NCBI GenBank assembly: GCA_964651255.1
Contig: CAZYWU010000001.1
Span: 131,890-195,889 of the forward strand
From: an uncultured Anaerolineales bacterium
Lineage (GTDB): Bacteria > Chloroflexota > Anaerolineae > UBA1429
Direction of reading: 5' to 3'
DNA: 64,000 nt
The translations under genes and the position numbers were made by a program. The notes beneath the pieces are model-generated. The model saw only the letters and a list, made by a program, of their open reading frames with translations. It did no database searches and was not told where the DNA came from. How positions within the stretch are numbered: the first letter of the stretch is position 1; every line of letters starts with the position of its first letter. Shown here one piece after another: positions 1-64,000 of this stretch.

Positions 1-127
1 TCTCGAGATCCGCCCCCTCTTCCATGGCCAGTCGTTCCGCCAGGCGTGTCACCCGCAACACATGATCGAACCCGTGCGCAGAGTCGTTGTCGGCGTACAG
101 CCTGCGGGCCTGATCGACACTGATCAT
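1..127 (-). CDS. HD-domain metal-dependent phosphohydrolase, N-terminal fragment running off the window
   Basis: Minus-strand translation from the ATG at 127 reads MISVDQARRLYADNDSAHGFDHVLRVTRLAERLAMEEGADLE, containing an HD motif (H..HGFDHVLRV). The ATG overlaps the stop of the upstream gene by ATGA. Confidence 0.5.
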   Translation of the reverse strand, partial: MISVDQARRLYADNDSAHGFDHVLRVTRLAERLAMEEGADLE

Positions 128-816
128 GCCAATGTCGCGCGGTCTGGTCGCCGCCCCAGTATGTGAGCTATGCCGATCACCACGGCAGAGAGCGCTCCGA
201 TGAGGACTATATAGTGCAGGACGGCGTTGGTCCAGAATTCCAGGGGATATAGTTGGATGAGCGTGTCCTCATACGCAAAGGTCCACGTGCCCGACTCGAA
301 AAAGACTCTGTGAAAGAGTGTGAAAAACACGTCAAAGTTGATCAGCGCGGACACTCCGACGATCGCCAGCAGGCCCATGGCGATAGCGGTACCCGCATAC
401 AATGCCCGCACAAGCCGTGCCCTATGATTCCTGAGCAGAGCAGCGGCGAGAATGGCCAAAAGCAAGGCGATGCCGTGCGCCACGAAAAAGGCCTGCACCA
501 CGCGTTTTACATCCACCAAGTGCTGCGTCTCTGACGGCAAGAGTGCCACCTGCCCGGCATCGGTCTGCATGCTGGCCAGCTCCTCCAGGGAGACATCGCC
601 CCGATTGTACCGCCAGATGGTCTCCGCGAGCCGAGTTCTCTCGGCGCGGGTGAAGCGGATCGATTCCGGAAAGCTCGGCTGGCGATACTGCAAGCCCGGA
701 TAGGCTGGGGTCACGATGACATAGAGTGGCGAAGCGATTAGTATCGTGGCAATGGACAGAGCCAACACGATCTGCAGGAGCGTGGCGATTGGGCTATGTG
801 ACATGGTTCTCCTCAC
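124..816 (-). CDS. DUF1461/TIGR01906-family integral membrane protein
   Basis: 230 aa with several hydrophobic helices and a conserved FESGTWTF-type core typical of the TIGR01906 membrane family. GTG start. Confidence 0.65.
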   Translation of the reverse strand: MRRTMSHSPIATLLQIVLALSIATILIASPLYVIVTPAYPGLQYRQPSFPESIRFTRAERTRLAETIWRYNRGDVSLEELASMQTDAGQVALLPSETQHLVDVKRVVQAFFVAHGIALLLAILAAALLRNHRARLVRALYAGTAIAMGLLAIVGVSALINFDVFFTLFHRVFFESGTWTFAYEDTLIQLYPLEFWTNAVLHYIVLIGALSAVVIGIAHILGRRPDRATLA

Positions 817-946
817 GGGTTGGGTGACGCGCCAAAGTATAGCACCGCACGGGCCCTGCCGCTACCGGCCGCTGGAGTGCGAACGCTTGACGCCTGCACC
901 GGAATCCGGTATTGGTATTGGCAGCCGCACGGGAGGGCCGCTTGTT

Positions 947-1684
947 GTGCGCATAGTCCATCTGACTGATCTTCACCTGCGCCATCATCTGCCAGGAAGC
1001 TCCGCCGTGCCGGGACGGGAAAGCCGCCTCGTGCCCGGGATACTCGCAGCTGCTGCACAGGCTGGCGCCCAGCGCTGGCCAGATCTGGGTGTGTTGAGCG
1101 GCGATCTCGTCGATGTTCCTGCGGGCGAGCCGGATTCCAGGTTATGCAACATGGCCTGGGACGATCTTCAGATTGTTGCGGGCGTATTAAGGCGCACCGA
1201 TTTCCCCTGGGTGGTCATCTCTGGTAACCATGACTTTCCGGAGCAGGTACTGCGCGCTTTTCCCGTGGCTAAGGACTGGAGCTTCTGCGGCTATCGCATT
1301 GTCTCCTTTGACGATCGCGAGCAGTACGAGCATGTCCCGGAACGGCTTGGTGAGGAACGCGAGCGTTTCCAAAGTGTGCTGAACGATGCGAGCGGTTTGC
1401 CGCAGATCCATATCCAGCACTATGTGATCCAGCCCAGGCTGGATGCGGGCTATCCACACACGTATCGCGATGGCGAGGCGCTGGCCGACGAGATCGCGTC
1501 ATCCTCGCGTGTGCGTCTTGTGCTCAGCGGCCATTACCACGCAGGCGTGAGCCCCTTCCGGCAGGGGGACACCTGGTTTTCGGTGGCGCCGGCCCTGTGC
1601 GTGCGTCCTTTTCCTGTGATGATCTACGATCTGGACGATTCAGTGCTGACCTGGGAGCGGATGGACATCGAGGACATGCTATGA
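947..1684 (+). CDS. calcineurin-like metallophosphoesterase
   Basis: Motifs VRIVHLTDLH, GDLVD and VISGNHD. The six-frame ORF beginning at 746 is an over-extension that overlaps the upstream gene. The likely start is the GTG at 947, preceded by GGGAGG at 931-936. Confidence 0.7.
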   Translation: MRIVHLTDLHLRHHLPGSSAVPGRESRLVPGILAAAAQAGAQRWPDLGVLSGDLVDVPAGEPDSRLCNMAWDDLQIVAGVLRRTDFPWVVISGNHDFPEQVLRAFPVAKDWSFCGYRIVSFDDREQYEHVPERLGEERERFQSVLNDASGLPQIHIQHYVIQPRLDAGYPHTYRDGEALADEIASSSRVRLVLSGHYHAGVSPFRQGDTWFSVAPALCVRPFPVMIYDLDDSVLTWERMDIEDML

Positions 1685-3207
1685 AAGAGTTGCTGTTAGC
1701 GCACGATCTCGGAACGACGGGTAACAAGGCCTCGCTCTTCACCTCAGAGGGCACGCTGCTGGCCAGCGCTTTCCAGCCGTATGGAACGCGTTACGAAAAG
1801 CCGGGGTGGGCGGAGCAGGATCCGGCCGACTGGTGGGAGGCAATTACGGTCTCTACGCACAGACTGTTGCTGGAAGCGGGCCGGGCACCGGACGATGTAG
1901 CGGCGGTGGGATTCTCTGGCCAGATGATGGCCTGCCTGCCCGTAGATGCCGCCGGGCACCCGCTCAGCAATGCCATTATCTGGGCGGATCAGCGGGCTCA
2001 GCGCGAAGCGGAATGGCTCCGGGAACGCATTGGCACGGAGGAGGTCTACCGCATCACGGGACACCGGGCCAGCCCGAGCTATACCGCTGCCAAGCTGCTC
2101 TGGCAACGGGGGCACCACCCCGAGCTCAAAGCAGCGACGCACCGCATACTACAGCCGAAAGACTATGTGGCCTACCGGCTTACCGGCGTCATGGCCACCG
2201 ACTATTCGGATGCCTCGGGCACCAACCTCTTTGATCTGAAAGAACGACGCTGGTCGGAGCGGATCATGGAGCGCCTGGAGCTGCCCATGGCGTTGCTGCC
2301 ACCGGCTGTACCGTCCGCAACGATCATCGGGTATGTCACGCGGGAGGCCGCTGAGGCGACGGGGCTGGCTTATGGAGCGCCTGTGGTGATCGGCGGTGGT
2401 GACGGGGCTTGCGCCACCGTGGGGGCAGGCGTCGTGCGTCCATCCGATGCCTACAACTATATCGGGTCATCGTCATGGATTTCGATTGTTTCAACCGAGC
2501 CTCTGTACGATCCGCAGCAACGCACTTTTACCTTTGCGCATCTGGATCCCCGTTACTTTTTCCCTACGGGAACGATGCAGTGCGCCGGAGGCTCCTATGA
2601 CTGGCTGGACCGCTTGCTGCGAGGATCTGAGGGTGAGCCGTTGTACCAGGAGCTCGACGCTCTGGCGGCCTCGGTCCCGGCGGGTGCAAAGGGGTTGCTC
2701 TTTCTTCCTTACCTGATCGGCGAGCGCAGCCCGCACTGGAACCCGAACGCGCGGGCTTGTTTCGTGGGTCTGTCCATGGCCCATGGGCGCGCCGAGGTTG
2801 CGAGGGCCGTGCTCGAGGGGGTGGCGCTCAATCTGCGTACCATACTCGGCGCCTTTAGAATTCAGGGGGCCAGGATCGATGGCCTGCGGGTGATCGGCGG
2901 CGGGGCACGGTCGGCCCTCTGGAGGCAGATTCTCGCCGACGTGCTCGATGTGCCGCTCTTGCGGCCTCGGCTGGCGGCTGAGGCCACGGCCCTGGGCGCC
3001 GCTATCGCCGCAGGCGTTGGCGTGGGTCTATTGCCTGACTATGGTGCCGCAACGGACTGGGTTGCAGTTGGTCCGGGCGAAACGCCGCGTCAGGCGGCAG
3101 TGGATGACTATGATGAGCTCTATCCACTCTTTGTCGCTGCCTATGAGGCGTTAGCCCCATTGTTCGAGAGCATGGCTGCGTACGCGGGAGGTGAGAGGGA
3201 AACATGA
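1681..3207 (+). CDS. FGGY-family carbohydrate kinase (xylulokinase/glycerol-kinase-like)
   Basis: MKELLLAHDLGTTGNKASLF N-terminus with the FGGY N- and C-terminal domains. Its ATG overlaps the stop of the upstream gene (ATGA). Confidence 0.85.
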   Translation: MKELLLAHDLGTTGNKASLFTSEGTLLASAFQPYGTRYEKPGWAEQDPADWWEAITVSTHRLLLEAGRAPDDVAAVGFSGQMMACLPVDAAGHPLSNAIIWADQRAQREAEWLRERIGTEEVYRITGHRASPSYTAAKLLWQRGHHPELKAATHRILQPKDYVAYRLTGVMATDYSDASGTNLFDLKERRWSERIMERLELPMALLPPAVPSATIIGYVTREAAEATGLAYGAPVVIGGGDGACATVGAGVVRPSDAYNYIGSSSWISIVSTEPLYDPQQRTFTFAHLDPRYFFPTGTMQCAGGSYDWLDRLLRGSEGEPLYQELDALAASVPAGAKGLLFLPYLIGERSPHWNPNARACFVGLSMAHGRAEVARAVLEGVALNLRTILGAFRIQGARIDGLRVIGGGARSALWRQILADVLDVPLLRPRLAAEATALGAAIAAGVGVGLLPDYGAATDWVAVGPGETPRQAAVDDYDELYPLFVAAYEALAPLFESMAAYAGGERET

Positions 3208-3992
3208 CGCCTACGATCAAGATTGCGACCTATAACGCCAATTCTATACGCACCCGTCTGGAGCAGATTATCTCCTGGCTTGATGAGAAGGCGGTTGACG
3301 TGCTGTGTGTCCAGGAGACCAAAGTCGAGGACGAAGAATTTCCGGTAAACGCCTTTGCCGAGGCTGGCCTCCATGTGGAGTTCAGCGGCCAAAAGGCACA
3401 GGCGGGTGTGGCCATCATCAGCCGCGAGGCGCTGGAGGATGTGTCGTGCGGATTCGACGATGACGGCCCGGCGGACTGTGCGCGTCTGATACGGGGCACA
3501 ACGCATGGCATCCATATCATCAACGCCTATGTGCCGCAAGGACGTAGCATCGACCATGAGATGTTCGCGTACAAACTAAAATGGTTTGCGCGACTGCGTG
3601 CCTATCTGGAGCGTCACTTTAGCATCGAGGACCGCGTGCTTTTGTGCGGAGACCTGAATGTCGCGCCGGAGCCCATCGACATCCATGATCCGAAGGCCAA
3701 TGCGCAGCACGTCGACTTTCATCCGCGCGTCCGCGAGGCTTTTGCCGAGCTGTGCTCGTGGGGTTTGGAGGATGTCTTTCGCCGCCACCATCCCGATGAG
3801 CCCGGCCAGTATAGCTATTATGACTATCGCGTCCGCAATGCGATAGACCGCGGGGTGGGCTGGCGCATCGACCATCTCCTGGCGACGCCGGCGCTGGCGA
3901 AACGTTCGACCGCGTGCTGGATCGACGTGGATGCCCGCAGGGCTGAGCGCCCTTCTGACCATACGTTTGTAGTTGCGGAGTTTGAACTCTAG
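3204..3992 (+). CDS. xth: exodeoxyribonuclease III (AP endonuclease)
   Basis: KIATYNANSIRTRLEQIISWL...DVLCVQETK and a C-terminal SDH motif typical of ExoIII/APE1. ATGA overlap with the kinase gene. Confidence 0.9.
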   Translation: MTPTIKIATYNANSIRTRLEQIISWLDEKAVDVLCVQETKVEDEEFPVNAFAEAGLHVEFSGQKAQAGVAIISREALEDVSCGFDDDGPADCARLIRGTTHGIHIINAYVPQGRSIDHEMFAYKLKWFARLRAYLERHFSIEDRVLLCGDLNVAPEPIDIHDPKANAQHVDFHPRVREAFAELCSWGLEDVFRRHHPDEPGQYSYYDYRVRNAIDRGVGWRIDHLLATPALAKRSTACWIDVDARRAERPSDHTFVVAEFEL

Positions 3993-4054
3993 GCGCTGGC
4001 AGGCCTTGTTGTTTCGCCCTCAGCCATTATCAAAGTTCGAATGCGGAGGGATAC

Positions 4055-4819
4055 ATGGGCATACTGGATCGGTTCTCACTGGCTGGCAGGACGGCGCTGG
4101 TAACGGGCGCGGGGCAGGGGATCGGGCAGGCCTATGCCATGGCGCTGGCAGAGGCTGGCGCGGATGTCGCGATCGTTGACATAAACTCTCAGACGGCCGC
4201 GGCGGTGGCTGAGGATGTCCGGGGAGTGGGGGTGCGCTCGCTGGCTCTGACGGTGGACGTTCGCGATTCGGTGCAGGTCGATGCCATGGTCGAGCGCATC
4301 ATCTCCGAGTGGGGACGGCTCGATATCGGAGTCAATAACGCGGGGATCGGCTCCTGGGCTGCCGGTGAGGAGATGTCCGACGAACAGTGGCGTTCCGTGA
4401 TCGCCATCAACCTGGATGCGGTGTTCTACTGCTGCCGCGCGGAAGGCCGCGTGATGCTGGCGCAGGGCTATGGCAAGATCATCAACACAGCGTCCATGTC
4501 CGCGCGCATCGTCAACCGCCCGCAAAAGCAGGTGTCCTATAATGCCTCCAAGGCGGGCGTGGTGCACCTGACGCACTCGCTGGCCACCGAGTGGGCCGCG
4601 CGAGGCGTTCGCGTCAACTGCATCAGCCCGGGGTACACCCGCACGTCGCTCGTCGATCAGGTGGCCGACCTGGTCCCCGGCTGGCTGGCTGATACGCCGA
4701 TGGGGCGCATGGCGGAGACCTCGGATCTGCAGGGCGCGCTGGTTTACCTGGCCTCTCCCGCCTCGGATTTCGTCACCGGCCACGACCTCGTCGTCGACGG
4801 CGGCTTTACGCTTTGGTGA
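4055..4819 (+). CDS. SDR-family short-chain dehydrogenase/reductase
   Basis: TGAGQGIGQA Rossmann motif, NNAG, S...YNASKAG catalytic tetrad. GGAGGG Shine-Dalgarno sequence (SD) upstream. Confidence 0.85.
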   Translation: MGILDRFSLAGRTALVTGAGQGIGQAYAMALAEAGADVAIVDINSQTAAAVAEDVRGVGVRSLALTVDVRDSVQVDAMVERIISEWGRLDIGVNNAGIGSWAAGEEMSDEQWRSVIAINLDAVFYCCRAEGRVMLAQGYGKIINTASMSARIVNRPQKQVSYNASKAGVVHLTHSLATEWAARGVRVNCISPGYTRTSLVDQVADLVPGWLADTPMGRMAETSDLQGALVYLASPASDFVTGHDLVVDGGFTLW

Positions 4820-4847
4820 CATACGTGGCACTGGCAAGCCGGAAAGA

Positions 4848-4876
4848 TTGTCAGGTAGGCGGTGTCATGCTATAAT
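4848..4876 (+). promoter_or_regulatory. sigma70-type promoter of the pyr operon (TTGTCA-17-TATAAT)
   Basis: TTGTCA at 4848-4853 and TATAAT at 4871-4876, spaced 17 bp, about 50 bp upstream of the pyrC ATG. Confidence 0.6.
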
Positions 4877-4926
4877 CCGTCGGATCGAGTGAGGGCAGAA
4901 GACACCGGTTTGCGGGCAGGTGCGGT

Positions 4927-6003
4927 ATGACACAGCTCAAGTTTCCGGGAATGGTGGATGCACACGTTCACCTGAGAGAGCCGGGGGCCGTGCACAAAGA
5001 GGATATCACCAGCGGCACGGTGGCCGCGTTGGCGGGTGGCGTGATAGGCATCCTGGATATGCCCAATAACACACCGCCAATCACAAGGCCGGACCGATTG
5101 GCGGCCAAGCACAAGCTTTTTGAGACCAGGGCCGTAGCCGACTACGGCCTTTTTGCTGGGTCGGATGGGTCCAGCGTTGACGACGTTGTGGCCATGGCTC
5201 CCGAAGCAGTCGGGCTCAAGCTGTACCTGGACGAAACCTTTGGTGACCTGCGGAACGCCGAGCCCGCAGCCCTCGCGGCCCTGTTCGAGGCGTGGCCCGG
5301 CCCAGGGCCCATCGCTGTGCACGCCGAGAGTCCATCCATACTCAAGGCGATCGAGCTCGCCGAGCGCTACAGACAGCGCCTGCACGTATGTCACGTGCCT
5401 GACCCTGACGACCTGCTGGTGATCGATGCCGCCCGGCAGCGCGGCGTTGACGTGACCTGCGAGGTTACCCCGCATCACCTCTTTCTCTCAGACGAGGCTA
5501 TGGGTCGGCTGGGTGCACTGGCGGTGATGAAGCCGCCGCTGGTCTCGGCTGCCCAGGTGGCCCTCTTTTGGGAGCGGCTGCCACTCGTCGATATGATCGC
5601 TTCGGACCATGCACCGCACACGCTGGCGGAAAAGGCGCTACCGAACCCGCCCCCGGGCGTTCCCGGCCTGGAGACCAGCGTGCCTTTGCTTCTGGCAGCC
5701 GTGGAGCGTGGCAGGCTCAGCTACGAGCGTATGGTCGAGCTCGTCCATAGCGCGCCCTTGAGGGTGTATGGCCTGTTAGCGCCGGCAGACAGTGAAGTGA
5801 TCTTGGATCTATCAGACGGGGTATACACGCTGGCCCGTGATGGCTTCAAGACGCGCTGCGGCTGGTCACCCTTTGCGGGACTGCCAGCTCTGGGCAGGGT
5901 GCAGTCGGTGCGGGTACGCGGACGTGTCGTGTGGGAGGAGGGCGTGCTCAAGGCTAACCCGGGAGATGGCCAGCCGCTGGCCCGCGGTGCGGCAAAGGTG
6001 TGA
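4927..6003 (+). CDS. pyrC: dihydroorotase
   Basis: HVHLREPG metal-binding HxH, SDHAPH motif, amidohydrolase fold. First gene of the pyr cluster. Confidence 0.8.
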
Positions 6004-6065
6004 TCCTCTGCTCTGTCTTGGTTTGTGGTCTCACTGTATGCGGTCGAAGAGGAGCAATGAGCCTA

Positions 6066-7042
6066 TGACAGCGAACGGGAACCTCAAAAAGGTGGGGCTC
6101 GCGCCCGACCGGCTGAATAGCTTTTACGGGCGTGATATCGTTTCGGTGATGCAGTTCTCGCGTGACGACCTGAACTATATCTTTGGCGTTGCCGATGAGA
6201 TGCGCAGCCTCGTCAAACGGGTGGGCGCCACAGACTTGCTCAAGGGGTATGTGCTCGCCAACCTGTTTTATGAACCCAGCACGCGCACCTCTTCCTCCTT
6301 CATTGCTGCGATGGAGCGCCTCGGCGGCTCGGTCATCCCCATTCACGGCGTGCAGTACTCGTCAGTCAGCAAGGGCGAGTCCCTTCCCGACACAATACGT
6401 ACGCTGCAGTGCTACGCCGACGTGATCGTACTGCGGCATCCTGAGATCGGGGCCTCCGCCGTTGCGGCACGCTATGCCAGCAAGCCAGTGATCAGCGCCG
6501 GCGATGGCACGGGTGAACATCCTACGCAGGGCTTGCTGGACATCTACACCATCTACAGTGAGCTGGGCACCGTTGATGGGCTGCATGTCGCTATGGTCGG
6601 CGACCTCAAGAACGGGCGCACGGTGCACTCGCTCGCGCGGCTCTTGAGGCTCTATGACACGAAAATGACCTTTGTCGCGCCCGATATCCTCAGGTTGTCG
6701 GCGGACATCAGAGACGAGATGGTGCAGGCCGGGCGCGACGTTCGCGAGACGGATCGCCTGCAGGACATCATCGGCGAGGCGGACGTCATCTATGTGACTC
6801 GCGTGCAAAAGGAGCGCTTTGACGATCTACGGCAATACGAAGCCGTCAAGGATTACTACGAGATCACGCCGGAACTGATGAGCCAGGCCAAGGCGCATAT
6901 GGTTCTGATGCATCCTCTGCCGCGGGTGGGTGAGATCCACTATGACGTGGACGATGATCCGCGCGCAGCGTACTTTAGGCAGATGGAGAATGGCATGTAC
7001 GTTCGCATGGCGCTGCTGGCTGCAGTGCTGGGCAAAGCGTAG
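6066..7042 (+). CDS. pyrB: aspartate carbamoyltransferase catalytic subunit
   Basis: STRTSSSF carbamoyl-phosphate motif, HPTQ, C-terminal HPLPRV. GAGGAG SD upstream. The ORF starting at 5837 is an over-extension. Confidence 0.9.
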
Positions 7043-7056
7043 GCAGGAGCATCGCA

Positions 7057-8466
7057 ATGGGGTTTTGGGAGAAACTGGCGGCGAGTATCGACAAGCGCGA
7101 TAGCCTGCTGTGTGTGGGTCTTGATCCGCATCCGGGGCAGATTCCCGCGCGCTATGGATCGGTCAGCGAGTTCATGCGGGCTGTCGTGGCCGAGACGTCG
7201 GACTATGCCTGCGTGTTCAAGCCTAACATTGCTTTCTACGAGGCGCTGGGGCCCGATGGCATGGACGTGCTCGCTGAGGTGCTTGCGGCCATTCCCGAGG
7301 ACATGCCCGTGATCCTGGACGGCAAGCGCAACGACATCTCCTCTACAGCGACGGCGTATGCGCAGGGTGTTTTCGAGCGCCTCGGGGCCGACGCTCTGAC
7401 CGTAAACCCTTATCTGGGCAGTGACGGTGTCGCGCCGTTCCTGGTCTACCGGGATCGCGGTGTCTTTCTGCTCTGCAAGACCTCCAACCCGGGCGCTGGC
7501 GAAGTACAGGATTGGACCCAGCGTGGCGTGCCCCTATACCAGCACGTCGCCGATCTGGCTTCAACGTGGGCGCAGGGCGGGGAGATCGGCCTGGTGATGG
7601 GCGCCACCTATCCGCAGGCGGCAGCTGAGATCAGGGCGGCTTATCCCAACACCTGGTTTCTGGTGCCCGGGATAGGCGCCCAGGGAGGGGATCTGGAAGC
7701 CGTTCTGGCGGCGGGGTTGCGTGGCGACGGCAAGGGGGTCGTCATCAACTCTTCCCGAGGGATCATCTATGCGGACGACCCGCGGCAAGCTGCCAGAGAG
7801 ACCCGGGACGCGATCAACCGCGCCCGGCGCACCACTCGGAGCACGGCTACGCAAGAGGCGATGCGCTCCAACCACCTGAGACGCCTGGCAAGGGCTCTCC
7901 ACGACACGGGTTGCGTGCAGCTGGGCGACTTTGTGCTGCACTCGGGGGCGCACTCGCCCATCTATGTGGATCTCCGGCGACTGGTGAGTGACCCGAAGGT
8001 GCTCGAGCTGGCTGCGCTGGAGTACCAGCGTCTGCTGAAGCCGCTGGACTATACGCGGATCGCGGGCATCCCCTACGCCGGCTTGCCGATCGGCACGGCG
8101 GTGGCGCTCCTCACTGGCGATCCGCTCATCTATCCGCGACGTGAGGCCAAGACCTACGGTACGCGCCGTTTGATCGAAGGCGAATATCAGCCTGGTGAGC
8201 GGGTGGTGCTGCTGGATGATCTGATCAGCAGCGGTGGCAGCAAACTTGAGGCGGCAGAGCCGCTCAAAGAGGCGGGCCTCGTGGTAGAGGACGTCGTCGT
8301 TCTGATCGACCGCGAGCAGGGCGGCAAGGCCGATCTGGCCGCGCACGGCCTGCGGCTGCATGCTGCCTGCACTCTGCGTGAGATCGTTGGCGCGCTGGTG
8401 GAACTGGGCCGGCTGGACAGCGAGACGCAGCTGCGCATAGAGAGCTACTTGAATGGCCGGGGGTGA
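7057..8466 (+). CDS. pyrF-pyrE: bifunctional orotidine-5'-phosphate decarboxylase (N-terminal, type 2) / orotate phosphoribosyltransferase (C-terminal)
   Basis: The N-terminal half has the type-2 ODCase motif ILDGKRNDISST. The C-terminal half has the PRPP-binding motif VVLLDDLISSGGS and OPRTase-like flanks. Confidence 0.85.
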   Translation: MGFWEKLAASIDKRDSLLCVGLDPHPGQIPARYGSVSEFMRAVVAETSDYACVFKPNIAFYEALGPDGMDVLAEVLAAIPEDMPVILDGKRNDISSTATAYAQGVFERLGADALTVNPYLGSDGVAPFLVYRDRGVFLLCKTSNPGAGEVQDWTQRGVPLYQHVADLASTWAQGGEIGLVMGATYPQAAAEIRAAYPNTWFLVPGIGAQGGDLEAVLAAGLRGDGKGVVINSSRGIIYADDPRQAARETRDAINRARRTTRSTATQEAMRSNHLRRLARALHDTGCVQLGDFVLHSGAHSPIYVDLRRLVSDPKVLELAALEYQRLLKPLDYTRIAGIPYAGLPIGTAVALLTGDPLIYPRREAKTYGTRRLIEGEYQPGERVVLLDDLISSGGSKLEAAEPLKEAGLVVEDVVVLIDREQGGKADLAAHGLRLHAACTLREIVGALVELGRLDSETQLRIESYLNGRG

Positions 8467-9406
8467 TACGACGGTCTCGCGCCCCGACCTGTCGGTCTCG
8501 CTGGCGGGGGTGCCCCTTCGGAGCCCGCTGGTGCTGGCCTCTGGCATCTGGGGCAGTGGCGCGAGCACGCTGGTGCGGGCCGGCCGCGCCGGCGCCGGTG
8601 CCGTAACCAGCAAGTCCTGCAGCGTGCTGCCACGCAGGGGCCACCCCAACCCCACAGTTCTGGACTGGGGACACGGACTGATTAACGCAGTGGGCTTGTC
8701 GAACCCTGGTGCCGAGGCGGAACGCGATGAGTTGATGCGCATGCGTGAAGAGCTTCGGGCGAGCGGCGCAGCGCTCATTGTCAGCGTGTTCGGCGATTCC
8801 CCCGAGGCCTTTGCGGAGGCGGTGCGGATCATGCAGCCGGTGGGCGCCGATCTGGTTGAGATCAACATCTCCTGCCCAAACGTGCATAGTGAGTTTGGGC
8901 GCCCCTTTGCCCTGGAGCCGGTCTCCGCGGCACTGGTGACCGAGGCGGTCCGGCGCGACCACGCGGGCCCTCTGTTCGTCAAGCTTTCGCCCAACACACC
9001 GGATCTGGTGGATGTGGCGCGCGCCGTCATCGCGGCCGGGGCCGACGGGCTCACGGCCATCAACACGCTGGGCCCGGGGATGGTCATCGACCTGCACGCA
9101 CGACGTCCTATCCTTGCCAACCGCACCGGCGGCGTATCGGGACCCGCCATTCGCCCCATCGCAGTGCGCTGCGTGTATGAGATCGCGGAAGCGCTGGATG
9201 TTCCCATCATCGGCACCGGAGGGATCAGTTCAGGGGCTGACGCCCTTGAGATGATTATGGCGGGTGCCACAGCAGTGGGCGTCGGTTCTGCGCTCGCGAC
9301 AGATGGTGAGGGGGTCTTTGGACGGGTGCTGCAGGAGATGTCTGGTCTCATGACCGAGTTGGGTATCGCCACACTGGATGAGATACGGGGCTGTGCCCAT
9401 GTCTGA
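8453..9406 (+). CDS. pyrD: dihydroorotate dehydrogenase (class 1B) catalytic subunit
   Basis: SGIWGSG, NAVGLSNPG and FVKLSPN motifs of PyrD. Confidence 0.9.
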   Translation: MAGGDTTVSRPDLSVSLAGVPLRSPLVLASGIWGSGASTLVRAGRAGAGAVTSKSCSVLPRRGHPNPTVLDWGHGLINAVGLSNPGAEAERDELMRMREELRASGAALIVSVFGDSPEAFAEAVRIMQPVGADLVEINISCPNVHSEFGRPFALEPVSAALVTEAVRRDHAGPLFVKLSPNTPDLVDVARAVIAAGADGLTAINTLGPGMVIDLHARRPILANRTGGVSGPAIRPIAVRCVYEIAEALDVPIIGTGGISSGADALEMIMAGATAVGVGSALATDGEGVFGRVLQEMSGLMTELGIATLDEIRGCAHV

Positions 9407-10145
9407 CAGTATCTACCGGGTGTATCGTCTTGTCGCGCGACGGCAGGAGGGTGAGGTCGGGGCGACACTGATACTCGACGGAGCGCTGCCGGCAGACCCG
9501 GGGCAGTTTGTCATGGTATGGCTGCCTGGCATCGAGGAACGGCCCCTGGCGGTGATGGGGACCGACCCGCTGAGCCTCACCGTGCGCGAGGTGGGGCCCT
9601 TTACCCGGGCGATGACGGCGCTGAACCTGGGCGACCGCGTCTGGGTACGGGGGCCCTATGGGCACGGCTTTCCTTTTCTTGATCAGAGCATGCTTCTGGT
9701 CGGCGGCGGGAGCGGTATCGCGTCGCTAACCCTGCTGGCGCAACGCGGCGTGCAATCCGCCAACGAGGTTCGCGCGGTACTGGGCGCGCGCACTGCCGGG
9801 CAACTGATGCTGGGCTGGCGCTTTGAGGAACTGGGCGTGCCCGTGACGATCGCGACCGACGATGGTTCGGCGGGCATCCGAGGAACTGTGGTGGACGCGA
9901 TGGAGCCGCTGATACGGCTGGACTGGCCCGGTGCAGTCTTTGCCTGTGGCCCGGAGCCCATGCTGCTGGCTCTGTGGCGCAGATTACAGGACAGCCCCGT
10001 ACCGCTTTATGTGAGTCTCGAACGCGTAATAAAGTGCGGCTTTGGCGTATGCGGCAATTGCCACTGCGGCGACCGGCTGGTGTGCCGCGACGGGCCTGTC
10101 TTTGCCGCCCAGGACGTGTTGCCCATATTGCTGGCAGAACACTGA
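9399..10145 (+). CDS. pyrK: dihydroorotate dehydrogenase electron-transfer subunit (FAD/2Fe-2S)
   Basis: C-terminal CGFGVCGNCHCG iron-sulfur cluster motif. Its ATG overlaps the pyrD stop. Confidence 0.85.
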   Translation: MSDSIYRVYRLVARRQEGEVGATLILDGALPADPGQFVMVWLPGIEERPLAVMGTDPLSLTVREVGPFTRAMTALNLGDRVWVRGPYGHGFPFLDQSMLLVGGGSGIASLTLLAQRGVQSANEVRAVLGARTAGQLMLGWRFEELGVPVTIATDDGSAGIRGTVVDAMEPLIRLDWPGAVFACGPEPMLLALWRRLQDSPVPLYVSLERVIKCGFGVCGNCHCGDRLVCRDGPVFAAQDVLPILLAEH

Positions 10146-10196
10146 CGGGCGGGCTCTGGCCCGCCCGCTGTTACCCCTGCTATGTGGCCTCGGTTG

Positions 10197-10961
10197 CTAA
10201 AAGGTGAACAGGCCCAGATATTGGGCGGCCAGCACCACCAGAGACAGGGCGAGCACCAGCCGCACAAAATCCTGGCCTTTATCCATCGCCACCCGGCTGC
10301 TAATCCACGATCCGAGACCGTAGCCAATCGCCAGCACTATTCCATATACCCAGTCGACCTGCCCCTGCAGCGCAAAGATCAGGATCGCCACCACGGTGTA
10401 TACGGCGGTTACAAAGACCTTGTGCATGTTGGCCTTGATCAAGTCCACGCCGGCAGTCACGACCAGCGCAGCGATCAAGAAGAAGCCCACGCCCGCCTGG
10501 ATGGCTCCTCCGTACACGCCGATCAGAAAGAACACGACGTAACTGATTGCCCTGCGTCGTGGCGTCATGGTCACCTGCCGGCCCTCAAGCCACTTTTTGG
10601 GGTTGACGATCAGGATGACCAGCATAATGAGCATGCAGACACCCAGCACGCGTTCAAACACCGCCTCGGGAAGGTCGACGACGACCAGCGCCCCGACGAT
10701 GGCCCCAAAGAGCGCCGGAATCGCAAACTGAAGGCTGGTCTTCATTTCCGAGGCGCCCTTACTGCGAAAGCCGAGCGCACCGGCGATGGCACCGAGCAGC
10801 ACGCCGAGGCGATTGCTGCCGTTGGCGACGCCGATGGGGAGGCCGATCAGGTCCAGGGCAGCCAGCGTCAAAAACGAGCCGCCTCCGGCAAGGGTATTGA
10901 TAACGCCGGAGAAAAAACCGGCGACTACCAGTAGCGCGGCATGGGCCAGGGTAATCTGCAT
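10197..10961 (-). CDS. TauE/SafE-family (DUF81) sulfite/anion exporter membrane protein
   Basis: 254 aa, about 8 TM helices with the glycine-rich repeats (LAGGGSFLT...) of the TauE family. Confidence 0.75.
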   Translation of the reverse strand: MQITLAHAALLVVAGFFSGVINTLAGGGSFLTLAALDLIGLPIGVANGSNRLGVLLGAIAGALGFRSKGASEMKTSLQFAIPALFGAIVGALVVVDLPEAVFERVLGVCMLIMLVILIVNPKKWLEGRQVTMTPRRRAISYVVFFLIGVYGGAIQAGVGFFLIAALVVTAGVDLIKANMHKVFVTAVYTVVAILIFALQGQVDWVYGIVLAIGYGLGSWISSRVAMDKGQDFVRLVLALSLVVLAAQYLGLFTF

Positions 10962-11058
10962 ATGCGCTCCTTGCTTGAGTGAAAATGAACCTATCCGAGT
11001 ATAGCGGGTCTTCAGGGAGGGGCAACTCGGAGATGCTGTAGTAGGCGTGGCCAGCCGG

Positions 11059-11086
11059 TTGACGAGGCACGACCAGCCAGTATAAT
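11059..11086 (+). promoter_or_regulatory. sigma70-type promoter (TTGACG-16-TATAAT) upstream of larE
   Basis: TTGACG at 11059-11064 and TATAAT at 11081-11086, with the larE ATG at 11111. Confidence 0.55.
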
Positions 11087-11110
11087 GGAAAACCTGTCGG
11101 GGGTATTTGC

Positions 11111-11923
11111 ATGGACCAGGATCTGAATATCAAGGAACAGCGCCTGAGGCAGATTCTACGGGATCTGTCATCCGTCGCCGTGGCCTTTTCCGGCGGCGTC
11201 GACAGCAGCTACCTGCTGGCGGCCTGTATCGACACGCTGGGTGCCGATCGGGTGACCGCTGTGACGATTGACTCGCCGCTCCTGCCGCGGTCGGAACTGG
11301 CCACGGCGCAGGAGATCGCACGCCTGCTCGGCGCGGATCATCATGTCGTCAAATTGGATGAGGTGAGTGACGGGATGATCGCCAGTAATCCTCCCGACCG
11401 GTGTTACTACTGCAAGCGCCTTCGCTTCAAGACCCTGCGGGCGCTGGTCGCCGCGACAGCGCCGGATCGCGTGCTGTTGCACGGCGACAATGCGGATGAT
11501 CATCTCGACTACCGCCCCGGCGGCCGAGCAGCAGCAGAGCTGGGGGTCCGTGCCCCACTGGCAGAGGCTGGGCTGACCAAAGCAGAGATACGCAAGCTGT
11601 CTCAGCGGCGCGGCCTGCCCACCTGGGACCATCCCGCGGAGGCCTGCCTGGCAACGCGGTTTCCAACTGGCACGACGCTGACGGCAGAGGCTCTGGCGCG
11701 GGTGGAGCGCGCCGAGTCGGCGTTGCACGATATCCTGGGTGTTGGGGGGTTGCGCGTTCGAGATCATTACCCCGTCGCCCGCATCGAACTGCCCTCCGGA
11801 ATGATTGCCGCTGTGGCGCAAGAACCCCTCCGAGACAGGATCGTCACGGTGCTGAGGGATGCCGGATACCGTTACGTGACGCTGGATCTGAGCGGATATC
11901 GCATGGGGAGCATGAATGACTAA
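11111..11923 (+). CDS. larE: PP-loop ATP pyrophosphatase, LarE-like sacrificial sulfur transferase
   Basis: SGGVDSS PP-loop and a CYYCK cysteine motif, in the LarE size range. Immediately followed by larB. Confidence 0.75.
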   Translation: MDQDLNIKEQRLRQILRDLSSVAVAFSGGVDSSYLLAACIDTLGADRVTAVTIDSPLLPRSELATAQEIARLLGADHHVVKLDEVSDGMIASNPPDRCYYCKRLRFKTLRALVAATAPDRVLLHGDNADDHLDYRPGGRAAAELGVRAPLAEAGLTKAEIRKLSQRRGLPTWDHPAEACLATRFPTGTTLTAEALARVERAESALHDILGVGGLRVRDHYPVARIELPSGMIAAVAQEPLRDRIVTVLRDAGYRYVTLDLSGYRMGSMND

Positions 11924-12680
11924 CCGAGAGAACGCTGATCACCTCAATAACCTGTCCGATGCCGTGCTGGATTTTTCGCGGGAGCATCGCAAGGGCGTGC
12001 CGGAGATCATCTATACCGGCAGCAAGGATGACGAGCAGAGCCTGGCGATCGCTGATCGCTTTCTCGAGGCCACTGGCAGGGCGATCTTGAGTCGGGTGTC
12101 GCCTTCGCTTGAGGCGAAAATCGCGGACAGGTACCGCGATGATCAGCTTGAATGGTACGGTTCTTCGCGCATTGCGATCATTCGGCGCGGTTCTAAGCCG
12201 GCCCGCTCTGGCGGCCGTGTGGGGATCCTGACGGCAGGCACTTCGGATAGGCCTACCGCTGAGGAGGCAGCCATCGTGTGTCAGGAGATGGGCTGCACTG
12301 TCTCTGCCCAGTACGATGTCGGGGTGGCTGGGCTGCACCGCCTCTTTGACCCGCTGCGCCAGCTATTGCAGGTCGATGATGTGGATGTCATCATCGTAGC
12401 CGCTGGTATGGATGGCGCCTTGCCTTCGGTGGTTTCCGGCCTGGTCGACGTGCCGGTGATCGGGTTGCCCACGCCGGTTGGCTATGGCAAGGGCGGCCAG
12501 GGTGAGGCGGCGCTTTTGGCGATGCTGCAGACCTGCTCTCCGGGTCTGGCTGTGGTCAACATCGACAACGGCGTCGGGGCAGGTGTGACAGCCGCTCTGA
12601 TCGCTAATCGCGCGGAAAAACAGCGCGCTCTGGCCCGTGCATCTGTCGCGTCGCCCGGGGATCAGGACTCACAGGCATGA
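11916..12680 (+). CDS. larB: nickel-pincer cofactor biosynthesis protein LarB (PurE-like pyridinium-3,5-biscarboxylic acid mononucleotide synthase)
   Basis: PurE-like core GILTAGTSDRPTAEEAAIVCQEMG with the N-terminal extension characteristic of LarB. Confidence 0.8.
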   Translation: MTNRENADHLNNLSDAVLDFSREHRKGVPEIIYTGSKDDEQSLAIADRFLEATGRAILSRVSPSLEAKIADRYRDDQLEWYGSSRIAIIRRGSKPARSGGRVGILTAGTSDRPTAEEAAIVCQEMGCTVSAQYDVGVAGLHRLFDPLRQLLQVDDVDVIIVAAGMDGALPSVVSGLVDVPVIGLPTPVGYGKGGQGEAALLAMLQTCSPGLAVVNIDNGVGAGVTAALIANRAEKQRALARASVASPGDQDSQA

Positions 12681-13156
12681 GCAGCGACGACGCGACACCC
12701 ACGCAGGTCATCTTGCTCGAATGCAACCTCGATGACATGACGGGTGAGGCGCTGGGCCATGCCCTGGAGCGCCTGCTCGGCGCCGGGGCGCTCGATGTCT
12801 GGTACACACCGATCTATGCGAAAAAGAACCGCCCTGCGGTGATGCTATCCGTGCTCTGCCGGGCCTCCGACGACGAGCGGATGACCGAAATGGTGCTTAC
12901 CGAGACGAGTTCGCTCGGCGTCCGAAGACGTGTGGTAGATCGCGTCATCTGCGCTCGGGAGACCCTAATTGTCCAGACACCCTGGGGCCCAGTTGGCTGC
13001 AAGGTCAAGCGATTCAATGGCCGTGTGCTGAGCGTCAAGCCCGAATATGACGATTGCGCGCGCCTGGCCAGTGAACACAACCTGCCCCTGGAGCAGGTCA
13101 CCGAGCGGGCGCGCACCTCCGCCTGGGATGAGCTGGAACGGGACGATATCGTCTGA
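12677..13156 (+). CDS. larC: LarC C-terminal half only (DUF111 C-terminal/CTP-binding region)
   Basis: LECNLDDMTGE...GALDVWYTPIYAKKNRPAVMLSVLC matches the mid/C-terminal region of DUF111. The N-terminal roughly 230 aa of full-length LarC are absent. ATGA overlap with the larB stop. Confidence 0.6.
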   Translation: MSSDDATPTQVILLECNLDDMTGEALGHALERLLGAGALDVWYTPIYAKKNRPAVMLSVLCRASDDERMTEMVLTETSSLGVRRRVVDRVICARETLIVQTPWGPVGCKVKRFNGRVLSVKPEYDDCARLASEHNLPLEQVTERARTSAWDELERDDIV

Positions 13157-13196
13157 TATCGTCCCATCCTCGATCGATATCGTATTCACGCTGCGG

Positions 13197-16169
13197 CTAC
13201 TCGTTCAGCGTGACCCAGTCTGTGCTCCCACTGTATCCCACCAGCTTGATGCGCACCTTGGCGGCTGTGCCCGCTTCCGGCTCTGTGCCGGTCACAATCA
13301 GCACCTCGTAGGTGCGGACGGCGGGACTAAGTTCGCCGAGGCCCGGGATCGGCTCGAAGACAAAGCTGGGCGGCAGAATCCCGATGATGCCGCCGAGTGA
13401 AAAGGTTGGCGTGGGCCCGGTATACGGTGTGGGCGTCCTGGTAGGTACGGCGGTTCTTGTCGGTGTGGGTGTCGGCAATGCGGCGCACACCATCAGGCTG
13501 CCGTCGTCCTTGTCGGAAGCGATCCAGCGGTCAAACACAAAGGGGATATACCCCGAGTCGCCCGCCACCAGCACCCTGTCCACATACCAATCGGGGCTGT
13601 AGCCTGTGTTGTCGTGTTGCAGGCAGACCTCTTTGTACGTCCCCACAAACTCGCCCGGGATGACAAATCCCCTGGCCTCCGCCGGCCCGAACACCGGTGT
13701 GGGTGTGGGTGTTGTCGTGGGCGAAGGCTGTGGCGTCGGCGAGGGCATATTGGCGATCGCAGCGGCTGTGCCGGCCGCGTCGGCCGTTGCCTGCATGGCT
13801 GCCATGGCAGCCTGCTGTGTGGCTTCTGCCTGGGCCTCTGCGGTCTTGGCCTCGGCAGTGCTCTCAGCAGCGACCGTCTTGCCCTCTGCTGCGACTGTCT
13901 TGGCCTCGTCTGTGCTCGACATCATCATGGCTAGCGCCATCTGGGTCGCGGTTTCCTGTGCTACCTGTGTCTGCTGCCGTTCGCCTCGTGTCTCGGCCGT
14001 CTGGGTGGCATAGACGATCGCCTGGGCGACCGCCGTGGCCTCTGCGGCGCGTTCTTTCTGCCTGTTCGTGTAGGCAAGCCCGATGGCCGCGGCAACGATG
14101 ACCACAAGCGTGGTCAGGAGGGGGATAGCCCAGGTGGGCAGCCAGGGCTTGACCTGGAGAGATGCCTGCGTGGTGGCAATCTGCTCGCCGTTCGCAAGCG
14201 CGGTGATGGCGTAGCTGTGCGTCTCTGGGCTACCCATCAACGCGCGCTTGCCGCGCATGGCGATGGGCAGTGAGACGTCTTTGAGCGTGCCAGCAGGCAC
14301 CGCCACAGGGGAACTCGGTGCGGTCGGCGTCAGGACCTGGTCCGGATCCTCCACAGCTAGAATGATCGATTCGGTAGCGTTGCCCTGGTTGCTGACGGTC
14401 ACGCGTCCCCTGCCAGCGTTGGTGATCGTTCGCGGCGTGACAGAGAGCGAGAGATCGCGGAATGGCTCAACATTCAGGGTGCCGGTGGCAGCCACGCTCT
14501 GCGCGGGTTGTGACTGGGAATAGACCCGGATCGAGTAGGTATGCTCACCAGCGCTGCTGGCAGGGCTCCTGGGCGCTGTGATGCGAATTGTCATCGTGCC
14601 TGCGTCGCCGGGCGCAAGGCGCAGGGGATCCTGTGGCATGGCGACCCACTCGGCGGGGATGCCTTCAATCGAGGGCATGAGATGGTCCACCTGTTGCTGG
14701 CGGTTGAGCAGACGCACCGTGACCACAGCGGGGACGCCAGTGCGAATCCGCTGACTGGGAGGATCCAGTGTCACCTGAATCGGGTCTGCCGCGTCAGCGA
14801 TGGCGCGGGGCGCGTAGGTGGCGGCTCCCGCGGGCGGCTCCGCCGGGGCGTCTGCGCCTGACACGCCCTGAAGCTTGAGCCAGTGATTGCCTATCCGCAC
14901 ACTCTGGGCCGGTCGCCAGGGCTCTGAAACGCCTGGCAGCAGCCGGTTGTCTCCCACCCATGTCCCATTGGTCGAGTTCAGATCGGTGATCTGGAACTTG
15001 CCCTGAGCGATCGTGATCTGCGCGTGGTGGCGCGAGACCTGCGAGTCGGCCAGCGTAATGTCGTTGTCGGGGTCACGGCCGATGGTGATTCTGCGCCGTG
15101 AGCCCAGCGCGAAGGAGCGGGTGGTGCCATCTTCCTGCAGGATGATAATCTGGCCCCCGGGCGTGGCGCTCGAGGGTGGTGTCGGCCAGCGATCCTTCTC
15201 AGGCGGGGGCTGGGGTTGCTCTCTGGACACCATGGTCGCCAGGCTTGCTTTGGGAGCCGGGGTGCCGGCTGTCATCGTGTGCTCGGCCGGCCTGGCGAGC
15301 GAGACCCGCGCGGCGTCGAGCGCCGACCGCAGCTCCCCGGCGTTCTGGTAACGATCGCCGGGTGACTTGGCGAGTGCCTTGAGGATGATCTCCTCTACCT
15401 GGGATGGGATCTCTGGATCCACTGACCGGGGTGGGGGCGGGGGCTCCTTGGTGTGGGCACGGATCGCCTCGGTGAGCGTATGCACCTCAAAGGGCAAGCG
15501 ACCGGTAACCATCTCATAGAGCACGATCCCGAGGGCGTAGATATCGGCTCGCCCGTCGATGTCGCCGCCCTCGCACTGCTCGGGGGCCATGTAGGCCGGG
15601 GTGCCCATGCTGGTGCCCGGCATGCTCATGATGCCGCCCTCGGATAGTTTGGCCAGCCCAAAGTCGGTCAGCATCGGATGAAACCCCAGGCCGAACGGGT
15701 CCGTCTGCCCGGGTTCCAGCGGCCGCAGGATTACGTTTCCCGGTTTGATGTCGCGGTGGAACACGCCCCGCGCATGGGCATAGCCTAGAGCGTCCGAGAC
15801 CTGTTCAACGATGGCGAGTGACTCGGGGAGCGCTAGCACCATCCCTCGCTCACTCAGCAGGTGCAGCCAGTCCTGCAGGTTCTGGCCCGGGATAAAGGCC
15901 ATGACGATATAGAGCAGCGTCGGATCGCGCGAAAAGGCATAGATCTGTACGATGCCCGGATGATCGAGCGCAGCAATCGCGCGCGCCTCTTGCATAAACC
16001 GCTCACGAAATCCCTGCTGCTGGGCGATGTGGCTGTGCATCACCTTGATGGCGACGGCGCGGTTCAGTGCGACATCCTGTGCACGAAACACGGCGCCCAT
16101 GCCGCCCTGCCCCAGGAGCTTTTCTATGCGATAGGTATTGTCCAGGACTGTGCCTACAAGGCCTTCCAT
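13197..16169 (-). CDS. membrane Ser/Thr protein kinase with FHA domain, Ig-like repeats, one TM helix and a PLAT-like C-terminal ectodomain
   Basis: N-terminal Hanks kinase (GQGGMGAVF, HRDIKPGNV, DFGLA). FHA domain (GR...SRHHA...NGT). TM helix WAIPLLTTLVVIVAAAIGLAY. A/T/Q and P/T linkers. C-terminus with HDNTG...W and TG...AGT PLAT-like signatures. True start is the ATG at 16169 with a GGAGAG SD; the ORF beginning at 16337 is over-extended. Confidence 0.85.
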   Translation of the reverse strand: MEGLVGTVLDNTYRIEKLLGQGGMGAVFRAQDVALNRAVAIKVMHSHIAQQQGFRERFMQEARAIAALDHPGIVQIYAFSRDPTLLYIVMAFIPGQNLQDWLHLLSERGMVLALPESLAIVEQVSDALGYAHARGVFHRDIKPGNVILRPLEPGQTDPFGLGFHPMLTDFGLAKLSEGGIMSMPGTSMGTPAYMAPEQCEGGDIDGRADIYALGIVLYEMVTGRLPFEVHTLTEAIRAHTKEPPPPPRSVDPEIPSQVEEIILKALAKSPGDRYQNAGELRSALDAARVSLARPAEHTMTAGTPAPKASLATMVSREQPQPPPEKDRWPTPPSSATPGGQIIILQEDGTTRSFALGSRRRITIGRDPDNDITLADSQVSRHHAQITIAQGKFQITDLNSTNGTWVGDNRLLPGVSEPWRPAQSVRIGNHWLKLQGVSGADAPAEPPAGAATYAPRAIADAADPIQVTLDPPSQRIRTGVPAVVTVRLLNRQQQVDHLMPSIEGIPAEWVAMPQDPLRLAPGDAGTMTIRITAPRSPASSAGEHTYSIRVYSQSQPAQSVAATGTLNVEPFRDLSLSVTPRTITNAGRGRVTVSNQGNATESIILAVEDPDQVLTPTAPSSPVAVPAGTLKDVSLPIAMRGKRALMGSPETHSYAITALANGEQIATTQASLQVKPWLPTWAIPLLTTLVVIVAAAIGLAYTNRQKERAAEATAVAQAIVYATQTAETRGERQQTQVAQETATQMALAMMMSSTDEAKTVAAEGKTVAAESTAEAKTAEAQAEATQQAAMAAMQATADAAGTAAAIANMPSPTPQPSPTTTPTPTPVFGPAEARGFVIPGEFVGTYKEVCLQHDNTGYSPDWYVDRVLVAGDSGYIPFVFDRWIASDKDDGSLMVCAALPTPTPTRTAVPTRTPTPYTGPTPTFSLGGIIGILPPSFVFEPIPGLGELSPAVRTYEVLIVTGTEPEAGTAAKVRIKLVGYSGSTDWVTLNE

Positions 16170-16183
16170 GATCTTCTCTCCGC

Positions 16184-17182
16184 CTAGGTGATCTGGAGCG
16201 TGTAACTTGTGTGCGCCGGGCGATTTACATCGATGATGCGCTCGATGATCCGCCGGTCGATCTCTCGATCCCCGCTGACGATAATCACACGAAAGGTGTG
16301 CGGGCCGTCGACATTTTCCTCTATTCGAACCTCGCATCCCGTGGCGATGCGCAGATGGGTCGATAGCCCGTCAACGGTGCCTCTCGCCTGGTGCAGCCAG
16401 TTGGCTTTGAGCAGCAACTCTCGTTGTGTCTCCGGCGACCAGTGCTCGTCGACCAGATGGGCCATCCAGTCGTTGAGCCACGGCAGGAACGTCTCCGGTG
16501 CGGTATCTGGATTCAGGAACATGTCCCAGTGGGCAACGATCTGCTGGATTGGGCCGATCAGATCCTCAAAGACCAGCAGATAGCGCCCGATAAAGTCCGT
16601 TTGGGCGTATATCGGCGGAAGGTACTGCAGCCAGCGGCTTGCCCGCGATGGCATACCCACCCAGGGCTGAACAGGCGCCGGTCCCATCACGGTGATCGGG
16701 GCCTCTGGCGGCGGGCCAGCGGGGCTCTCCGGTGGTCGCCTGGAGGCGCGCCGGGTACCCAGCCGCTCCAGCATGGCCAGGTCCACGGGGGGCGACTCTA
16801 TTTCTTGCTCAGGCGGCACCTCTGCTTCTGGCGTTTCTTCGTGCGCTGTCATAGAGGGCTCTTCCGTCACAAGCTGCTCAAAGGTCAGGCGGAATGGCCC
16901 GATCGCGATCACATCGCCGGGCTTGAGGGGCCGCGGCTCGTTAGGGGCCAGGGGCAAGTCGTTCAGCTGCGTCCCGTTGCTGCTGCCGAGATCTTCGATC
17001 CGGTACGGTTCGCGATCGCCCAGGATCCTAGCATGAACCCGCGACACCCAGGCGTGAGCAAGAACCAGGCTGGCCTGGGTCGAGTCGCGGCCAATCAGGA
17101 CCAGCGGCTCCTCAATCGTATACTCTCTGGCCGGTTCGTCGGGTGACACGATCACCAGCCTGTAACGAGGTTGCTGAGTCAT
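16184..17182 (-). CDS. CIS baseplate wedge protein, P2 gpI-like (Afp12-type), with N-terminal FHA domain
   Basis: N-terminal FHA (LVLIGRDSTQASLVLAHAWVSRVHARI...SSNGTQLN), a Pro-rich linker, and a C-terminal Tail_P2_I-like domain (FLPWLNDWMAHLVDEHWS...). ATG at 17182, 10 nt after the baseplate-J stop. Confidence 0.75.
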   Translation of the reverse strand: MTQQPRYRLVIVSPDEPAREYTIEEPLVLIGRDSTQASLVLAHAWVSRVHARILGDREPYRIEDLGSSNGTQLNDLPLAPNEPRPLKPGDVIAIGPFRLTFEQLVTEEPSMTAHEETPEAEVPPEQEIESPPVDLAMLERLGTRRASRRPPESPAGPPPEAPITVMGPAPVQPWVGMPSRASRWLQYLPPIYAQTDFIGRYLLVFEDLIGPIQQIVAHWDMFLNPDTAPETFLPWLNDWMAHLVDEHWSPETQRELLLKANWLHQARGTVDGLSTHLRIATGCEVRIEENVDGPHTFRVIIVSGDREIDRRIIERIIDVNRPAHTSYTLQIT

Positions 17183-17192
17183 CTCGTCAGCC

Positions 17193-19178
17193 TCATTCCA
17201 CCATGATCTCGACCTGGTGAATATCGGAAACAACGACCTCGTGCGCCAGCAAGTCGATCTTGCGGTCCGCCTGGTGGGCACGATCCTCGTCGTCGATCCA
17301 ATACATGTCGATGTTCTGAACGTTGAGCAAGCCCTCTACCTTTTGGATACAGCTGTAGAGATCGGAAAGGTACAACTCGCGGCCGAAAGGCCATCCGGTG
17401 CCCGCCGGCCCGCCACGGAGCGGGTTCACGAACCGGTCCAGCGCTGAGCGGATGTCCGCACCCAGGCGCCGTTCATCGACCTCCGGTCGCGCTATGACCT
17501 GTGCGCTGATACGGATGCGCTTGTAGCCTGCAGCCTGTACCTCAAGCTGGGTCGTCAGCAGGCGGCGGGCGTTCAGAAACGCCGTGATCCGCTCCTGGAG
17601 GTCGGATGAAAGCGCCAGCCGGGGCAGGGGAATGTAGTGGGTGGCCTCCTCTTCAGGCAGGTTCGGAATCACGAGCACGTACACCTGGCCAGGGCCACTG
17701 CGGTCCGCTCCCATACCCGCAAAGGCCGTCTGGAGGCAACACACACGGGCAACCTCGCCCTTGAAGGCATCCAGGGTGAGGAACTCATAGTCCTCCGGCG
17801 TGACCGCGCGGTAACGCGATCGCAGCAGGTTGCGGGCCCGAAACATGGCCTGTTCGAGTGTCTCCTGATCCAAACCGCCCTGTGCTGCTGTGCGGTTTGA
17901 GGTGCGGTCGATGTAGGCCAGCGCCGCACGCGGCTCGGTGATCGAGGCTGCCCGCACATTGCCTGCCGTACCGCCGCCATAGCGGTAGCGCGAGAACCGG
18001 AGCTCAGCCCCGCGTGGCGGCAGGGCACCGTAGCGCAACACGGTACCGTCGCGCTGCCGGAGTGCGGGTCCAAAGCGTACCTCGCCGGTCGCGCTGTCCA
18101 GCGCGTAATGACGGTCCTGAGGGCCAGATTCGGCGAGGGTTTCAACCTCCTCCCATGGCTCCCATCCCTCCATGCCCGGCATCCAGATTTCGACGCGCTC
18201 ATCCGCGTGGCGCGGCAGGACGGGCGTGTGTTCCAGATGGAACACTTGGCCAGGAGACCCGTCGCTCCTGCCCAGCGCCTCATTGGCGATTTCTGTGGCA
18301 TGCGAGGCCATCACGGTCGCGCCCCAGGTCACCATTTCCAGACGCCGCAGAATGGGCGAGGTGGCGTAGGGGCGCTGATCTTCGCGCGGCGGCGTCACCT
18401 GACAGCGGATCCAGTAGGCTTCGATGCCATTGATCTCGGAGCGCGACATGACAGGCAGGTGCATCCGGACCTGTCCGGTAAAGCTCATACCGCCGGTCGA
18501 GTCCACCTCAACGTCCGTGTCGCGCCAGCCATTGGCGGTCCATGCCTGCCAGACGATGGGCGGCGATTCGGGGATGATATTCAGTCCCCCGGCCCGCACG
18601 GCAGCCATGTCCAACCCGATATAATGATGGTCCAGATTGACGTCGAACCCGACGTACAGCGCGTCGCCCTCGGCGGGGCGGTCCGGGCTGAATACGGAGA
18701 ACTCGCCGCTCAGCCGGGCCAGGGGCACCTCGTGATAGGCCATGCCGCCGTCGGCGCTGCGATAGCGCGTGACGATGTGCAGCAGCCGGGCGGGGCGGAT
18801 CTCCAGGCTCTCCTCGGTGGTAAAGACTACCGCCTCGCCGCCGGCTCGTGACGTGGCTGTGGCGGTGCCTCGCGGGACCGTGATGGTCTGCTGTTGTGGC
18901 GCGGAGAGGTAAAAGGTCACCGGCACAGAGGCAGCCTGCGGTGGCTCGAGTTGGATGCCCAGCAGGTTGAGCAGTTCGATATAGTGCCGCGCCGGCATCT
19001 GGTTGACCCGGTAGAGCAGGATATCGACCATCCATGCGAACAACTCAATCAGAGTGACGCCCGGGTCGCTGACGTTGTGGTCCGTCCATTCCGGACAATA
19101 CAGCGGGATGCGCCTCTTGGCCTCATCGACCAGGTCCTGAAAGGAGCGATCGTCGAGCGGCTGCGTGGGTAACGGCAT
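17193..19178 (-). CDS. CIS baseplate protein, phage baseplate J / gp6-like (Afp11-type)
   Basis: 661 aa with the N-terminal PLYCPEWTDHNVSDPGVTLIELFAWM motif of the baseplate-J family (TIGR02243-like). Confidence 0.85.
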   Translation of the reverse strand: MPLPTQPLDDRSFQDLVDEAKRRIPLYCPEWTDHNVSDPGVTLIELFAWMVDILLYRVNQMPARHYIELLNLLGIQLEPPQAASVPVTFYLSAPQQQTITVPRGTATATSRAGGEAVVFTTEESLEIRPARLLHIVTRYRSADGGMAYHEVPLARLSGEFSVFSPDRPAEGDALYVGFDVNLDHHYIGLDMAAVRAGGLNIIPESPPIVWQAWTANGWRDTDVEVDSTGGMSFTGQVRMHLPVMSRSEINGIEAYWIRCQVTPPREDQRPYATSPILRRLEMVTWGATVMASHATEIANEALGRSDGSPGQVFHLEHTPVLPRHADERVEIWMPGMEGWEPWEEVETLAESGPQDRHYALDSATGEVRFGPALRQRDGTVLRYGALPPRGAELRFSRYRYGGGTAGNVRAASITEPRAALAYIDRTSNRTAAQGGLDQETLEQAMFRARNLLRSRYRAVTPEDYEFLTLDAFKGEVARVCCLQTAFAGMGADRSGPGQVYVLVIPNLPEEEATHYIPLPRLALSSDLQERITAFLNARRLLTTQLEVQAAGYKRIRISAQVIARPEVDERRLGADIRSALDRFVNPLRGGPAGTGWPFGRELYLSDLYSCIQKVEGLLNVQNIDMYWIDDEDRAHQADRKIDLLAHEVVVSDIHQVEIMVE

Positions 19179-19185
19179 AGTAGCG

Positions 19186-19581
19186 CTACTCCTCGGGAAT
19201 CAGATAAAAGGGGTACACCAGGCTGCGGCTGGAATGGGTAGACCGGATTGTATACCTCACATTGATTAACATGCGGGCTGTATCCTCCGGGTCAGGGGAT
19301 GCGGTCACCTGCTCGACCTGGATTCGCGGTTCCCAGCGCCCCAGGGCCAGCCGCACAAAGCGCTCGGCCTGGGCGATGGTCTGTAGATTGTTGGGTGCAA
19401 AGACGATCTCATTCAGCCGGCAGCCGAACTCTGGGCGCATGACGCGCTGGCCGGGGGAGGTCATCAGGATGATGCGGATCGATTCCTCAATCTCCTGCTC
19501 CCCCGACACGGTGGCGATGCGACCGCGATGGTCCAGCCGCGGCGGAAAGGCCCAGCCTCTTCCGATGATATCGTCCGACAC
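19186..19581 (-). CDS. CIS baseplate wedge protein, gp25/GPW lysozyme-like (Afp9-type)
   Basis: 131 aa with the GRGWAFP...RPEFGC motif of GPW_gp25. Confidence 0.85.
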   Translation of the reverse strand: MSDDIIGRGWAFPPRLDHRGRIATVSGEQEIEESIRIILMTSPGQRVMRPEFGCRLNEIVFAPNNLQTIAQAERFVRLALGRWEPRIQVEQVTASPDPEDTARMLINVRYTIRSTHSSRSLVYPFYLIPEE

Positions 19582-19613
19582 GTGATGCTCCTTATCGCTG
19601 CTGAACGAAGGCG

Positions 19614-20018
19614 CTACCCTCCGGCCATGACCGTGCCCGTGGCGATCACGGTTCCGGCCGGGGCCGGGTTGATGTCATCGCAGGTCCGCGCGGAATCCCC
19701 GTTCCGCGCGACTCCCTGACCATTGACCAGCACCGTCGTGCTGCCCATCACAATGGTAGCCAGGTTGGTGGGCGGCACCTGAAAGCTTGGGCCCCCAATA
19801 GGTATGTGCGGCGGCTGGTTCACCGCCGTGCTATTGACCGTGGCGACCGGCATGCCCCCGATCATTACGTTGCTGCTGAGCCCTCCGTTGATCATGCCGT
19901 TGAATGGATGCCCGGGCGTTGGCGTTGGCACAGGACCGCCCGGCGAGGGCACCATCACGATGTGCGTATCCATCGCGGTGACCATGTCCCCCATTTTCGC
20001 GATCGGCTGTGCTGGCAT
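19614..20018 (-). CDS. PAAR-domain spike-tip protein (Afp10-type)
   Basis: 134 aa, Gly/Pro-rich with repeated xxGxP..G blocks and ARNGDS.C, typical of PAAR cones. Confidence 0.75.
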   Translation of the reverse strand: MPAQPIAKMGDMVTAMDTHIVMVPSPGGPVPTPTPGHPFNGMINGGLSSNVMIGGMPVATVNSTAVNQPPHIPIGGPSFQVPPTNLATIVMGSTTVLVNGQGVARNGDSARTCDDINPAPAGTVIATGTVMAGG

Positions 20019-20030
20019 GATGCTCGCCTG

Positions 20031-21731
20031 CTACGGGTTCAGCTGGATCATGGCACCCTTGATCGTCAGGTTGCCGCTGGCCTCTATTTCCATGTTCGCA
20101 CCAGCCTTGATGCTGACGTTCGTGCCCCCTTCGATCTCCAAGTCACCGTCGCCCTTGATCGTGATCTTTCGCCCATTATCGTCCAGAGATAGTACGGCGC
20201 CGCCCGAGGTCGTAATCTCCACCTTGCCATCATCGTCGTGCAGCACCAGGATGTGACCGCCGGCGGTCTCGATCTGGACAAAGGCCTCGTTTTCCTCCGC
20301 CAGAGTGATCTTGTGTCCCACTCGTGTGACCAGGGCGCGCTGGACGATACTCCCGTTGGCTACTGATGTAGCCCTGTCGATCGGGGTGGCATCCTGGCCG
20401 TTCCAGAGGCCGCCAATCACGACCGGGCGTTCGATGTCTCCCTGCTCAAAAGCCACCAGGACCTCGTCATTGACCTCGGGCAACCAGTAGATGCCACGAT
20501 CCGGACCGGCGCCCGTGCCGATGACGCGCGCCCAGGGGCTGCTCAGGTCCGGGTTCAGCCACGGGAACTTGACCGTGACGCGTCCCATCTCGTCGGGATC
20601 GTTGATATCGGTAACGATACCCGTCATCACTGGCCAGCTTGTACCGGGTCGTACGTCCCTGTCGAGCAGTCGCGCCAGCGTGTCGTCGCGGCGGCCGCGC
20701 ACGGTAAAGTACGTGACATAGTCGCGCTCTGTATTCCACACATGTCTGGCCGTGGTGACCCGATACGTGCCGCTGAACCGGTTCCCCAGCGCGGTGATGT
20801 TCGCCATCTTGCGGGCCTGCAACTCGGGCATGCCAAAGCACTCGCCTTCGGCCTCGACAAAGGCGCCGTCGTACTCGTCCAGTATGGCCTGTGCCAGTTC
20901 ATCCGCCTCGGCCTGGTCCGCGACACTGGTGGCGACAGTCAGCTCGCTGGCACTGCCAAAGACATTCTCTGCCAGGCTGCCGCCCGTGCCTTGCTCTCCG
21001 ATCGATGGCGCGGCCTCGCCCGATGTCGCCCGGCCCACGATCTCGTTTTTCGTGGAAGGGTCCCAGCCCCGCACCTGCACCTCACTGACCTGCTCGCCCA
21101 GGCTGAGGATGGGCCGGAAACTGCGCAGGTTCTCGCCCCACTCAAGATTGACAGTTTCGCCCTGTGCCGTGCCCGCCTTGAAGCAGAGGGTGCGACCCTC
21201 GACATAGACGTCATAGCCGATTCTGCGCGCTCGCTCGCGAAGAAACGCCATGTGGGTTTGGCCGTGCTGGAACACGTGCTTGTGCTCGGTCGATGTCGCC
21301 TCGACGTCCGCGCGCAGCTGCACCTGACTGGCGACATCGGACGCGATGGCGCTGTCGGTCATGTTGGTGTAGGTTCTGGTGATGGCACCGCGATGCAGGC
21401 GATGCGACCGGTCGTAGGCGCGCACCACCAGATCGGCGACTGTGCCCTCGCGAAAGTCAGGCTCGATCCCGGTGATCTCACCGTCAAAGAGCGCGGTCTC
21501 CCCGCGGCCCTGTTCATCAGCGACGCCCACTTCGAGGCTGGCCCCCAGGTCAAAGGGCCCGTTGTTGATCAGCTCGGCCCCCGTGTCGTGCACGTTCAGC
21601 ACACACATTGCCGGGAGCGTCAGGCTGCTCTCGACCTCGACCCGGTAGAGCTCGTCCATGACGGCGGTCTGGAGCGAGGTCCCGTTGATTTTGACATAGA
21701 GTTGTCGACTCAGGGCTGCATCGCGGCTCAC
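20031..21731 (-). CDS. VgrG-like central spike (gp27/gp5 fusion, phage late-control-D-like; Afp8-type)
   Basis: 566 aa with a gpD/VgrG N-terminal region and a C-terminal beta-helix repeat (GGAVLSLDDNGRKITIKGDGDLEIEGGTNVSIKAGANMEIEASGNLTIKG). Confidence 0.9.
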   Translation of the reverse strand: MSRDAALSRQLYVKINGTSLQTAVMDELYRVEVESSLTLPAMCVLNVHDTGAELINNGPFDLGASLEVGVADEQGRGETALFDGEITGIEPDFREGTVADLVVRAYDRSHRLHRGAITRTYTNMTDSAIASDVASQVQLRADVEATSTEHKHVFQHGQTHMAFLRERARRIGYDVYVEGRTLCFKAGTAQGETVNLEWGENLRSFRPILSLGEQVSEVQVRGWDPSTKNEIVGRATSGEAAPSIGEQGTGGSLAENVFGSASELTVATSVADQAEADELAQAILDEYDGAFVEAEGECFGMPELQARKMANITALGNRFSGTYRVTTARHVWNTERDYVTYFTVRGRRDDTLARLLDRDVRPGTSWPVMTGIVTDINDPDEMGRVTVKFPWLNPDLSSPWARVIGTGAGPDRGIYWLPEVNDEVLVAFEQGDIERPVVIGGLWNGQDATPIDRATSVANGSIVQRALVTRVGHKITLAEENEAFVQIETAGGHILVLHDDDGKVEITTSGGAVLSLDDNGRKITIKGDGDLEIEGGTNVSIKAGANMEIEASGNLTIKGAMIQLNP

Positions 21732-21747
21732 ATTGATAACCTCGCTG

Positions 21748-22407
21748 CTATTCCATCGGCGGGATGATGATCAGCCGTCCGGTGCGCAGGTGCAAAGGAT
21801 CGTCTATCCCGTTGGCCTGGGCGATCTGTCGCCACTTGGTGCTGTCTCCGTACGCGTCATAGGCGATGAGATCGAGCCGGTCGCCCGCATCGAGCATGCG
21901 TGTGGTCGGGGCGATCCCGCCCCCGGACGTGGGGTTCTGCCCCAGAATGTCAAAGGCATCGCTCACCTGCTGCAGGCTGATCTGGATCGTGCTGCGCACC
22001 GCGGTACCGGAGGGCAGAAACAGGCCGATCTGCTCGCTCATCTGCGTGATGACCGCCTCAAAGGAAAAGGCGCCCCAGATAAACATGCAATGGGGCGGTT
22101 CACTCTTGCCCGTGCGCGGGTCCGTGCGCGCGTCGTCTACCATCATCATGTTCCAGAGATGCGCTGTCAGAGAGCGGACATCCTGGCCCGCGTCCAGTGT
22201 GTCAAAGAGCAAGCGCAATGTCAGAGTCTGAGCGCCGCCCTGCTGGAACCGGATGTGCGGGATGTTCTTGCCTTTGGTATCTGCCTGCTCGTAAGAGTTA
22301 GTCTTGGCGATGGTGTACTCGTACGGGTTGAACATGCAGGGCACAGACTCCCCCGTGTTCTTGTTCACGAGCACTGCGGGCGCCAGACCTCCTCGTGTTG
22401 TCGGCAT
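21748..22407 (-). CDS. CIS tube-initiator / LysM-domain protein (Afp7 / P2 gpX-U-like)
   Basis: N-terminal PCMFNPYEYTI motif and a C-terminal LysM (DRLDLIAYDAYGDSTKWRQIAQANGIDDP). Confidence 0.85.
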   Translation of the reverse strand: MPTTRGGLAPAVLVNKNTGESVPCMFNPYEYTIAKTNSYEQADTKGKNIPHIRFQQGGAQTLTLRLLFDTLDAGQDVRSLTAHLWNMMMVDDARTDPRTGKSEPPHCMFIWGAFSFEAVITQMSEQIGLFLPSGTAVRSTIQISLQQVSDAFDILGQNPTSGGGIAPTTRMLDAGDRLDLIAYDAYGDSTKWRQIAQANGIDDPLHLRTGRLIIIPPME

Positions 22408-22421
22408 CTCTACGTTTCTCC

Positions 22422-24503
22422 TTAGCGCAGGCGCGAGCCACCCATGCGCTCACGCTCCACACGCAAACGATCTCTCAGCTTGCTGAACACACGTTCCGCC
22501 AGTTCTTCGATATCCGGAGCCCGTTCCGCTTGCGGAGACTCTTCAGATTCTGCCGGGGCAGTCTCCGTAGAGGAATCTGCGCGGGTTGTATCCGCGGGCG
22601 CCTCGGCGCGCCGGATAGGCGGGCCCGGCGAGTCCCCTCGATCTCGTGTAACGCGAGTTGGTGCAGCCATGGATGCGACCACCTGATCGATAGGCAGTAC
22701 CTGCCTCGGAAGTGGGTGGGGAGCGCCGGGCGTCAACCTCTGTTGCTCAGCCGTAGCCAGTTGGGCAGGGGTGCGGTCCGGGAAACCGGTCTGCCTGCGC
22801 ACAGGCGGATGTTGCGATGTCGGCGTCACGGCGGACAAGGCAGATCCTCCTGCTGAGGCTGGCGGCGTCTGGGCCGGCGGTACCTCCTGTACCCATTGCG
22901 CCGACTCGCGCGGTGACCGCGGCTGGATCGGAGGCGCGCTGGAGGGCGGGAGCTGTGCTATAGCTGGCTCAGGCCAGGGCGGTATCGTCTCAGGCTCGGT
23001 GCTCGCCTCAGTCGCAAAGCGCTGCAACTGCGCCCGGTAAGCCTCGGCCAGATCCAAGCTCGCAGGGACGCTCTGCACAGGAGCATGTTCCGAACCGGGT
23101 GCCCGCCGTTGTTCGGCCGCTGCGGTGACGGCTGGTGCCTGCACATCGGGACTGCGCCTCACAACCGGCTTTACTGGAGGCGCGTCGGGTTCGACCGCGG
23201 GCTCAAACGATGGTGCCTCCGGTCTGGTCAATGCGCCTTCTGGTGTCTCTGGGAGCGCCGCGGCAGCGGCCCGGATATGGTGTAAAGCATCTCTCTGTTC
23301 TACCCGCGCTGGCGACGGCTCGATGGCGTCAGACTGCAGCGTAACGGCTGGCGCGGGCGCCATGGGCATCTCGGGAATGGGCTCGCTATCGCTTGGCACA
23401 GGCTGCGTATCCGCCGGTCGTGCCACCTGCTCGCGCGTCGCCTCAGGCGTGGCGGTGGGGCCGGCGGGAGCAGATCTCTCTTCAGGTGCACGGTAGACCG
23501 CCTGTGCCCGGGAGATCGCCTCGGACTCGCGCCGCAGCGGTTGCGCGGAGCTAGATGCGTCCGAGGGGCCCGCCGTTCCAGTCTCCGCCGGCGGCGGCGT
23601 CTCGGCCGTCGTGTCCGCAAGATCAGTCGCGGGCCTTACTGGCACGCCTGGCGTCCCAGTATCGAAATCCGGCACAGCCGTCTCGCGCCTCACGGTCTGG
23701 GAAGTCGTTGGACCCTGCCCCTGGGGCGATACGGTTGCCTCTGTCGTCGAAACCGTGCTCTGCGTTTCCGCGGTACGCCGGATCAGTGGCGCTGCGAGCT
23801 GAGAGGTCGGCCTGTCCGCTGTGCCCTCGGCACGGGCTGGCCCTCGTGCCGCCTGTGTTCGGACCGTGTCCGTTGGCGTGCCCGCTTGTTGTGCCGGAGG
23901 CTGTTCATAGAGCTGCGAGACGGGTTTGGGCCGCGCCCCGGGCGCGGGAGGCGTGGCAGATGCCGTTGCGGAGGGCCGCGCGCCTCCTCGTGCCTGCCCA
24001 GCGGCCTGCGTACCTGGTGAGGCCTGGCTTGATGCCGGCGACCGGGGCCGCTGGAGCGCTCGCCGTACCTCTTCCACGGTAAAGCCGGGCCGTGGTGGGG
24101 CCAGAGGTTCCGAAGCTGGCTCTGCGTCCGGTGAGAGGGGACCCCCATCTCTCGCGCCCAGGGCGGACACCGCGCCCGTGAATCCTGACTGGTGGCCACG
24201 ACCGCGCTCAAGTATCTCTACTTCCGGAGTCATGAGCGCCAGCGCAGGGGATTGAGATGGTTCTGTGGCCGGTGCAGAGGCGGGCCTGGCCGGCTCGATG
24301 GTGCGCTCGATGACCGGTGACACGCGCGCCGGCGTTGGCTCGGCAATGCTCTGCACGACTGGATGCCTTGTCAGCGTCATGGGGGTATATCGCGTGGCCT
24401 GCCGCTGCAGAGGCCCGGGTTCCGGCTCCGGTATGATGTACCGGCGCTTGATATGCCGGGCGAAAGCCACGCTGACAAGTCGCAGGCCGTTCCCGTCTGT
24501 CAT
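22422..24503 (-). CDS. proline/alanine/threonine-rich low-complexity protein in the tape-measure (Afp14) position
   Basis: 693 aa. Position between tube 2 and the LysM protein matches the P2-like tube–tape-measure–U/X order. ATG overlaps the tube-2 stop (ATGA). Only the short N- and C-termini look non-repetitive. Confidence 0.5.
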   Translation of the reverse strand: MTDGNGLRLVSVAFARHIKRRYIIPEPEPGPLQRQATRYTPMTLTRHPVVQSIAEPTPARVSPVIERTIEPARPASAPATEPSQSPALALMTPEVEILERGRGHQSGFTGAVSALGARDGGPLSPDAEPASEPLAPPRPGFTVEEVRRALQRPRSPASSQASPGTQAAGQARGGARPSATASATPPAPGARPKPVSQLYEQPPAQQAGTPTDTVRTQAARGPARAEGTADRPTSQLAAPLIRRTAETQSTVSTTEATVSPQGQGPTTSQTVRRETAVPDFDTGTPGVPVRPATDLADTTAETPPPAETGTAGPSDASSSAQPLRRESEAISRAQAVYRAPEERSAPAGPTATPEATREQVARPADTQPVPSDSEPIPEMPMAPAPAVTLQSDAIEPSPARVEQRDALHHIRAAAAALPETPEGALTRPEAPSFEPAVEPDAPPVKPVVRRSPDVQAPAVTAAAEQRRAPGSEHAPVQSVPASLDLAEAYRAQLQRFATEASTEPETIPPWPEPAIAQLPPSSAPPIQPRSPRESAQWVQEVPPAQTPPASAGGSALSAVTPTSQHPPVRRQTGFPDRTPAQLATAEQQRLTPGAPHPLPRQVLPIDQVVASMAAPTRVTRDRGDSPGPPIRRAEAPADTTRADSSTETAPAESEESPQAERAPDIEELAERVFSKLRDRLRVERERMGGSRLR

Positions 24504-24931
24504 GACACCGTCACCATCTCGTAGGCCAGTTCCAGAGATTCTATCGCGATCGCGGAACTGCCCGCACTGAGCTCGGGCCCGCTCCACTTGGTGGGAAAGG
24601 CCATGTGAAAGTCCCAGCGGATAACTGGCTCACCGGCGTCGTCCAACAGCGTCACCGACACCTGCTTACGGGCCGCCATCAGCTGGCCCTGAATCACCTG
24701 GGTGTACCAGGCCATCAGGTCGCTGCCGGTGGCCACGCCTCGTTTGAGCGTCAGCGTGCCTCGGCGAACGCGCCCGGGCAGAGGGTGCGATCCCACGTTA
24801 TAGCCGCCCTCTTTCTGCTCCTGGATCTCTACCTCCAGTGCCGGGAGGGTGCATTCGGTGAATGTCGCTCCCGGAAGACCGTCGATCTGGACGCTAAAGC
24901 GATAGGCGGGATGGGCATCCGGACGTTCCAT
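24500..24931 (-). CDS. CIS inner tube protein, paralog 2 (Afp5/T4 gp19-like)
   Basis: 143 aa with YRFSVQIDGL...FTECT..., homologous to the tube protein at 25459-25902. Confidence 0.85.
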   Translation of the reverse strand: MERPDAHPAYRFSVQIDGLPGATFTECTLPALEVEIQEQKEGGYNVGSHPLPGRVRRGTLTLKRGVATGSDLMAWYTQVIQGQLMAARKQVSVTLLDDAGEPVIRWDFHMAFPTKWSGPELSAGSSAIAIESLELAYEMVTVS

Positions 24932-25089
24932 CAGGTCCCGACCTCATTGGTGTGAATTCTGTCGACCTCGCGCACCCATCGCCGGCGCTCGGGATGTTCG
25001 AGTGACAGGATGTCGTCCCGTGACCAGTGCAAGTAATAGGCCAGGTACGCTACCTCCTCGAGCATCCGGTCGAGGGGGTAGCGCGTCAT
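24931..25089 (-). CDS. 52-aa conserved-looking microprotein, translationally coupled between the 119-aa ORF and tube 2
   Basis: The internal ATG at 25089 overlaps the stop of the upstream ORF (ATGA). Its own stop overlaps the tube-2 ATG (TGATG). The longer 69-aa ORF in the track would overlap the upstream gene by 55 nt. Confidence 0.4.
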   Translation of the reverse strand: MTRYPLDRMLEEVAYLAYYLHWSRDDILSLEHPERRRWVREVDRIHTNEVGT

Positions 25090-25445
25090 TCCCCCAGTGG
25101 CACGATCTCCTGTCGAAAGACCGTATGACAGTTCGGGCATTCCACCTCGATCGTATCGGCGCCGGTCTCGTTGATACGCCTGTAAAAGTCTTGCAGGTAG
25201 GCCATATCTGCGGCGAACAGGTTTTCGATGACATGAGGGGTCACCTGGTCCAGACTGCCCAGGCGAGTGACGACGCGCGACAGCAGCAGTATCGCCAGGT
25301 AAGCCTCGTTAGATCGCACGCGCATGTCCCGGAGCGGGGCGATCTCATCCATTGCCGTGGCCAGCCTCATCACGCCCTGGCGATGGACCCGCCCCTCTCC
25401 GTCGACGTACCCGCGCGGAAGCTCGAAGGGGAACTCTGTCTGCAT
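25086..25445 (-). CDS. 119-aa CIS-associated hypothetical protein (Afp6-position) with C-terminal CPNC zinc-ribbon-like motif
   Basis: Located between the two tube genes. GGAGG SD 5 nt before the ATG. No confident family assignment. Confidence 0.55.
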   Translation of the reverse strand: MQTEFPFELPRGYVDGEGRVHRQGVMRLATAMDEIAPLRDMRVRSNEAYLAILLLSRVVTRLGSLDQVTPHVIENLFAADMAYLQDFYRRINETGADTIEVECPNCHTVFRQEIVPLGE

Positions 25446-25458
25446 AAGGGCCTCCGGT

Positions 25459-25902
25459 CTAGCTTACGCGGAATAGGCCCTCATGGGTGATCACGAGCTC
25501 CTCGACCCCCAGCTCATTGCTATCCGCCTTGATGGACGGACCGGACACCTTGACTGGCCAGGCTTTCTCAAAGTTCCAGCGGGCCACCTCGTTCAGGCCC
25601 TGGTCGAACATGATGATCGATCCCTCACGGCGGGCCTCGTCGACCTTGCCCTGAACGACCAACTCACGCCAGTCCCAGATGTCCATGTTGTCGGTGATAC
25701 CGCGCTTGAGCGTGATGTTCTCCCATTTGAGCCGGCCGGGGATTTTGAGCACATGCTCTCGCCCGGCTTCATCGACGACCTTGTGCTCGATCACCTCGTT
25801 CTCGGAGCCGATGCCGGAGCACTCGGTAAAGTACCCGGTGACCTCGCCCGCAACATCAATCGCATAGTGAAAACCAACAAGCGGATCTTTTCGGTCCGTC
25901 AT
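25459..25902 (-). CDS. CIS inner tube protein, paralog 1 (Afp1/T4 gp19-like)
   Basis: 147 aa, FHYAIDVAGEVTGYFTECSG...LKRG, the classic eCIS/T6SS-Hcp-like tube signature. Confidence 0.9.
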   Translation of the reverse strand: MTDRKDPLVGFHYAIDVAGEVTGYFTECSGIGSENEVIEHKVVDEAGREHVLKIPGRLKWENITLKRGITDNMDIWDWRELVVQGKVDEARREGSIIMFDQGLNEVARWNFEKAWPVKVSGPSIKADSNELGVEELVITHEGLFRVS

Positions 25903-25938
25903 GGATCGCTCTCCTTGCTCTACTTAGCTGGGCTGGCG

Positions 25939-27504
25939 CTAGGCCGCGGCGGGCCCCGCCCACTGGCTGATACGGAAGATCACAAACTCCGCCGGCTTGA
26001 CCGGGCAGATGCCGATCTCGATGATCAACTGGCCCAGGTCGCGCACTTCGACCGGATTCAGTTCCTCATCGCACTTTACATAAAACGCCTCATTGGGGGT
26101 TGTGCCAAAGAGTGCGCCGGATGTCCACACTGTACGCAGGAAGGCCGTCACATCGCGCCTGACGCGCGCCCAGAGGTCCGGGTCGTTAGGCTCAAAGACG
26201 ACCCACTGTGTGCCGCGCTCGATGGATTCCTCCACCATGTTAAAGAGGCGACGCACATTGATGTATCGCCACGCCGGATCGCTGCTCAGCGTGCGGGCGC
26301 CCCAGATGCGGATTCCGCGGCCGGGGAAGGCACGGATGCAGTTCACCCCGATGGGGTTCAGCGCATCCTGCTCGCCTCGGGTGAGCTGAACCGGAAGGCC
26401 AGTGGCGCCGCGGATCACCTCGTTGGCCGGGGCCTTGTGCACCCCGCGCTCGGCATCGCTGCGCGCATAGACACCCGCAATGTGGCCAGAAGGCGGAATG
26501 CGGATGCTCCCCTTACCCTTGACCATATCTGCGGTCTCGATCCAGGGATAGTACAGCGCAGCGTACTTGGTATCATAGTTGCTGGACTGGCGCCACTGCA
26601 GCATCGCCTGAGGACTGAGATCGGGCGGGCAGTCCAGAATAGCAAAGCTGTACTTGCTCTGCTCGCAGTGCTCGTACAGCGCCTGCTGTACCGCCTGGAC
26701 ATCCTGCAGCGACATCTCGCCAGACTGGAAGCTCTGCATCAGGTCCGGCACCGCCACCATCGTGACCTCGTCTACGGGCGTGAGGCCACCCAGCCCGGTG
26801 CGTTCTGCCACTTCGCCCCGATAGGCCGCCACGGTGAGCGCTTTGGTCTCGATCTTGCCGCCCTGCAGGGTATACTCGCCGGCGCGCGGTCTGCGCTCCG
26901 CCAGTGTGCCCTTGCTTTGCTGCACCTGCACCGTGATGAACCGAGACCGCGTATTGACCACCGTCTCGACATTCTGATCGCCCTTGCCCAGAGTTAGATC
27001 CTGAAAGGTCTCTGTACCGCCGGGAGCTGAGATGATCAGCGTAAAGGTCTCGGCGGCCGGGTCCTCAGGCTCGCGCACTGTGACCTTGATCTCGTTGCCG
27101 CTCGGGCCGCCAGACCTGGCCTTGATCTGAAGCGTGTCGCCGCCGCCTTCCGCGCGCGCCGGTAGTGCCGCGACAGCCGGCGTGGCCAGCCGTTCGTCCA
27201 CAGAGGCGCCCAGTGCCTTGACAGAGACTACGTAGCAGCGACTACCCCCGTTCGCAAAGTAACCATAGACCGAATAGGGCAGGTAGGCCCCCTCGACAAA
27301 CCCACCGAATTTGTCGGTGTACTGGGTCCAGTTGGTGATGGCCACGGGGCGATTCTGGAGCGAGGTCACCTCGCCATTGCTGACTTCCTCAGCCTTTTCG
27401 GTAAAGCCGATAAAGGCTGCGACAGCCGTGCCCACGGCCTCGATGGGCCGGGTTCCGCCCTCACGTTCTTCGATGTAAACACCAGGTGACAGATAAGTTG
27501 GCAT
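25939..27504 (-). CDS. contractile sheath protein (Afp2-4 / phage tail sheath family)
   Basis: Starts MPTYLSPGVYIEE (the ATG at 27504 is preceded by AGGA). 521 aa. Only one sheath gene is present in the locus. Confidence 0.9.
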   Translation of the reverse strand: MPTYLSPGVYIEEREGGTRPIEAVGTAVAAFIGFTEKAEEVSNGEVTSLQNRPVAITNWTQYTDKFGGFVEGAYLPYSVYGYFANGGSRCYVVSVKALGASVDERLATPAVAALPARAEGGGDTLQIKARSGGPSGNEIKVTVREPEDPAAETFTLIISAPGGTETFQDLTLGKGDQNVETVVNTRSRFITVQVQQSKGTLAERRPRAGEYTLQGGKIETKALTVAAYRGEVAERTGLGGLTPVDEVTMVAVPDLMQSFQSGEMSLQDVQAVQQALYEHCEQSKYSFAILDCPPDLSPQAMLQWRQSSNYDTKYAALYYPWIETADMVKGKGSIRIPPSGHIAGVYARSDAERGVHKAPANEVIRGATGLPVQLTRGEQDALNPIGVNCIRAFPGRGIRIWGARTLSSDPAWRYINVRRLFNMVEESIERGTQWVVFEPNDPDLWARVRRDVTAFLRTVWTSGALFGTTPNEAFYVKCDEELNPVEVRDLGQLIIEIGICPVKPAEFVIFRISQWAGPAAA

Positions 27505-27605
27505 CTCTCTATCCTTTGACTGATAGCAGGCCGGGGACATGACCGGCGTGCGACGAGGTCCACTGGTCCGGAGCTATAGAGCGATACCCTCCTTTCTTGT
27601 GGTGG

Positions 27606-28436
27606 CTATATCTCGAGGTCGTATGATTCCAGGCTTTGCGGCGGCACGGGCACGCGGTGCGTCGCCTCGCGGCCATCCGCCTGCACTCGGAGCCGGTATT
27701 CTCCGCCCGATAGCCCACCAAAGCGATAGCGTCCAAAGTGGTCGGTGAGGCAAGTCTGCCCCGTCTCTATCACGCTAACTGTGGCCCTGGGTACAGCAGG
27801 GCCACCCCTGGCCTGAAAAACGATGCCCGCGATCTCAAAGGTCGTCGACCGCGTAGCTTCGGCAGCATTGCGGTCAAGAACATCCACGCGCCGAGAGATG
27901 ACCCACGGGCTCGTAAAGGCCACGGCACGCTCCATGGCCAACGTGACTGTATAGTTGATCGAGGGCCTGAGCTGGTTCTCCATGACGCCCCAGAGATCGG
28001 GCAGGTTCTCGATGGCGCGCGAAGGCTGAGCGGTTCGCGCGTGCACCGGATAGGGCTGATTGCGCAGGCCGGGCTCAAGGATTTCCGTGTCCAGCGTCGG
28101 CGTGCCAGCCAGCGCACCAAGCACGCGCCACAGTATCGCGTGTTCATCCTCCACCTGATTCTGCGTCCAGACGGTGACCAGGTACGAGAGATCGTAGCGC
28201 AGAGGCGCCAGCCGCTTGCTGACCTGGCCTTCAGAATCACGCTCGACGATCCACTCTTGTGAACGAAGCTCCGTATTCTCCCGTATGTCGTACAGGTAAA
28301 AGTTGATCGTCGGGCGCGTCAGTCCAGCAGCCCAGTCGCCGGTGGGCTGGTCAAAGCTCACCGTGACACTGTCCGTGTCAAAGTTGCCGTGCTTTAGCAC
28401 CAGATTCCGGATGGTCTCGTCGAGCTGATTGATCAT
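27606..28436 (-). CDS. CIS tail terminator/cap, DUF4255 (Afp16/Pvc16-like) with carboxypeptidase-regulatory-like C-terminal domain
   Basis: N-terminal LTRPTINFYLYDI DUF4255 signature. C-terminal GIVFQARGG...GRYRFGGLSGGEYRLRV beta-sandwich. Confidence 0.8.
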   Translation of the reverse strand: MINQLDETIRNLVLKHGNFDTDSVTVSFDQPTGDWAAGLTRPTINFYLYDIRENTELRSQEWIVERDSEGQVSKRLAPLRYDLSYLVTVWTQNQVEDEHAILWRVLGALAGTPTLDTEILEPGLRNQPYPVHARTAQPSRAIENLPDLWGVMENQLRPSINYTVTLAMERAVAFTSPWVISRRVDVLDRNAAEATRSTTFEIAGIVFQARGGPAVPRATVSVIETGQTCLTDHFGRYRFGGLSGGEYRLRVQADGREATHRVPVPPQSLESYDLEI

Positions 28437-28505
28437 CCCCTGCCTCGAATTAGCTCTAGCACCTGACTAGCCTGCAATGACGCGCCGAGGTGTTACCCTT
28501 CTGGG

Positions 28506-29195
28506 CTATGCTTCCTCCAACTCTTCCTCTTCTTGCCGGCGCACTGTCTGTACCGCTTCTTCCTCCTCCTCCTCGTCCTCGGCCTGGCGCTGGACAGCGT
28601 CGCCTCCGGTGTCTGGCGCCCTGCTGGCCAGGCGCTGCACCACCTGATCGGCCATGGCGTCCGCCTCGAGTTCGGCGGGGTCATTGGCAGCACCTACATC
28701 CAGCTTGGCGCCATCTTGCTGCTGTGCAACGTGGGCGAGTTCGTGAGCCAGCAAGCGCTGCCCGTCCCCGGTCGCCGGGTTGTACTGGCCGGCGGAGAAA
28801 AAGATGTCGTTGCCCCGCGTAAAGGCCCGTGCTGACAGCTCAGAGTTCAGCGTATCAGCCTCAGAGTCGTTGTGTATGCGAACCCCCGCAAAGTCGGCCC
28901 CAAAGGCTCCTTCCATGCTCTGTCTGGTCGCGTGATCCATGGCTGACCCCGATCCAGCCTGGGAATCGATGGCGCGCTCCACATGCTCGGGGGCCACAAA
29001 GGCGTCTTCCTGTGCAAAGCGCCGCGCGATCCGGTTGCCCGCGCGCCGGGCGACCTCGCGCAGGACGTGCGGTGTCAGCACCCGCGCCAGACGAGATGGC
29101 CGGGCGCGTGGCGACGTTTCGGCGTCGACTGTGTTCGAGGGCTGCTGTACAGCCAGTCTACTTCTTGTGCGGATCCATTCATGCTCAGTACTCAT
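28506..29195 (-). CDS. DUF4157-like protein with HExxH motif and polyglutamate C-tail (possible CIS effector/payload)
   Basis: LLAHELAHVAQQQ zincin-like motif inside a DUF4157-type core. C-terminus RQAEDEEEEEEAVQTVRRQEEEELEEA. ATGA overlap with the ATPase stop. Confidence 0.65.
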   Translation of the reverse strand: MSTEHEWIRTRSRLAVQQPSNTVDAETSPRARPSRLARVLTPHVLREVARRAGNRIARRFAQEDAFVAPEHVERAIDSQAGSGSAMDHATRQSMEGAFGADFAGVRIHNDSEADTLNSELSARAFTRGNDIFFSAGQYNPATGDGQRLLAHELAHVAQQQDGAKLDVGAANDPAELEADAMADQVVQRLASRAPDTGGDAVQRQAEDEEEEEEAVQTVRRQEEEELEEA

Positions 29196-31315
29196 CGTCC
29201 CGGCCTCCCCGATGATGTGTCGTGGATTGCCACGACACGACGGACGAGTTCCATTCCAAAGTCATCTTCATCGATCAGTTTGCCGAGCTTTTGAAACTCG
29301 CGGCGCACGCCCCACAAGAGATGACGCATGGCAACGATCTCGCCATCCCTGGCCGCCAAAAAGGCGGCGTTCACGAGGGCGTTGCGGATGCTGCCGCCAG
29401 AGAGCCGAAAACGGCCCGCAAGCGAGGCCAAGTCCACATCAGCCGCCAGGGGCAGTTGCGCAGGCACGGTGCGCTCCCAGATGAGGCGGCGCGACGCTTC
29501 GTCCGGAAACGGGAATTCGATACTGAACTGCAGCCTGCGCAGGAACGCCTCATCCAGATTCTGTCTCAGGTTGCTGGTGAGGATCACGACGCCGTCGTAT
29601 TCTTCCACCTTTTGCAGCAGGTAACTGATCTCTATGTTCGCGTAGCGGTCATGGGCATCTTTGGTCTCGGAGCGCTTGCCAAAGAGCGCATCGGCCTCGT
29701 CAAAGAGTAGGATCGCGTTCGAGTCGCGGGCCAGATCAAATATCCTGTCCAGGTTCTTTTCGGTTTCGCCGATATATTTGCTGACCACGCCCGAGAGATC
29801 GATCTTGTACAGGTCCAGCGACAGATCGGTGGCGATCACCTCTGCGGCCATAGTCTTGCCCGTGCCCGAGGGCCCAGCGAACAAGGCTGAAAGGCCCTGG
29901 CCCCGCGCCGATTGGCGTCCAAAGCCCCAGGCACCATAGACCACGTGTCGGAAGCGAAACTGGTCGCACATCTCGTGAATCTGAGCCGTGCGGTCGGCAG
30001 GCAAGACGAGGTCTTCCCAGGTGTGTCTGGCGACGATCTGGCTGGCAAGATCACCCAGCCTCACGGCACTCACGGCCCGAGAGGCGGCCGCCAGATCATC
30101 AAAGGTGATGACAGGCTCCGAGGAGCGACGCTGCCAGGCATGTTCCGCGGCACCGCGGGTGGCAACGTGGATCTGTGCGCCATCGAGCCTGTAGCGTGCT
30201 GCCAGGACTGGCAGGTCGTCCGGATCAGCCAGGGCGCGTCCTTGAAGGGCGCGCTGCCAGAGTACCAGGCGCCCCTCATAGTCCGGTGCCGGCAGGTCGA
30301 GCACCGCCACGCGCACCGCCTCCGAGGCCGGCTGCGGCAGGCTCGTGTGCCTGGGTGTGTGCCAGACCACGGTGAGCCCGGGGTGTTCCAACAGGGTTGC
30401 CCATTCGAATGCGGCATAGCTGTCGTGAATGGCAACACGATCTGTGATCTCAACATACAGGACAGCGTCGTACAGCAGCGCATCTCGCGCGGCTTGTTGC
30501 ACGCGCAGCAGCACCGCCTCTTGCTGATCCGAATCGTCAACGGAGAGCGTCACCATGGGGCGAGCTTGCTGTGCGGCGCAGTCCTGGGCCAGAGCGCATG
30601 ATGTCCAGGAGCGATCGGAACGCACCTGGATCCACAGCGGCCGGTCGCCACTGGTGATAAGCGACCAGATCGCTTCACGCGCCTCCGCCGGGTATAGATC
30701 GGGCAGCCAGGTGCTATCTTCGCCCCTCCAGTAAGGTGAAGCCGAGGCTGGACCCTCCTTGTCTGGCGACAGCAAGAAGCGAACAACCTGCGGGGCAACC
30801 TGAGCCGTACGTCTCAGAAGCGTATCGGGTCCCTCAGCGGGCGGTGACAGGATCATGAGCCCGTAACGCGAGAGGGTAGCCTCCCCATGAAAGAGGGTGC
30901 GCGCGGCCAGCCGTGCGCCAAGATCAGGCCACAGCAGAGCGAGAAGGAGGTCGACGATGGGGCGTTTGCAGGTAACGTCATCCTGGAGGAATCCAAAGAT
31001 GCGTTCGTAACGGAGGTCGAACTCGGGTAACAGACAGATGAGCAGTATCTGAGACTCGGTCGCGCTCAGATCAAAGACACGTTTCAGATGCGTCCAGCGA
31101 TCTTCTTCGGAAAGAGGTGGAAAGGCAGCAGGAGCAGAAGTTACCAGTGACGCACCGAAGGGTTGCTCTAAAAGTTGAAGAAACTCATGATCGGTAATAA
31201 ATAGGCCACGAAACTCCCCATTGTCTGGCGCGCGCTCTTCATACAACCTTCTGGCGGTTTGCACCAGAAAGCCATCGATGCGCCGCAGTTCGTTGAGAAG
31301 GGTGCCCCCGACCAT
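29192..31315 (-). CDS. CIS AAA+ ATPase (Afp15-type) with large N-terminal extension
   Basis: 707 aa. C-terminal AAA+ module with Walker A GPSGTGKT and Walker B ILLFDEADALFGKR. N-terminal roughly 440 aa is non-ATPase. Confidence 0.85.
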   Translation of the reverse strand: MVGGTLLNELRRIDGFLVQTARRLYEERAPDNGEFRGLFITDHEFLQLLEQPFGASLVTSAPAAFPPLSEEDRWTHLKRVFDLSATESQILLICLLPEFDLRYERIFGFLQDDVTCKRPIVDLLLALLWPDLGARLAARTLFHGEATLSRYGLMILSPPAEGPDTLLRRTAQVAPQVVRFLLSPDKEGPASASPYWRGEDSTWLPDLYPAEAREAIWSLITSGDRPLWIQVRSDRSWTSCALAQDCAAQQARPMVTLSVDDSDQQEAVLLRVQQAARDALLYDAVLYVEITDRVAIHDSYAAFEWATLLEHPGLTVVWHTPRHTSLPQPASEAVRVAVLDLPAPDYEGRLVLWQRALQGRALADPDDLPVLAARYRLDGAQIHVATRGAAEHAWQRRSSEPVITFDDLAAASRAVSAVRLGDLASQIVARHTWEDLVLPADRTAQIHEMCDQFRFRHVVYGAWGFGRQSARGQGLSALFAGPSGTGKTMAAEVIATDLSLDLYKIDLSGVVSKYIGETEKNLDRIFDLARDSNAILLFDEADALFGKRSETKDAHDRYANIEISYLLQKVEEYDGVVILTSNLRQNLDEAFLRRLQFSIEFPFPDEASRRLIWERTVPAQLPLAADVDLASLAGRFRLSGGSIRNALVNAAFLAARDGEIVAMRHLLWGVRREFQKLGKLIDEDDFGMELVRRVVAIHDTSSGRPGR

Positions 31316-31386
31316 GTGTGCCTCGCGTTCACATCGAGAGGAGAAGGACGCTATCAGGCACGACTAACGATTGTTGACTCCATACT

Positions 31387-31415
31387 ATCATAGCGCATGG
31401 TCAACTGGGTGTCAA
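31387..31415 (-). promoter_or_regulatory. near-consensus sigma70 promoter (TTGACA-17-TATGAT) driving the CIS operon
   Basis: On the minus strand, TTGACA at 31415-31410 and TATGAT at 31392-31387, exactly 17 bp apart, about 72 bp upstream of the ATPase ATG (31315). Confidence 0.6.
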
Positions 31416-31492
31416 CGGATTTTCGAGCGGGGTGGCGTGGAACGTGGTATAATCGCGGGCATCGACGCTTCGATGCATTATCCAGGGAAAAC

Positions 31493-31999
31493 ATGACACA
31501 CTTGTTCGCGATAGTGGGCTGGCATAACGCAGGCAAGACGACCGTGGTCGAGGGCCTGGTCCAGGAATTCCGACGAAGCGGCGCGCGCGTGGCGGTCGTC
31601 AAGCATTCGCGTGAGGGGTTTGACCTCGACCATCCCGGAACCGATACCTGGCGCTTTGCTCAGGCGGGCAGCGACGCGGTTGTCATCGCCAGCAAGAGCG
31701 CTTTGGCCTGGTTTGAGAACACTGTGCAGGAAGTGACTCTCCAGGACATCGTCGCGCGGCTGGATCCCAGCATCGACGTGGTAATCGCGGAGGGGTTCAA
31801 GCGTGAGGCCTGTCCCAAGATCGAGGTCATGCGTGCTGCTACGGGGACCGATCCGATCGTCTCTGCTCAAGAGCTGCTTGCCATCGTCACCGACGATGTC
31901 ATGGACCCCAGACCGGCACCAAAGTTTGGGTTCGACCATATCTGCGAGCTCGCGGACTACCTGGCGGAGCAGGGGCTGGGCCCACGGCCTCGACCCTAG
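31493..31999 (+). CDS. mobB: molybdopterin-guanine dinucleotide biosynthesis protein B
   Basis: FAIVGWHNAGKTT P-loop and the MobB fold. Divergent from the CIS operon. Confidence 0.8.
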   Translation: MTHLFAIVGWHNAGKTTVVEGLVQEFRRSGARVAVVKHSREGFDLDHPGTDTWRFAQAGSDAVVIASKSALAWFENTVQEVTLQDIVARLDPSIDVVIAEGFKREACPKIEVMRAATGTDPIVSAQELLAIVTDDVMDPRPAPKFGFDHICELADYLAEQGLGPRPRP

Positions 32000-33036
32000 T
32001 CCCCGGCTGATACGTCATCGCCGCCGACGCGCGCCACGGACGCTACGAACCAGACAAAAGCCAGACCAAAGACCACCAGCGTGCCGAACTTGAGCATCCT
32101 GTTGGGCACCAGCAGCCCAACGGCGCCCAGAAATGCCGTGATGCCATAGTACATCAGGACGATGCGTCGTTGAGACCAGCCGAGGTCTTGAAGCCGCAAG
32201 TGCAGATGCCCCCGGTCTCCCAGCGAGATGGGCTGGCCTCGCCGCCACCGCGAATAGACCTGCCAGATCAGATCTACGATCGGCAGCCACATCACCAGCA
32301 GCGCTGTGGCGACCTTGGCGCCAGAAACGATCGACAGCGTGGCGACCCCAAACCCCAGCACATAAGCGCCGCCCCCGAGGAATATCCGGGCAGGGCTAAA
32401 GTTGAATCGCAGAAACCCCAGGCAGCATCCCAGGAGTGCCAGCGGAAGCAGCGAGACGCTGTATTGCCCGAGGCGAAGCATGTGGATGAACAGGACCGCG
32501 GCCGCGATCGCCGTTACTCCAGTGGCGAGGCCATCCAGCCCATCGATCGAGTTGACCATGTTGGTCAGCCCCACGATCCATATGAGGCTGATCGGCAGCA
32601 TCAGGTACCAGTCTACCACGATCTGTTCATTGGTGAACGGGTTGTTAAATCGCTCCACGAACACCTTGAACAGAATGGCAACGAGTGCTCCCGCGACGAG
32701 CCCGCCGAATTGTGCCGCGGGAGGCAGTTTATAGCGGTCATCGGCCAGGCCAACGATCCAGACAATCCCCATCCCGAGCAGGACGCCCGTCAGACGTGTC
32801 AGCTCCAGTGCATCATCCCTGGGGCTGCCGACGAGGACCGGGATCAGGGCGGCGATGGCAAAGGCGGGATAGATCCCCAGGCCCCCGATGCGGACGATTT
32901 CGCCGTGATGCGTTCGGCGGCCTCCCGGGCGATCCACGATATCCAGTCGGCGTCCCAGTTTGATAGCCACCGGCGTGAGCAGGACGACGACAAGCCAGGC
33001 CGCCGCGAAGACGCTGACAAACAGCCAGATGGGCAC
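31996..33036 (-). CDS. polyprenyl-phosphate sugar-1-phosphate transferase (MraY/WecA/TagO glycosyltransferase family 4)
   Basis: 346 aa, about 10 TM helices, DDRYKL and NMVNSIDGLDGLA motifs of the GT4 family. Confidence 0.8.
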   Translation of the reverse strand: MPIWLFVSVFAAAWLVVVLLTPVAIKLGRRLDIVDRPGGRRTHHGEIVRIGGLGIYPAFAIAALIPVLVGSPRDDALELTRLTGVLLGMGIVWIVGLADDRYKLPPAAQFGGLVAGALVAILFKVFVERFNNPFTNEQIVVDWYLMLPISLIWIVGLTNMVNSIDGLDGLATGVTAIAAAVLFIHMLRLGQYSVSLLPLALLGCCLGFLRFNFSPARIFLGGGAYVLGFGVATLSIVSGAKVATALLVMWLPIVDLIWQVYSRWRRGQPISLGDRGHLHLRLQDLGWSQRRIVLMYYGITAFLGAVGLLVPNRMLKFGTLVVFGLAFVWFVASVARVGGDDVSAGD

Positions 33037-33050
33037 GATAGCGCCGCCTT

Positions 33051-33710
33051 TCAGAGCGTCCCGAACTGCCGATCGCCGGCATCGCCCAGGCCTGGTACGA
33101 TATAGCCTTCCGGCGGATCGTCTGGCGACGAGGGAGGGGGCGTGAGGTGGTCATCGATGGCGCCCAGATAGATGGCAACATCGGGATGAGCTGCGGTCAG
33201 AGCACGGACGCCCTCAGGCGCAGCGATGATGCCAAGATACTTTATCCTGGGGATACTGCTCTCTTTGAGCATGTCCACCGCGGCAATCGCTGACCCTCCA
33301 GTGGCGAGCATTGGGTCCAGCACGAGGCAAAGATCGAGCCGCGGCTGTGCCGGCAGTTTGTTGTAATATGGCACCGGCTTGAGCGTCTCATGATCCCTAA
33401 AGACGCCGATATGCCAGACCTGTGCCTCTGGTAAAAGCTGCCAGATGCCCTCCACCATGCCCAGTCCAGCGCGCAAAATGGGTACAAGTGCGATGCGTTC
33501 CGCGATACGTGCCCCCGTCGTCTCAGCCAGCGGGGTAGTGACCGAGGACGTTTCCAGGCGCACGTCGGCCGTCGCCTCGACGGCAAGCAGTGTCGCGATC
33601 TCCGCAATGGTACGGCGAAAGACGACCGTTGAGGTCGTCTTGTCTCTGAGAATCGCGAGTTTCTGCTTGACCAGCGGGTGCTGCGAGGTGTAGATGAGTT
33701 CAGAAGCCAA
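33051..33710 (-). CDS. upp: uracil phosphoribosyltransferase
   Basis: VPILRAGLGM and LVLDPMLATGGSA PRPP-binding motifs. 219 aa. Confidence 0.9.
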   Translation of the reverse strand: MASELIYTSQHPLVKQKLAILRDKTTSTVVFRRTIAEIATLLAVEATADVRLETSSVTTPLAETTGARIAERIALVPILRAGLGMVEGIWQLLPEAQVWHIGVFRDHETLKPVPYYNKLPAQPRLDLCLVLDPMLATGGSAIAAVDMLKESSIPRIKYLGIIAAPEGVRALTAAHPDVAIYLGAIDDHLTPPPSSPDDPPEGYIVPGLGDAGDRQFGTL

Positions 33711-33775
33711 GCTGTGGCCTCCTGTTATCTTGAGGGGCAGCCCGATGTGAGCTACCCCTCGTTCAGGGCTCGATT

Positions 33776-34726
33776 TCAGGCCTTGCTGCTGGCCTCGTCA
33801 GCCAAGAGCCGCTCCCACTCCTGATCAACCTTGGCCTGGATCTCTTCTACGATCCACTCGTTTGCCGGGCGGAAGAGGTGGCGGAAGCGTCCCTGTCGTT
33901 TGAGCCAGTCGGCTACAGGCTTTTTGTCACGCGGCTTGTAGTTGACTGTAGTCTTGCCGTTCTCGACCTCATACAGAGGCCAGTAGCAGGTGTCGACTGC
34001 AAGCTCCGCGATCGACATGGTCTCGTCGGCCCCATGTCGCCAGCCGCGCGGGCACGGCACCATCACATTCAAAACGGCAGGGCCCTCTACTGTCGAAGCC
34101 TTTTTCGCCTTGCGCATCAGGTCACGGTAGTTGTGCGGTGAGCACTGCGCGACGTAAGGGATGTCGTGCGCCGCCATTATCCGCGTAAACGGCTTGCGCC
34201 ACTGCGTCTTGCCGGGCAGCACCTCACCGTCAGGGGAGGTGGTTGTGCTGGCACCCCGCGGTGTGGCGCTTGAGCGTTGGATGCCCGTGTTCATGTACGC
34301 CTCGTTGTTGAGGCACACGTAGATGAAATTGTGGCCGCGCTCAAGAGCACCCGAGATGTACTGGAATCCGATGTCATAGCTTGCGCCGTCACCGCCAAAG
34401 GCGATAAAGGTGATGTTCTTGTCCTCAGGTATCTTGCCCCGACGCTTGAGAGCCTTGAAGGCTGCCTCGGCGCCCGTAATCGTCGTTGAAGAGTTTTCAA
34501 AGGCGCTATGGATCCAGGGCACGTTCCATGAGGAATACGGGTAGACGGTTGTCGAGACCTCAAGACATCCGGTGGCCGTTGCGATCACCACAGGGTTGTC
34601 GATAGCGTGCAGGATCTGCCGCACTGCCGTGGGCTCGGCGCAGCCAGCGCAGAGCCGATGCCCTGCGGCCAGCCTCTCGTCCGGGGTGATGATGTCTCTC
34701 AGATTTATGCGCACTCGGTCTGTCAT
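33776..34726 (-). CDS. porB: 2-oxoacid:ferredoxin oxidoreductase beta subunit (TPP-binding)
   Basis: CAGC, GGDGASYDIG and NNEAYMNTG TPP motifs. Confidence 0.85.
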   Translation of the reverse strand: MTDRVRINLRDIITPDERLAAGHRLCAGCAEPTAVRQILHAIDNPVVIATATGCLEVSTTVYPYSSWNVPWIHSAFENSSTTITGAEAAFKALKRRGKIPEDKNITFIAFGGDGASYDIGFQYISGALERGHNFIYVCLNNEAYMNTGIQRSSATPRGASTTTSPDGEVLPGKTQWRKPFTRIMAAHDIPYVAQCSPHNYRDLMRKAKKASTVEGPAVLNVMVPCPRGWRHGADETMSIAELAVDTCYWPLYEVENGKTTVNYKPRDKKPVADWLKRQGRFRHLFRPANEWIVEEIQAKVDQEWERLLADEASSKA

Positions 34727-34780
34727 GATCGTTACTCCTTGCTGCTGGAATCTCGCGACACGTGATGCCGCCCTGCGTAA

Positions 34781-35977
34781 CTAGTCACGCAGGCCAAGAT
34801 AGCGCACCATATCGCCGCGATCGCCCGTGTCGGCAATGACCTTGAGATCGGCAAACGCGGACTCTATCATCGGCGGCGTAGTGTCGCGACCGCCCAGTCC
34901 ATAGATGTAGTTAACAATGGGCAGACCGCTGACGCCTGAGTTAAAGAGCGCCGCAGTGATGTCTGTGAACAGCGGCCCCATACCTTGAGGAGCGCCAAAA
35001 GAGATCGCCCGGTCGAGGACGCCCACGGCCTTGCAGTTCTTGATGCAATCGACGATCTGCTGCGCGGGGAAGGGGCGGTATAGCCGAGGCTTGAGGACGC
35101 CCACCTTGGTGCCCTCAGCGCGCATGCGGCGCGCTACCGAGCGGGCCGTTCCGGCTGTCGACGATAGGACCACGAGGGCATATTCGGCATCATCCATGCC
35201 GTAGCAATCGAGGATCGGCTGTGGCCGCTCGGACAACCGCTCGTACTCCTCGCAGACCTCGAGGATGATCGGCATAGCGTTGTTCATCGCCTCGGTCTGC
35301 TGCCGCTTGTGCTCAAAGTAATAGTCCGTAAAGTCCCAGGCACCCATGGTGACGGGATGATCTGTGTCGAGCAGGTAGATCTCTGGATCGTAGCTGCCGA
35401 CAAACTCCTGCACCACTTCATCCGGCAGTAGCCCGACGCGCTCGACGCCGTGACCGGTGATAAAGCCGTCCTGGCAACTCATGACCGGGAGCAACAGATC
35501 CTTGCGCTCGGCGATTTTGAGTGACTTGATGGTGTTGTCGTAGGCTTCCTGTCCGCTCTCGGCGTAGAACTGCAGCCAGCCGGAATCGCGGGCGCCCATA
35601 GCGTCCGAGTGATCGCAGTGGATATTGAGCGGGCTGGAAAGCGCTCGGTTTACCACGGTGAGCACAATCGGAAGCCTCATGCCCGAGGCGATGTAGAGCA
35701 TCTCCCACATCAGCGCCAGACCGTTGGCCGCCGTGGCTGTCATGACGCGAGCTCCGGCAGCGGAGGCACCGATACAGGCACTCATGGCGGCGTGCTCGCT
35801 CTCGACCGGAATGAACTCGGTGTTGACGATACCGTCCGCCACGTACTGCGAAAAGTTCTGCACGACCGCTGTCTGCGGTGTGATCGGGTAGGCAGCAACC
35901 ACGTCAGGATTGATCTGACGCATTGCCTGGGAGACAGCGTTGGCGCCGTCCAGAGGCAAGTACTTGCTAGCGACCAT
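34781..35977 (-). CDS. porA: 2-oxoacid:ferredoxin oxidoreductase alpha subunit
   Basis: 398 aa PorA/VorA-like. Four-gene gamma-delta-alpha-beta order. Confidence 0.85.
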   Translation of the reverse strand: MVASKYLPLDGANAVSQAMRQINPDVVAAYPITPQTAVVQNFSQYVADGIVNTEFIPVESEHAAMSACIGASAAGARVMTATAANGLALMWEMLYIASGMRLPIVLTVVNRALSSPLNIHCDHSDAMGARDSGWLQFYAESGQEAYDNTIKSLKIAERKDLLLPVMSCQDGFITGHGVERVGLLPDEVVQEFVGSYDPEIYLLDTDHPVTMGAWDFTDYYFEHKRQQTEAMNNAMPIILEVCEEYERLSERPQPILDCYGMDDAEYALVVLSSTAGTARSVARRMRAEGTKVGVLKPRLYRPFPAQQIVDCIKNCKAVGVLDRAISFGAPQGMGPLFTDITAALFNSGVSGLPIVNYIYGLGGRDTTPPMIESAFADLKVIADTGDRGDMVRYLGLRD

Positions 35978-36012
35978 TCGTTTCCTCCTTATGCTCCAGG
36001 TGGGTTCTGGAC

Positions 36013-36375
36013 CTACCGGGTATAGTCTTCAAACTCGGATTCGGGCACCATCTGAATGACTTTGCCCAGTTTGCCGGTGTAACTGTGGGGCTGACGGATG
36101 TTCACGGGGCAACGCTCGGCACATACGCCGCAACCCTTGCAGTGAGCATAATCATAGACATCCACCTTGCCATCCTTGACGAGTATGGCCGAATCGGGGC
36201 ACATGATCCAGCAGACGAGGCACTGCGTGCACTGGGCAGCATCACGAACAGGTCTCATCGTGCGCCAGGTGCCCGTCACATAGGTCTCCGAGTTCCCCAC
36301 TGTAGTGACAACGCCCCCCGGAGCAACCTCTTCCCAGGGCAGATCCAGCCGTGGGACTTTATGTTTGGTCGTCAT
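36013..36375 (-). CDS. porD: 2-oxoacid:ferredoxin oxidoreductase delta subunit (2x[4Fe-4S] ferredoxin)
   Basis: CTQCLVCWIMCP and CKGCGVCAERCP cluster motifs. Confidence 0.8.
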   Translation of the reverse strand: MTTKHKVPRLDLPWEEVAPGGVVTTVGNSETYVTGTWRTMRPVRDAAQCTQCLVCWIMCPDSAILVKDGKVDVYDYAHCKGCGVCAERCPVNIRQPHSYTGKLGKVIQMVPESEFEDYTR

Positions 36376-36441
36376 CGAACAACCTCCTCACTGATCAGGT
36401 TCGTAACAATGCTGGGAAGGTGTCTCTATGGCTTGCTGTTG

Positions 36442-37014
36442 CTAGCCTTTGACACATTCCTTATTGGCACGCTCAACGGCCCGTATGTTGGCTTCCACGA
36501 TCTCCGGACGCAGCTTGCCGCCGAGGCTCTCGCGCGTAGCCTCCACTACTGCTTCCAGACTCACCAGGCCGGAGGCCCGGACGACCACACCAAGCAGAAC
36601 AGTGCTCGGGATGTCGCGTTTCAGCTCAGACATGGCGATCTCGGTAGCATCGATGCACCATACGGTGCCAGTACGAAAGTCCAGGCGCTCGCGAATCTCG
36701 GCCGGCGTCTGCGGCGTGTTGACGATCAGCGTGCCCTCCGGCTTGAGCCCTTCGGTCAGATCGACGATCCCGATCAGGTTGGGATTCACGACGACCACCA
36801 TGTCTGGCTCCAGGATCGGTGCATGGACCTCGATGGGCTCGTCACTCAACCGGGTGTACGCTTTGATGGGTGCACCCATGCGCTCAGCCCCGTACTCTGG
36901 AAACGCCTGAAAGTACAGGCCCTCGCGCATCGCGGCTTCGCCGAGCGATTCACCGGCTGTGACCACGCCCTGGCCGGCACGGCCGTGCCAGCGGATCTCG
37001 AGCATCTTGCTCAT
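36442..37014 (-). CDS. porG: 2-oxoacid:ferredoxin oxidoreductase gamma subunit
   Basis: 190 aa PorG family, first gene of the cluster. Confidence 0.8.
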   Translation of the reverse strand: MSKMLEIRWHGRAGQGVVTAGESLGEAAMREGLYFQAFPEYGAERMGAPIKAYTRLSDEPIEVHAPILEPDMVVVVNPNLIGIVDLTEGLKPEGTLIVNTPQTPAEIRERLDFRTGTVWCIDATEIAMSELKRDIPSTVLLGVVVRASGLVSLEAVVEATRESLGGKLRPEIVEANIRAVERANKECVKG

Positions 37015-37344
37015 CTTGACCTCCTCGTAACAGTGAAAAGATACAGTGTTGACGCCTGGTTGGCGTCATGCTGGCAATCGTGGGCCCTGTGCGTGACACT
37101 GGCGCACCATGGCCGTGAGAAGCCGGATGGGATGTCTACGTTCTATGACAGCACCGATCGCAGAGTTCCTGCGCGTGTCCTCAAACCAAGTCATTCTAGG
37201 CCAGAGCGGGAGCCATTGTCAAACCCGCGCGAGTACACAAAGGACCAGTTCTATTCAGTATGATCAGTCTTGATCGAACATTCCCTGCTTCGGTCAGGTT
37301 CTTATTTGAGTGAACACGCTCCGATCGCGCAACTTGACTCACAG

Positions 37345-37385
37345 AAAAGGAGGGCCCGTGATCTGGCCCTCCCAATCTTTGGTCT
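37345..37385 (-). terminator. rho-independent terminator after the apt–dksA-like genes
   Basis: Minus-strand hairpin GGGAGGGCC-agatcacg-GGCCCTCC followed by TTTTCTGTG. Confidence 0.6.
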
Positions 37386-37436
37386 CGTAACGATCCAGAT
37401 CCGCTGCATTGCGGAAAATACGTGCGATGCTGTCCG

Positions 37437-37847
37437 CTAGCTCTCGTCGTCTGCGACGTGAATCGGTCGCTCTCGGCGCCGCGGCGTCACGCCACTCGGC
37501 CCTGCTTCCAGCAGGTTCGCGCAGCGAACACAGAGACTGGTCTCTGGCATGATCATCAGGCGCTCTGGGTCGATCTCCGCGCCGCAGTTCTTGCAGATAC
37601 CATACAGGCCTTTGCGCACACGATCGATGGCCTCATCGAGTGAACGAAGCCTGTCCTCGCGGTTCTGAATCAGCGAGATAACTTTGCCACGCTCATAGAT
37701 GGCAGCCGCCGCATCGGCCGAGTCCTCATCTGTGGCGGAAGCCGGTTCGATCTCCTCCTGGAGTTGTTCGCGGAGATGTGCTATCTCCTCAACTGTACGC
37801 GCCCGCTCGGCCTCCAACTCCCGTATCTTGTCTTCACGCTTGCTCAT
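37437..37847 (-). CDS. DksA/TraR-family C4 zinc-finger protein
   Basis: CKNCGAEI...CVRC zinc finger preceded by a coiled-coil region. The start at 37847 is chosen just after the apt stop. Confidence 0.7.
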   Translation of the reverse strand: MSKREDKIRELEAERARTVEEIAHLREQLQEEIEPASATDEDSADAAAAIYERGKVISLIQNREDRLRSLDEAIDRVRKGLYGICKNCGAEIDPERLMIMPETSLCVRCANLLEAGPSGVTPRRRERPIHVADDES

Positions 37848-37848
37848 A

Positions 37849-38373
37849 TCATGATCCTTCCTTGAACGTGACAAGCGAATGTACATCATAGCCAGTCAGC
37901 TTATCACGGCCGCGCAAGAAACCCAGTTCGACCAGAAACGACATACCTGCGACAATACCGCCCACGCTCTCCACCAGCTCGGCGGCCGCGCGGGCAGAGC
38001 CTCCCGTGGCCAACAGGTCGTCGACGACCAGTACCCGTTCTCCTGGCTTGATGGCATCGCGATGCATTTCGAGGCGGTTCACGCCATACTCGAGGGTATA
38101 CTCCGCACCCACGGTCTCGGCCGGTAGCTTGCCGGGCTTGCGCACCGGGACAAAACCGGCATCCAGCAGATAGGCAAGCGGGGCGCCCAGGATGAATCCG
38201 CGTGCCTCGATCCCCACGACACTGTCAATCTGGGCGTCGGTGTAGTGTGCTGCCATCTGCTCAATGGCTGAGCGTAGCGATTGATGATCATGCAGGAGCG
38301 GCGTGATGTCCTTGAATTGAATCCCCTCGATGGGGAAATTGGGTATGTTTCGAATCTGTTCTTCCAGACTCAT
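37849..38373 (-). CDS. apt: adenine phosphoribosyltransferase
   Basis: VLVVDDLLATGGSA PRPP motif. 174 aa. Confidence 0.9.
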   Translation of the reverse strand: MSLEEQIRNIPNFPIEGIQFKDITPLLHDHQSLRSAIEQMAAHYTDAQIDSVVGIEARGFILGAPLAYLLDAGFVPVRKPGKLPAETVGAEYTLEYGVNRLEMHRDAIKPGERVLVVDDLLATGGSARAAAELVESVGGIVAGMSFLVELGFLRGRDKLTGYDVHSLVTFKEGS

Positions 38374-38722
38374 CGAATCATCACCCCGATCGTTTGGTGC
38401 TAAAAGTCATATAGCCTGTCGGGGTGGTCCCAACAGGCAGTTGATCTCTTGACTCACGATGTTACCATTTACTCTCCACTCTGTCAAAAACCTGGTCTGC
38501 CTTCCTGTCCGGTTTGCTTTCCGCGGCAAAGGCGCGGAGCAGGTCTGGGCACATGGCTGGACGGCGCTCTGCGGCCACGGCAGTGTCCTGTGGTATAATG
38601 TGGCTGAGCATATCGCAGTACGCTGCGTTCCGGGATTCGATCCAGGGCGGTTGCGGGTTCTCTCTGGTTATAGTGGCCAGAGATCGCGTTACTTACAGTA
38701 CTCTACGGTGAGGACTAGACGG

Positions 38723-40018
38723 ATGACATCGCAGGTCCACAGCATTCTGCAGTTTGAGAGCGCGTTGAGCCGAGACGCTCAGCGCAAGATCCGCAAGATC
38801 GGTGCTGCTGATCTGGTGATTGGCATTCCCAGCCATCGCAACGGCCGTACCATCGGCGAGGTTGTTGATGCAGTGATCGCGGGGGTAAGGGCCTACTTTC
38901 CTGATGTGCAGGTTGTGTTGATGAATGCGGATGGAGGGTCGTCGGATAACACCGTCAAGCACCTGGAGGACGCCGATGTGCCCGAAAACGTTGTCAAACT
39001 GCTGACAACCTATGAGGGTATCACGGGCAAAGGCACGGCGATTCGCAGCATATTTGAGGCTGCTGGACGGCTTGGCGCCAGAGCCTGTGCTATCGTTGAG
39101 GCCAGAGCGATCGGCATTCAGCCAGAATGGCTTCCCGCCCTGATTACGCCTGTCCTGCAGGGTGATGATGTCGTCATGGCATGTTACCAGCGCTCTGCGC
39201 TTGATGCCGCGCTCACAGACAATCTCGTCTTTCCGTTTCTCCACAGCTTTTGGGCTTCTGAGCTGCGTGAGCCGCTGGCAAGCGAGTTCTGTGTATCTGG
39301 GACTATGGCCGTGCACCTAGCCGAGTGTGATGTCTGGGAGACGAACGTATCGCGTTTTGGAGTCAACGTCTGGTTAGCGCTCCACGCACTTGCCGAACAT
39401 CTCAGGCTCGCGCAGGTCGATCTGGGCTATCGTGGCGCCAGTGGTGGTGAGCCAGCAGCTCCTGGCGACCTGCGGTTTATCCATACTGTCGGCACACTTT
39501 TCCGGGCCCTGACCCTGTACCGGCGCACCTGGACGCAAGGCGTAGCCTTTGGCAATGTCCCCTTCCGAGGCCTGCGCGCTCCCGATCGCGCCATGGATTC
39601 TGACCAGGACTTGGCGCCGTTCGACGAAGCCTTCCGCGCTGGTTTTCAAGACTATATCGAGGATTGGCAGGGCATCCTGACACCCGAGGCGCTCACTGCC
39701 CTGAAAGAGATCCCCCTGAACAGAGCCGAGGTTCCGGCTGTCCCGGTGGCGCTCTGGGTTCGCCTGGTCTACGAGTTTGCGACCGTCTTTAACAAGGGTG
39801 AGGGCGATCCTGACAAGGTTATCGAAGCTCTCCTGCCGATCTTTTATGGCAGGGCGGCAACGTATGCTCGCGAAGTGGCCTCTCTCACCGTCCGTGGGCG
39901 CGATGATGTGGTTCAGGGAATCTGCTCAGAGTTTGACGAGCAACGGCCCTATTTTCAGGAGCTATGGGACACTTACCAGGAGTGGGAGGACGACGTCACA
40001 CGGTTCTGGACGAGCTAG
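38723..40018 (+). CDS. GT-A fold glycosyltransferase (family 2/81-like)
   Basis: LVIGIPSHRNGRTIGEVV...NADGGSSDNT nucleotide-sugar-binding region. GGTGAGGA SD 8 nt before the ATG at 38723. The ORF starting at 38459 is over-extended. Confidence 0.55.
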   Translation: MTSQVHSILQFESALSRDAQRKIRKIGAADLVIGIPSHRNGRTIGEVVDAVIAGVRAYFPDVQVVLMNADGGSSDNTVKHLEDADVPENVVKLLTTYEGITGKGTAIRSIFEAAGRLGARACAIVEARAIGIQPEWLPALITPVLQGDDVVMACYQRSALDAALTDNLVFPFLHSFWASELREPLASEFCVSGTMAVHLAECDVWETNVSRFGVNVWLALHALAEHLRLAQVDLGYRGASGGEPAAPGDLRFIHTVGTLFRALTLYRRTWTQGVAFGNVPFRGLRAPDRAMDSDQDLAPFDEAFRAGFQDYIEDWQGILTPEALTALKEIPLNRAEVPAVPVALWVRLVYEFATVFNKGEGDPDKVIEALLPIFYGRAATYAREVASLTVRGRDDVVQGICSEFDEQRPYFQELWDTYQEWEDDVTRFWTS

Positions 40019-40764
40019 CCAGATTCTTCGGTCGACCGTGCTCCAGGGTTTCTCTGTCTCACCAGCGAAGGATATGCCATGTTGAGGTCGTTGTTACCTG
40101 GTGCTTCCCTTCTGGCGGCTCTCACTCGTACTCTGATGGCGCTGCTGCTCCTCATCATCGGACTCACGGCGGGCGCCGCACGAGAAGTCAAGGCGCGCTG
40201 CATTGTGCAGTTGGTATCCCCTGATGGCCTGTTGCGCGCTTTTGGGATAGCCACTTTCCGACGCCATCGCAGCGGATGTCACTGAGCTTCAAAGGCTATC
40301 CCGTGGGTTGCGTTGGCTACACCTCACCAAAGGTGATCGCTGCCCGGCCGTAGTTTTGCTGTGTCCCCTCGGCCCAGGGTCACTCTGGGATCGTGGTTAC
40401 TTTTTTTATCCCCATCGGGATGCGTACGCGTGCCGGTCTGGGGAATGGTTCCATCGCCGCCGGCTAAGCCAGTCCGCTTGTTGTCGACAACGATCGAGTT
40501 CTTTGGCGGTGGCATGGATACACGCCCGTGCATTGATGCACCTGTCGAATTCACTATGGATGACTTTGTCTCTACGCGCACGGCCGTAACGACCGTCAGA
40601 CCTGCGTCGACGCCTACACCCACGCCGGAGCCGACAACTTGAGCCTGCGCTTGTTGCCACGATTGTTCCTGCGCCCGTGTGGCTGTGGCACCTGCCGTTG
40701 GCGCATCGTTAGCTACTGCTGAACCCGGGGGCATCGGCGGGCAGGGTCCGCGCGGGCAACACGG

Positions 40765-40800
40765 ACTGAGACAACAAAGACCGCCCAATATCGGGCGGCC
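40765..40800 (-). terminator. rho-independent terminator downstream of tmRNA
   Basis: Minus-strand stem GGCCGCCC-gatatt-GGGCGGTC followed by TTTGTTGTCTC. Confidence 0.5.
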
Positions 40801-40828
40801 TCTGCGCACCACAGGCCCTGATGCTTTA

Positions 40829-41216
40829 TGGTGGAGATGGCGGGAATCGAACCCGCGTCCAGAAAGTTCGACCAGAGGCGTCTACAAGCTTGTTCGCTCC
40901 TATGATCTCGCGGGCCCGTCCTCGAGCGACAGATTTCGGACCTCGCCAGCCGATTCATCTTTGACCGGTGGTATCGGCATTAGCCGGCCGCATCCCGACT
41001 TTGTCGACGCCTGGCTCCTCCCTCTCGGGAAAAGTGAGGGACAGACGTGACGGACTCTGTCCGTCAGTGGCTCTACTCAGCCGTTGTTACGCGGCGAGAG
41101 CGAATGCCGGTGTAGTGCTTGTGTTGGCACTTGATTGTTTGCCTCTGATTAGCGAGGTTGAGGCACCTCGGCTTGCAGCCTGTGACCAGCCCTCCCTGTC
41201 GAGACCTTTCATCCCC
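40829..41216 (-). ncRNA. ssrA: transfer-messenger RNA (tmRNA)
   Basis: Minus-strand 5' GGGGAUGAAAGGUCUCGAC... and 3' ...GCGGGUUCGAUUCCCGCCAUCUCCACCA (T-arm, acceptor stem, CCA). Internal tag reading frame ...PAFALAA followed by UAA. smpB lies 1.1 kb away on the same strand. Confidence 0.8.
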
Positions 41217-41368
41217 AACATAACCAGTATACCACGAGCGCCCCCTGCGTGCAACCTGTCGTGGCGAATCGGTCCGGCGCTCACAGGCAGGGTCCGGAGA
41301 AAGCCTGATTGTTCACGCGGGTCTGCGCCCGTATAATGACCACACAAGTGCACGGGGAGGTACAGGCC

Positions 41369-42238
41369 ATGGGCGATGTTCAGATTGGGGTCATTGGCGG
41401 AAGTGGGATGTACGAGATCGAGGGGCTGACGGATATCGAGAGGCAGTTTCCCGAGACGCCCTTTGGTCGTCCCAGTGACGAGATCGTCACCGGCACGTTG
41501 CGGGGCGTGCGTATCGCCTTTCTGCCTCGCCATGGACGCGGACACGTGCTGAGTCCCAGCGAGTTGCCGTCACAGGCAAACATCTGGGCGCTCAAGATGC
41601 TCGGTGTGCAATCCATTCTCTCGATCAGCGCCGTGGGCAGCTTGCGGGCTGAGCTCGAGCCGCGGCACATCGTGATTCCGGACCAGCTGATCGATCGTAC
41701 CAAGGGGATCCGCCCGCCGTCTTTCTTTGGTCAGGGCATCGTGACCCATATCTCCTTCGCAGAACCCTATTGTCCGGAACTGCGGCACATTGTCTATGAG
41801 GCGACCAAAGAGGTCATGGGGGCTGCTGCGCACGATGGTGGCACCCTTGTGGTCATGGAGGGGCCCCAGTTTTCCACGCGTGCCGAGTCGCGCTTTTACA
41901 GGCAGATTGGAGGCGACCTCATCGGTATGACGGCCCTGCCGGAGGCGAAACTGGCTCGCGAAGCAGGCATCTGCTACTGCACACTGGCGCTGGTTACGGA
42001 CTATGACAGCTGGCACGACAGCGAAGAGTCTGTCACGGTGGAGATGGTGGTCAACAACATGACGGCGAATGTCGAGCACGCCAAGGCCATTGTCGCGGCC
42101 AGTGCACCGCGCATCGGTGCGAGCACACGTGCGTGCACCTGCCACGACGCTTTACGAAACGCGATCATCACCCGTGCGGACAGCATCCCGGAAGAGCGCA
42201 GGGAGATGCTTTGGCCACTGATCGGTCCCTATCTCTGA
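41369..42238 (+). CDS. mtnP: S-methyl-5'-thioadenosine phosphorylase
   Basis: IGVIGGSG start and PNP/MTAP family motifs. GGGGAGG SD 8 nt before the ATG at 41369. Confidence 0.85.
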   Translation: MGDVQIGVIGGSGMYEIEGLTDIERQFPETPFGRPSDEIVTGTLRGVRIAFLPRHGRGHVLSPSELPSQANIWALKMLGVQSILSISAVGSLRAELEPRHIVIPDQLIDRTKGIRPPSFFGQGIVTHISFAEPYCPELRHIVYEATKEVMGAAAHDGGTLVVMEGPQFSTRAESRFYRQIGGDLIGMTALPEAKLAREAGICYCTLALVTDYDSWHDSEESVTVEMVVNNMTANVEHAKAIVAASAPRIGASTRACTCHDALRNAIITRADSIPEERREMLWPLIGPYL

Positions 42239-42295
42239 GGCCGGCGCTAAGGTAGGGCAGCGTAACGGCAATGGGGCAAGGGGCGGCTGCCATGA

Positions 42296-42784
42296 CTAGT
42301 GCAGGCGCTCTTTGATCTCACGCTCGATCTCGCGTTCAGTATCGCGGTCTCGCAGGCTCTCCCGTTTGTCGTACGTGTGCTTGCCTTTGGCCAGGCCGAT
42401 CTCGACCTTGGCACGGTTGTTCTTGAGATAAAGGCGCGTCGGCACGACGGTATAGCCGCGCTGTTCCACCTGCGCGCGCAGACGTTGGATCTCCCGGCGG
42501 TGAAGCAGCAGCTTGCGATCGCGCACAGGATCGTGATCGAGATAGCTGGCCTCGTTGTAGCCGGCGATGTGGGCGCCTATCAGCCAGGCTTCGCCCTCGC
42601 GAAAGGCTACATAACTGTCGCGCAGGTTGACCCTGCCGGCTCTGATGGACTTTATCTCTGACCCATGCAGAGCCAGGCCAGCCTCAAGCGTTTCTGTGAT
42701 GGAATAATCGTGAAACGCTTTGCGATTCTGGCTAATGGTTCTGTTTGGGCCCTGGTCAGTTTTCTCTCCGCGTTTGTTCCTGGC
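42296..42784 (-). CDS. smpB: SsrA-binding protein
   Basis: ISQNRKAFHDYSI...GSEIKS canonical SmpB sequence. The ORF from 42940 is over-extended. Confidence 0.9.
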   Translation of the reverse strand, partial: ARNKRGEKTDQGPNRTISQNRKAFHDYSITETLEAGLALHGSEIKSIRAGRVNLRDSYVAFREGEAWLIGAHIAGYNEASYLDHDPVRDRKLLLHRREIQRLRAQVEQRGYTVVPTRLYLKNNRAKVEIGLAKGKHTYDKRESLRDRDTEREIEREIKERLH

Positions 42785-42795
42785 CATTGCGTCCC

Positions 42796-44073
42796 CTAAC
42801 GGGATTCCTCGAGCAAGTATTGCACGGCGCGGTCCAGCTGCGGATCCTCGCCAGCCGCGGCCTGGTCGGGCGTAATCTCTACCAGAATGTCGGGCTCGAT
42901 GCCGTCTCCCTCGAGGATGCGCCCCCCGGGGAGCACCCACTTGGCGATGGTCACGCGCAGGCTCGACCCATCGCTCAACGTATGCGTAGACTGAACCGAA
43001 CCCTTACCATACGTCGTGACTCCGATCAGGGCACCACGGCCGTGATACTGGATCGCTCCTGCCACAATCTCTGAGGCGCTGGCACTCCCACCATTGACAA
43101 GCACCACCAGAGGAATGTCGGTTGCCTGTCCGTTTCGCCTCACCGTGTAGGCGCGGGGCTCCTGATCGCGTTGCTGTTCCGTCACCACGAGCGTTCCGCG
43201 CGGTAAAAACTCGCTGGCGATTTCGATGGCCATATTCAGATAACCGCCAGGATTGTTGCGCAGGTCCAGAATCAGGCCAACGGGGTCCTCTCGGTCAAGT
43301 TCGCGGAGCGCCCTTTGCACCTGCTCCAGAGCGACAGCATTGAACTCGGCCAACGCGATGTAGGCGATGTCCCCATCCAGCATGCGGCTCTCAACGGTTG
43401 CCACCTCGATCTCGTCCCGGGTGACCTCCACGGTGAACGGCTCTTCAATGCCCTCTCGCTCGATCAACAGGGCAACGACGGTCCCCTTGGGGCCACGGAT
43501 CAGCGTGATGGCATCCATAAGCTCCATCCCCTCGATGGATATACCATCGACGGCGAGCACCCGGTCCCCGGCCTGAATGCCGGCCGCAACAGCGGGACTG
43601 TTGGGCAGGGGCTGCACAATTGTCAGGACGCCATCCACGAGATCGACGGTGGCACCGATACCTTCGAAGGAACCCTGCATGTCCTCTTCCATGATTGCGG
43701 CTTGCACAGGCTCCACAAACATCGTGTTGGGGTCGCCCAGTGACGACACCAGTCCGGAAGCGGCACCGTAGGTCATCTCCACTGGATCGAGGCGGTCAGG
43801 GTCGATGTACTCTTGCTCGAGCAGCGCGGTGATCTCATCCAGAAGCCGCTCCCGGTCGCTGCTGCCTATGCGTGTCTTGATCGGGGACCCCGCGGGCTCT
43901 GTTGCCATTGGCGCTTCTGTGGCGACACTGGCCTGTGACGGCCCCGCTACCCACATGGTGGCCATTCCCGCGGCAAAGCCGATGCCAACGAGCACGGCGA
44001 CAAGGAAAATGGTCGCGATCACCTGTCCGATTGTGACTGTGTGCTTGCGTCGCGTTTCTGCCTGTATTTCCAT
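42796..44073 (-). CDS. S41-family carboxyl-terminal processing protease (PDZ domain)
   Basis: N-terminal TM anchor, PDZ (GIQAGDRVLAVDG), and VVLVNGGSASASEIVAGA S41 catalytic-region motif. Confidence 0.85.
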   Translation of the reverse strand: MEIQAETRRKHTVTIGQVIATIFLVAVLVGIGFAAGMATMWVAGPSQASVATEAPMATEPAGSPIKTRIGSSDRERLLDEITALLEQEYIDPDRLDPVEMTYGAASGLVSSLGDPNTMFVEPVQAAIMEEDMQGSFEGIGATVDLVDGVLTIVQPLPNSPAVAAGIQAGDRVLAVDGISIEGMELMDAITLIRGPKGTVVALLIEREGIEEPFTVEVTRDEIEVATVESRMLDGDIAYIALAEFNAVALEQVQRALRELDREDPVGLILDLRNNPGGYLNMAIEIASEFLPRGTLVVTEQQRDQEPRAYTVRRNGQATDIPLVVLVNGGSASASEIVAGAIQYHGRGALIGVTTYGKGSVQSTHTLSDGSSLRVTIAKWVLPGGRILEGDGIEPDILVEITPDQAAAGEDPQLDRAVQYLLEESR

Positions 44074-44286
44074 TGCGTGCCCTTTTATCCTCGCGATAAT
44101 GAGGACTGTAGTATAGCACACAGACAGGTGCGTCCCAATTGGTGGCAGAGCTGGCCGAACGAGGCGTGGCCAGCGGGCCGTGCTATCATGCCGGAGTGGT
44201 CTGATTGGCGAGCACCGTTGCGTGGCTGTCTTTGAGGTGAGCTCGATCTGCTGAGTGCCACAGGGAGGGGTGTAAGGTTGCTCCCT

Positions 44287-45504
44287 TTAGCCAGCCTTCT
44301 GCATTTCCGATCTCGGCTGCCGGGCACGAGCGTGGGTCTCTTCAGCAACAAGCCAGAACGCCAGCCCTACGAAGATGAATAGCAGGCCGTTCGCCCAGAG
44401 TGCCGTGCCATGATCGAACCGGTCGCTCAGCGCTCCAAGCAGGATCGGTCCCAGGACCATACCCACGTCGCTGACGGTACGAAACATGCCCATCGTTAGC
44501 CCTCGCCCACCGGGAAGGTCCAGGTCCGAGACGTAGGCGGCCGGTGCAGGGCCACCGACACCGGTGCCCAGGCCGAGCAGAAGACTGCTGGCCATGAAAT
44601 GGAGATAGGTATGGCCCAGCGCATAGCTGATCACCGCCAGGCCGCAGAGAATACAGCTGGGCACGATGGCGGTCTTGCGCCCGTAACGATCACACAGGAT
44701 GCCAGAGACGTTGATCGTGAGAAAGTTGATCGCTGCGATGGCGGTAAAGGCATATCCAAGCCTGGCGGGGCCTATTCCCAGGCGATCGCTGCCTAACAAG
44801 GGTAGGATGGTGTTCTGCGTGCCAGATCGCGTGAAAAAGATCGCCAGGGATACCAGGGAGATGAGAAGGAAATTACGGTTGCGCAACAAGGCGAGTCCGT
44901 TCGGGCGTGGCGAGGTCGCTACTGGTCTTACGGGGCTGACTCGATTTCCGGTGTCATCCGCGGCGCTGAGACTGCGGGTCTCTGGCACAACGAAAAAGGC
45001 CCAGGCGGCGGCGCACAGCGCCAGCGCACCATAGACAAAAAAGGGCATCCGGTAGCCGAACTGCTCTCCGAGAAGACCTCCGATTATGGGGCCGACGCCG
45101 GTACCAAGCAGAAGGGCACCCTGATAGGTGCTCATCGTCCGACCTCGATCTCGTGGCGTGCTGATATCCGCCACAACGATCATGCTCGCGGTCATCTGAA
45201 AGGCCGAGCCTGCACCCTGGAGGAGGCGAAAGACGATCATCTGACCGAAGCTGCTGGCCATGCCGCTGAGCACAGCCGACACGGCGATGAGGAGAGGTCC
45301 AGCCACAAGTAGCGGGCGTCGCCCGATACGCTCTGCCAGGGCCCCCGCAGGGACGTTGATCGGTATGCGCGCGATGCCAAAGCTCGAGATCAAAAGGCCG
45401 ACCATCGCGGCGCTGACACCAAAGGAGTCGGCATAGAGGGGGAGCACCGGTCCGATGATCCCGACACCCAGCATGTTGATGAAGGTCTGGCCGACCATCG
45501 CCAT
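44287..45504 (-). CDS. MFS transporter
   Basis: 12 predicted TM helices and GIARIP...AERIGRR MFS signature. Start uncertain (45504 or 45588). Confidence 0.75.
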   Translation of the reverse strand: MAMVGQTFINMLGVGIIGPVLPLYADSFGVSAAMVGLLISSFGIARIPINVPAGALAERIGRRPLLVAGPLLIAVSAVLSGMASSFGQMIVFRLLQGAGSAFQMTASMIVVADISTPRDRGRTMSTYQGALLLGTGVGPIIGGLLGEQFGYRMPFFVYGALALCAAAWAFFVVPETRSLSAADDTGNRVSPVRPVATSPRPNGLALLRNRNFLLISLVSLAIFFTRSGTQNTILPLLGSDRLGIGPARLGYAFTAIAAINFLTINVSGILCDRYGRKTAIVPSCILCGLAVISYALGHTYLHFMASSLLLGLGTGVGGPAPAAYVSDLDLPGGRGLTMGMFRTVSDVGMVLGPILLGALSDRFDHGTALWANGLLFIFVGLAFWLVAEETHARARQPRSEMQKAG

Positions 45505-45691
45505 CAAGATGCCGGGATTCTGGGACCAGGTCAGAAGGCGAGCTGATCTCCGTCCTGTTCCAACGTGCTGTGAGTCCCTCGAGCGCATCCATACTCCTCG
45601 TGTGCGAGATCTGGCTGTGACACCAGAGCCTCGGGGCGGCGGCTGGCGTAGGGCCTATGTTCGGTGTATTGATCGGTCTGTTGGATCAGGC

Positions 45692-47134
45692 CTACTGGCG
45701 CGCCGCCAGCTCTGTCTTGAGCATCTCGGTTGCGACAGCGACGTTCGCCTGGCCGCGCGTCTGGCGCATGACCTGGCCCACCAGAAAGCCCAGAACCTGC
45801 GACTTGCCTTCGAGATACTGCTGAACGGGACGCGGGTTCTGCTCCAGAACGGCAAGAACCACGGCTCTTAGTGCGTCCTCATCGTTGATCTGGGCCAGCC
45901 CGCGGCGGTCAACGATCTCCTCGGCGCCGCGCCCCGTACTGAACATCTCGCTCAGCACCTCCTTGGCCGTGGTCCCGTTGATCGTTGCTTTCTCGAGAAG
46001 CTCTAGGAGTACTGCAAGGGCCGCAGGCGATACCTGGCAGTTGGCGATCTCTGTTCCGCTTTCACTCAATAAGCGGAAGAGCTCCACGAGCACCCAGTTG
46101 GCCACTGTTTGCGCTGCAACTTTGGTCGTGGCCCGACAGGTAGACTCGAAATAGTCAGCGATCTGCTGATCCTGCGTGAGCAGTTCGGCGTCGGCCATGC
46201 GAATGCCGTACTCAGCGACGAGCCGCTCGCGCTTGGCATCGGGCAGCTCGGGCATGCGTTCGAGAATCTTATTACGCCAGATCTCGTCGATCTCGATCGG
46301 CGGAAGGTCGGGCTCGGGAAAGTACCGATAGTCCTCGGCGCCTTCCTTGGACCGTTGGAACACGGTGCGATGGTTCGTCTCGTCCCAGCCCATGGTGACC
46401 TGGTGCACCTGGCGGCCCTGTTCGAGCAGGTTCACTTGCCGCTCGTATTCGTACGCGATGGCCATGCGGACCGACCGGAACGAGTTGAGATTCTTTATCT
46501 CTACCTTGGTTCCCAGTTCCTCAGCACCGGCTGGTCGCACGGAGATATTCGCCTCACACCGCATGGCGCCCTCTTCCATATTACCCGTGCTGACACCCAG
46601 GTAGCGCAGAATCTGGCGAAGCTTGACCAGATAGGCATAGGCATCCTCTGCGGTGTGCATGTCGGCCTCGGTCACGATCTCCATCAGCGGGACGCCCGAA
46701 CGGTTAAAGTCCACCAGGCTGACACCATTCTGGTGGACGAGGCGGGCGGTATCCTCTTCCAGGTGAACACGGCGGATGCCGAAACGCCGGGGGGTCCCCT
46801 CCACCATCACGTCCAGGTAGCCATTCGTGCACAGAGGCAGGTCGTACTGGCTGATCTGATAGCCCTTGGGAAGGTCAGGATAGTGGTAGTTTTTCCGATC
46901 GAACTTGCTAAAGGTCGGAATGGTGCAGTTCAGCGCCATGCCCGTGAGGACTGTCGCCTCCACCGCCACGCGGTTGATCATCGGCAGCACCCCGGGCATG
47001 CCCAGGCAGATCGGGCAGGTGTGCGAATTGGGGGCCGCAGAAGTCAGATCATTGGGGCAGGCGCAGAACATCTTGGTCCGCGTCAGTATCTCGGCATGAA
47101 CCTCCATGCCGATGGTGGCTGTGTATTGCTGCAT
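45692..47134 (-). CDS. gatB: Asp/Glu-tRNA amidotransferase subunit B
   Basis: [19 protein letters not shown]...CPICLG zinc-binding motif and GatB/YqeY C-terminus. ATG at 47134 with a GAGGAG SD. Confidence 0.9.
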
Positions 47135-47257
47135 GGTGCTCCTCAGATCAAGCAGATGGCTTGGATTATAGACGTGACGCGCGCGTGCGGCGAACAGGCG
47201 TGCGCAACCGGTGCCGCGATGCCATGGTATAGTTTGGGCACTGGTTGAGCACGTCAC

Positions 47258-49156
47258 TCAGATATCGAGGTTCTCGACCTCGCGCGCGTGCGTTTGAATA
47301 AACTTGCGGCGCGGCGGCACATCATTGCCCATGAGCATATCAAAGATCCGGTCTGCCGAGGCGGCATCCTCGATGGTTACCTGTATCAGCTGCCGGCCCG
47401 CCGGGTCCATGGTGGTCTCCCACAGTTGATCGGCGTTCATCTCACCCAGACCCTTGTAGCGCTGAAGTTCAACACGACTATCGTTGAGCTCCGCCACGCG
47501 TCGATCTTTCTGTTCCTCAGAGTACACATACTCTGACGTTTTGCCCGACGTAATACGGTACAGCGGCGGTTGAGCCAGGAAAAGGTGGCCGTTCGTGATC
47601 AGGTCATCCATGTAGCGGAAGAAAAAGGTGAGCAACAGGGTGATGATATGCGCGCCATCTACGTCAGCATCGGTCATGATGATGATCTTGCCATAACGCA
47701 GATTGCTGAGGTCGAACTGCGCGCCGATGCCGCAGCCCATCGCCTGGATCAGCGCCTTGATCTCATTGTTCTCAAGGGCGTGATCCATACGCTTTTTCTC
47801 GACATTCAGAATCTTGCCGCGCAGAGGCAGGATCGCCTGAAAGCGTCGATCGCGGCCCTGTTTCGCCGATCCGCCGGCCGAGTCTCCCTCTACGATGAAC
47901 AGCTCGGTGCGATTGGCGCTGCGCTCGGAGCAATCGGCGAGCTTGCCCGGCAGTGTACTGCTCTCCAGAGCCGTCTTGCGCAATACCAGCTCTCGGGCCT
48001 GTCTGGCCGCCACGCGCGCCCGGCGCGCAGTGGTGGCCTTGTTGATGATCGTCCTGGCCGCCGGTTCCTTTTCCAGCCACTTGCTCAAGGCCTCGCCAAA
48101 GACGCTCGCCACCTGTCCCTGAACTTCGGCGTTTCCCAGCTTGGCCTTGGTCTGGCTCTCAAACTGCGGATCCGATAGTTTCACGCTGATGATCGCCGTC
48201 AAGCCCTCACGGACGTCCTCTCCCGAGAAGTTCCCTTCACTGTCCTTGAGAATGCCCGAACTGCGCGCATACTCGTTCAGTGAGCGGGTAAGGGCGCTTC
48301 GGAAGCCGGTGAGGTGCGTGCCACCATCGACAGTGTTGATATTGTTGGCGAAGGAGAACACCGACTCGGCATAACCGTCGGTGTACTGAAGCGCCACTTC
48401 GACCGCGGTGCCCTCGATCTCACCTTCGACATAAAAAGCATCATGCAGGCGCTTGCGGTTGCGATTCAGCAGATGGATAAAGGCCCTCAGGCCGCCCTCA
48501 AAGTGGTAGGTGGCCTCGCGCCCGTCTCTGAGATCCCTGGCGTGAATAGTCAAGCCGCGTGTGAGAAAGGCCATCTCGCGAAAGCGCTGAGTTAGCGTCT
48601 TGAAACGATAGTCCAGCGTGCGAATGATGTCAGTGTCCGGCATAAAGTGGGTGCGTGTGCCGTGGCCAGTGGCTTTTCCCAGCTCTGTGACCTCGGTGAC
48701 GGGCAGCCCGCGCTCGTAGCGCTGTGAATAGCGCCGCCCCTCGTATTGCACCTCAACTTCCAGCCAGCGGGAGAGGGCATTCACCGCGGAGACACCCACA
48801 CCGTGGAGCCCGCTGGCGACTTTGTACCCGCCGCCGCCGAACTTGCCGCCCGCGTGCAGGACCGTGTGTACCACCTCCAGCGTGTTGCGCCCGGTGGTCT
48901 TTTCGATGCCGACCGGGATGCCACGCCCGTTGTCCTGCACCGACACGGAACCGTCCTCGTGAATGGTTATCTCTATCCGATCGCATACGCCGGCCAGGGC
49001 CTCATCGATGGAGTTGTCGACCACTTCGTACACGAGATGATGCAGGCCGCGCTGATCTGTGCTCCCGATGTACATACCCGGTCGCCGGCGTACTGCCTCC
49101 AGGCCTTCCAGCACCTGGATGTCGTCTGAGGTGTAGCTGGTGGGTCTGTCCGTCAT
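47258..49156 (-). CDS. gyrB: DNA gyrase subunit B (type IIA topoisomerase ATPase subunit)
   Basis: GHKL ATPase motifs ([17 protein letters not shown]), [24 protein letters not shown]. Confidence 0.85.
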
Positions 49157-49189
49157 GACTCCTGTCTTTCTATCTCTGCAAGCGAGGAC

Positions 49190-50101
49190 CTAGGCCTCGC
49201 GGGGCATCTGGATTCGCACGAGCCTCGACGACCGGTCGCTGTAAAAGTAGAACAGTGCCGCAGTCAGGCCAGTTCCAATGAGCGAGCTCAAGATAATTGC
49301 CACGATCATGCCCATGGGAACTACGGTGGCAAGCTGTTGCCACACCAGCGACAGGCCGGCGTCCAGCAGATTGACCAGCAGCAACAAGCCCAGCGTTGGC
49401 CAGAGGCTGGTCCGAACGACGTGTATGCTGACGACCGCAGCCGCAAGCGGCTTGAAACCTCCGAGCGTCACCGCCTGGGGGAAAAAGGACAGATACAGCA
49501 GCATCCACACCAATCCGATGAACAGGAACGCAGCAAAGGGTCCAAGCAAAGCCGTACCAATTGAGGCAGAGATGATCGCAGCTCCGATCGCGAGGGAGAT
49601 CAAGCCCAGCCTTGCCCACGCGGTTGCCACTGACTGCGCAAGCTCGCCAAGGGATAGAGCCTTGCCTTTGAGACTCGTCCCGATCAACACCAGGTAGAGG
49701 GCGGCAAACACCAGGCCGATAGCCAGCACAGCCGCGGCGATCAGCGCGAGTTGCCATACCTGGGTGATCTGTATGACAGCATCCCCGTCACGGATCGGCA
49801 TGCTCGCAGCTATGCTGGGCACTCCCAGGCTGTCCCAGGCGACATAGCCAAAGACATTGATGGCCGCGACGGTTTCACGCAACAGGGTAACTGTCTCTGT
49901 CAGGCTCTCAGAGGTGACCTGGGATGCGGCGAGTGATGCTGTCCAGTTGTTCAGCCAAGTCACCAGCCGTTCGATGAGCACCGACATGGACAGCTTCGGG
50001 GCGCGCCAAAGGGCCATATCCAGGAGAAAGGGGATCAGTGCGAGCCAGGGCCTGCGAAAGACCAGCCTGAATCCTGCGTTCAAAGTGTCAATGACGCCCA
50101 T
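49190..50101 (-). CDS. hypothetical polytopic membrane protein
   Basis: 303 aa, about 6 TM helices, no recognisable catalytic motif. Confidence 0.5.
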   Translation of the reverse strand: MGVIDTLNAGFRLVFRRPWLALIPFLLDMALWRAPKLSMSVLIERLVTWLNNWTASLAASQVTSESLTETVTLLRETVAAINVFGYVAWDSLGVPSIAASMPIRDGDAVIQITQVWQLALIAAAVLAIGLVFAALYLVLIGTSLKGKALSLGELAQSVATAWARLGLISLAIGAAIISASIGTALLGPFAAFLFIGLVWMLLYLSFFPQAVTLGGFKPLAAAVVSIHVVRTSLWPTLGLLLLVNLLDAGLSLVWQQLATVVPMGMIVAIILSSLIGTGLTAALFYFYSDRSSRLVRIQMPREA

Positions 50102-50279
50102 TACACAACCTCCTCAGCGATTCTACCACAATGGTCCAGGGTGTGGAAACGGGCGTCGGCACATGCTTTACGCATTACGTATTGAGTGGGGGAAGGATCA
50201 GCCTCGCGTTTGCTCCATGATCCAGTGTCGCTCGCGACAGCCGCTCTGCGCACAGGTCGTGCATGCTCAGTTCCTGGGT

Positions 50280-51617
50280 TTAGCTTGCCCCGACAGCATA
50301 AGGAACCGTGCCCCACTCTATGGGATCACGGGCGTCCTCAATGGGGCAATCATGTTTGTCCTGATCCTCTTGCGAGATGTCCGCGCCCAGGGAGGCGAGC
50401 TTGGAGCAGATGTCCTCATAGCCACGGTCGATATAGATCACGTTGGCAATCGTTGTGCGTCCCTCGGCGGCCAGCCCGGCCAGAACCATGGCTGCGCCGG
50501 AACGGATATCCAGGGCGCACACGTCAGCGCCATGGAGCGGAGTAGGGCCGTGGACCATCGCCGTGCGGCCCGAGCCGGAGACATCGATCCGGGCGCCCAT
50601 CCTGGCGAGCTCGCTGACGTACTGCAGGCGGCCTTCGAACATGGTCTCGTGAATGGAGCTCCTGCCGTATGCCTGCGTCATCACCGTAGTGAAGGGGGCC
50701 TGCAAGTCCGTGGGAAATCCAGGATACGGGTAGGTCTGAATGTCCGCTGGATCGAGTTTCTCGGGCCCTGTCACCTCGTAAGTATCGCCGTCTGTGCGCA
50801 CGGTCGCGCCAGCGTAACGCAGCTTGTCCGTGAGGGCACCCATCCAGCGTGTGACTCTGCCATCCATCGAAACTTTGCCCCGCGTGATCGCGGCTGCCAA
50901 AGCAAAGGTGCCCGCTTCCATGCGGTCCGGCATAATACGATACACCGCACCATGCAGCCGGGATGCGCCGTCAACACGGATCGTATTGGTGCCAGCACCA
51001 TGAATGCGTGCGCCCATAGCGCACAAAAAGTTCGCCAGGTCCGTGACTTCAGGCTCAATGGATGCATTCTCGATCAGCGTGGTGCCTTCCGCCAGGCAGG
51101 CAGCCATCAGCAGGTTTTCAGTGCCCGTGTGGCTGGGGTAATCGAGATAGAGGCGCTGGCCCTGCAGCCGCGGCGCCGAGATGATATAGTCCAAATCGTC
51201 CGTGGCGACCTCTGCCCCCATCGTCTGAAAGCCCTTGAGGTCCACACTCACCGGCCGCGTGCCGATCGCGCATCCGCCAGGATGCGGCGCCTGCGCATGG
51301 CCGAATCTGGCCAGCAGGGGGCCCACAATGAGAAAACTGGCCCGCATCTTTTGTGCCAGATCACGGGGCAACATGGAGCGGGAGATACGCGTGGCTTTGA
51401 TCCGCAGCACATTAGGACCTTCGAATCGTGCTGCTACGCCCATCCCGTGGAGCACCTTGACCAGGGTGCGTATATCCTCGATGTAGGGCACATTCTCCAG
51501 CAGAACCTCGTCTGCGGTCAGCAGACTGGCCGCAATGATCGGCAGAGCCGCGTTTTTGGCCCCTCCGATGGTCACCTCGCCGCTGAGTGGGCGCCTGCCC
51601 TCTATGACTATCGACAT
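50280..51617 (-). CDS. murA: UDP-N-acetylglucosamine 1-carboxyvinyltransferase
   Basis: [23 protein letters not shown] and the EPT fold. Follows the atp operon. Confidence 0.9.
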
Positions 51618-51666
51618 AGCATCATCCCCATCGATGGGTTATTTCCATGAAGCCATTATAGTACAC

Positions 51667-54384
<2,718 letters not shown>

Positions 54385-54387
54385 GCA

Positions 54388-55926
54388 TCACCCTCGTTTT
54401 TCCCAGATGGTGCGCTGGAAGTCATTTAGTGCGAGGCTCAAGGAGTTTTCAAGCTCCGGGGTCATACGGCGCTCAAAGGCGATGGCGTTGCGTACACTCT
54501 GTCGCTCACGGTTGAGGTACTGCACGAGCAGCGACTCGAACTCGGAAACGTCGTCGATTGCCACATGCTGAAGATACCCATGCGTGGCCGCGAAAAAGAT
54601 GGCCACCTGATCCTCTGGTGCAAAGTAGGTGTGCTGCGGCTGCTTGATAAGCTCCACAAGCCGCGCGCCACGGTTCAGGGCAGTCTGCGTCGCCGCATCC
54701 AGGTCGGTACCGAACTGAGCAAAGGCTTGCAACTCCCGGTACTGGGCCATATCCAAACGCATCTGCCCGGCTACCTGACGCATGGCCGGGCTCTGGGCTG
54801 CGCCCCCTACGCGTGACACTGATAGGCCGGCGTTGATGGCCGGCCGCACGCCGCTGTGGAACAGCTCGGTCTCGAGATAGATCTGCCCATCTGTGATGGA
54901 GATAATGTTCGTTGGAATGTAGGCCGCCAGATCCCCGAGCTGGGTCTCGACAATGGGGAGGGCTGTCATCGAGCCGCCCCCGCGACGCTCGTCGAGACGG
55001 CCTGCGCGCTCAAGAAGGCGTGCATGGAGGTAGAAAATGTCACCAGGGTAGGCCTCGCGGCCGGGCGGACGGCGCAGAAGCAAGGATAGTTGCCGGTAGG
55101 CCCAGGCATGTTTGGTCAAATCGTCATACACGATCAGTGTGTCACGGCCGCTCTGCATAAACTCCTCGGCCATGGCACAGCCCGCGTAGGGCGCAATGTA
55201 CTGCAGAGCTGCAGGTGCACTGGCCTCAGCGGTGATCACAATTGTGTGCTCCATCGCCCCGCTGCGCTGCAGTGCGTTAACAACCTGTGCGACGTTGGAG
55301 AGCTTTTGACCGATGGCGACATAGACGCACAGCACATCGTTCGGGCGCTGGTTGAGTATGGTATCCACCGCCAGGGTTGTCTTACCGGTCTGCCGGTCCC
55401 CGATAATCAGCTGGCGCTGGCCGCGCCCGATGGGGACCAGGGCATCGACAGCCTTAATACCAGTGGTCAGCGGCTGATCTACCGGGGCGCGCTCGATAAT
55501 GCCAGGGGCGGGTCTCTCAATGGCCCGCACCCGCGCCGTGCTGACGGGGCCTTTGCCATCGACAGGGCGGCCGAGGGCGTCAACCACGCGCCCCAGCATC
55601 TGCTCTCCCACAGGCACAGAGGCCACATAGCCCAGGGCCTGAACATTGCCCCCGCGCACGATGCCCTCGTTGGAGCCCATGATGATGGCGCCGACGCTCT
55701 CTGTGGTGAGGTTCAGGGCCATGCCCAGGGAATCGTTGTCGAACCGGAGGATCTCGCCCACCATAGCCTGGCGCAGCCCGGAGACGTGGACAATGCTTTC
55801 GCCCACATCCATGACGGTGCCCATGGAGACTGGCTCGGGGGTATACTCGAAATGGGCGATCTCCTCCCTGAACTCTTGCAGGAGGCGCTCCAGTCCAGGC
55901 GCATACACGTGAGAACTGTCGCTCAT
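54388..55926 (-). CDS. atpA: F1 ATP synthase alpha subunit
   Basis: GDRQTGKT P-loop. The ATG at 55926 overlaps the atpH stop (ATGA), with an AGGGAG SD. Confidence 0.95.
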   Translation of the reverse strand: MSDSSHVYAPGLERLLQEFREEIAHFEYTPEPVSMGTVMDVGESIVHVSGLRQAMVGEILRFDNDSLGMALNLTTESVGAIIMGSNEGIVRGGNVQALGYVASVPVGEQMLGRVVDALGRPVDGKGPVSTARVRAIERPAPGIIERAPVDQPLTTGIKAVDALVPIGRGQRQLIIGDRQTGKTTLAVDTILNQRPNDVLCVYVAIGQKLSNVAQVVNALQRSGAMEHTIVITAEASAPAALQYIAPYAGCAMAEEFMQSGRDTLIVYDDLTKHAWAYRQLSLLLRRPPGREAYPGDIFYLHARLLERAGRLDERRGGGSMTALPIVETQLGDLAAYIPTNIISITDGQIYLETELFHSGVRPAINAGLSVSRVGGAAQSPAMRQVAGQMRLDMAQYRELQAFAQFGTDLDAATQTALNRGARLVELIKQPQHTYFAPEDQVAIFFAATHGYLQHVAIDDVSEFESLLVQYLNRERQSVRNAIAFERRMTPELENSLSLALNDFQRTIWEKRG

Positions 55927-56291
55927 AGGGGCTCCCTGTTTGCAGCGGGGCCGGCGCCCTCGGGAATCACGCAGCTGGCGCACAGACGCTCATGCAGGGC
56001 GTTCAGGCGCGCACGGACGGTGCCGTCGATCACGAGGTCATCCATGCGCACCCACACCCCGCCGAGAATAGAGGGGTCCATACGCACCTCCATCTCCACG
56101 GGGCGTCCGGCGATGCGCTCCAGACAGGCACGGAGCCGCGTCTCTTCTTCGTGCGTCAGCGGCACCACAACGCGCACCTCGGCGAGCTGTGGTGACTGCT
56201 CAAGCAGCATGGTGCCGTCCGGCGCAAAGAGGCTGTCGCTCCGTTGCGGGCCAAGGGCGTCAGTAAGGGCGGCGGAAGCGTTGCTGGTCAT
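55923..56291 (-). CDS. atpH: F1 ATP synthase delta (OSCP) subunit, short form (122 aa)
   Basis: C-terminal ILGGVWVRMDDLVIDGTVRARL matches the delta C-terminal domain. ATGA overlaps on both sides. Confidence 0.65.
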   Translation of the reverse strand: MTSNASAALTDALGPQRSDSLFAPDGTMLLEQSPQLAEVRVVVPLTHEEETRLRACLERIAGRPVEMEVRMDPSILGGVWVRMDDLVIDGTVRARLNALHERLCASCVIPEGAGPAANREPL

Positions 56292-56779
56292 GAAGGCTCA
56301 ACCTGCGTGAGGAACTCTTCGATGAGCCTGTGGTGCACGGCCTCATCCAGGTCTTGCCCAATGACCCGGGATGCTGCAGCAATGGCCAGGTCGACAATCT
56401 GCTGTCTGAGGGCGATTTCGCCCAGTTGTAGCTCACGCTCGGCCTGCTCTTGAGCGCGTGTGATGATCTGCTGAGCCTCTTCCCGGGCAGCGGCAAGGAT
56501 CTCCTGGCGCTGCTGTTCCGCGGCCCGCGTACCTTGCTCAATGATGTCGTGCGCCTCGCGTTGCGCCCGGTCTATCTCCTCACTGTACCGCTGCTGCATG
56601 GCGGCCAGCAACTCGTCGGCGGCCCTGGCCTTGGCCAGGCTCTCCTCAACGCGTTTGGCACGCGCTTCAAACGCGGCCAACAGTGGCTTGTGAAGCAAGT
56701 GATGCAGGATCAAGATCATCAACGTAAAGTTGACGATCTGTGACAAGAGCAGACGCGGGTCCAGTCCTAGTTCACCCAC
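56288..56779 (-). CDS. atpF: Fo ATP synthase b subunit
   Basis: Single N-terminal TM helix and a long charged coiled coil. Confidence 0.8.
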   Translation of the reverse strand: MGELGLDPRLLLSQIVNFTLMILILHHLLHKPLLAAFEARAKRVEESLAKARAADELLAAMQQRYSEEIDRAQREAHDIIEQGTRAAEQQRQEILAAAREEAQQIITRAQEQAERELQLGEIALRQQIVDLAIAAASRVIGQDLDEAVHHRLIEEFLTQVEPS

Positions 56780-56807
56780 GGCGACTTCCTTTCGTAACCC
56801 GGCTCAT

Positions 56808-57032
56808 CTACGCGACAAACTTGACGGCAAGCGCCACCACAAGAGCGTAGATGGCAATGGCCTCTGTAAAGGCCAGAGCGATGATGAGGTTGGTGCTCAC
56901 AGCGCGCTCAGCCTCCGGGTTGCGGCCCAGCGCCTCCATGGCTGCCGACGCCAGCCTGCCGATTGCGATGGAGGGCCCCAGGCTTCCCACTGCGATTGTC
57001 AACCCTGCTACCAGATCCGGTGTGATTTCCAT
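56808..57032 (-). CDS. atpE: Fo ATP synthase c subunit
   Basis: 74-aa hairpin with GRNPEA loop and conserved carboxylate helix (AFTEAIAIYALVVA). Confidence 0.9.
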   Translation of the reverse strand: MEITPDLVAGLTIAVGSLGPSIAIGRLASAAMEALGRNPEAERAVSTNLIIALAFTEAIAIYALVVALAVKFVA

Positions 57033-57077
57033 GCGTTACTCCTACAAACGAATTTGCTGCGACTGCCGTCTCGCCTG

Positions 57078-57959
57078 TCAGCCGTGTGTCGATGCGGCGC
57101 GAACAGCAAAGGCGGTGCTCAGTATCGTAAAGATCACAGCCTGGACGAATCCGGTCATGATCTCCAGCCCAATAAAGGGCAGAGACACGATATAGGGCAA
57201 GATAAAGGCGATCACCAGCAACAGAACCTCGCCCCCAAACATATTCCCAAAAAGACGAAAGGAAAATGAGATCACTTTGGTAAGCTCCTCAAAGATCTCC
57301 AGCAACCCGATAAAGAGCTCGAGTACGCCATTGAGGAGCAATCCGGGCTGGACCTTGCCAGATTGCAGCTGGCGGAAGAACTGGACGAATGAACCGATGC
57401 GAACAAAGCGGCTAATGTAGGTGAGTGACCCCTGGATATAGATGCCATAGATCTGTGCGGAGAGTACAGACAGGAACGCGAGTGCGACAGTGGTGTTGAG
57501 GTCGGCTGTGGCGCCACGCAGCAGCGGAATAAACTCCCTTGCCTCTCCCTCTCCGCGCCATAGGCCGATGCTGCCGAAACCCGGGAACAGGGAGAACAGG
57601 TTCATCGCAAGGATCGAGATGAAAAAGCCGGCAGCGATGGTATAGTACTTGCGCACCAGGGGCCCGGCAAAGCGCTCGAGATAGTCCAGCAACCCCTCAA
57701 AGATGGTCTGCACAATATTCTGAACAGAGTGCGGCGCGGGGCATTCCACCATCCGCCTGCGGACGATCCATGCCAGGAGCGTAAGCATCGCCATTACGAC
57801 CCAGGTCGCGAGTATCGAGTTGGTGACGACGAGCGGCCCCGCCTCGAACAACACCTCGGCGTTGATCGCAATGTTCAGTTCGTCGAGCCGAAGGGGTGCG
57901 TACAGGTTTGCGCCAATGATGGCGACAATTGCCAGCCCGATCAGTACCTTTTTGATCAC
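57078..57959 (-). CDS. atpB: Fo ATP synthase a subunit
   Basis: 293 aa polytopic, with conserved Arg in the penultimate helix (LSFRLFGNMFGGE). Confidence 0.85.
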   Translation of the reverse strand: MIKKVLIGLAIVAIIGANLYAPLRLDELNIAINAEVLFEAGPLVVTNSILATWVVMAMLTLLAWIVRRRMVECPAPHSVQNIVQTIFEGLLDYLERFAGPLVRKYYTIAAGFFISILAMNLFSLFPGFGSIGLWRGEGEAREFIPLLRGATADLNTTVALAFLSVLSAQIYGIYIQGSLTYISRFVRIGSFVQFFRQLQSGKVQPGLLLNGVLELFIGLLEIFEELTKVISFSFRLFGNMFGGEVLLLVIAFILPYIVSLPFIGLEIMTGFVQAVIFTILSTAFAVRAASTHG

Positions 57960-58426
57960 GTGCTATCTCCCTCGCGGTCTTTCGCACGCATAGATTCGAC
58001 AATTTCCAACAGGCCGACCACTGCGATGACCAATCCCACAATCATCAATGCCAACGAAAACACAATCTCAGTGCCCAGATAGCGATCGAGCCACAGGCCA
58101 GGCAATCGCAAGATAACAGGCAGCGCCACAAGGGCCAGGGCCTTGACAGCTGTCTTGAGCCCGCCACCTAAGCCGGAGAAAGCATAGCCAGCTGTGTCAC
58201 TCTCGTTCAGATAATCTCTCGTGCGGATGGCCAGGCGAATGATCGCGACCTGACCGATGACGATGCCGGCGATGAGCAGGAGAATCGTCGCATATGGGGC
58301 TGTACCGAGGAGGTCGTCGACCTGTCTTCCGACCCACAGTCCGAGGAAGATCAGCCCAGCTGCGGTCAGTCCCATGGTCATGCCCAGCTCCGTAGCAAGG
58401 CCTGCGATCTGTCTCTTGTTGTTCAT
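57956..58426 (-). CDS. atpI: AtpI/AtpZ-like small membrane protein preceding atpB
   Basis: Hydrophobic 4-TM protein immediately upstream of, and overlapping, atpB. Start uncertain; may be two fused small genes. Confidence 0.45.
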   Translation of the reverse strand: MNNKRQIAGLATELGMTMGLTAAGLIFLGLWVGRQVDDLLGTAPYATILLLIAGIVIGQVAIIRLAIRTRDYLNESDTAGYAFSGLGGGLKTAVKALALVALPVILRLPGLWLDRYLGTEIVFSLALMIVGLVIAVVGLLEIVESMRAKDREGDST

Positions 58427-58564
58427 GCGTGCTCCGAGCTCTCGCCCTGGCGGACGCCACCGGTGCCGCACTGCACCAAGGACGAAATGATACACCCCTG
58501 CATGGAGAGCGTCAAACCTTTCGGCACTGTTGGCACAGTTAAGCAAGCTGCTGGCAGCGCAGCG

Positions 58565-60061
<1,497 letters not shown>

Positions 60062-60086
60062 AGGTACCCCCGGATTGTCTTCTGCG

Positions 60087-61106
60087 TTAAAGATCTGACA
60101 GTGTGGTAGCTTTGGCCTTTTCCGCGGGCTCTGGACGCGGGCTGGCGGACACAGCAGACAGTATGCTGTCCTGAATCATGTGCGCCAGTCGGTCGGCTGC
60201 TTCAGGCGGGACCGCTAGTGCGTCGTTTGGCAGCTCACCCCGGGTAAGAGCATCAAGCTCCTGTTGGGCGATGGTGTCGGTCCATACGCCCAGCTGCACA
60301 TTGTCGAGCAGCACGACAGTGGTCCCTTGCTGGTCTGCCCTGGAAAGGGCGATTTGTTCGGCCACCCCTGCTACATGCTGTTCGCTGAGGTCGATAGGTA
60401 TGACAGCGATGTGCTGCACCTGCTGCAACGCCAGACTTAGCAGCTGGCTGGTCACGGTAGGGGATGCAAAGGGATGAGCCTTGCACACGATACAGGCGTC
60501 GGCCAGCCGCCGCTTCAGCTGCTCCGTCAGCGCCGCCAACGCCTTTGCTGTGGCAGGGAAGTCCTGTTCGGCTGAGTAGGAGCGTCTGATCCGGGCGAGG
60601 ATCCAAGGCCTGGAGAACCAACCCGAGTCCTCGCGGGTTGCAGTTACCGATGGACGCAGATAGGCGACCCAGTGCTCAGGGCCTGCGTAGTGTTCCGGGT
60701 GCGCCTGCGCCACCAGTACCACCGCACAAGGTCGTACCGGGTGGTCTGTTTCGTCACCCGTAATCATCGACCACTCCTGTGTAGACGACACCTGGCGGGC
60801 TCTTGCGGCGTAGGCGATGAGTGCACAGAATGCCACGATAGCAGCTGCCATGATTCCGCTCGTGGGGCGCGTCCATCCCATCCAGAGGACAAGGGCAAGT
60901 GCGATGACAACACCCAGCCCGATGCGGTAACGCTGACGCGGGAGGTCACTGGGGGCACATGTCAGGTAATTGGCTGTCCCCCAGCCGATAATCATGCCAC
61001 AAGTCGCCAGAACAACCCGATTCCACACCGCTGTTCCCCTTTGATCCGTTCCCTTGCTTCCGGCGGGCTCGGTCCAAGCCGGAAGGCAAGGGTTCGGTGC
61101 CGTCAC
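60087..61106 (-). CDS. hypothetical membrane-anchored protein (2 N-terminal TM helices), translationally coupled to the second atpG
   Basis: 339 aa. ATGA overlap with the gamma-2 stop at 61103-61106. No family recognised. Confidence 0.45.
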
Positions 61107-62008
61107 ATATCAGAAACCTGCGTCTGCCCGCGGCTGGCCTCTGCGCCGGCTGCGAGGTCGAGCATCTCCATGGTGATGGCATGCTGACGGGCCGAGTGAT
61201 ACTGCAACGTCAGTTCTTCGATCACCCGTGCAAGGTTGCTGCTGGCCGTGTCCATCGCGCGGTAGCGCGCGGCCTGCTCGCTGGCGGCCGCCTCGATAAC
61301 CATGCGGTACAGGCGTGCCGTGGTCCACTCTGTCAGTGCACGCTGAAAGAGTGTGACAGGATCGCCCTCGATGATGATCTCCGGTCTCTCTGCGGCAGCT
61401 CGGGGCAGGATGCTTTCGTCCACAGGCGACCATCGTTCGGAGACCACTGGGGCCAGTGTGCCACCGCGATAGGGAGAGTATAGAATGTACACTGCGTCCG
61501 CCGTGCCCTCGGACATCTCCTCACGCAACTCGGTGGCAATCTGGTTCACCATCTCCATGGTGGCGACCCGAGAGGTGGGCAGCGGCCACTCCAGGCTGAC
61601 CTGCCTGCCCAGGCGACGAAGGTAGGCGGCCCCGCGCGCGCCCAGGGCGCCCACGTGCACCTCGTCGCTCTGCACGGCCTGGCTCGTGATCAACTGGTCG
61701 GCGCCGCGAGCCACCAGATCATTATAGGCACCGCAGAGACCGCGCTGTGAGCTGATGACCACCAGTAGAGGGCGCCGGGGCGGCTCTGTCCCCTGGCGCA
61801 TCCCCAGGGATCGCAGGGAGGGTTGTGGTATCAGATGGATTGTCGATGAGAGCACCCACCGCAAATAGTCGCTAAAGCTGGTGCTTGCCTCGCGCCGCTG
61901 CAGTGCCTGCCGCCAGCCGCCTGCGCTGATGGTCCGCATCGAGGTGACGATGGGCTCGATGGCCTCGATGTTGTCGCGCCGCTCCCTGATCTGCTCGATG
62001 TCTTCCAT
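61103..62008 (-). CDS. atpG: F1 ATP synthase gamma subunit, second copy
   Basis: IRERRDNIEAIEPIVTSMRTIS N-terminus and LTLQYHSARQHAITMEMLD C-terminus. Confidence 0.8.
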   Translation of the reverse strand: MEDIEQIRERRDNIEAIEPIVTSMRTISAGGWRQALQRREASTSFSDYLRWVLSSTIHLIPQPSLRSLGMRQGTEPPRRPLLVVISSQRGLCGAYNDLVARGADQLITSQAVQSDEVHVGALGARGAAYLRRLGRQVSLEWPLPTSRVATMEMVNQIATELREEMSEGTADAVYILYSPYRGGTLAPVVSERWSPVDESILPRAAAERPEIIIEGDPVTLFQRALTEWTTARLYRMVIEAAASEQAARYRAMDTASSNLARVIEELTLQYHSARQHAITMEMLDLAAGAEASRGQTQVSDM

Positions 62009-62009
62009 G

Positions 62010-63836
62010 TCAGGAGAGCTGCTTTGTGTAGGTCTCGATCGCCTGGCGCAATTCCTGCTCGGTGGACGAGCTCAGGCGGTGCTCTTCGGCGATGGATCGC
62101 AGCGCGCGGGGAGCGGTGCGCTCTATGTGCGTCCAGAGGCCGGCCTCGTAACGCTCGATGTCGTTCACGTCCACTTCGTCGAGGAGACCCAGATCAACAG
62201 CCAGCAGTATGAGGATCTCGCGGGCGAGTGGCAGTGGCTCATAGGGCGGCTGGCGCAGCACGCGTCTGAGACGTTCACCCCTCACCAGTTGCTGGCGCGT
62301 AGCACGGTCGATCTCGGTGCCAAACCGGGAAAAGTGAGCCACTTCCTCATATTGTGAGAGCGTCAACCGAAGCTGACCGCTCACACGTCGCATAGCCTGG
62401 GTCTGTGCCGACCCGCCGACGCGCGAGACCGACTGGCCGATATCGATAGCCGGCTTGGAACCCTGGTTAAAGAGATCGGGATCAAGGTAGATCTGGCCAT
62501 CGGTGATCGAGATCAGGTTAGTCGGGATGTAGGCGGAAATGTTGCCGCGGCGTGTCTCTACGATTGGCAATGCGGTAATGCTACCCCCGCCAGCCTCCTG
62601 GTTGCGTCGACAGGCGCGCTCCAGCAGGCGCGCGTGCAGGTAGAAAACATCCCCTGGATAGGCTTCGCGTCCCGGGGGGCGACGTAGCAGCAGTGATATC
62701 TCGCGATAGGCGTCAGCGTGCTTGGTGAGGTCGTCATAGACGATCAGGACGTCGTGTCCCTCGTCCATGAAGGACTCGGCGATGGCCACGCCGGCGTACG
62801 GGGCAAGGTAGAGCAAGGCAGGGGGATCATCGGGCGCTGCTACGACGATGATCGTGTGGTCCATGGCTTCCGCATCCTCAAGGATGCGTACCGCCTGCAG
62901 CACTGAACTGGCTCGTTGACCGATGCAGACATACACACAGATGACTTTGGTATCTCTCTGACTGATGATGGCATCCAGCGCTATGGCCGTTTTGCCGGTC
63001 TGCCGGTCGCCGATGATGAGCTCGCGCTGACCGCGCCCGATCGGGATCATGGCGTCAACAGCCTTTATTCCCGTGTGCAGGGGCACAGAGACCGGTTCGC
63101 GATCGACCACGCCCACGGCTTCACTCTCGATCAGTCGGCGCTCGCTAACGTACAGCGGCCTCTTGCCATCCAGAGGTATGCCAAGCGGGCTGATGATACG
63201 GCCGAGCAACCTGTCTCCTACGGGCACCGTCGCTCGCTGGGCGGTTGCCCAGACGATATCGCCACCCTGGATCCCCTCCGCAGGTCCCAGCAGGATACAG
63301 TCTGCCTGGTTCACATCGAGATTCATCACGAGGCCCAGCACCGAGTTGGGAAAGAGCAGCAATTCATCGGTGGCGGCCTGTGCCAGTCCCCAGACAGAGG
63401 CGACGCCCTCTCCCACCTGCTTGACGGTGCCCACATGCTGTATCTGAAGCCCCGCCCGCGATCCCGCACTGATCGTGGCGATTGTTTCGACGAGCGCCTG
63501 AACACTATGTGCTGAATCGCGGTGCAGACGCTCAAAAAAGCCAGAGCCAGCGCCAAGCCGGGCATTCTTGGTGACGCCCCAGAGCGGGATGCTCGTGAGA
63601 CTGGTTCGCGGCATGACGTCCATGTCCCTGGGCCGGATCGGTGCGCGTCCATCCCCACAGACGGTTGCCACGGAGTCCAGGAGCGCGGCCAGCGGTCCCG
63701 CGCTGTTCGAACCAGGGCTATCACTGGCGCCACGGCCGCTCACGATGGCGTTGGCGGGAGTGAGCCCATCACTGTTCTGTCCTGGGGATTCAGCCTGCTG
63801 TGAAGGCTGGCCCGTGTACTCGCGTTGATCGGTCAT
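62010..63836 (-). CDS. atpA: F1 ATP synthase alpha subunit, second copy, with roughly 105-aa low-complexity N-terminal extension
   Basis: GDRQTGKT P-loop and alpha-specific C-terminus. The ATG at 63836 overlaps the stop of the upstream delta-like gene (ATGA). Confidence 0.85.
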   Translation of the reverse strand: MTDQREYTGQPSQQAESPGQNSDGLTPANAIVSGRGASDSPGSNSAGPLAALLDSVATVCGDGRAPIRPRDMDVMPRTSLTSIPLWGVTKNARLGAGSGFFERLHRDSAHSVQALVETIATISAGSRAGLQIQHVGTVKQVGEGVASVWGLAQAATDELLLFPNSVLGLVMNLDVNQADCILLGPAEGIQGGDIVWATAQRATVPVGDRLLGRIISPLGIPLDGKRPLYVSERRLIESEAVGVVDREPVSVPLHTGIKAVDAMIPIGRGQRELIIGDRQTGKTAIALDAIISQRDTKVICVYVCIGQRASSVLQAVRILEDAEAMDHTIIVVAAPDDPPALLYLAPYAGVAIAESFMDEGHDVLIVYDDLTKHADAYREISLLLRRPPGREAYPGDVFYLHARLLERACRRNQEAGGGSITALPIVETRRGNISAYIPTNLISITDGQIYLDPDLFNQGSKPAIDIGQSVSRVGGSAQTQAMRRVSGQLRLTLSQYEEVAHFSRFGTEIDRATRQQLVRGERLRRVLRQPPYEPLPLAREILILLAVDLGLLDEVDVNDIERYEAGLWTHIERTAPRALRSIAEEHRLSSSTEQELRQAIETYTKQLS

Positions 63837-64000
63837 GAATTGTTCAGGCCCTGTTTCGATAGAAAATCGACCCACGCCGCATCTCTGATCTGAAGCAGCT
63901 GCTGGCGTATGCTGTTCTCCATCAGCTGGTCTGCGATGCGCACCTGGATGCCGGCAATGATGCTGGGGTCAACGGCTTCGCGGACCTCGACCCTGCGGTC
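63833..64000 (-). CDS. atpH: F1 ATP synthase delta subunit, second copy, C-terminal fragment at the window edge
   Basis: ...VDPSIIAGIQVRIADQLMENSIRQQLLQIRD matches the delta C-terminal consensus. Confidence 0.6.
   Translation of the reverse strand, partial: DRRVEVREAVDPSIIAGIQVRIADQLMENSIRQQLLQIRDAAWVDFLSKQGLNNS

Follow-up and report, generated by a model that had tools for sequence, protein, structure and literature searches.

The 64 kb window analysed here, from an uncultured Anaerolineales bacterium, contains a contractile injection system (CIS) encoded as a single minus-strand unit, in which a AAA ATPase gene comes first, accompanied by one sheath gene, two tube genes and genes for a spike, a PAAR protein and a baseplate (assignments from Pfam unless otherwise noted). 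The first gene (29192..31315) encodes an Afp15/Cis15-like AAA+ ATPase with a winged-helix domain (WHD, 4.1e-29; AAA, 3.9e-26). A promoter-like site lies 5' of it on the same strand (31387..31415; TTGACA, a 17-nt spacer and TATGAT, 11/12 matches); it is a consensus match only; no other strong site occurs in the 19 kb scanned, and sites in total are no more numerous there than in shuffled sequence. Next come a 229-aa eCIS_core/DUF4157 protein with an HExxH motif and an acidic tail (28506..29195; eCIS_core, 1.7e-31), possibly a cargo or loading factor (the role of DUF4157 is discussed in PMC8213781), and an Afp16/Cis16-like cap or tail terminator (27606..28436; Pvc16_N, 9.6e-34) with an added C-terminal CarboxypepD_reg domain (8.1e-11). 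The sole sheath gene, Cis2-like and recognised by its sheath domains, occupies 25939..27504; its open reading frame reaches 27540, and translation likely starts at M13 of that frame, from which the alignment with 8bky is colinear. It is followed by a Cis1a-like inner tube protein (25459..25902; Phage_T4_gp19, 5.4e-36), a 119-aa tail assembly chaperone-like protein kept in all related loci (25086..25445; PHROG 508, tail assembly chaperone, 3.8e-07), a small DUF6760 gene that overlaps the 3' end of the chaperone gene (24931..25140, with an alternative start at 25089), and a second tube paralogue resembling the tube initiator Afp5/Cis1b (24500..24931; Phage_T4_gp19, 2.8e-38). The DUF6760 assignment comes from a 71-aa homologue in the related locus L001 that carries PF20546, to which the window translation was aligned by eye. 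The tape-measure position is held by a Pro/Ala-rich 693-aa protein (22422..24503), which has no family match in Pfam, PHROG or NCBIfam and is assigned by its place and size, both kept across related loci (about 660-740 aa); begun at M29, it overlaps the tube stop by 4 nt, and L001 has a corresponding overlap.

Downstream, still on the minus strand, lie an Afp7/Cis7-like tube initiator with a C-terminal LysM-like region (21748..22407; CIS_tube, 2.7e-24), a contiguous VgrG spike comprising gp27 and gp5 (20031..21731; Phage_base_V, 1.1e-27, and Phage_GPD), a PAAR spike tip (19614..20018; PAAR_motif, 1.1e-11), the gp25-like baseplate wedge protein Cis9 (19186..19581; GPW_gp25, 1.9e-26), a single-copy, 661-aa Baseplate J protein, Afp11/Cis11 (17193..19178; Baseplate_J; NCBIfam TIGR02243, 1.4e-133), and a 332-aa fusion of an FHA domain to Cis12 (16184..17182, with an open reading frame from 17281; FHA, 5.4e-17; Tail_P2_I, 4.2e-13). 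The operon continues past position 16184: the gene for a 990-aa bitopic Ser/Thr kinase (13197..16169; Pkinase, 4.8e-45; FHA, 1.2e-17; FixG_C; PLAT) starts 14 nt beyond the Cis12 stop and is the last gene of the CIS operon. None of the operon's structural proteins has a hydrophobic transmembrane (TM) segment, and no toxin effector was recognisable. A sequence-only reading of this DNA missed the kinase at the 3' end, the FHA domain on Cis12, the DUF6760 gene and the identity of the chaperone. It was right that there is one sheath gene, that the ATPase gene comes first, and that the operon holds no fibre or receptor-binding gene (no such family matches in Pfam or PHROGs).

The same reading had called this layout atypical, by comparison with Afp/PVC loci. 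Lineage I Afp and PVC have the sheath, tube, VgrG, PAAR, gp25, Baseplate_J, cap and AAA ATPase in common with the present operon, but possess three sheath paralogues (Afp2-4, Pvc2-4), an Afp13 fibre, a large Afp12 and an ATPase near the 3' end. However, a single sheath, a single Afp11, a contiguous VgrG, a PAAR protein and the lack of Afp13 are what defines subtype IId in the literature (PMC6899500). Since this feature set is present, the system is a IId CIS of standard architecture, and its layout is normal for its group. Nor is the leading ATPase unusual, as all related loci with both genes, the actinobacterial relatives L037 and L083 among them, have it 5' of the sheath. The Streptomyces coelicolor system CIS-Sc (PDB 8BKY, 9GTP, 9GTR, 9GTS), also of subtype IId, likewise has one sheath, two tube paralogues, a contiguous VgrG, a Cis11 of ~650 aa, a small Tail_P2_I-type Cis12 and no Afp13 fibre, and there too the gene immediately following the baseplate set encodes a bitopic N-in/C-out membrane protein, the adaptor CisA (SCO4242). 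The S. coelicolor system differs in that its Cis12 (190 aa) carries no FHA domain, its cap lacks the extra C-terminal Ig-like domain found here, and PAAR is absent.

For the sheath, Afp11, Cis12, VgrG and the cap alike, the best solved relative is the Streptomyces cytoplasmic CIS. The sheath aligns colinearly and over its full length with 8bky (E 1.8e-160; 55.5% identity to S. coelicolor Cis2), Cis11 over its full length with 9gtp_1K (2.5e-141), the C-terminal domain of Cis12 with 9gtp_E (1.5e-12), VgrG with 9gtr_q (1.5e-49), and the cap with 9gts_0A over residues 1-167 only (1.8e-24). Solved sheath relatives rank as Streptomyces (538 bits), then haloarchaeal 9EZM (365.7 bits), then the cyanobacterial tCIS 7B5H, compared with 165-190 bits for Afp/PVC. 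The earlier reading had proposed placing the sheath phylogenetically; in a neighbour-joining tree, it falls in an Anaerolineae clade that adjoins Chloroflexia, then Streptomyces plus Acidimicrobiales. The Chloroflexia loci L024 and L032, from uncultured MAGs, are sister to the Anaerolineae clade and were checked for the FHA-Cis12 and kinase pair, which both carry. In a published tree of concatenated sheath and Afp11, the Chloroflexota/Deinococcota systems adjoin Streptomyces (PMC12998442), and cryo-tomography of these IId relatives revealed free cytoplasmic particles (Gaisin 2026, ISME J; PMC12998442). The imaged clade (Roseiflexus castenholzii, Thermogemmatispora, Calidithermus, Deinococcus) represents the same phylum and the same IId lineage; Anaerolineales are unmentioned in the main text of that paper, whose Rupite MAGs include an Aggregatilineales bacterium. 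The present system thus belongs to a group whose characterised members, in Streptomyces, Roseiflexus, Calidithermus and Deinococcus, form free particles in the producer's cytoplasm. Streptomyces kinship and the cytoplasmic particles of imaged relatives support the earlier suggestion of action from inside, or at the membrane of, the producer, an idea already published for this lineage. The accompanying list of known fibre-less CIS (Streptomyces and cyanobacteria) was out of date and imprecise, haloarchaeal and Chloroflexota/Deinococcota systems having been described. Within the sequence, the strongest argument for an intracellular mode is the baseplate FHA domain together with the adjoining membrane kinase.

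The haloarchaeal 'archaeal T6SS' (9EZM) and the cyanobacterial thylakoid tCIS (7B5H) likewise do without a conventional fibre and work from within the producing cell, their mode of action being set by a dedicated membrane-anchoring element: in haloarchaea a six-TM protein encoded upstream, and in tCIS baseplate extensions, termed 'membrane bound tail-fibers' in a catalogue of receptor-binding domains (PMC12923769). With structural proteins devoid of TM segments, the membrane link here would instead be non-covalent and phosphorylation-dependent. The haloarchaeal sheath being the second-best solved relative, and a conserved membrane-anchor gene having correlated with mode of action in the haloarchaeal work, one might envisage a membrane-anchored, outward-firing, type VI-like machine in which the kinase is a stable anchor and spike and cargo enter neighbours. 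The PAAR-tipped VgrG and the DUF4157 protein would suit such a machine, DUF4157-containing genes of relatives may encode toxins, and the kinase ectodomain varies among relatives, as a neighbour sensor might. We nevertheless regard this arrangement as improbable: every imaged member of the nearer clade has unattached cytoplasmic particles, the full-length identity to Streptomyces Cis2 is much stronger than the haloarchaeal sheath match, and the 64 kb window shows no toxin-immunity pair.

FHA-Cis12 consists of the FHA domain (residues 1-105), a disordered linker rich in Pro, Ala and Glu (106-180) and the Tail_P2_I baseplate domain (181-332). In its AF2 model (pLDDT 82.5) the linker is disordered (pLDDT 45-60), and Foldseek places 9gtp_A first among matches to the model, followed by the FHA domains of the phosphothreonine readers OdhI and GarA, with a TM of 0.85-0.9 for the FHA fold. 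G31, R32, S47, R48, H50, S67, N69, G70 and T71 of the FHA domain are invariant in 69 sequences; with the residues of the phosphothreonine site thus unchanged, this is predicted to be a canonical phosphothreonine-binding domain. The fused architecture is common to 74 clusters at 90% identity, an FHA domain is present in 114 of the best 150 representatives (at 50% identity) of this Tail_P2_I type, and the linker, roughly 75 residues here, has a median length of 70 residues.

The kinase comprises, in order, the kinase domain, a linker with the conserved motif SLATM, an FHA domain, two Ig-like domains, a single TM helix (about residues 675-702), an Ala-rich segment and a PLAT ectodomain, for which circular permutation was tested and found. 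The predicted topology puts the kinase, FHA and Ig-like domains in the cytoplasm and PLAT outside. The protein occupies the slot of the fibre or CisA and has the topology of CisA, which differs in having a disordered N-terminus and a substrate-binding-like C-terminal domain, and no kinase, FHA or Ig-like domains. Of 24 distinct FHA-Cis12 loci, whose sheath identities reach as low as about 55%, 22 have a kinase orthologue as the next gene (the exceptions are L009 and L029); given this and the 14-nt spacing, the kinase is not a chance neighbour. The catalytic K, D, N and DFG are kept in 12-13 of 13 orthologues, and Thr312, in SLATM, in 10 of 13, the others having Ser, Ala or Asn. In the actinobacterial relative L037, the kinase slot is taken by a CisA-like bitopic protein. 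Close cisA homologues are absent according to the Roseiflexus paper, which notes that the mechanism may differ (PMC12998442); FHA, kinase and phosphorylation do not occur in its main text, and the coupling described here therefore lies outside that published description.

Neither the operon nor the rest of the 64 kb window yielded a fibre gene (Pfam and PHROGs for operon proteins), and no fibre-like gene turned up in those relatives whose downstream genes had a Pfam scan. The rest of the window holds housekeeping or unrelated genes: one flank carries MobB, a GT4 glycosyltransferase, UPRTase and POR, the opposite flank LarE/LarB/LarC, and more distant genes include gyrB, gatB and ATP synthase. 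Two large open reading frames are without a family match (7561-9468 on the minus strand and 36085-37263 on the plus strand) and look by composition like antisense artefacts. Fibre genes evolve fast and go unidentified in most eCIS operons (PMC12923769), and our view of the genome spans 64 kb; the receptor binder of a conventional extracellular eCIS, released by lysis, might thus be encoded elsewhere, be a divergent protein, or reside in the Ig-like domain (CarboxypepD_reg) added to the cap, with the kinase an unrelated neighbour. The fibre searches speak against such a particle, as does the kinase pairing, and preparations from relatives contained almost only contracted sheaths, unlike stable eCIS (PMC12998442). 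Moreover, phosphothreonine requires a kinase and ATP, so the FHA domain would find its ligand only inside the cell. Of the explanations weighed here, we consider extracellular action the least probable.

On present evidence, there is an even chance that this is a IId CIS whose baseplate docks to the cytoplasmic membrane under phosphothreonine control. The proposal builds on gene content, homologies, domain architecture, the conserved pairing and the conserved binding and catalytic residues; localisation, phosphorylation, docking and outcome are what it would add. By homology to the S. coelicolor particle, the baseplate would comprise the VgrG-PAAR spike, the initiators Cis7 and Cis1b, gp25, Cis11 and Cis12, and would display six FHA domains if the Streptomyces stoichiometry holds. 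Tube and single sheath would polymerise along the 693-aa tape-measure-like protein until the Cis16 cap ended the particle, with the AAA ATPase and the DUF4157 protein perhaps acting in assembly or cargo loading. In place of a fibre, targeting would fall to the FHA domains on their disordered Cis12 linkers. A signal sensed by the ectodomain would activate the kinase, which would autophosphorylate on threonine (Thr312 in SLATM is a candidate site); the baseplate FHA domains would bind the phosphothreonine and dock the particle at the inner face of the cytoplasmic membrane, where sheath contraction might puncture the producer's own membrane, causing death or lysis, or expel spike and cargo. Because the particles of Roseiflexus and Deinococcota were seen unattached in the cytoplasm, any docking has to be transient. 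An FHA-bearing baseplate and a membrane kinase would thus suggest a way to fire the machine at the cell's own membrane. Several observations weigh against docking: FHA/Ser-Thr kinase pairs are abundant in Chloroflexota and could serve assembly or expression, Thr312 is not universal, L009 and L029 lack an adjacent kinase, and neither a PP2C phosphatase in the window nor a recognisable toxin effector was found.

In the threonine-phosphorylation pathway of type VI secretion systems (T6SS), represented by the P. aeruginosa H1-T6SS and Agrobacterium, the kinase PpkA, the phosphatase PppA and Fha1/TagH act together: a membrane Hanks-type Ser/Thr kinase with an outward sensor is linked to the contractile machine by an FHA protein that couples phosphothreonine to it. 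The present locus resembles this pathway in its membrane Hanks-type kinase with an outward sensor domain and its FHA protein, but has none of the core genes TssJLM, TssBC and ClpV; in place of a free FHA scaffold it has an FHA domain fused to a phage-type baseplate wedge protein, and its kinase has its own FHA and Ig-like domains and no nearby phosphatase (no PP2C phosphatase in the 64 kb window). The same intracellular IId CIS might accordingly use kinase and FHA as in PpkA/Fha1 licensing, with phosphorylated Cis12 or another component switching particle formation on or off, and so controlling assembly or stability rather than docking. FHA domains and Ser/Thr kinases are classical signalling partners, the FHA domains have weak NCBIfam matches to T6SS-associated VI_FHA/TagH and to FhaB/FipA, the particles of relatives lie free and undocked, and Roseiflexus CIS production varies with growth condition and niche (PMC12998442). 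We judge this the less probable role, though the most serious competitor to docking: no conserved Thr is seen in the Cis12 linker consensus, a long flexible tether joins the FHA domain covalently to a peripheral wedge protein, a geometry suited to partner capture, and the kinase sits in the CisA/fibre slot with CisA topology. Furthermore, in L025, L028 and L035, where Cis12 is unfused, an Ig-like plus TM module is still found in the same slot, and its persistence without kinase and FHA speaks for the membrane protein itself, rather than signalling, as what is functionally conserved.

The genes at 16184-31315 are part of one minus-strand operon, which one further gene, for a Ser/Thr kinase overlooked by the sequence-only reading of this contractile injection system (CIS), extends at its 3' end. 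All of its genes lie on the minus strand. Pfam matches identify, in order, an AAA+ ATPase with a winged-helix domain (31315-29192), an eCIS_core/DUF4157 protein (29195-28506), a Pvc16_N cap that ends in a CarboxypepD_reg domain (28436-27606), the sole sheath (27540-25939, its start being probably M13 at 27504, from which Streptomyces Cis2 aligns) and a gp19 tube (25902-25459). There follow a 119-aa tail assembly chaperone recognised through PHROGs (25445-25086), a small DUF6760 gene (25140-24931), a second gp19 tube (24931-24500; Pfam) and, in the tape-measure position, a Pro/Ala-rich protein of ~693 aa without a family match (24503-22422). The remainder, again from Pfam, consists of a CIS_tube/LysM protein (22407-21748), a contiguous VgrG (21731-20031), PAAR (20018-19614), gp25 (19581-19186), Baseplate_J (19178-17193), a Tail_P2_I protein with an N-terminal FHA domain (17182-16184; FHA 5.4e-17), and the 990-aa kinase (16169-13197; Pkinase 4.8e-45, FHA 1.2e-17, FixG_C and PLAT). 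The FHA fusion in this last structural gene had likewise gone unremarked. Intergenic gaps are all <=101 nt and several genes overlap; a sigma-70-like site just upstream of the ATPase, a match to the consensus only, is the one strong site in the 19 kb scanned.

We note some details of individual genes. The cap (27606-28436, minus strand) has an additional C-terminal CarboxypepD_reg (Ig-like) domain that is missing from S. coelicolor Cis16 (225 aa; the alignment ends at residue 167) and also from Chloroflexota relatives at greater distance (in L003, one of the CIS loci fetched for comparison and given L numbers, it has 213 aa). The chaperone-like and DUF6760 genes (24931-25445, minus strand) overlap in different frames between the tube and tape-measure-like genes, and the pair recalls the G/GT frameshift pair of phage tails. 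The window's only DUF4157 protein (28506-29195, minus strand; 229 aa) has an HExxH motif and a poly-Glu tail; because it is short and without a toxin domain, the cargo of the system is not evident. Additional DUF4157 proteins, of ~490-670 aa or running off the locus end, stand after the kinase in L010, L012, L013 and L016.

The single sheath, the leading ATPase and the lack of a fibre in the operon, all of them reported previously, are confirmed: neither Pfam nor PHROGs matched any operon protein to a fibre or receptor-binding family, and Pfam found nothing fibre-like among the called genes in the remainder of the 64-kb window. Afp/PVC systems differ in having three sheath paralogues (Afp2-4, Pvc2-4, as separate PDB chains) where the window has one sheath ORF, and an Afp13-type fibre after the baseplate genes where the window has a Ser/Thr kinase. 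The term "atypical", however, applies only relative to Afp/PVC; the layout is the norm in its own lineage, since the gene content fits the published definition of subtype IId, which holds the Streptomyces cytoplasmic CIS: one afp11, a contiguous afp8, PAAR present, and afp12/afp13 missing from most loci (Chen et al. 2019, PMC6899500). In the window, afp8 (VgrG) is a single contiguous 566-aa ORF with both Phage_GPD and Phage_base_V, afp11 is one Baseplate_J protein of ordinary length (661 aa, versus 1231 aa for All3317 of the Anabaena tCIS), afp10 is one PAAR, and canonical afp12/afp13 are absent, a small Tail_P2_I-type baseplate protein alone being present. The ATPase, too, lies upstream of the sheath in every related locus that has both genes, actinobacterial loci included.

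Structural homology leads to the same subtype. The S. coelicolor cytoplasmic CIS is the best solved relative for the sheath (8bky; E 1.8e-160, 538 bits, colinear over the full length), Afp11 (9gtp_1K; 2.5e-141, full length), the Cis12 domain (9gtp_E; 1.5e-12), VgrG (9gtr_q; 1.5e-49) and the cap (9gts_0A; 1.8e-24). For the sheath, the haloarchaeal membrane-anchored CIS 9ezm comes second (366 bits), followed by Anabaena tCIS (193 bits), Pvc2 (190), AlgoCIS (183) and Afp2/3 (165-167). Over 499 aligned columns, the sheath shares 55.5% identity with S. coelicolor Cis2. Chloroflexia MAGs are on par (55.3%), and Myxococcota loci that have two sheaths and a split VgrG lie far below (33-39%). The placement of the sheath, which the sequence-only reading had proposed as a check, agrees: in a neighbour-joining distance tree with one Streptomyces sequence as the only named reference, the window sheath falls in an Anaerolineae clade, beside Chloroflexia and then Streptomyces and Acidimicrobiales, and apart from those Myxococcota loci, so that it groups with IId references in both the PDB matches and the tree. 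An uncultured Anaerolineales MAG has a VgrG 94% identical to the window's, and a genome-collection scan with VgrG returned closest loci (~35) that are nearly all from Chloroflexota (Anaerolineae, Aggregatilineales, Ardenticatenales, Chloroflexia). The locus is thus a new Anaerolineales member of subtype IId; the layout, and an intracellular mode, are already known for the lineage, to which one Anaerolineales member is added here.

The proposal that the system acts from inside its producer, which has been published for this lineage, is well supported by homology to Streptomyces and to imaged relatives, and from its genes we consider an intracellular IId CIS highly probable. In Streptomyces, the IId CIS assembles as free cytoplasmic particles without a conventional fibre (Casu et al. 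2023, 2025), and cryo-tomography of Roseiflexus, Calidithermus and Deinococcus, which represent a Chloroflexota/Deinococcota clade in IId, revealed unattached intracellular particles (Gaisin et al. 2026, PMC12998442). Free cytoplasmic particles of the Streptomyces type have been seen in relatives, and for the window system they are predicted. A true extracellular eCIS, served by an unrecognised or distant fibre, is very improbable, because the FHA domain would have no ligand outside the cell and because the preparations of relatives gave almost only contracted sheaths. No fibre follows the baseplate in the relatives examined downstream of a Cis12 unfused to FHA (L031, L038 and L025); in L025, an Ig-repeat membrane protein occupies the position directly after the baseplate genes, hereafter the slot. 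Somewhat less remote, although still improbable, is a stably anchored, outward-firing machine like the haloarchaeal CIS that supplies the second sheath match. In the anchored tCIS of Anabaena, baseplate parts have TM extensions of their own, whereas the structural proteins of the window lack a hydrophobic segment and the kinase alone has one. The earlier list of fibre-less CIS, which named those of Streptomyces and cyanobacteria, proves incomplete, and the cyanobacterial system is anchored by its baseplate extensions. As a whole, then, the earlier interpretation is partly supported.

The window departs from the solved Streptomyces system in its Cis12. The wedge of the Streptomyces CIS-Sc consists of Cis11 and a small Cis12, and the window proteins match both, but the Streptomyces Cis12 chain (190 aa) has no FHA domain. 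An AlphaFold2 model of the window fusion (FHA-Cis12), built on 69 homologues with a mean pLDDT of 82.5, contains a confident FHA domain (residues 1-105, pLDDT >93), a low-confidence linker (106-180, pLDDT 45-60) and a confident C-terminal domain (181-332), and so places the FHA domain on a flexible tether of a peripheral wedge protein. Foldseek against the PDB returned the S. coelicolor baseplate entry 9gtp (9gtp_A) at the top, followed by OdhI and GarA, bacterial phosphothreonine readers that match the FHA domain at TM 0.85-0.9. The phosphothreonine-site residues (G31, R32, S47, R48, H50, S67, N69, G70 and T71) are invariant in 69/69 aligned sequences and kept in 73-75 of the 75 sequences of a second alignment; the linker is Pro/Ala/Glu-rich and varies in length (median 70 residues, range 50-224). 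This architecture is found in 74 clusters at 90% identity, and the named ones are all Chloroflexota or Anaerolineae. Searching with a profile restricted to the C-terminal domain recovered 404 representatives of 50% identity clusters at E <= 1e-30, and an FHA domain is present in 114 of the best 150 of these.

The kinase gene begins 14 nt past the Tail_P2_I stop. It encodes a Hanks-type Ser/Thr kinase domain, a second FHA domain, Ig-like domains (FixG_C), a single hydrophobic helix and PLAT. A kinase-FHA gene comes after FHA-Cis12 in 22 of 24 distinct loci, the window counted, either directly adjoining it or with one DUF4157 gene intervening; the exceptions without an adjacent kinase are L009 and L029. 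The pairing persists down to ~55% sheath identity (L024), and a chance neighbour is rejected on the strength of this conservation and the 14-nt spacing. The kinase is apparently active, judging from the catalytic Lys, Asp, Asn and DFG, which are kept in 12-13 of 13 orthologues; its own FHA domain has the canonical GR, SRxH and NGT residues, and the linker between the kinase domain and this FHA contains an "SLATM" motif whose threonine (Thr312) is kept in 10/13. Since the sole hydrophobic helix sits after two Ig-like domains, the kinase, FHA and Ig-like domains are placed in the cytoplasm and the C-terminal region outside. This external region differs among relatives (PLAT, TSP3_bac or Ig_VWA7), as that of a sensor or receptor would. 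The PLAT domain itself (13197-13697, minus strand; the C-terminal 166 aa) appears circularly permuted: in native order it matches mainly profile positions 52-112 in two stretches (43.8 bits, Pfam), and with its last 43 residues put first it matches positions 1-112 in one stretch (54.4 bits, Pfam). A single-sequence AlphaFold2 model of this ectodomain had a pLDDT of 39.6.

The slot that the kinase occupies is where Afp/PVC loci have the fibre and where Streptomyces has CisA, a bitopic membrane protein needed for contraction, although direct contact has not been demonstrated (Casu et al.); its N-in/C-out topology is established experimentally, and Roseiflexus has no close CisA homologue (Gaisin et al. 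2026). CisA combines a disordered N-terminus, one TM helix and a substrate-binding-like C-terminal domain, a combination that the window does not have. The slot there holds kinase-FHA-Ig-TM-PLAT, which, compared by architecture only, is like CisA in position and N-in/C-out topology and unlike it in domains. In L025, L028 and L035, where Cis12 is unfused to FHA, the slot protein matches just the Ig-like and TM part of the kinase. In L037, from Acidimicrobiales, Cis12 is followed by a 352-aa protein (15797-16855) that is Pro-rich at the N-terminus and has a CxxC...CxxC zinc ribbon, a single TM helix (162-188) and a C-terminal domain, an architecture that resembles CisA. From the Ig-TM proteins and this bitopic protein it follows that what the slot keeps throughout the IId sub-lineages is a membrane protein with a single pass and a cytoplasmic N-terminus, to which Chloroflexota, going by domain content, would have added a kinase and an FHA domain, plus an FHA domain on the baseplate.

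Other fillings and arrangements were also seen. In Aggregatilineales, the single kinase gives way to a giant protein (1400-1750 aa) that combines two kinase domains with three or four FHA domains (L011:16534-21699, L017:17383-21615, L019:9255-14492), and L003/L014 have two or three tandem kinases as well as an additional FHA-LysM and kinase-FHA pair upstream of the ATPase. Two Chloroflexi loci (L031:5995-13000, L038:12313-17376) fill the slot in another way, with a Cis12 that bears a different N-terminal extension, without a family match, followed by a DUF4159 protein and then PKMT-like methyltransferases (one or two) that have a regulatory domain. In L086 (10001-17003), which belongs to a different CIS lineage (split VgrG, Afp11 of ~1000 aa), Tail_P2_I is fused to PASTA and is followed by a 517-aa gene without a family match and three FHA proteins (FHA alone, FHA-NHL and FHA-FHA-SLT); small FHA proteins also lie downstream of the baseplate genes in L055 and L075-L078, grouped as Myxococcota in the L086 lineage. 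The association of FHA domains with CIS baseplates may accordingly extend beyond Chloroflexota.

Type VI secretion (T6SS) offers the nearest mechanistic precedent for such a pair in its PpkA/Fha1 threonine-phosphorylation pathway. That pathway joins a membrane Hanks-type kinase to a machine-linked FHA protein, and the window has counterparts of both (Pkinase with one TM helix; FHA on Cis12 and on the kinase), with weak matches of its FHA domains to the TagH model. Neither a PP2C phosphatase (PppA) nor T6SS core genes (TssB/C, TssJLM) were found in the 64-kb window, and the likeness is therefore one of mechanism and not of membership. In the mechanism proposed here, the particle would assemble free in the cytoplasm, like those of imaged relatives, until a signal at the ectodomain switched the kinase on; the kinase would autophosphorylate on threonine, with Thr312 or nearby threonines of the linker as candidate sites, and the FHA domains of the baseplate (six of them, if the Streptomyces stoichiometry of one Cis12 per wedge holds) would bind it in that state, drawing the baseplate to the inner membrane face, where the sheath would contract. 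Firing might kill or lyse the producer, as happens in Streptomyces, or drive out the spike along with the DUF4157 protein. We regard an intracellular IId CIS with phospho-docking as an evenly balanced proposition, and the docking step, which is predicted from domain content and conserved residues, as a shade less secure than that. More tentative is the fuller idea that the Cis12 FHA domains serve as intracellular "tail fibres" and recognise, as their receptor, a phosphothreonine that the membrane kinase of the same system has written; Ser/Thr signalling from a variable extracellular sensor would then gate firing. Such a principle might reach further, given that 114 of the 150 nearest Cis12-type representatives carry FHA and that FHA proteins come after the baseplate genes in unrelated CIS loci of the Myxococcota type.

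The kinase and FHA domains might instead govern assembly. The free particles seen in relatives would suit such a role, but the match of slot and topology to CisA, and the retention of the Ig-TM module where there is no kinase, speak against it, and we think control of assembly unlikely, if less so than either anchored or extracellular operation.

In the open-access papers and preprints searched, we found no FHA domain or kinase linked to CIS or eCIS, the papers retrieved being on T6SS or unrelated, and FHA goes unmentioned in the main texts of the key CIS papers. FHA-Cis12 with a membrane kinase in the fibre/CisA slot is thus a widespread variant for which no description was found in that literature. 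How cytoplasmic CIS come to the membrane, and what sets them off, is a question that two recent papers do not settle (Casu et al.; Gaisin et al. 2026), and the pairing of a membrane kinase in the CisA slot with a baseplate that bears a conserved phosphothreonine reader offers a concrete and testable hypothesis. If true, it would explain for Chloroflexota how cytoplasmic CIS that lack CisA locate the membrane, connect Ser/Thr signalling in bacteria with regulated cell death or injection, and indicate that a signalling receptor can refill the fibre slot of phage-tail machines.

The operon is flanked by housekeeping genes, and the remaining window includes gyrB, gatB and genes for EPSP synthase, G6PD and ATP synthase. 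Two ORFs without a family match (7561-9468, minus strand; 36085-37263, plus strand) look by composition like antisense artefacts, and a third (38459-40018, plus strand) is weakly glycosyltransferase-like. A prophage remnant was ruled out: genes for capsid, portal, terminase and integrase are absent, GC is uniform across the window (0.58-0.66), and the locus and its flanks are kept in a relative with 84% sheath identity. In that relative (L001/L002), the neighbours on the ATPase side, which the comparison covers, are the same as in the window (POR, TPP enzyme, UPRTase, GT4 and MobB), with one additional GFO_IDH_MocA gene between MobB and the ATPase (versus window 29192-36000); on the far side of the locus, the window has LarC/B/E. 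In this group, the CIS island appears to be ancient and to have been passed on vertically. Elsewhere in the window, at 52118-63875 (minus strand), a complete F-type ATP synthase operon (AtpI-like, a, b, delta, alpha, gamma, beta) sits downstream of a second alpha and gamma pair (61103-63875), from which it is separated by an unassigned 339-aa gene and G6PD.

What the first reader, a model, noticed from the sequence alone, without database searches (positions are those of the whole stretch)
22422..24503. Extremely Pro/Ala/Thr-rich 693-aa protein occupying the tape-measure slot
Gene order (tube – X – LysM/U-like – spike) puts this ORF where P2-like tails encode the tape-measure protein, and its ATG overlaps the tube-2 stop. 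But canonical tape measures are largely alpha-helical, whereas this sequence is dominated by PxxP/A/T/Q repeats that would be intrinsically disordered. Either this is an unusual disordered length ruler, or the real ruler is absent and this is a lumen-loaded cargo or spacer.
Basis: inference. Interest (0 to 1): 0.55.

Follow-up and report, generated by a model that had tools for sequence, protein, structure and literature searches.

The report
Disordered tape-measure-like protein of injection system
A real 693-residue, mostly unstructured Pro/Ala-rich protein sits where phage tails encode their length ruler in a Chloroflexota phage-tail-like injection system; it is the best candidate for the ruler that this group of systems is reported to lack, but the evidence cannot yet tell a ruler from tube cargo.

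Summary
The ORF is real. It lies on the minus strand at 22422-24503, encodes 693 aa, and its ATG overlaps the tube-2 stop (ATGA). Composition is A 16%, P 15.7%, R 10%, T 9%. It belongs to a 16-gene extracellular contractile injection system (eCIS) of an Anaerolineae-type Chloroflexota genome.

It matches no known family, including Pfam CIS_TMP, which does detect Afp14. AlphaFold2 gives pLDDT below 50 for 599 of 693 residues. The one confident long element is a C-terminal helix (665-687).

In all 80 related loci, one long P/A-rich ORF lies immediately upstream of the Afp7-like tube initiator. Among 54 intact copies it is 549-1310 aa, median 681. Only its last ~30 residues are conserved: D-x-x-x-L-A-x-x-V-Y-x-x-Φ-R-R-R-L-x-V-E-x-E-R.

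The closest homologue has the same length and no indels at 69% identity, while flanking genes are 95-99% identical. A phage tail-assembly-chaperone homologue lies upstream.

Best reading: a tube-lumen protein docked in the spike and tube-initiator hub by its C-terminal helix, most likely the length ruler. It resembles published Tme proteins but lacks their DUF4157 and effector domains. Ruler versus cargo or spacer stays unresolved. "PxxP repeats" and an Afp14 relationship are not supported. It is a new variant of a known kind.

The parts
22422..24503 (-). X: 693-aa Pro/Ala/Thr/Arg-rich protein, the slot protein between tube-2 and the tube initiator
   Evidence: ORF and translation. ATGA overlap with the tube-2 stop. 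Homologues of 693 and 694 aa. No family hit. AF2 mean pLDDT 41.
22425..22514 (-). C-terminal amphipathic helix motif, residues 664-693: DIEELAERVFSKLRDRLRVERERMGGSRLR
   Evidence: It is the only part conserved across all 80 related loci (alignment A3) and in the 1.84-billion-protein HMMER search. AF2 predicts helix 665-687 with pLDDT 84-95. It is the longest Pro-free stretch.
24279..24503 (-). N-terminal conserved region, residues 1-75, with the basic segment LRLVSVAFARHIKRRY
   Evidence: Nearly invariant among the three close homologues. More distant slot proteins carry a different but analogous Arg-rich N-terminal segment; 25 of 54 share NPLxxRVxRHxxxxTLFR.
22998..23063 (-). Internal conserved helix, residues 481-502 (LDLAEAYRAQLQRFATEA...)
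   Evidence: Invariant island in alignment A1. AF2 helix with pLDDT 74-81.
24042..24083 (-). Internal conserved island, residues 141-154 (FTVEEVRRALQRPR), holding two of the ten hydrophobic-[Q/R]-R motifs
   Evidence: Invariant in A1. AF2 helix 143-151. The motif is enriched, 10 observed against 4.3 expected.
25086..25445 (-). 119-aa tail-assembly-chaperone homologue with a C-terminal CxxC zinc ribbon
   Evidence: PHROG 508 'tail assembly chaperone', E 3.8e-7. 50% identical to a Brasilonema protein annotated 'phage tail assembly protein'. Conserved in relatives.
24931..25089 (-). 52-aa DUF6760 protein, in the -1 frame relative to the chaperone gene, with an ATGA overlap
   Evidence: Pfam DUF6760, E 5.9e-11. 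Frame analysis.
24500..24931 (-). Tube protein 2 (gp19-like; Cis5/Afp5-like position)
   Evidence: Pfam Phage_T4_gp19, E 2.8e-38.
25459..25902 (-). Tube protein 1 (gp19-like)
   Evidence: Pfam Phage_T4_gp19, E 5.4e-36.
21748..22407 (-). Tube initiator (Afp7/Cis7-like: CIS_tube domain plus a LysM-like C-terminus)
   Evidence: Pfam CIS_tube, E 2.7e-24, with weak LysM and Tail_X hits.
20031..21731 (-). VgrG/gp27-gp5-like spike (Afp8/Cis8-like), the inferred docking partner of the C-terminal helix
   Evidence: Pfam Phage_base_V, E 1.1e-27, and Phage_GPD. The docking itself is inferred.
25939..27540 (-). Sheath protein
   Evidence: Pfam Phage_sheath_1 and Phage_sheath_1C.
27606..28436 (-). Cap / tail terminator (Pvc16_N plus a CarboxypepD_reg domain)
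   Evidence: Pfam Pvc16_N, E 9.6e-34.
28506..29195 (-). 229-aa eCIS_core (DUF4157) protein with an acidic tail holding AVQRQ and VRRQ motifs
   Evidence: Pfam eCIS_core, E 1.7e-31. Sequence.
29192..31315 (-). AAA+ ATPase (Afp15/Cis15-like); first gene of the cluster
   Evidence: Pfam WHD and AAA.
13197..20018 (-). Rest of the baseplate and accessory module: PAAR (19614-20018), gp25 (19186-19581), Baseplate_J (17193-19178), FHA+Tail_P2_I (16184-17281), Ser/Thr kinase-FHA-PLAT (13197-16337)
   Evidence: Pfam hits. The same gene order occurs in L001 and L002.

Best explanation
X is a structural protein that sits inside the tube of this Chloroflexota eCIS. Functionally it resembles a tape-measure protein (TMP), but it is built as an intrinsically disordered chain rather than a helical rod.

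Proposed mechanism:
1. The conserved C-terminal amphipathic helix (residues ~664-690), probably as a trimer, docks in the cavity formed by the spike (20031-21731) and the tube-initiator ring (21748-22407). This is where phage TMP C-termini and the Cis6/Pvc6 plug helix sit.
2. The ~640-residue Pro/Ala-rich, near-neutral chain runs up the tube lumen. The 119-aa tail-assembly chaperone (with or without DUF6760) handles it during assembly.
3. Tube-2 and then tube-1 polymerise around it. Conserved hydrophobic-[Q/R]-R islands may contact the tube lumen, which is negatively charged in the Anabaena CIS, AFP and PVC tubes.
4. When the tube reaches the N-terminal basic end of the chain, the Pvc16-like cap closes it, so chain length sets particle length. 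The published cross-CIS slope of 0.2156 nm per residue would predict about 150 nm.
5. On contraction the chain is expelled with the spike.

Shown: gene reality, position, composition, predicted disorder, the conserved C-terminal helix, the chaperone homologue, and conserved length in close relatives.

Inferred: docking site, trimer, lumen location, contacts, and ruler function.

My probabilities: about 0.8 that it is a hub-anchored lumen protein, and about 0.5 that it actually sets length.
For: - Position. X lies between tube-2 and the tube initiator plus spike, with its start overlapping the tube-2 stop. The chaperone homologue upstream (50% identical to a protein annotated 'phage tail assembly protein') completes a P2-like sheath-tube-chaperone-TMP-hub order.
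- No alternative. The cluster (13197-31315) has housekeeping flanks and no other TMP candidate.
- Conserved slot. In all 80 related Chloroflexota loci, one long P/A-rich ORF ends immediately upstream of the initiator gene with the same ~30-aa motif. Length in 54 intact copies is 549-1310 aa, median 681, interquartile range 653-745.
- Only the terminus is conserved. A full HMMER search of 1.84 billion representatives finds 13 hits; all but the query itself and two longer homologues match only residues ~625-693.
- The helix. AF2 predicts helix 665-687 at pLDDT 84-95 in an otherwise low-confidence model.
- Length under constraint while sequence drifts. The closest homologues are 693, 693 and 694 aa at 68-69% identity. 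There are no indels in 693 codons against L001. Nonsynonymous change is roughly 6-10 times that of neighbours, which are 95-99% identical.
- Extra length is only low-complexity sequence or tandem repeats, with no added domains, in the 1045-1310-aa versions. Phage TMPs grow the same way.
- Gene fusion. In Deinococcus grandis a gp19 tube domain, a P/A-rich chain, DUF4157 and the C-terminal motif form one 1259-aa ORF. This ties the chain physically to the tube.
- Literature. Tme of S. davawensis is ~70% disordered, encoded just upstream of the baseplate genes, and co-purifies with spike and tube initiator (PMC11126660). The Pvc6 plug is a helix trimer in the spike cavity, encoded between cis5 and cis7 (PMC12546770). 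Alg14 is an experimentally shown ruler at 0.229 nm per residue (bioRxiv 10.64898/2026.05.27.728243).
Against: - There is no sequence or profile similarity to any TMP family, to Afp14/Pvc14 (CIS_TMP), to PHROG tail proteins or to any PDB chain.
- The chain is not helical, unlike every characterised phage or eCIS tape measure.
- A flexible chain is a less obvious ruler, and I have no particle-length data.
- Other proteins with the same or a look-alike C-terminal motif carry the cargo-associated DUF4157 domain. The motif is significant for Deinococcus and only a look-alike for Kitasatospora. The published Tme is described as an effector.
- Slot-protein length does vary: outliers reach 1310 aa, and other close pairs differ by up to about 6%.
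- In the Deinococcus fusion both ends of the chain could lie near the baseplate, which fits a lumen loop better than a ruler.
- Homology of the C-terminal helix to Cis6/Afp6 was tested and not detected.
- A scan of viral contigs with a motif pattern found no phage relatives.
Confidence: 0.5

Rival explanations
1. X is lumen-loaded cargo or an inert spacer, not a ruler. The disordered chain is threaded into the tube, possibly by the AAA+ ATPase recognising its disordered or hydrophobic-[Q/R]-R motifs, and tethered by its C-terminal helix. Tail length is set by something else.
For: - Known eCIS cargo is loaded through disordered regions and needs the Cis15-type ATPase (bioRxiv 10.64898/2026.05.27.728243).
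- Proteins with the same or a look-alike C-terminal motif carry DUF4157, a cargo-associated domain, in Deinococcus and Kitasatospora.
- Tme, the closest published relative by architecture, is described as an effector (PMC11126660).
- Hydrophobic-[Q/R]-R motifs are enriched in X and also occur in the tail of the window's own DUF4157 protein.
- Slot-protein length ranges from 549 to 1310 aa.
- CIS described as lacking a typical tape-measure protein still assemble particles (PMC10066040; the Anabaena CIS paper PMC8894136 reports no tape measure).
Against: - X has no enzymatic or toxin domain, and its middle evolves almost freely. That is odd for an effector.
- It is a fixed, syntenic core gene in all 80 loci rather than a variable payload.
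- A tail-assembly chaperone, which acts on tape measures, is conserved beside it.
- Length and reading frame are exactly conserved at 31% amino-acid divergence.
Confidence: 0.27
2. X is essentially an enlarged Cis6-type spike plug. The C-terminal helix is the functional part, needed to seal the spike cavity and start assembly. The long disordered N-terminal part has a secondary role, such as tethering the separate DUF4157 protein or other cargo.
For: - X occupies exactly the cis5-cis6-cis7 slot of Afp, PVC, AlgoCIS and the Anabaena CIS (PMC12546770; PMC8894136).
- Pvc6 and Afp6 are short proteins whose C-terminal helix forms a trimer in the spike cavity, and they are essential for assembly (PMC12546770).
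- In 23 of 61 related loci a separate 50-90-aa protein carries a paralogous copy of the same helix. The helix therefore works as a stand-alone module.
Against: - There is no detectable homology to DUF5908/Afp6: no Pfam hit, hhalign probability 0.3%, no phmmer hits.
- It does not explain why ~640 extra residues keep their length and frame, or why a tail-assembly chaperone is present.
- This reading overlaps with the best explanation, because phage TMP C-termini also plug the hub.
Confidence: 0.18
3. The ORF is a chance open frame in GC-rich DNA, or a decayed pseudogene, and makes no functional protein.
For: The GC3 signal is weak (0.66 against 0.69-0.80 in neighbours). The amino-acid substitution rate is very high. 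No family hit exists.
Against: - The frame is 693 codons open and exactly fills the gap between two coupled genes.
- It is retained without indels or stops at 19% nucleotide divergence, with position 3 changing more than positions 1 and 2.
- An equivalent ORF with a conserved C-terminal peptide is present in all 80 related loci and in Deinococcus.
- No competing long ORF exists in the other five frames.
Confidence: 0.01

Closest known systems
Tme, the tape-measure-related effector of the Streptomyces davawensis CIS (Nagakubo et al. 2024, PMC11126660), and Tme-like genes
   Same: Both are long, largely disordered proteins (~70% in Tme) encoded just upstream of the tube-initiator and spike genes. 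Tme's sheath clade is reported to include Chloroflexota. The window's sheath is 52.6% identical to that of a Kitasatospora cluster holding a DUF4157 protein in the Tme position, which ends in a look-alike C-terminal motif. Tme co-purifies with spike and tube initiator.
   Different: X has no DUF4157 domain, which here sits on a separate 229-aa protein. It has no transmembrane or coiled-coil segments, no nuclease or other effector domain, and no detectable TMP homology. It is a third to a half the size. The C-terminal motif match to the actinobacterial proteins is by eye only (E >= 0.3).
Phage and eCIS tape-measure proteins (P2 gpT, T4 gp29, Afp14/Pvc14/Alg14; Pfam CIS_TMP PF19268)
   Same: Same position in the gene order relative to sheath, tube, chaperone and hub genes. 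A chaperone gene lies upstream. Size (693 aa) is in the range of eCIS tape measures. Length growth in relatives is by internal repeats.
   Different: No sequence similarity. Predicted to be ~87% disordered rather than helical. In Afp and PVC the tape-measure gene lies after the fibre gene, not in this slot.
Cis6/Afp6/Pvc6/Alg6 spike plug (DUF5908)
   Same: Identical gene slot between the cis5-like tube gene and cis7. Both have a C-terminal amphipathic helix of ~25 residues. Related loci also encode a ~55-aa stand-alone protein with X's helix motif.
   Different: X is 693 aa against ~55 aa. No detectable homology. In those related loci the small helix protein is encoded upstream of tube-2, not downstream.
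Disordered molecular rulers of type III secretion and flagella (YscP, FliK); comparison from my own knowledge, not tested here
   Same: These are precedents for a largely unstructured, Pro-rich polypeptide that measures the length of a tubular assembly from inside, with functional domains only at its ends and insertions or deletions changing length.
   Different: Unrelated machinery and no sequence relationship. The comparison is by mechanism only.

Membership tests
Afp14/Pvc14-type eCIS tape measure (Pfam CIS_TMP PF19268) | Sequence match to the CIS_TMP profile | tested here: not met
   No Pfam hit for X at E <= 0.01. As a positive control, the same library detects the Afp14 fragments of pADAP at E 1.4e-41 and 1.4e-6.
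Afp14/Pvc14-type eCIS tape measure (Pfam CIS_TMP PF19268) | Central region predicted mainly alpha-helical | tested here: not met
   AF2 gives helices for only ~11% of residues and pLDDT < 50 for 599 of 693. The median Pro-free stretch is 4 aa.
Phage tail tape-measure proteins (functional class) | Encoded between the tube/chaperone genes and the baseplate-hub genes | tested here: met
   The order is sheath, tube-1, chaperone, DUF6760, tube-2, X, initiator, spike. It is conserved in L001, L002 and about 60 loci.
Phage tail tape-measure proteins (functional class) | A dedicated tail-assembly chaperone is encoded upstream | tested here: met
   The 119-aa protein hits PHROG 508 'tail assembly chaperone' at E 3.8e-7 and is 50% identical to a protein annotated 'phage tail assembly protein'. 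Binding to X was not tested.
Phage tail tape-measure proteins (functional class) | Homology to a known TMP family (Pfam, PHROGs, NCBIfam, PDB) | tested here: not met
   No hits.
Phage tail tape-measure proteins (functional class) | Protein length determines tail length | not testable with these tools
   Only indirect evidence: lengths of 693, 693 and 694 aa with no indels at 69% identity, and an interquartile range of 653-745 aa over 54 loci.
Phage tail tape-measure proteins (functional class) | C-terminus bound inside the hub or spike complex | not testable with these tools
   A conserved, confidently predicted C-terminal helix exists.
Tme-like CIS effectors (Nagakubo 2024) | N-terminal DUF4157 (eCIS_core) domain | tested here: not met
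   X has no eCIS_core hit. The domain sits on a separate protein at 28506-29195. It is present in the Kitasatospora and Deinococcus counterparts.
Tme-like CIS effectors (Nagakubo 2024) | Large, mostly disordered ORF immediately upstream of the baseplate genes, with conserved synteny | tested here: met
   X is not the largest ORF in the cluster: the kinase ORF is 1046 aa and the ATPase 707 aa.
Tme-like CIS effectors (Nagakubo 2024) | Transmembrane helices, coiled coil, and a C-terminal effector (nuclease) domain | tested here: not met
   No domain hits. There are at most 16 hydrophobic residues per 50-aa block and no long hydrophobic run. The only long Pro-free stretch is the 30-aa terminal helix.
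Cis6/Afp6 spike plug (DUF5908) | Gene located between the cis5-like tube gene and cis7 | tested here: met
   Window order compared with pADAP afp5-afp6 (DUF5908)-afp7.
Cis6/Afp6 spike plug (DUF5908) | Small protein (~50-60 aa) matching DUF5908 | tested here: not met
   X is 693 aa. No Pfam hit for the last 52 residues. hhalign of motif alignment A3 against Afp6 gives probability 0.3%. phmmer with Afp6 or Pvc6 finds no slot protein.
Cis6/Afp6 spike plug (DUF5908) | C-terminal helix forming a trimer in the spike cavity | tested here: inconclusive
   A helix is predicted with high confidence. Its oligomeric state and location could not be tested.

The most novel reading that the evidence does not exclude
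An intrinsically disordered, proline-rich polypeptide acts as the length ruler of a contractile tail. It is anchored in the spike by a C-terminal helix and carries conserved hydrophobic-[Q/R]-R 'ticks' that contact the tube lumen. The same helix module occurs as a stand-alone ~55-aa protein in related loci, so tape-measure C-termini and Cis6-type plugs would be two forms of one ancestral hub-docking helix. This would name the ruler that lineage II eCIS are reported to lack.
Probability: 0.3. Interest if true: 0.75.

Novelty: new variant of a known kind. Interest (0 to 1): 0.6.

Why it matters
Published surveys and structural papers state that lineage II eCIS, the Streptomyces CIS and a haloarchaeal CIS lack an Afp14-type tape measure (PMC6899500, PMC10066040, PMC11566945). 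How these particles set their length is therefore open.

This finding defines a conserved, easily recognised slot family. It has a C-terminal D-x-x-x-L-A-x-x-V-Y...E-R-E-R helix, a disordered chain of conserved length, and an adjacent tail-assembly chaperone. It is present in at least 80 Chloroflexota genomes and in Deinococcus, with look-alikes in Actinomycetota.

That makes the question directly testable by changing the chain length and measuring particles. If a disordered chain is the ruler, it changes the view that contractile-tail rulers must be helical rods. It would also offer a simple handle for tuning the length and cargo capacity of engineered eCIS, and it links tape measures, Tme-type effectors and Cis6 plugs.

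If X is only cargo or a spacer, it is still a core, unannotated eCIS component worth adding to eCIS gene models.

Tried and rejected
- GC3 periodicity as a coding test is uninformative, because the composition raises GC1 and GC2.
- Word-indexed homology search with the C-terminal 104 aa returned nothing usable, even though close homologues exist. I treat this as a tool limitation.
- Searches of Pfam, NCBIfam, PHROGs and PDB sequences with X found no families.
- A PDB profile search with the C-terminal motif (A3) hit only designed repeat proteins, which I take as chance.
- Internal copies of the C-terminal motif within slot proteins were not found in any of 54 at independent E < 0.1. I dropped that idea.
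- The universal N-terminal motif idea was rejected. Only 25 of 54 share NPLxxRVxRHxxxxTLFR, and the window's clade has a different basic segment.
- PxxP enrichment and tandem repeats in X are not supported.
- Homology of the helix to Afp6/Pvc6 was not detected. The Afp14 C-terminus looks unrelated.
- The link to the S. clavuligerus and Kitasatospora C-termini is visually convincing but not significant (E >= 0.3). I report it as a lead only.
- The programmed -1 frameshift between chaperone and DUF6760 remains open. The frame relation fits, but there is no canonical slippery heptamer.
With the pattern ELA[RA]RVYx[EQ] it found no phage relatives.
- The Uversky charge-hydropathy plot is borderline (H 0.426 against a boundary of 0.417). 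The disorder call therefore rests on AF2 pLDDT and proline spacing.
- I did not run a fold search on the AF2 model, because a pLDDT-41 model gives meaningless matches.
Full report
**1. The observation**

The feature is a minus-strand ORF. The open frame runs 22422..24587 from a GTG. The sequence TCATGACA shows that this ATG overlaps the TGA stop of the upstream tube gene.

Composition is A 16.0%, P 15.7%, R 10.0%, T 8.9%, E 8.1%, S 7.9%, Q 6.2%. K, N, W and Y are almost absent.

Two details of the description fail:
- There are no repeats. Tandem Repeats Finder finds one weak 18-nt x2 match. PxxP occurs 20 times against 16.8 +/- 3.5 in shuffles.
- The suggested GC3 test is uninformative. GC1/2/3 are 0.73/0.64/0.66, because CCN, GCN, ACN and CGN codons dominate.

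**2. It is a real gene**

Two homologues of 693 and 694 aa exist at 68-69% identity, in the same gene order.

Codon by codon against locus L001 there are 693 aligned codons and no gaps. Per-site differences are 0.182, 0.150 and 0.244 at positions 1, 2 and 3. The flanking genes show 0.00-0.03 at positions 1 and 2, and 0.11-0.22 at position 3. X therefore evolves roughly 6-10 times faster at the protein level than its neighbours, which are 95-99% identical, yet it keeps its frame and exact length.

An equivalent ORF is present in every one of 80 related loci. No other frame holds a long ORF.

**3. Context**

The gene lies in a 16-gene minus-strand eCIS cluster at 13197-31315, flanked by housekeeping genes. 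The order is:
- AAA+ ATPase
- DUF4157 eCIS_core protein
- Pvc16-type cap
- sheath
- tube-1
- 119-aa protein
- 52-aa DUF6760 protein
- tube-2
- X
- CIS_tube+LysM initiator
- VgrG-type spike
- PAAR
- gp25
- Baseplate_J
- FHA+Tail_P2_I
- Ser/Thr kinase-FHA-PLAT

The 119-aa protein matches PHROG 508 'tail assembly chaperone' (E 3.8e-7). It is 50% identical to a cyanobacterial protein annotated 'phage tail assembly protein'. DUF6760 follows with an ATGA overlap in the -1 frame, but no canonical slippery site is present.

Relatives of the initiator protein place the organism in Chloroflexota, class Anaerolineae.

**4. What X looks like**

No Pfam, NCBIfam, PHROG or PDB-sequence match exists. Pfam CIS_TMP does detect Afp14 from pADAP (E 1.4e-41), so this negative result is meaningful.

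AlphaFold2 on the three-sequence alignment gives:
- mean pLDDT 41, with 599 of 693 residues below 50
- short helices at 143-151, 398-415 and 481-502
- one confident C-terminal helix at 665-687 (pLDDT 84-95)

The alignment behind this model is shallow. Independent support comes from proline spacing. The median Pro-free stretch is 4 residues, and the longest, 30 residues, is the C-terminus. A charge-hydropathy plot is borderline. There is no hydrophobic segment long enough for a membrane helix.

**5. Comparative analysis**

I used an alignment of initiator homologues to fetch 80 loci from species-representative genomes.

In the ~60 loci that contain both tube-2 and the initiator, the gap between them is filled by a single long ORF. 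Its composition is P 7-23%, A 8-25%, and P+A+T+S+Q+G 42-67%. Among 54 intact copies the length is 549-1310 aa, with median 681 and interquartile range 653-745.

BLAST detects similarity to X in only a handful of these slot ORFs, mostly where the initiator is at least 76% identical.

The last ~30 residues are conserved everywhere. The motif is [VI]-D-[ILV]-[DE]-x-L-A-[RE]-x-V-Y-x-x-Φ-[RK]-R-R-L-x-Φ-E-x-E-R, preceded by an acidic stretch. It always sits at the C-terminus of the ORF immediately upstream of the initiator gene.

An exhaustive HMMER search of 1.84 billion representatives with the full-length profile agrees. It finds 13 hits at E <= 1e-3. Apart from the query itself and two longer homologues, they match only about residues 625-693.

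The N-terminus is Arg-rich in all copies but falls into subfamilies.

Hydrophobic-[Q/R]-R motifs are enriched along the chain. The window protein has 10 against 4.3 expected (z 3.4), and 37 of 54 proteins have z > 2. In X these motifs coincide with the invariant islands of the three-way alignment.

The longest versions (1045-1310 aa) have no Pfam domains. Visible tandem repeats account for much of the 1310-aa copy.

**6. Beyond Chloroflexota**

- *Deinococcus grandis* (plasmid pDEGR-1). A 1259-aa ORF right after the sheath gene combines a gp19 tube domain (12-145), a P/A-rich chain, DUF4157 (1007-1080) and the C-terminal motif. The motif match is significant: 15 phmmer hits at E <= 1e-2, 12 of them at slot-protein C-termini.
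- *Kitasatospora*. The sheath is 52.6% identical to the window's. The gene following chaperone and DUF6760 is a 1243-aa DUF4157+PASTA protein ending ...DINHLVARLFDPLMSRIKRQLTEERTRAG.
- *S. clavuligerus*. An unannotated 1383-aa P/A-rich ORF in the same place ends ...DLDRLARRLVAPLSRLLRAELRGDRERVG.

The two actinobacterial matches are visual only (E >= 0.3). These clusters are of the type described for S. davawensis Tme. Tme is a ~70% disordered, DUF4157-bearing, TMP-related effector that co-purifies with spike and tube initiator (PMC11126660).

**7. The Cis6 connection**

In Afp the slot between afp5 and afp7 holds Afp6, a 55-aa DUF5908 protein. Structures show that Pvc6, Alg6 and Cis6 form a trimeric helix plugging the spike cavity, and that the plug is essential for assembly (PMC12546770, PMC8894136).

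X therefore sits in the plug slot and ends in a helix of similar size. In 23 of 61 related loci, a separate 50-90-aa ORF just upstream of tube-2 carries a paralogous copy of X's helix, for example ...VADKIYTKLMDDLEIERERQRP. Another 22 loci have DUF6760 there instead, and 3 have both.

Homology to Afp6/Pvc6 was tested and not detected.

**8. Interpretation**

The evidence points to a protein whose functional parts are its two ends, a few short islands and its length, not its sequence. The best-supported model is a tube-lumen protein docked by its C-terminal helix in the spike and initiator hub, as phage tape-measure C-termini and Cis6 plugs are. The chaperone homologue would handle it during assembly, and it would most likely set tube length.

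With the published cross-CIS slope of 0.2156 nm per residue (bioRxiv 10.64898/2026.05.27.728243), 693 residues predict a particle of about 150 nm. A pure helix would give 104 nm and a fully extended chain 249 nm.

I put about 0.8 on hub-anchored lumen protein and about 0.5 on ruler.

The main rival is cargo or spacer without length control (0.27). It is favoured by the DUF4157-bearing relatives and by the Deinococcus fusion, in which both chain ends might lie near the baseplate. An enlarged-plug reading (0.18) overlaps with the main model. A spurious ORF is excluded (0.01).

**9. Comparison with what is known, and novelty**

X fails the sequence and secondary-structure criteria for Afp14-type and phage tape measures. 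It meets the positional and chaperone criteria. It fails the DUF4157, transmembrane and effector criteria for Tme. It fails the size and profile criteria for Cis6.

It works most like a tape measure or Tme, and is best described as a minimal, domain-free, disordered variant of that kind.

The literature I could search says lineage II eCIS and the Streptomyces CIS lack an Afp14-type tape measure (PMC6899500, PMC10066040). I found no paper describing this family, its C-terminal motif, DUF6760, or a tail-assembly chaperone in an eCIS. I rate it a new variant of a known kind, with interest 0.6.

**10. Limits**

- No particle-length, proteomic or structural data exist for this system.
- The AF2 alignment was shallow.
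- The comparative set is dominated by metagenome-assembled genomes, a few with frameshifted or N-masked slot genes, which I excluded from the statistics.
- The Deinococcus fusion is a single instance.

Noticed in passing
One is a 119-aa tail-assembly-chaperone homologue (PHROG 508, E 3.8e-7) with a C-terminal CxxC zinc ribbon. The other is a 52-aa DUF6760 ORF in the -1 frame with an ATGA overlap; its frame is open back to 25140. The layout recalls phage G/GT or P2 E/E', but no canonical slippery heptamer is present.
   Followed up: partly
L036 7228-7422, L021 7429-7626, L033 7167-7436, L062 7213-7458 and others (23 of 61 loci): Many related Chloroflexota loci encode a small 50-90-aa ORF just upstream of tube-2. 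Its C-terminus is a paralogous copy of X's C-terminal helix motif (...VADKVYALLxxDLxIERERQR). In 22 loci DUF6760 occupies that place instead, and 3 loci have both. The window has only DUF6760.
   Followed up: partly
L084 13690-17469 (Deinococcus grandis plasmid pDEGR-1): A single 1259-aa ORF fuses a gp19 tube domain, a P/A-rich disordered chain, a DUF4157 eCIS_core domain and the C-terminal helix motif. It is a Rosetta-stone-type fusion of what are three separate genes in the window.
   Followed up: partly
window 22422-24503 (-), residues 32, 146, 150, 241, 271, 323, 448, 493, 568, 630; also 28506-29195 (-): Short hydrophobic-[Q/R]-R motifs (PLQRQ, ALQRP, PVRRQ, PIRRA and similar) are enriched over shuffles and coincide with the invariant islands of X. 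They are strongly enriched in longer slot proteins (z up to 19) and recur in the S. clavuligerus ORF. The acidic tail of the window's DUF4157 protein also holds AVQRQ and VRRQ. They may mark a shared binding partner, such as the tube lumen or the ATPase.
   Followed up: partly
window 13197-17281 (-): The cluster ends with an FHA domain fused to a Tail_P2_I baseplate protein and a Ser/Thr kinase-FHA-PLAT protein. The Brasilonema plasmid eCIS also has kinase and FHA genes next to it. This suggests phospho-threonine control of an eCIS, reminiscent of the PpkA/Fha1 control of type VI secretion (that comparison is from my own knowledge).
   Followed up: no
window 27606-28436 (-): The Pvc16-type cap protein carries a C-terminal CarboxypepD_reg (Ig-like) domain.
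   Followed up: no
window 16184-16337: The longest-ORF calls for the FHA-P2_I gene (365 aa) and the kinase gene (1046 aa) overlap by 154 nt. The homologues in L001 are 332 and 990 aa, so the true starts are probably internal and the overlap is an ORF-calling artefact.
   Followed up: partly
L085 16795-20946 (S. clavuligerus plasmid pF1D31A): A 1383-aa open frame (P 20%, A 16%) sits between the DUF6760-like gene and tube-2. It is not listed as a gene in the plasmid table; only a 71-aa fragment is. It ends in a look-alike of the C-terminal motif.
   Followed up: partly

Follow-up and report, generated by a model that had tools for sequence, protein, structure and literature searches.

A short DUF4157 protein in the cargo slot of a CIS gene cluster from an uncultured Anaerolineales bacterium: a candidate loaded accessory lacking an effector domain

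To our knowledge, DUF4157 marks thousands of predicted cargo proteins, and what it does biochemically is recognised as an open question in work on contractile injection systems (CIS), the phage-tail-like machines with which the family travels. The same question is raised by a 229-aa DUF4157 protein encoded between the ATPase and cap genes of a CIS cluster from an uncultured Anaerolineales bacterium, which an earlier note on this DNA had proposed as a candidate payload. We analysed the gene within the 64-kb stretch of contig that surrounds it (hereafter the window; coordinates count from its first nucleotide), together with homologues and related loci.

The DUF4157 gene and its locus

The gene, its neighbours and two further features of the locus are as follows.

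28506..29195, minus strand: whole DUF4157/eCIS_core gene, 229 aa, ATG start, stop codon at 28506-28508 (ORF list and translation)
29192..31315, minus strand: upstream gene, Afp15/Pvc15-type AAA+ ATPase with WHD and AAA domains (PF22977, PF00004; CDC48/PAN-like NCBIfam matches)
27606..28436, minus strand: downstream gene, Pvc16_N cap/terminator with a C-terminal CarboxypepD_reg domain (Pfam)
22422..24587, minus strand: tape-measure-position gene, coding for 721 aa rich in Pro, Ala, Ser and Thr, with eight h-[QR]-R-x motifs
31387..31415, minus strand: sigma-70-like promoter match TTGACA-17-TATGAT (11/12) roughly 70 nt before the start of the ATPase gene, a consensus match only

Translation of 28506..29195 on the plus strand meets many stop codons, and the start codon of the minus-strand ORF is backed by the conserved N-terminus of its orthologues in alignment. 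The DUF4157 assignment of the earlier note was borne out by an HMM search, in which PF13699 (eCIS_core, formerly DUF4157) matched residues 86-162 over profile positions 2-78 of 79 (E = 1.7e-31, 108.7 bits, cut-off 22); none of the NCBIfam models matched the protein. PF13699 comprises 66,100 representative clusters at E ≤ 1e-3, and the 229-aa protein is an ordinary short member of this very large, already named family. It is also the single DUF4157-like ORF in the window, in which a search for further DUF4157 genes or an effector nearby found none.

Pfam matches confirmed that the gene lies between ATPase and cap genes, all on the minus strand, and the association of DUF4157 with CIS loci that the note had mentioned is equally sound, the domain being a recognised marker of CIS cargo and effectors. 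The surrounding CIS cluster is complete and lies on the same strand, with ATPase, cap, sheath, two tube and CIS_tube/LysM (21748-22407) genes as well as VgrG-like, PAAR, gp25-like, Baseplate_J and CIS12-like genes; housekeeping genes flank it on both sides. The TGA of the ATPase gene and the ATG of the DUF4157 gene overlap as ATGA, with GGGAGG located 8 nt upstream of the ATG, and a scan between the ATPase and sheath genes revealed no minus-strand terminator-like site. While the overlap is as first described, taking it as a sign of stoichiometric co-expression over-reads four nucleotides: among orthologues the tight adjacency of the ATPase and DUF4157 genes is conserved, and the overlap is present in some but not all. 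A 153-aa minus-strand ORF upstream of the ATPase gene (31478-31939) was rejected as spurious, since on the plus strand this stretch is taken up by a MobB gene.

To ask how constant this arrangement is, we compared 15 related loci, a sample found through the cap protein and having enough upstream DNA. A DUF4157 gene lies directly upstream of cap in 13 of them, coding for a short protein with an acidic tail in eight cases and for a long protein (544-1002 aa) in the other five; the long proteins in this slot bear C-terminal modules. Synteny of ATPase, DUF4157, cap and sheath genes reaches other phyla. The short form remains constant among orthologues from several phyla at identities from 97% down to about 35%, and it is therefore not a variable "warhead". 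Recent truncation of a long toxin was likewise rejected because only 69 nt separate the DUF4157 stop codon from the cap start and because the short form persists over that whole range of identity and phyla.

About 4 kb downstream of the DUF4157 gene, the 721-aa protein, for which no Pfam or NCBIfam match was found, contains its eight h-[QR]-R-x motifs against 1.0 ± 1.0 in residue shuffles. It is a possible partner or substrate of the DUF4157 protein.

These features of the locus bear on whether the 229-aa protein enters the particle at all. It could instead be a cytoplasmic assembly factor that stays in the producer cell and, alongside the AAA+ ATPase, chaperones or proteolytically matures CIS components or cargo, for example by trimming the 721-aa protein at h-R-R-x sites. 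Its tight genetic coupling to the ATPase gene, a slot conserved like that of a core component, the Pfam name "eCIS core" and the published idea of a chaperone function of DUF4157, exerted in cis or in trans (PMC11297309), all fit such a role, as do the retention of catalytic residues in short forms lacking a C-terminal domain that they could release and the enrichment of the same short motif in the 721-aa protein. However, every DUF4157 protein examined experimentally is particle-associated or secreted, and the predicted disordered basic leader described below resembles loading sequences. We thus regard a purely cytoplasmic role as doubtful.

Protein build and the predicted mini-zincin core

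Residue numbers refer to the full-length protein. Alignments A1/A2 and the first AF2 model omit the initial Met and are numbered one lower. Low pLDDT in the leader is only a proxy for disorder. The following parts were distinguished.

29073..29195, minus strand: residues 1-41, basic leader, predicted disordered (AF2 pLDDT about 46-51), candidate N-terminal loading signal
29007..29072, minus strand: residues 42-63, helix with a near-invariant G53-N54-R (alignments A1/A2; AF2 pLDDT 55-60, low confidence)
28617..29006, minus strand: residues 64-193, compact mini-zincin (gluzincin-like) domain (AF2 pLDDT >90)
28731..28745, minus strand: HExxH motif H151-E152-L-A-H155, predicted to supply two zinc ligands and the catalytic base, invariant in a 100-sequence alignment
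28659..28682, minus strand: glutamate-helix motif D172-P-A-E175-L-E-A-D179, with D172, E175 and A178 at least 90% conserved
28509..28595, minus strand: residues 201-229, acidic tail, predicted disordered (AF2 pLDDT <50)

The first 60 residues contain 13 K/R against 5 D/E, and the leader is the fastest-evolving region of the alignment, with a mean pairwise identity of 0.13 compared to 0.51 in the core. By analogy with Cgo1 and Cgo2 (see below), residues 1-41 are a candidate loading signal. The G53-N54-R of the helix that follows belongs to a motif whose family consensus is GNRxVQRL (alignments A1/A2).

The mini-zincin domain consists of the Pfam core (residues 86-162, window 28710-28940) and the "glutamate helix" that follows it; a model of the core only reached a pLDDT of 89.5 and a pTM of 0.85. 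The zincin-like LLAHELAHV motif singled out in the earlier note occupies residues 148-156. HExxH is kept in 120 of the 120 listed homologues and HExxHxxQ in 118, figures that could be inflated since the search candidates were picked by the 5-residue words they share with the query, a choice that may favour sequences with an intact AHELTHV. E175, a candidate third zinc ligand on the basis of sequence, sits 20 residues past H155, a His-to-Glu spacing that is thermolysin-like and unlike that of M48 peptidases. In a sub-threshold HMM stretch, that is, in an alignment at motif level, it coincides with the Glu of BepA "NEQEAD", which we take to be the BepA zinc ligand E201. The family signature HExxHxxQ...E is present as H151-E152-L-A-H155-V-A-Q158 and D172-x-x-E175-x-E-A-D. 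PVC-metallopeptidases were described by the signature HExxHxxQ-E and a core of three strands and three helices (Zhang et al. 2012, PMC3482391), a description with which the AF2 prediction agrees.

In three libraries the best matches of the core were small zincins, none of them statistically significant. By structure these were abylysin (4jiu, prob 0.84) and YbeY-like proteins in one library and IrrE/M78-like (prob 0.98) and SprT-like proteins in another; by sequence, the core profile found BepA (M48) and thermolysin as its best, sub-threshold matches in the PDB, and the full-length profile found no match there at E ≤ 1. The solved DUF4157-annotated domain of VgrG2b was absent from the PDB profile-search list even at E ≤ 10. 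Abylysin, M48 BepA, M78 IrrE-like and SprT-like zincins resemble the predicted core in size and topology, with HExxH carried by one helix and a conserved Glu (ExEAD) by the helix after it; the "NAFAF" strand of BepA also aligns, below threshold, with the strand preceding the active-site helix of the 229-aa protein. The 229-aa protein may bind zinc and act as a peptidase; we know of no CIS DUF4157 domain for which peptidase activity has been demonstrated.

The best PDB fold match, below significance, is a zymogen entry of abylysin, and producer immunity through DUF4157 has been speculated upon by Geller et al. (PMC8213781). Both would suit a latency or immunity module, in which the tail or the flanking helix obstructs the active site in the manner of a zymogen, or in which the protein neutralises another component inside the producer cell. 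AF2 predicts a tail that is disordered, not docked, however, and no toxin partner is encoded nearby, so that we give this possibility very little credence.

The acidic tail and its linker repeats

The acidic C-terminal stretch pointed out earlier is real: residues 201-229 (VQRQAEDEEEEEEAVQTVRRQEEEELEEA) have a net charge of -11 and form two "h-Q-x-(R)-R-Q + E-run" units, AVQRQ-AEDEEEEEE and AVQTVRRQ-EEEELEEA. In the DNA the tail is a trivial (TCC)n run; the acidic repeat is a feature of the protein. Together with a short linker, the repeat tail makes up the roughly 36 residues (194-229) past the catalytic domain, in which Pfam and NCBIfam searches found no domain match; a C-terminal effector domain is absent.

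Of 82 homologues of the same architecture, 74 have at least two acidic runs, and these form a tandem repeat of "E4-6 + h-Q-x-(R)-R-Q" units whose median period is 13 aa. Among the 82 the unit is present in 0 to 8 copies, and four lack acidic runs altogether. The repeats are not confined to C-termini: in 22 of 120 homologues they precede the core, and in the long homologues L099, L106 and L096 they stand between modules, linking DUF4157 to those at the C-terminal end. Across 144 diverse homologues, h-[QR]-[RK]-x motifs are enriched about 10-fold around DUF4157 domains (within 150 residues on the N-terminal side of the domain and 100 on its C-terminal side). A literature search for DUF4157 and acidic, made in a limited library, found nothing relevant; the repeat may already be described.

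The earlier note had suggested that the tail could be a tube-lumen packaging signal. In favour of this, AF2 predicts a disordered tail, which is conserved in kind across the subfamily, and by our own arithmetic an extended chain of about 13 residues, the repeat period, would span roughly the height of one tube ring. On the other hand, the loading signals defined so far by experiment lie at the N-terminus, and mutants with C-terminal deletions are still loaded (bioRxiv 10.64898/2026.05.27.728243), while the variable copy number, the homologues devoid of acidic runs and the internal or N-terminal position of the repeats in other family members are difficult to reconcile with a terminal signal. 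A packaging function is thus highly improbable, and the acidic tail is most likely an inter-module linker of the DUF4157 family.

A separate observation concerns the short motif within the linker. Family-wide it brackets the DUF4157 domain, it separates modules in long polyprotein-like cargo, and an h-[QR]-R-Q-type motif is also enriched in the tape-measure-position proteins of the same loci. One could read the E-run + h-[QR]-R-Q units as recognition or cleavage sites of the DUF4157 peptidase itself, a reading that we consider improbable, and under which a repeat-type peptide such as EEEAVQTVRRQEEEE may be a substrate. If it were true, the injection machine would have in the 229-aa protein a free-standing protease that serves maturation or release in trans, and the RR versus QR specificity of this protease would co-vary with its substrates between lineages. 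Co-variation of RR and QR between DUF4157 tails and tape-measure-position proteins was in fact seen (Fisher P about 1e-4), but we do not rely on it because it involves only about four independent lineages and is partially confounded by GC content.

Cargo role and its meaning for the family

The 229-aa protein shares with the PVC-metallopeptidases (PMC3482391; Geller et al. 2021, PMC8213781) its HMM match, the HExxHxxQ-E signature, a predicted zincin core, a variable leader before the domain and a place in a CIS operon beside a CDC48-like ATPase. Whereas the classical architecture joins a constant N-terminal peptidase to a variable C-terminal toxin, the 229-aa protein ends after two linker repeats. 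Cgo1 and Cgo2, which fill the lumen of the AlgoCIS tube (PMC8894135), have the order of disordered N-terminal region, DUF4157 domain and C-terminal region that is predicted for the 229-aa protein, and their locus codes for an Alg15/Afp15-type ATPase that mediates loading; an Afp15-like ATPase is also encoded here. Loading of Cgo1 and Cgo2 requires the N-terminal disordered region, the DUF4157 and C-terminal domains being dispensable (bioRxiv 10.64898/2026.05.27.728243). With 498 and 1228 aa, however, Cgo1 and Cgo2 have large folded C-terminal domains in place of the roughly 36 predicted disordered residues found here.

Other DUF4157 proteins have also been found with particles or among secreted products. 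In a haloarchaeon, five are secreted in a CIS-dependent manner, some of them non-toxic, including Hbor_38720 (PMC11566945); DUF4157 proteins were detected in Anabaena CIS preparations; and the Tme DUF4157 protein co-purifies with spike and tube initiator. Another likeness by description is to Sle2 (SLIV_17110), from the phage-tail-like particle of Streptomyces lividans. Sle2 is small and has DUF4157 as its sole domain, and its gene sits in a CIS cluster, immediately before the sheath region. The protein is not toxic in E. coli; it binds both the tube initiator and the N-terminal end of a cargo that resembles a tape measure, and this cargo it stabilises in an adaptor-like manner (PMC13277306). 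The two differ in that sle2 adjoins the gene of its divergently oriented partner Sle1, while the gene studied here adjoins those for ATPase and cap, and in that the Sle2 partner is alpha-helical and coiled-coil, while the 721-aa product in the tape-measure position is probably disordered.

Payload status, the main proposal of the earlier note, stands in part. Membership in a CIS cargo family, with Cgo1/Cgo2 and haloarchaeal secretion as precedents, and the same slot in most of the related loci sampled support cargo; the lack of an effector domain, the stability of the short form and the non-toxic small homologue Sle2 speak against a toxic one. An injected mini-peptidase cleaving a target-cell substrate would account for a catalytic motif that is invariant with no C-terminal domain to release, and the gene is the only one of cargo class in the locus. 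The DUF4157-annotated C-terminal domain of VgrG2b is a gluzincin toxin whose catalytic site is needed (PMC6899460), and some PVC-metallopeptidase domains are probably toxins according to Zhang et al. (PMC3482391). Against this, neither Sle2 nor the secreted Hbor_38720 is toxic, the toxicity of Cgo1 is independent of its HExxH motifs (PMC8894135), and VgrG2b did not appear in our profile search of PDB sequences. The gene keeps its place as a core component would, instead of varying like a warhead, and Pfam analysis of the neighbouring genes revealed no immunity-like gene beside it. A classical toxin is therefore unlikely, and we judge an injected toxic peptidase to be rather improbable.

Our best explanation, held with moderate confidence, is that the CIS loads the 229-aa protein as a toxin-less component, be it a carrier, an adaptor or a processing peptidase. 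With a predicted build of disordered basic leader, GNR helix, minimal gluzincin-type domain (H151, E152, H155, E175) and two linker repeats, it would be transcribed and translated from the conserved cargo slot together with the Afp15-like AAA+ ATPase. In the most likely mechanism, the ATPase would recognise the N-terminal leader during assembly and bring the protein either into the lumen of the tube or onto the tube-initiator/spike complex. Once loaded, the protein would be an accessory: towards other lumen content, for instance the 721-aa protein, it could act as an adaptor or as a processing peptidase. Alternatively, it could simply be a polymorphic cargo that consists of the "carrier" part and lacks a warhead.

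The 229-aa gene leaves the question of the role of DUF4157 unanswered. Its short, toxin-less form is, however, a minimal test object for that question, consisting of leader, peptidase core and two linker repeats only. For annotation, a DUF4157 gene that lies between ATPase and cap genes and lacks a C-terminal effector domain should not be named a toxin.

Identity and genomic setting of the DUF4157 gene

The ORF at 28506-29195, coding for a 229-aa product, exists as the earlier note described it, and it lies on the minus strand, a plus-strand reading being broken by stops. An HMM search bore out the proposed DUF4157 assignment, with a match to PF13699 at residues 86-162 (E = 1.7e-31, 108.7 bits against a cut-off of 22); the current Pfam name of this entry is 'eCIS core domain', DUF4157 being the earlier one. 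The other sequence features that had been read by eye also hold: the zincin-like motif LLAHELAHV occupies residues 148-156, the C-terminus is rich in Asp/Glu (VQRQAEDEEEEEEAVQTVRRQEEEELEEA), and the start ATG shares bases with the TGA of the upstream gene in an ATGA overlap. The sequence GGGAGG lies 8 nt 5' of the start codon. Residue numbers are those of the full-length protein; alignments A1 and A2 and the first AlphaFold2 model lack Met1 and are numbered one lower.

A word-seeded search returned 349 homologues, the closest named ones being from Anaerolineae and other Chloroflexota metagenome bins, and an exhaustive search of 1.84 billion representatives gave 66,100 clusters at E ≤ 1e-3, of which 47,497 reached E ≤ 1e-10. 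The family is thus a very large one, numbering its clusters in the tens of thousands, and it has been catalogued before; its domain, motif, linkage to contractile injection systems (CIS) and likely cargo status are already published. The protein is a PF13699 member in a canonical genomic setting, and its identity is secure. A core profile search of the six-frame translation of the 64-kb window found no second DUF4157 copy. The CIS gene set is complete, and from 31315 down to 13197 every gene is on the minus strand.

Genes of the CIS cluster, in cluster order
29192-31315, minus: WHD and AAA ATPase, first gene
28506-29195, minus: DUF4157 gene
27606-28436, minus: Pvc16_N cap with CarboxypepD_reg domain
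minus: sheath, then tube
24944-25234, minus: 96-aa ORF between the two tube genes, no family match
minus: second tube gene
22422-24587, minus: 721-aa protein, no Pfam or NCBIfam match
minus: CIS_tube/LysM, then VgrG-like, then PAAR
19186-19581, minus: gp25-like, followed by Baseplate_J
16184-17281, minus: baseplate protein, N-terminal FHA and Tail_P2_I/CIS12-like
13197-16337, minus: 1046-aa Ser/Thr kinase with FHA and PLAT domains, last gene

A sigma-70-like promoter match (TTGACA-17-TATGAT, 11/12) at 31387-31415 on the minus strand, about 70 nt 5' of the ATPase start, is the likely predicted start of the CIS operon, and a scan of the interval between the ATPase and sheath genes found no minus-strand terminator-like site. 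A 153-aa minus-strand ORF 5' of the ATPase gene (31478-31939) was rejected as spurious, the plus strand coding there for MobB (31397-31999; TIGR00176, E = 2.8e-38). Both flanks are housekeeping, with MobB, a GT4 glycosyltransferase, UPRTase and pyruvate:ferredoxin oxidoreductase (POR) on one side and Lar-type and pyrimidine biosynthesis genes on the other. The related locus L002, whose DUF4157 protein is about 52% identical, shares synteny over the 5' flank (POR, UPRTase, GT4, MobB). Judged by these flanks and this synteny, the cluster appears to have been inherited vertically on the chromosome of an Anaerolineae-like lineage and not to be a mobile island.

No tail-fibre (Afp13-like) family match was found among the scanned cluster proteins (13197-31315). 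The CarboxypepD_reg part of the cap is an extra C-terminal beta-sandwich domain, fused likewise in L002 and L006 and encoded by a separate gene in L005, two further related loci besides L002. Small ORFs lie between the tube genes, including the gap up to 25459; the same position in related loci holds a roughly 120-aa ORF and a DUF6760 gene, so the window may hold a short DUF6760-like gene that is not listed. The kinase and the FHA baseplate protein recall PpkA/Fha, by which some type VI secretion systems are controlled through threonine phosphorylation; by analogy, phosphorylation may regulate the firing or assembly of this CIS.

The predicted catalytic core

In a 100-sequence alignment, G83, V105, H108, F133, H151, E152 and H155 are invariant, and conservation is 90% or more at G53-N54, Q158, Q159, D172, E175 and A178. 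HExxH is kept in 120/120 listed homologues and HExxHxxQ in 118, in a search that may favour sequences sharing that word. AlphaFold2 predicts a compact domain at about residues 64-193 (pLDDT >90), preceded by a weakly supported helix (42-63) and a low-confidence segment (2-41) and followed by a tail with pLDDT <50. Modelled alone (pLDDT 89.5, pTM 0.85), the core has three short strands and several helices. Its best-ranked structural matches are consistently small zinc peptidases, though none is statistically significant: in the PDB the abylysin zymogen 4jiu (probability 0.84, E = 0.25) and a YbeY-like protein, and in BFVD IrrE/M78-like (probability 0.98, E = 0.04), SprT-like and 'peptidase' entries and a phage DUF4157 protein. 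Against PDB sequences, the core profile ranked BepA (M48; E = 0.16) first and thermolysin (E = 0.8) next, aligning the strand before the active-site helix together with HExxH. A sub-threshold stretch of this alignment places DxxE175xEAD opposite BepA NEQEAD, whose first Glu we take to be the third zinc ligand, E201; thermolysin has the same 20-residue His-to-Glu spacing as His155-Glu175.

The acidic tail and the slot between ATPase and cap

In 74 of 82 same-architecture homologues, HExxH is followed by two or more stretches of Asp/Glu, each at least three residues long. These stretches recur in tandem, every 13 residues at the median (IQR 11-15) and in 0-8 copies across the 82, and the spacers between them contain Gln in 208/208 cases and [VILMA]Q in 199/208 (e.g. 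VQMQ, AVQTVRRQ, LQTKAVQRQ). The DxxExEAD helix precedes the core in 22 of 120 homologues, and in inspected examples of these the acidic repeats do so too, with HExxH at the C-terminal end. Such proteins (P0044, P0059, P0075, P0085, P0092 and others) have a circular-permutation-like order, from DxxExEAD helix through acidic repeats to a core ending in HExxHxxQQ.

To sample related loci independently of DUF4157, we used the cap protein as query. A DUF4157 gene lies directly upstream of the cap gene in 13 of the 15 loci with enough upstream DNA, 8 coding for short forms with an acidic tail and 5 for long ones (544-1002 aa). In the five long proteins, EEEE-hQxLRRQ repeats join the DUF4157 domain to C-terminal modules, and they recur between later modules in loci L099 and L106. 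The ATPase-cap slot likewise holds a long form in Accumulibacter, in Acidobacteriota and in a further Anaerolineaceae locus. Pfam recognises nothing in the C-terminal parts of these long forms apart from OmpA-like in two of them. The 1002-aa L099 protein (1904-4954, plus strand), whose gene occupies the position corresponding to that of the window gene, carries a second HExxH module (VLHEIGHVV) between two acidic LRRQ blocks and ends in a long helical region that matches no family. Many relatives among P0121-P0264 are giants, reaching 4,682 aa and containing 3-6 DUF4157 copies; h-[QR]-[RK]-x motifs gather around each copy, which gives these proteins a polyprotein-like layout.

Among 144 diverse representatives, the density of h-[QR]-[RK]-x close to each HExxHxxQ (up to 150 residues N-terminal and 100 C-terminal) is about 10 times that farther off. 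On this density and on the linkers of the long relatives, the window protein reads as what is constant in a polymorphic cargo, with leader, peptidase and the first of the linker repeats but no C-terminal module. Recent truncation of a long form was ruled out: only 69 nt separate the stop codon from the cap start, and the short form is kept from 97% to about 35% identity, reaching Actinomycetota.

The acidic tail is thus a family repeat and linker. The suggestion that it serves as a packaging signal did not survive and is now very improbable, since the same repeats join modules in long relatives and the basic N-terminal leader, predicted to be disordered and the fastest-evolving region of the protein, is the likelier loading signal. 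A 2026 preprint reports that loading requires a disordered N-terminal region and the AAA+ protein Alg15, and that DUF4157 or C-terminal domain deletions still load (bioRxiv 10.64898/2026.05.27.728243). A limited literature search found no earlier account in which the E-run/h-Q-R-Q repeat serves as a linker across the family, and its characterisation as such may be new.

Role of the protein and the tape-measure position

Geller et al. defined DUF4157 as a core domain of eCIS whose role is unknown and which often stands beside toxins or N-terminal to them (PMC8213781). AlgoCIS Cgo1 and Cgo2 occupy the tube lumen and depart on contraction, and growth inhibition by Cgo1 is independent of its metalloprotease motifs (PMC8894135). 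DUF4157 proteins were detected in Anabaena CIS preparations and in the CIS-dependent haloarchaeal secretome, where one member is non-toxic (PMC11566945), and the DUF4157-bearing Tme of Streptomyces davawensis co-purifies with spike and tube initiator. Sle2, a small DUF4157 protein of S. lividans, is non-toxic and binds the tube initiator and the N-terminus of Sle1, a tape-measure-like cargo whose abundance requires Sle2 (PMC13277306).

The earlier label of candidate payload stands as a class, by cargo slot and cargo family, but probably not as a toxin. The DUF4157-annotated C-terminal domain of VgrG2b is a solved gluzincin toxin (PMC6899460); that the window protein is likewise a peptidase toxin is nevertheless unlikely, as it has no effector domain, its gene is conserved in the manner of a core component, and the best-characterised small homologue is a non-toxic adaptor. 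Danov et al. speculated that DUF4157 is a chaperone in cis or in trans (PMC11297309). An assembly factor that is not itself loaded is a minor possibility, and a latency or immunity module is hardly credible. We give roughly even odds to a toxin-less accessory, whose loading would be directed by the leader and assisted by the ATPase and which, once loaded, would serve as adaptor and/or processing peptidase. Invariant catalytic residues in a protein with nothing of its own to release would imply a substrate in trans, or self-trimming.

The 721-aa protein at the tape-measure position (22422-24587, minus strand) is rich in Pro/Ala/Ser/Thr/Arg and has 8 h-[QR]-R-x motifs, where 2000 shuffles gave 1.0 ± 1.0; its orthologues in L002 and L006 are also enriched. 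Its C-terminus is conserved (ELAE+V(F/Y)xKLRDRLRVERER). Its listed GTG start overlaps the second tube gene, and an internal Met (MTDGNGLRL) that aligns with the orthologue start is probably the true one. DUF4157 tails with hRRQ pair mostly with hRR in the tape-measure-position protein, and those with hQRQ mostly with hQR, across about four independent lineages and with GC content as a partial confound. This common motif may also be new. Modest as they are, the repeat and the common motif make it possible to test the long-standing 'releasing peptidase' hypothesis directly by biochemistry.
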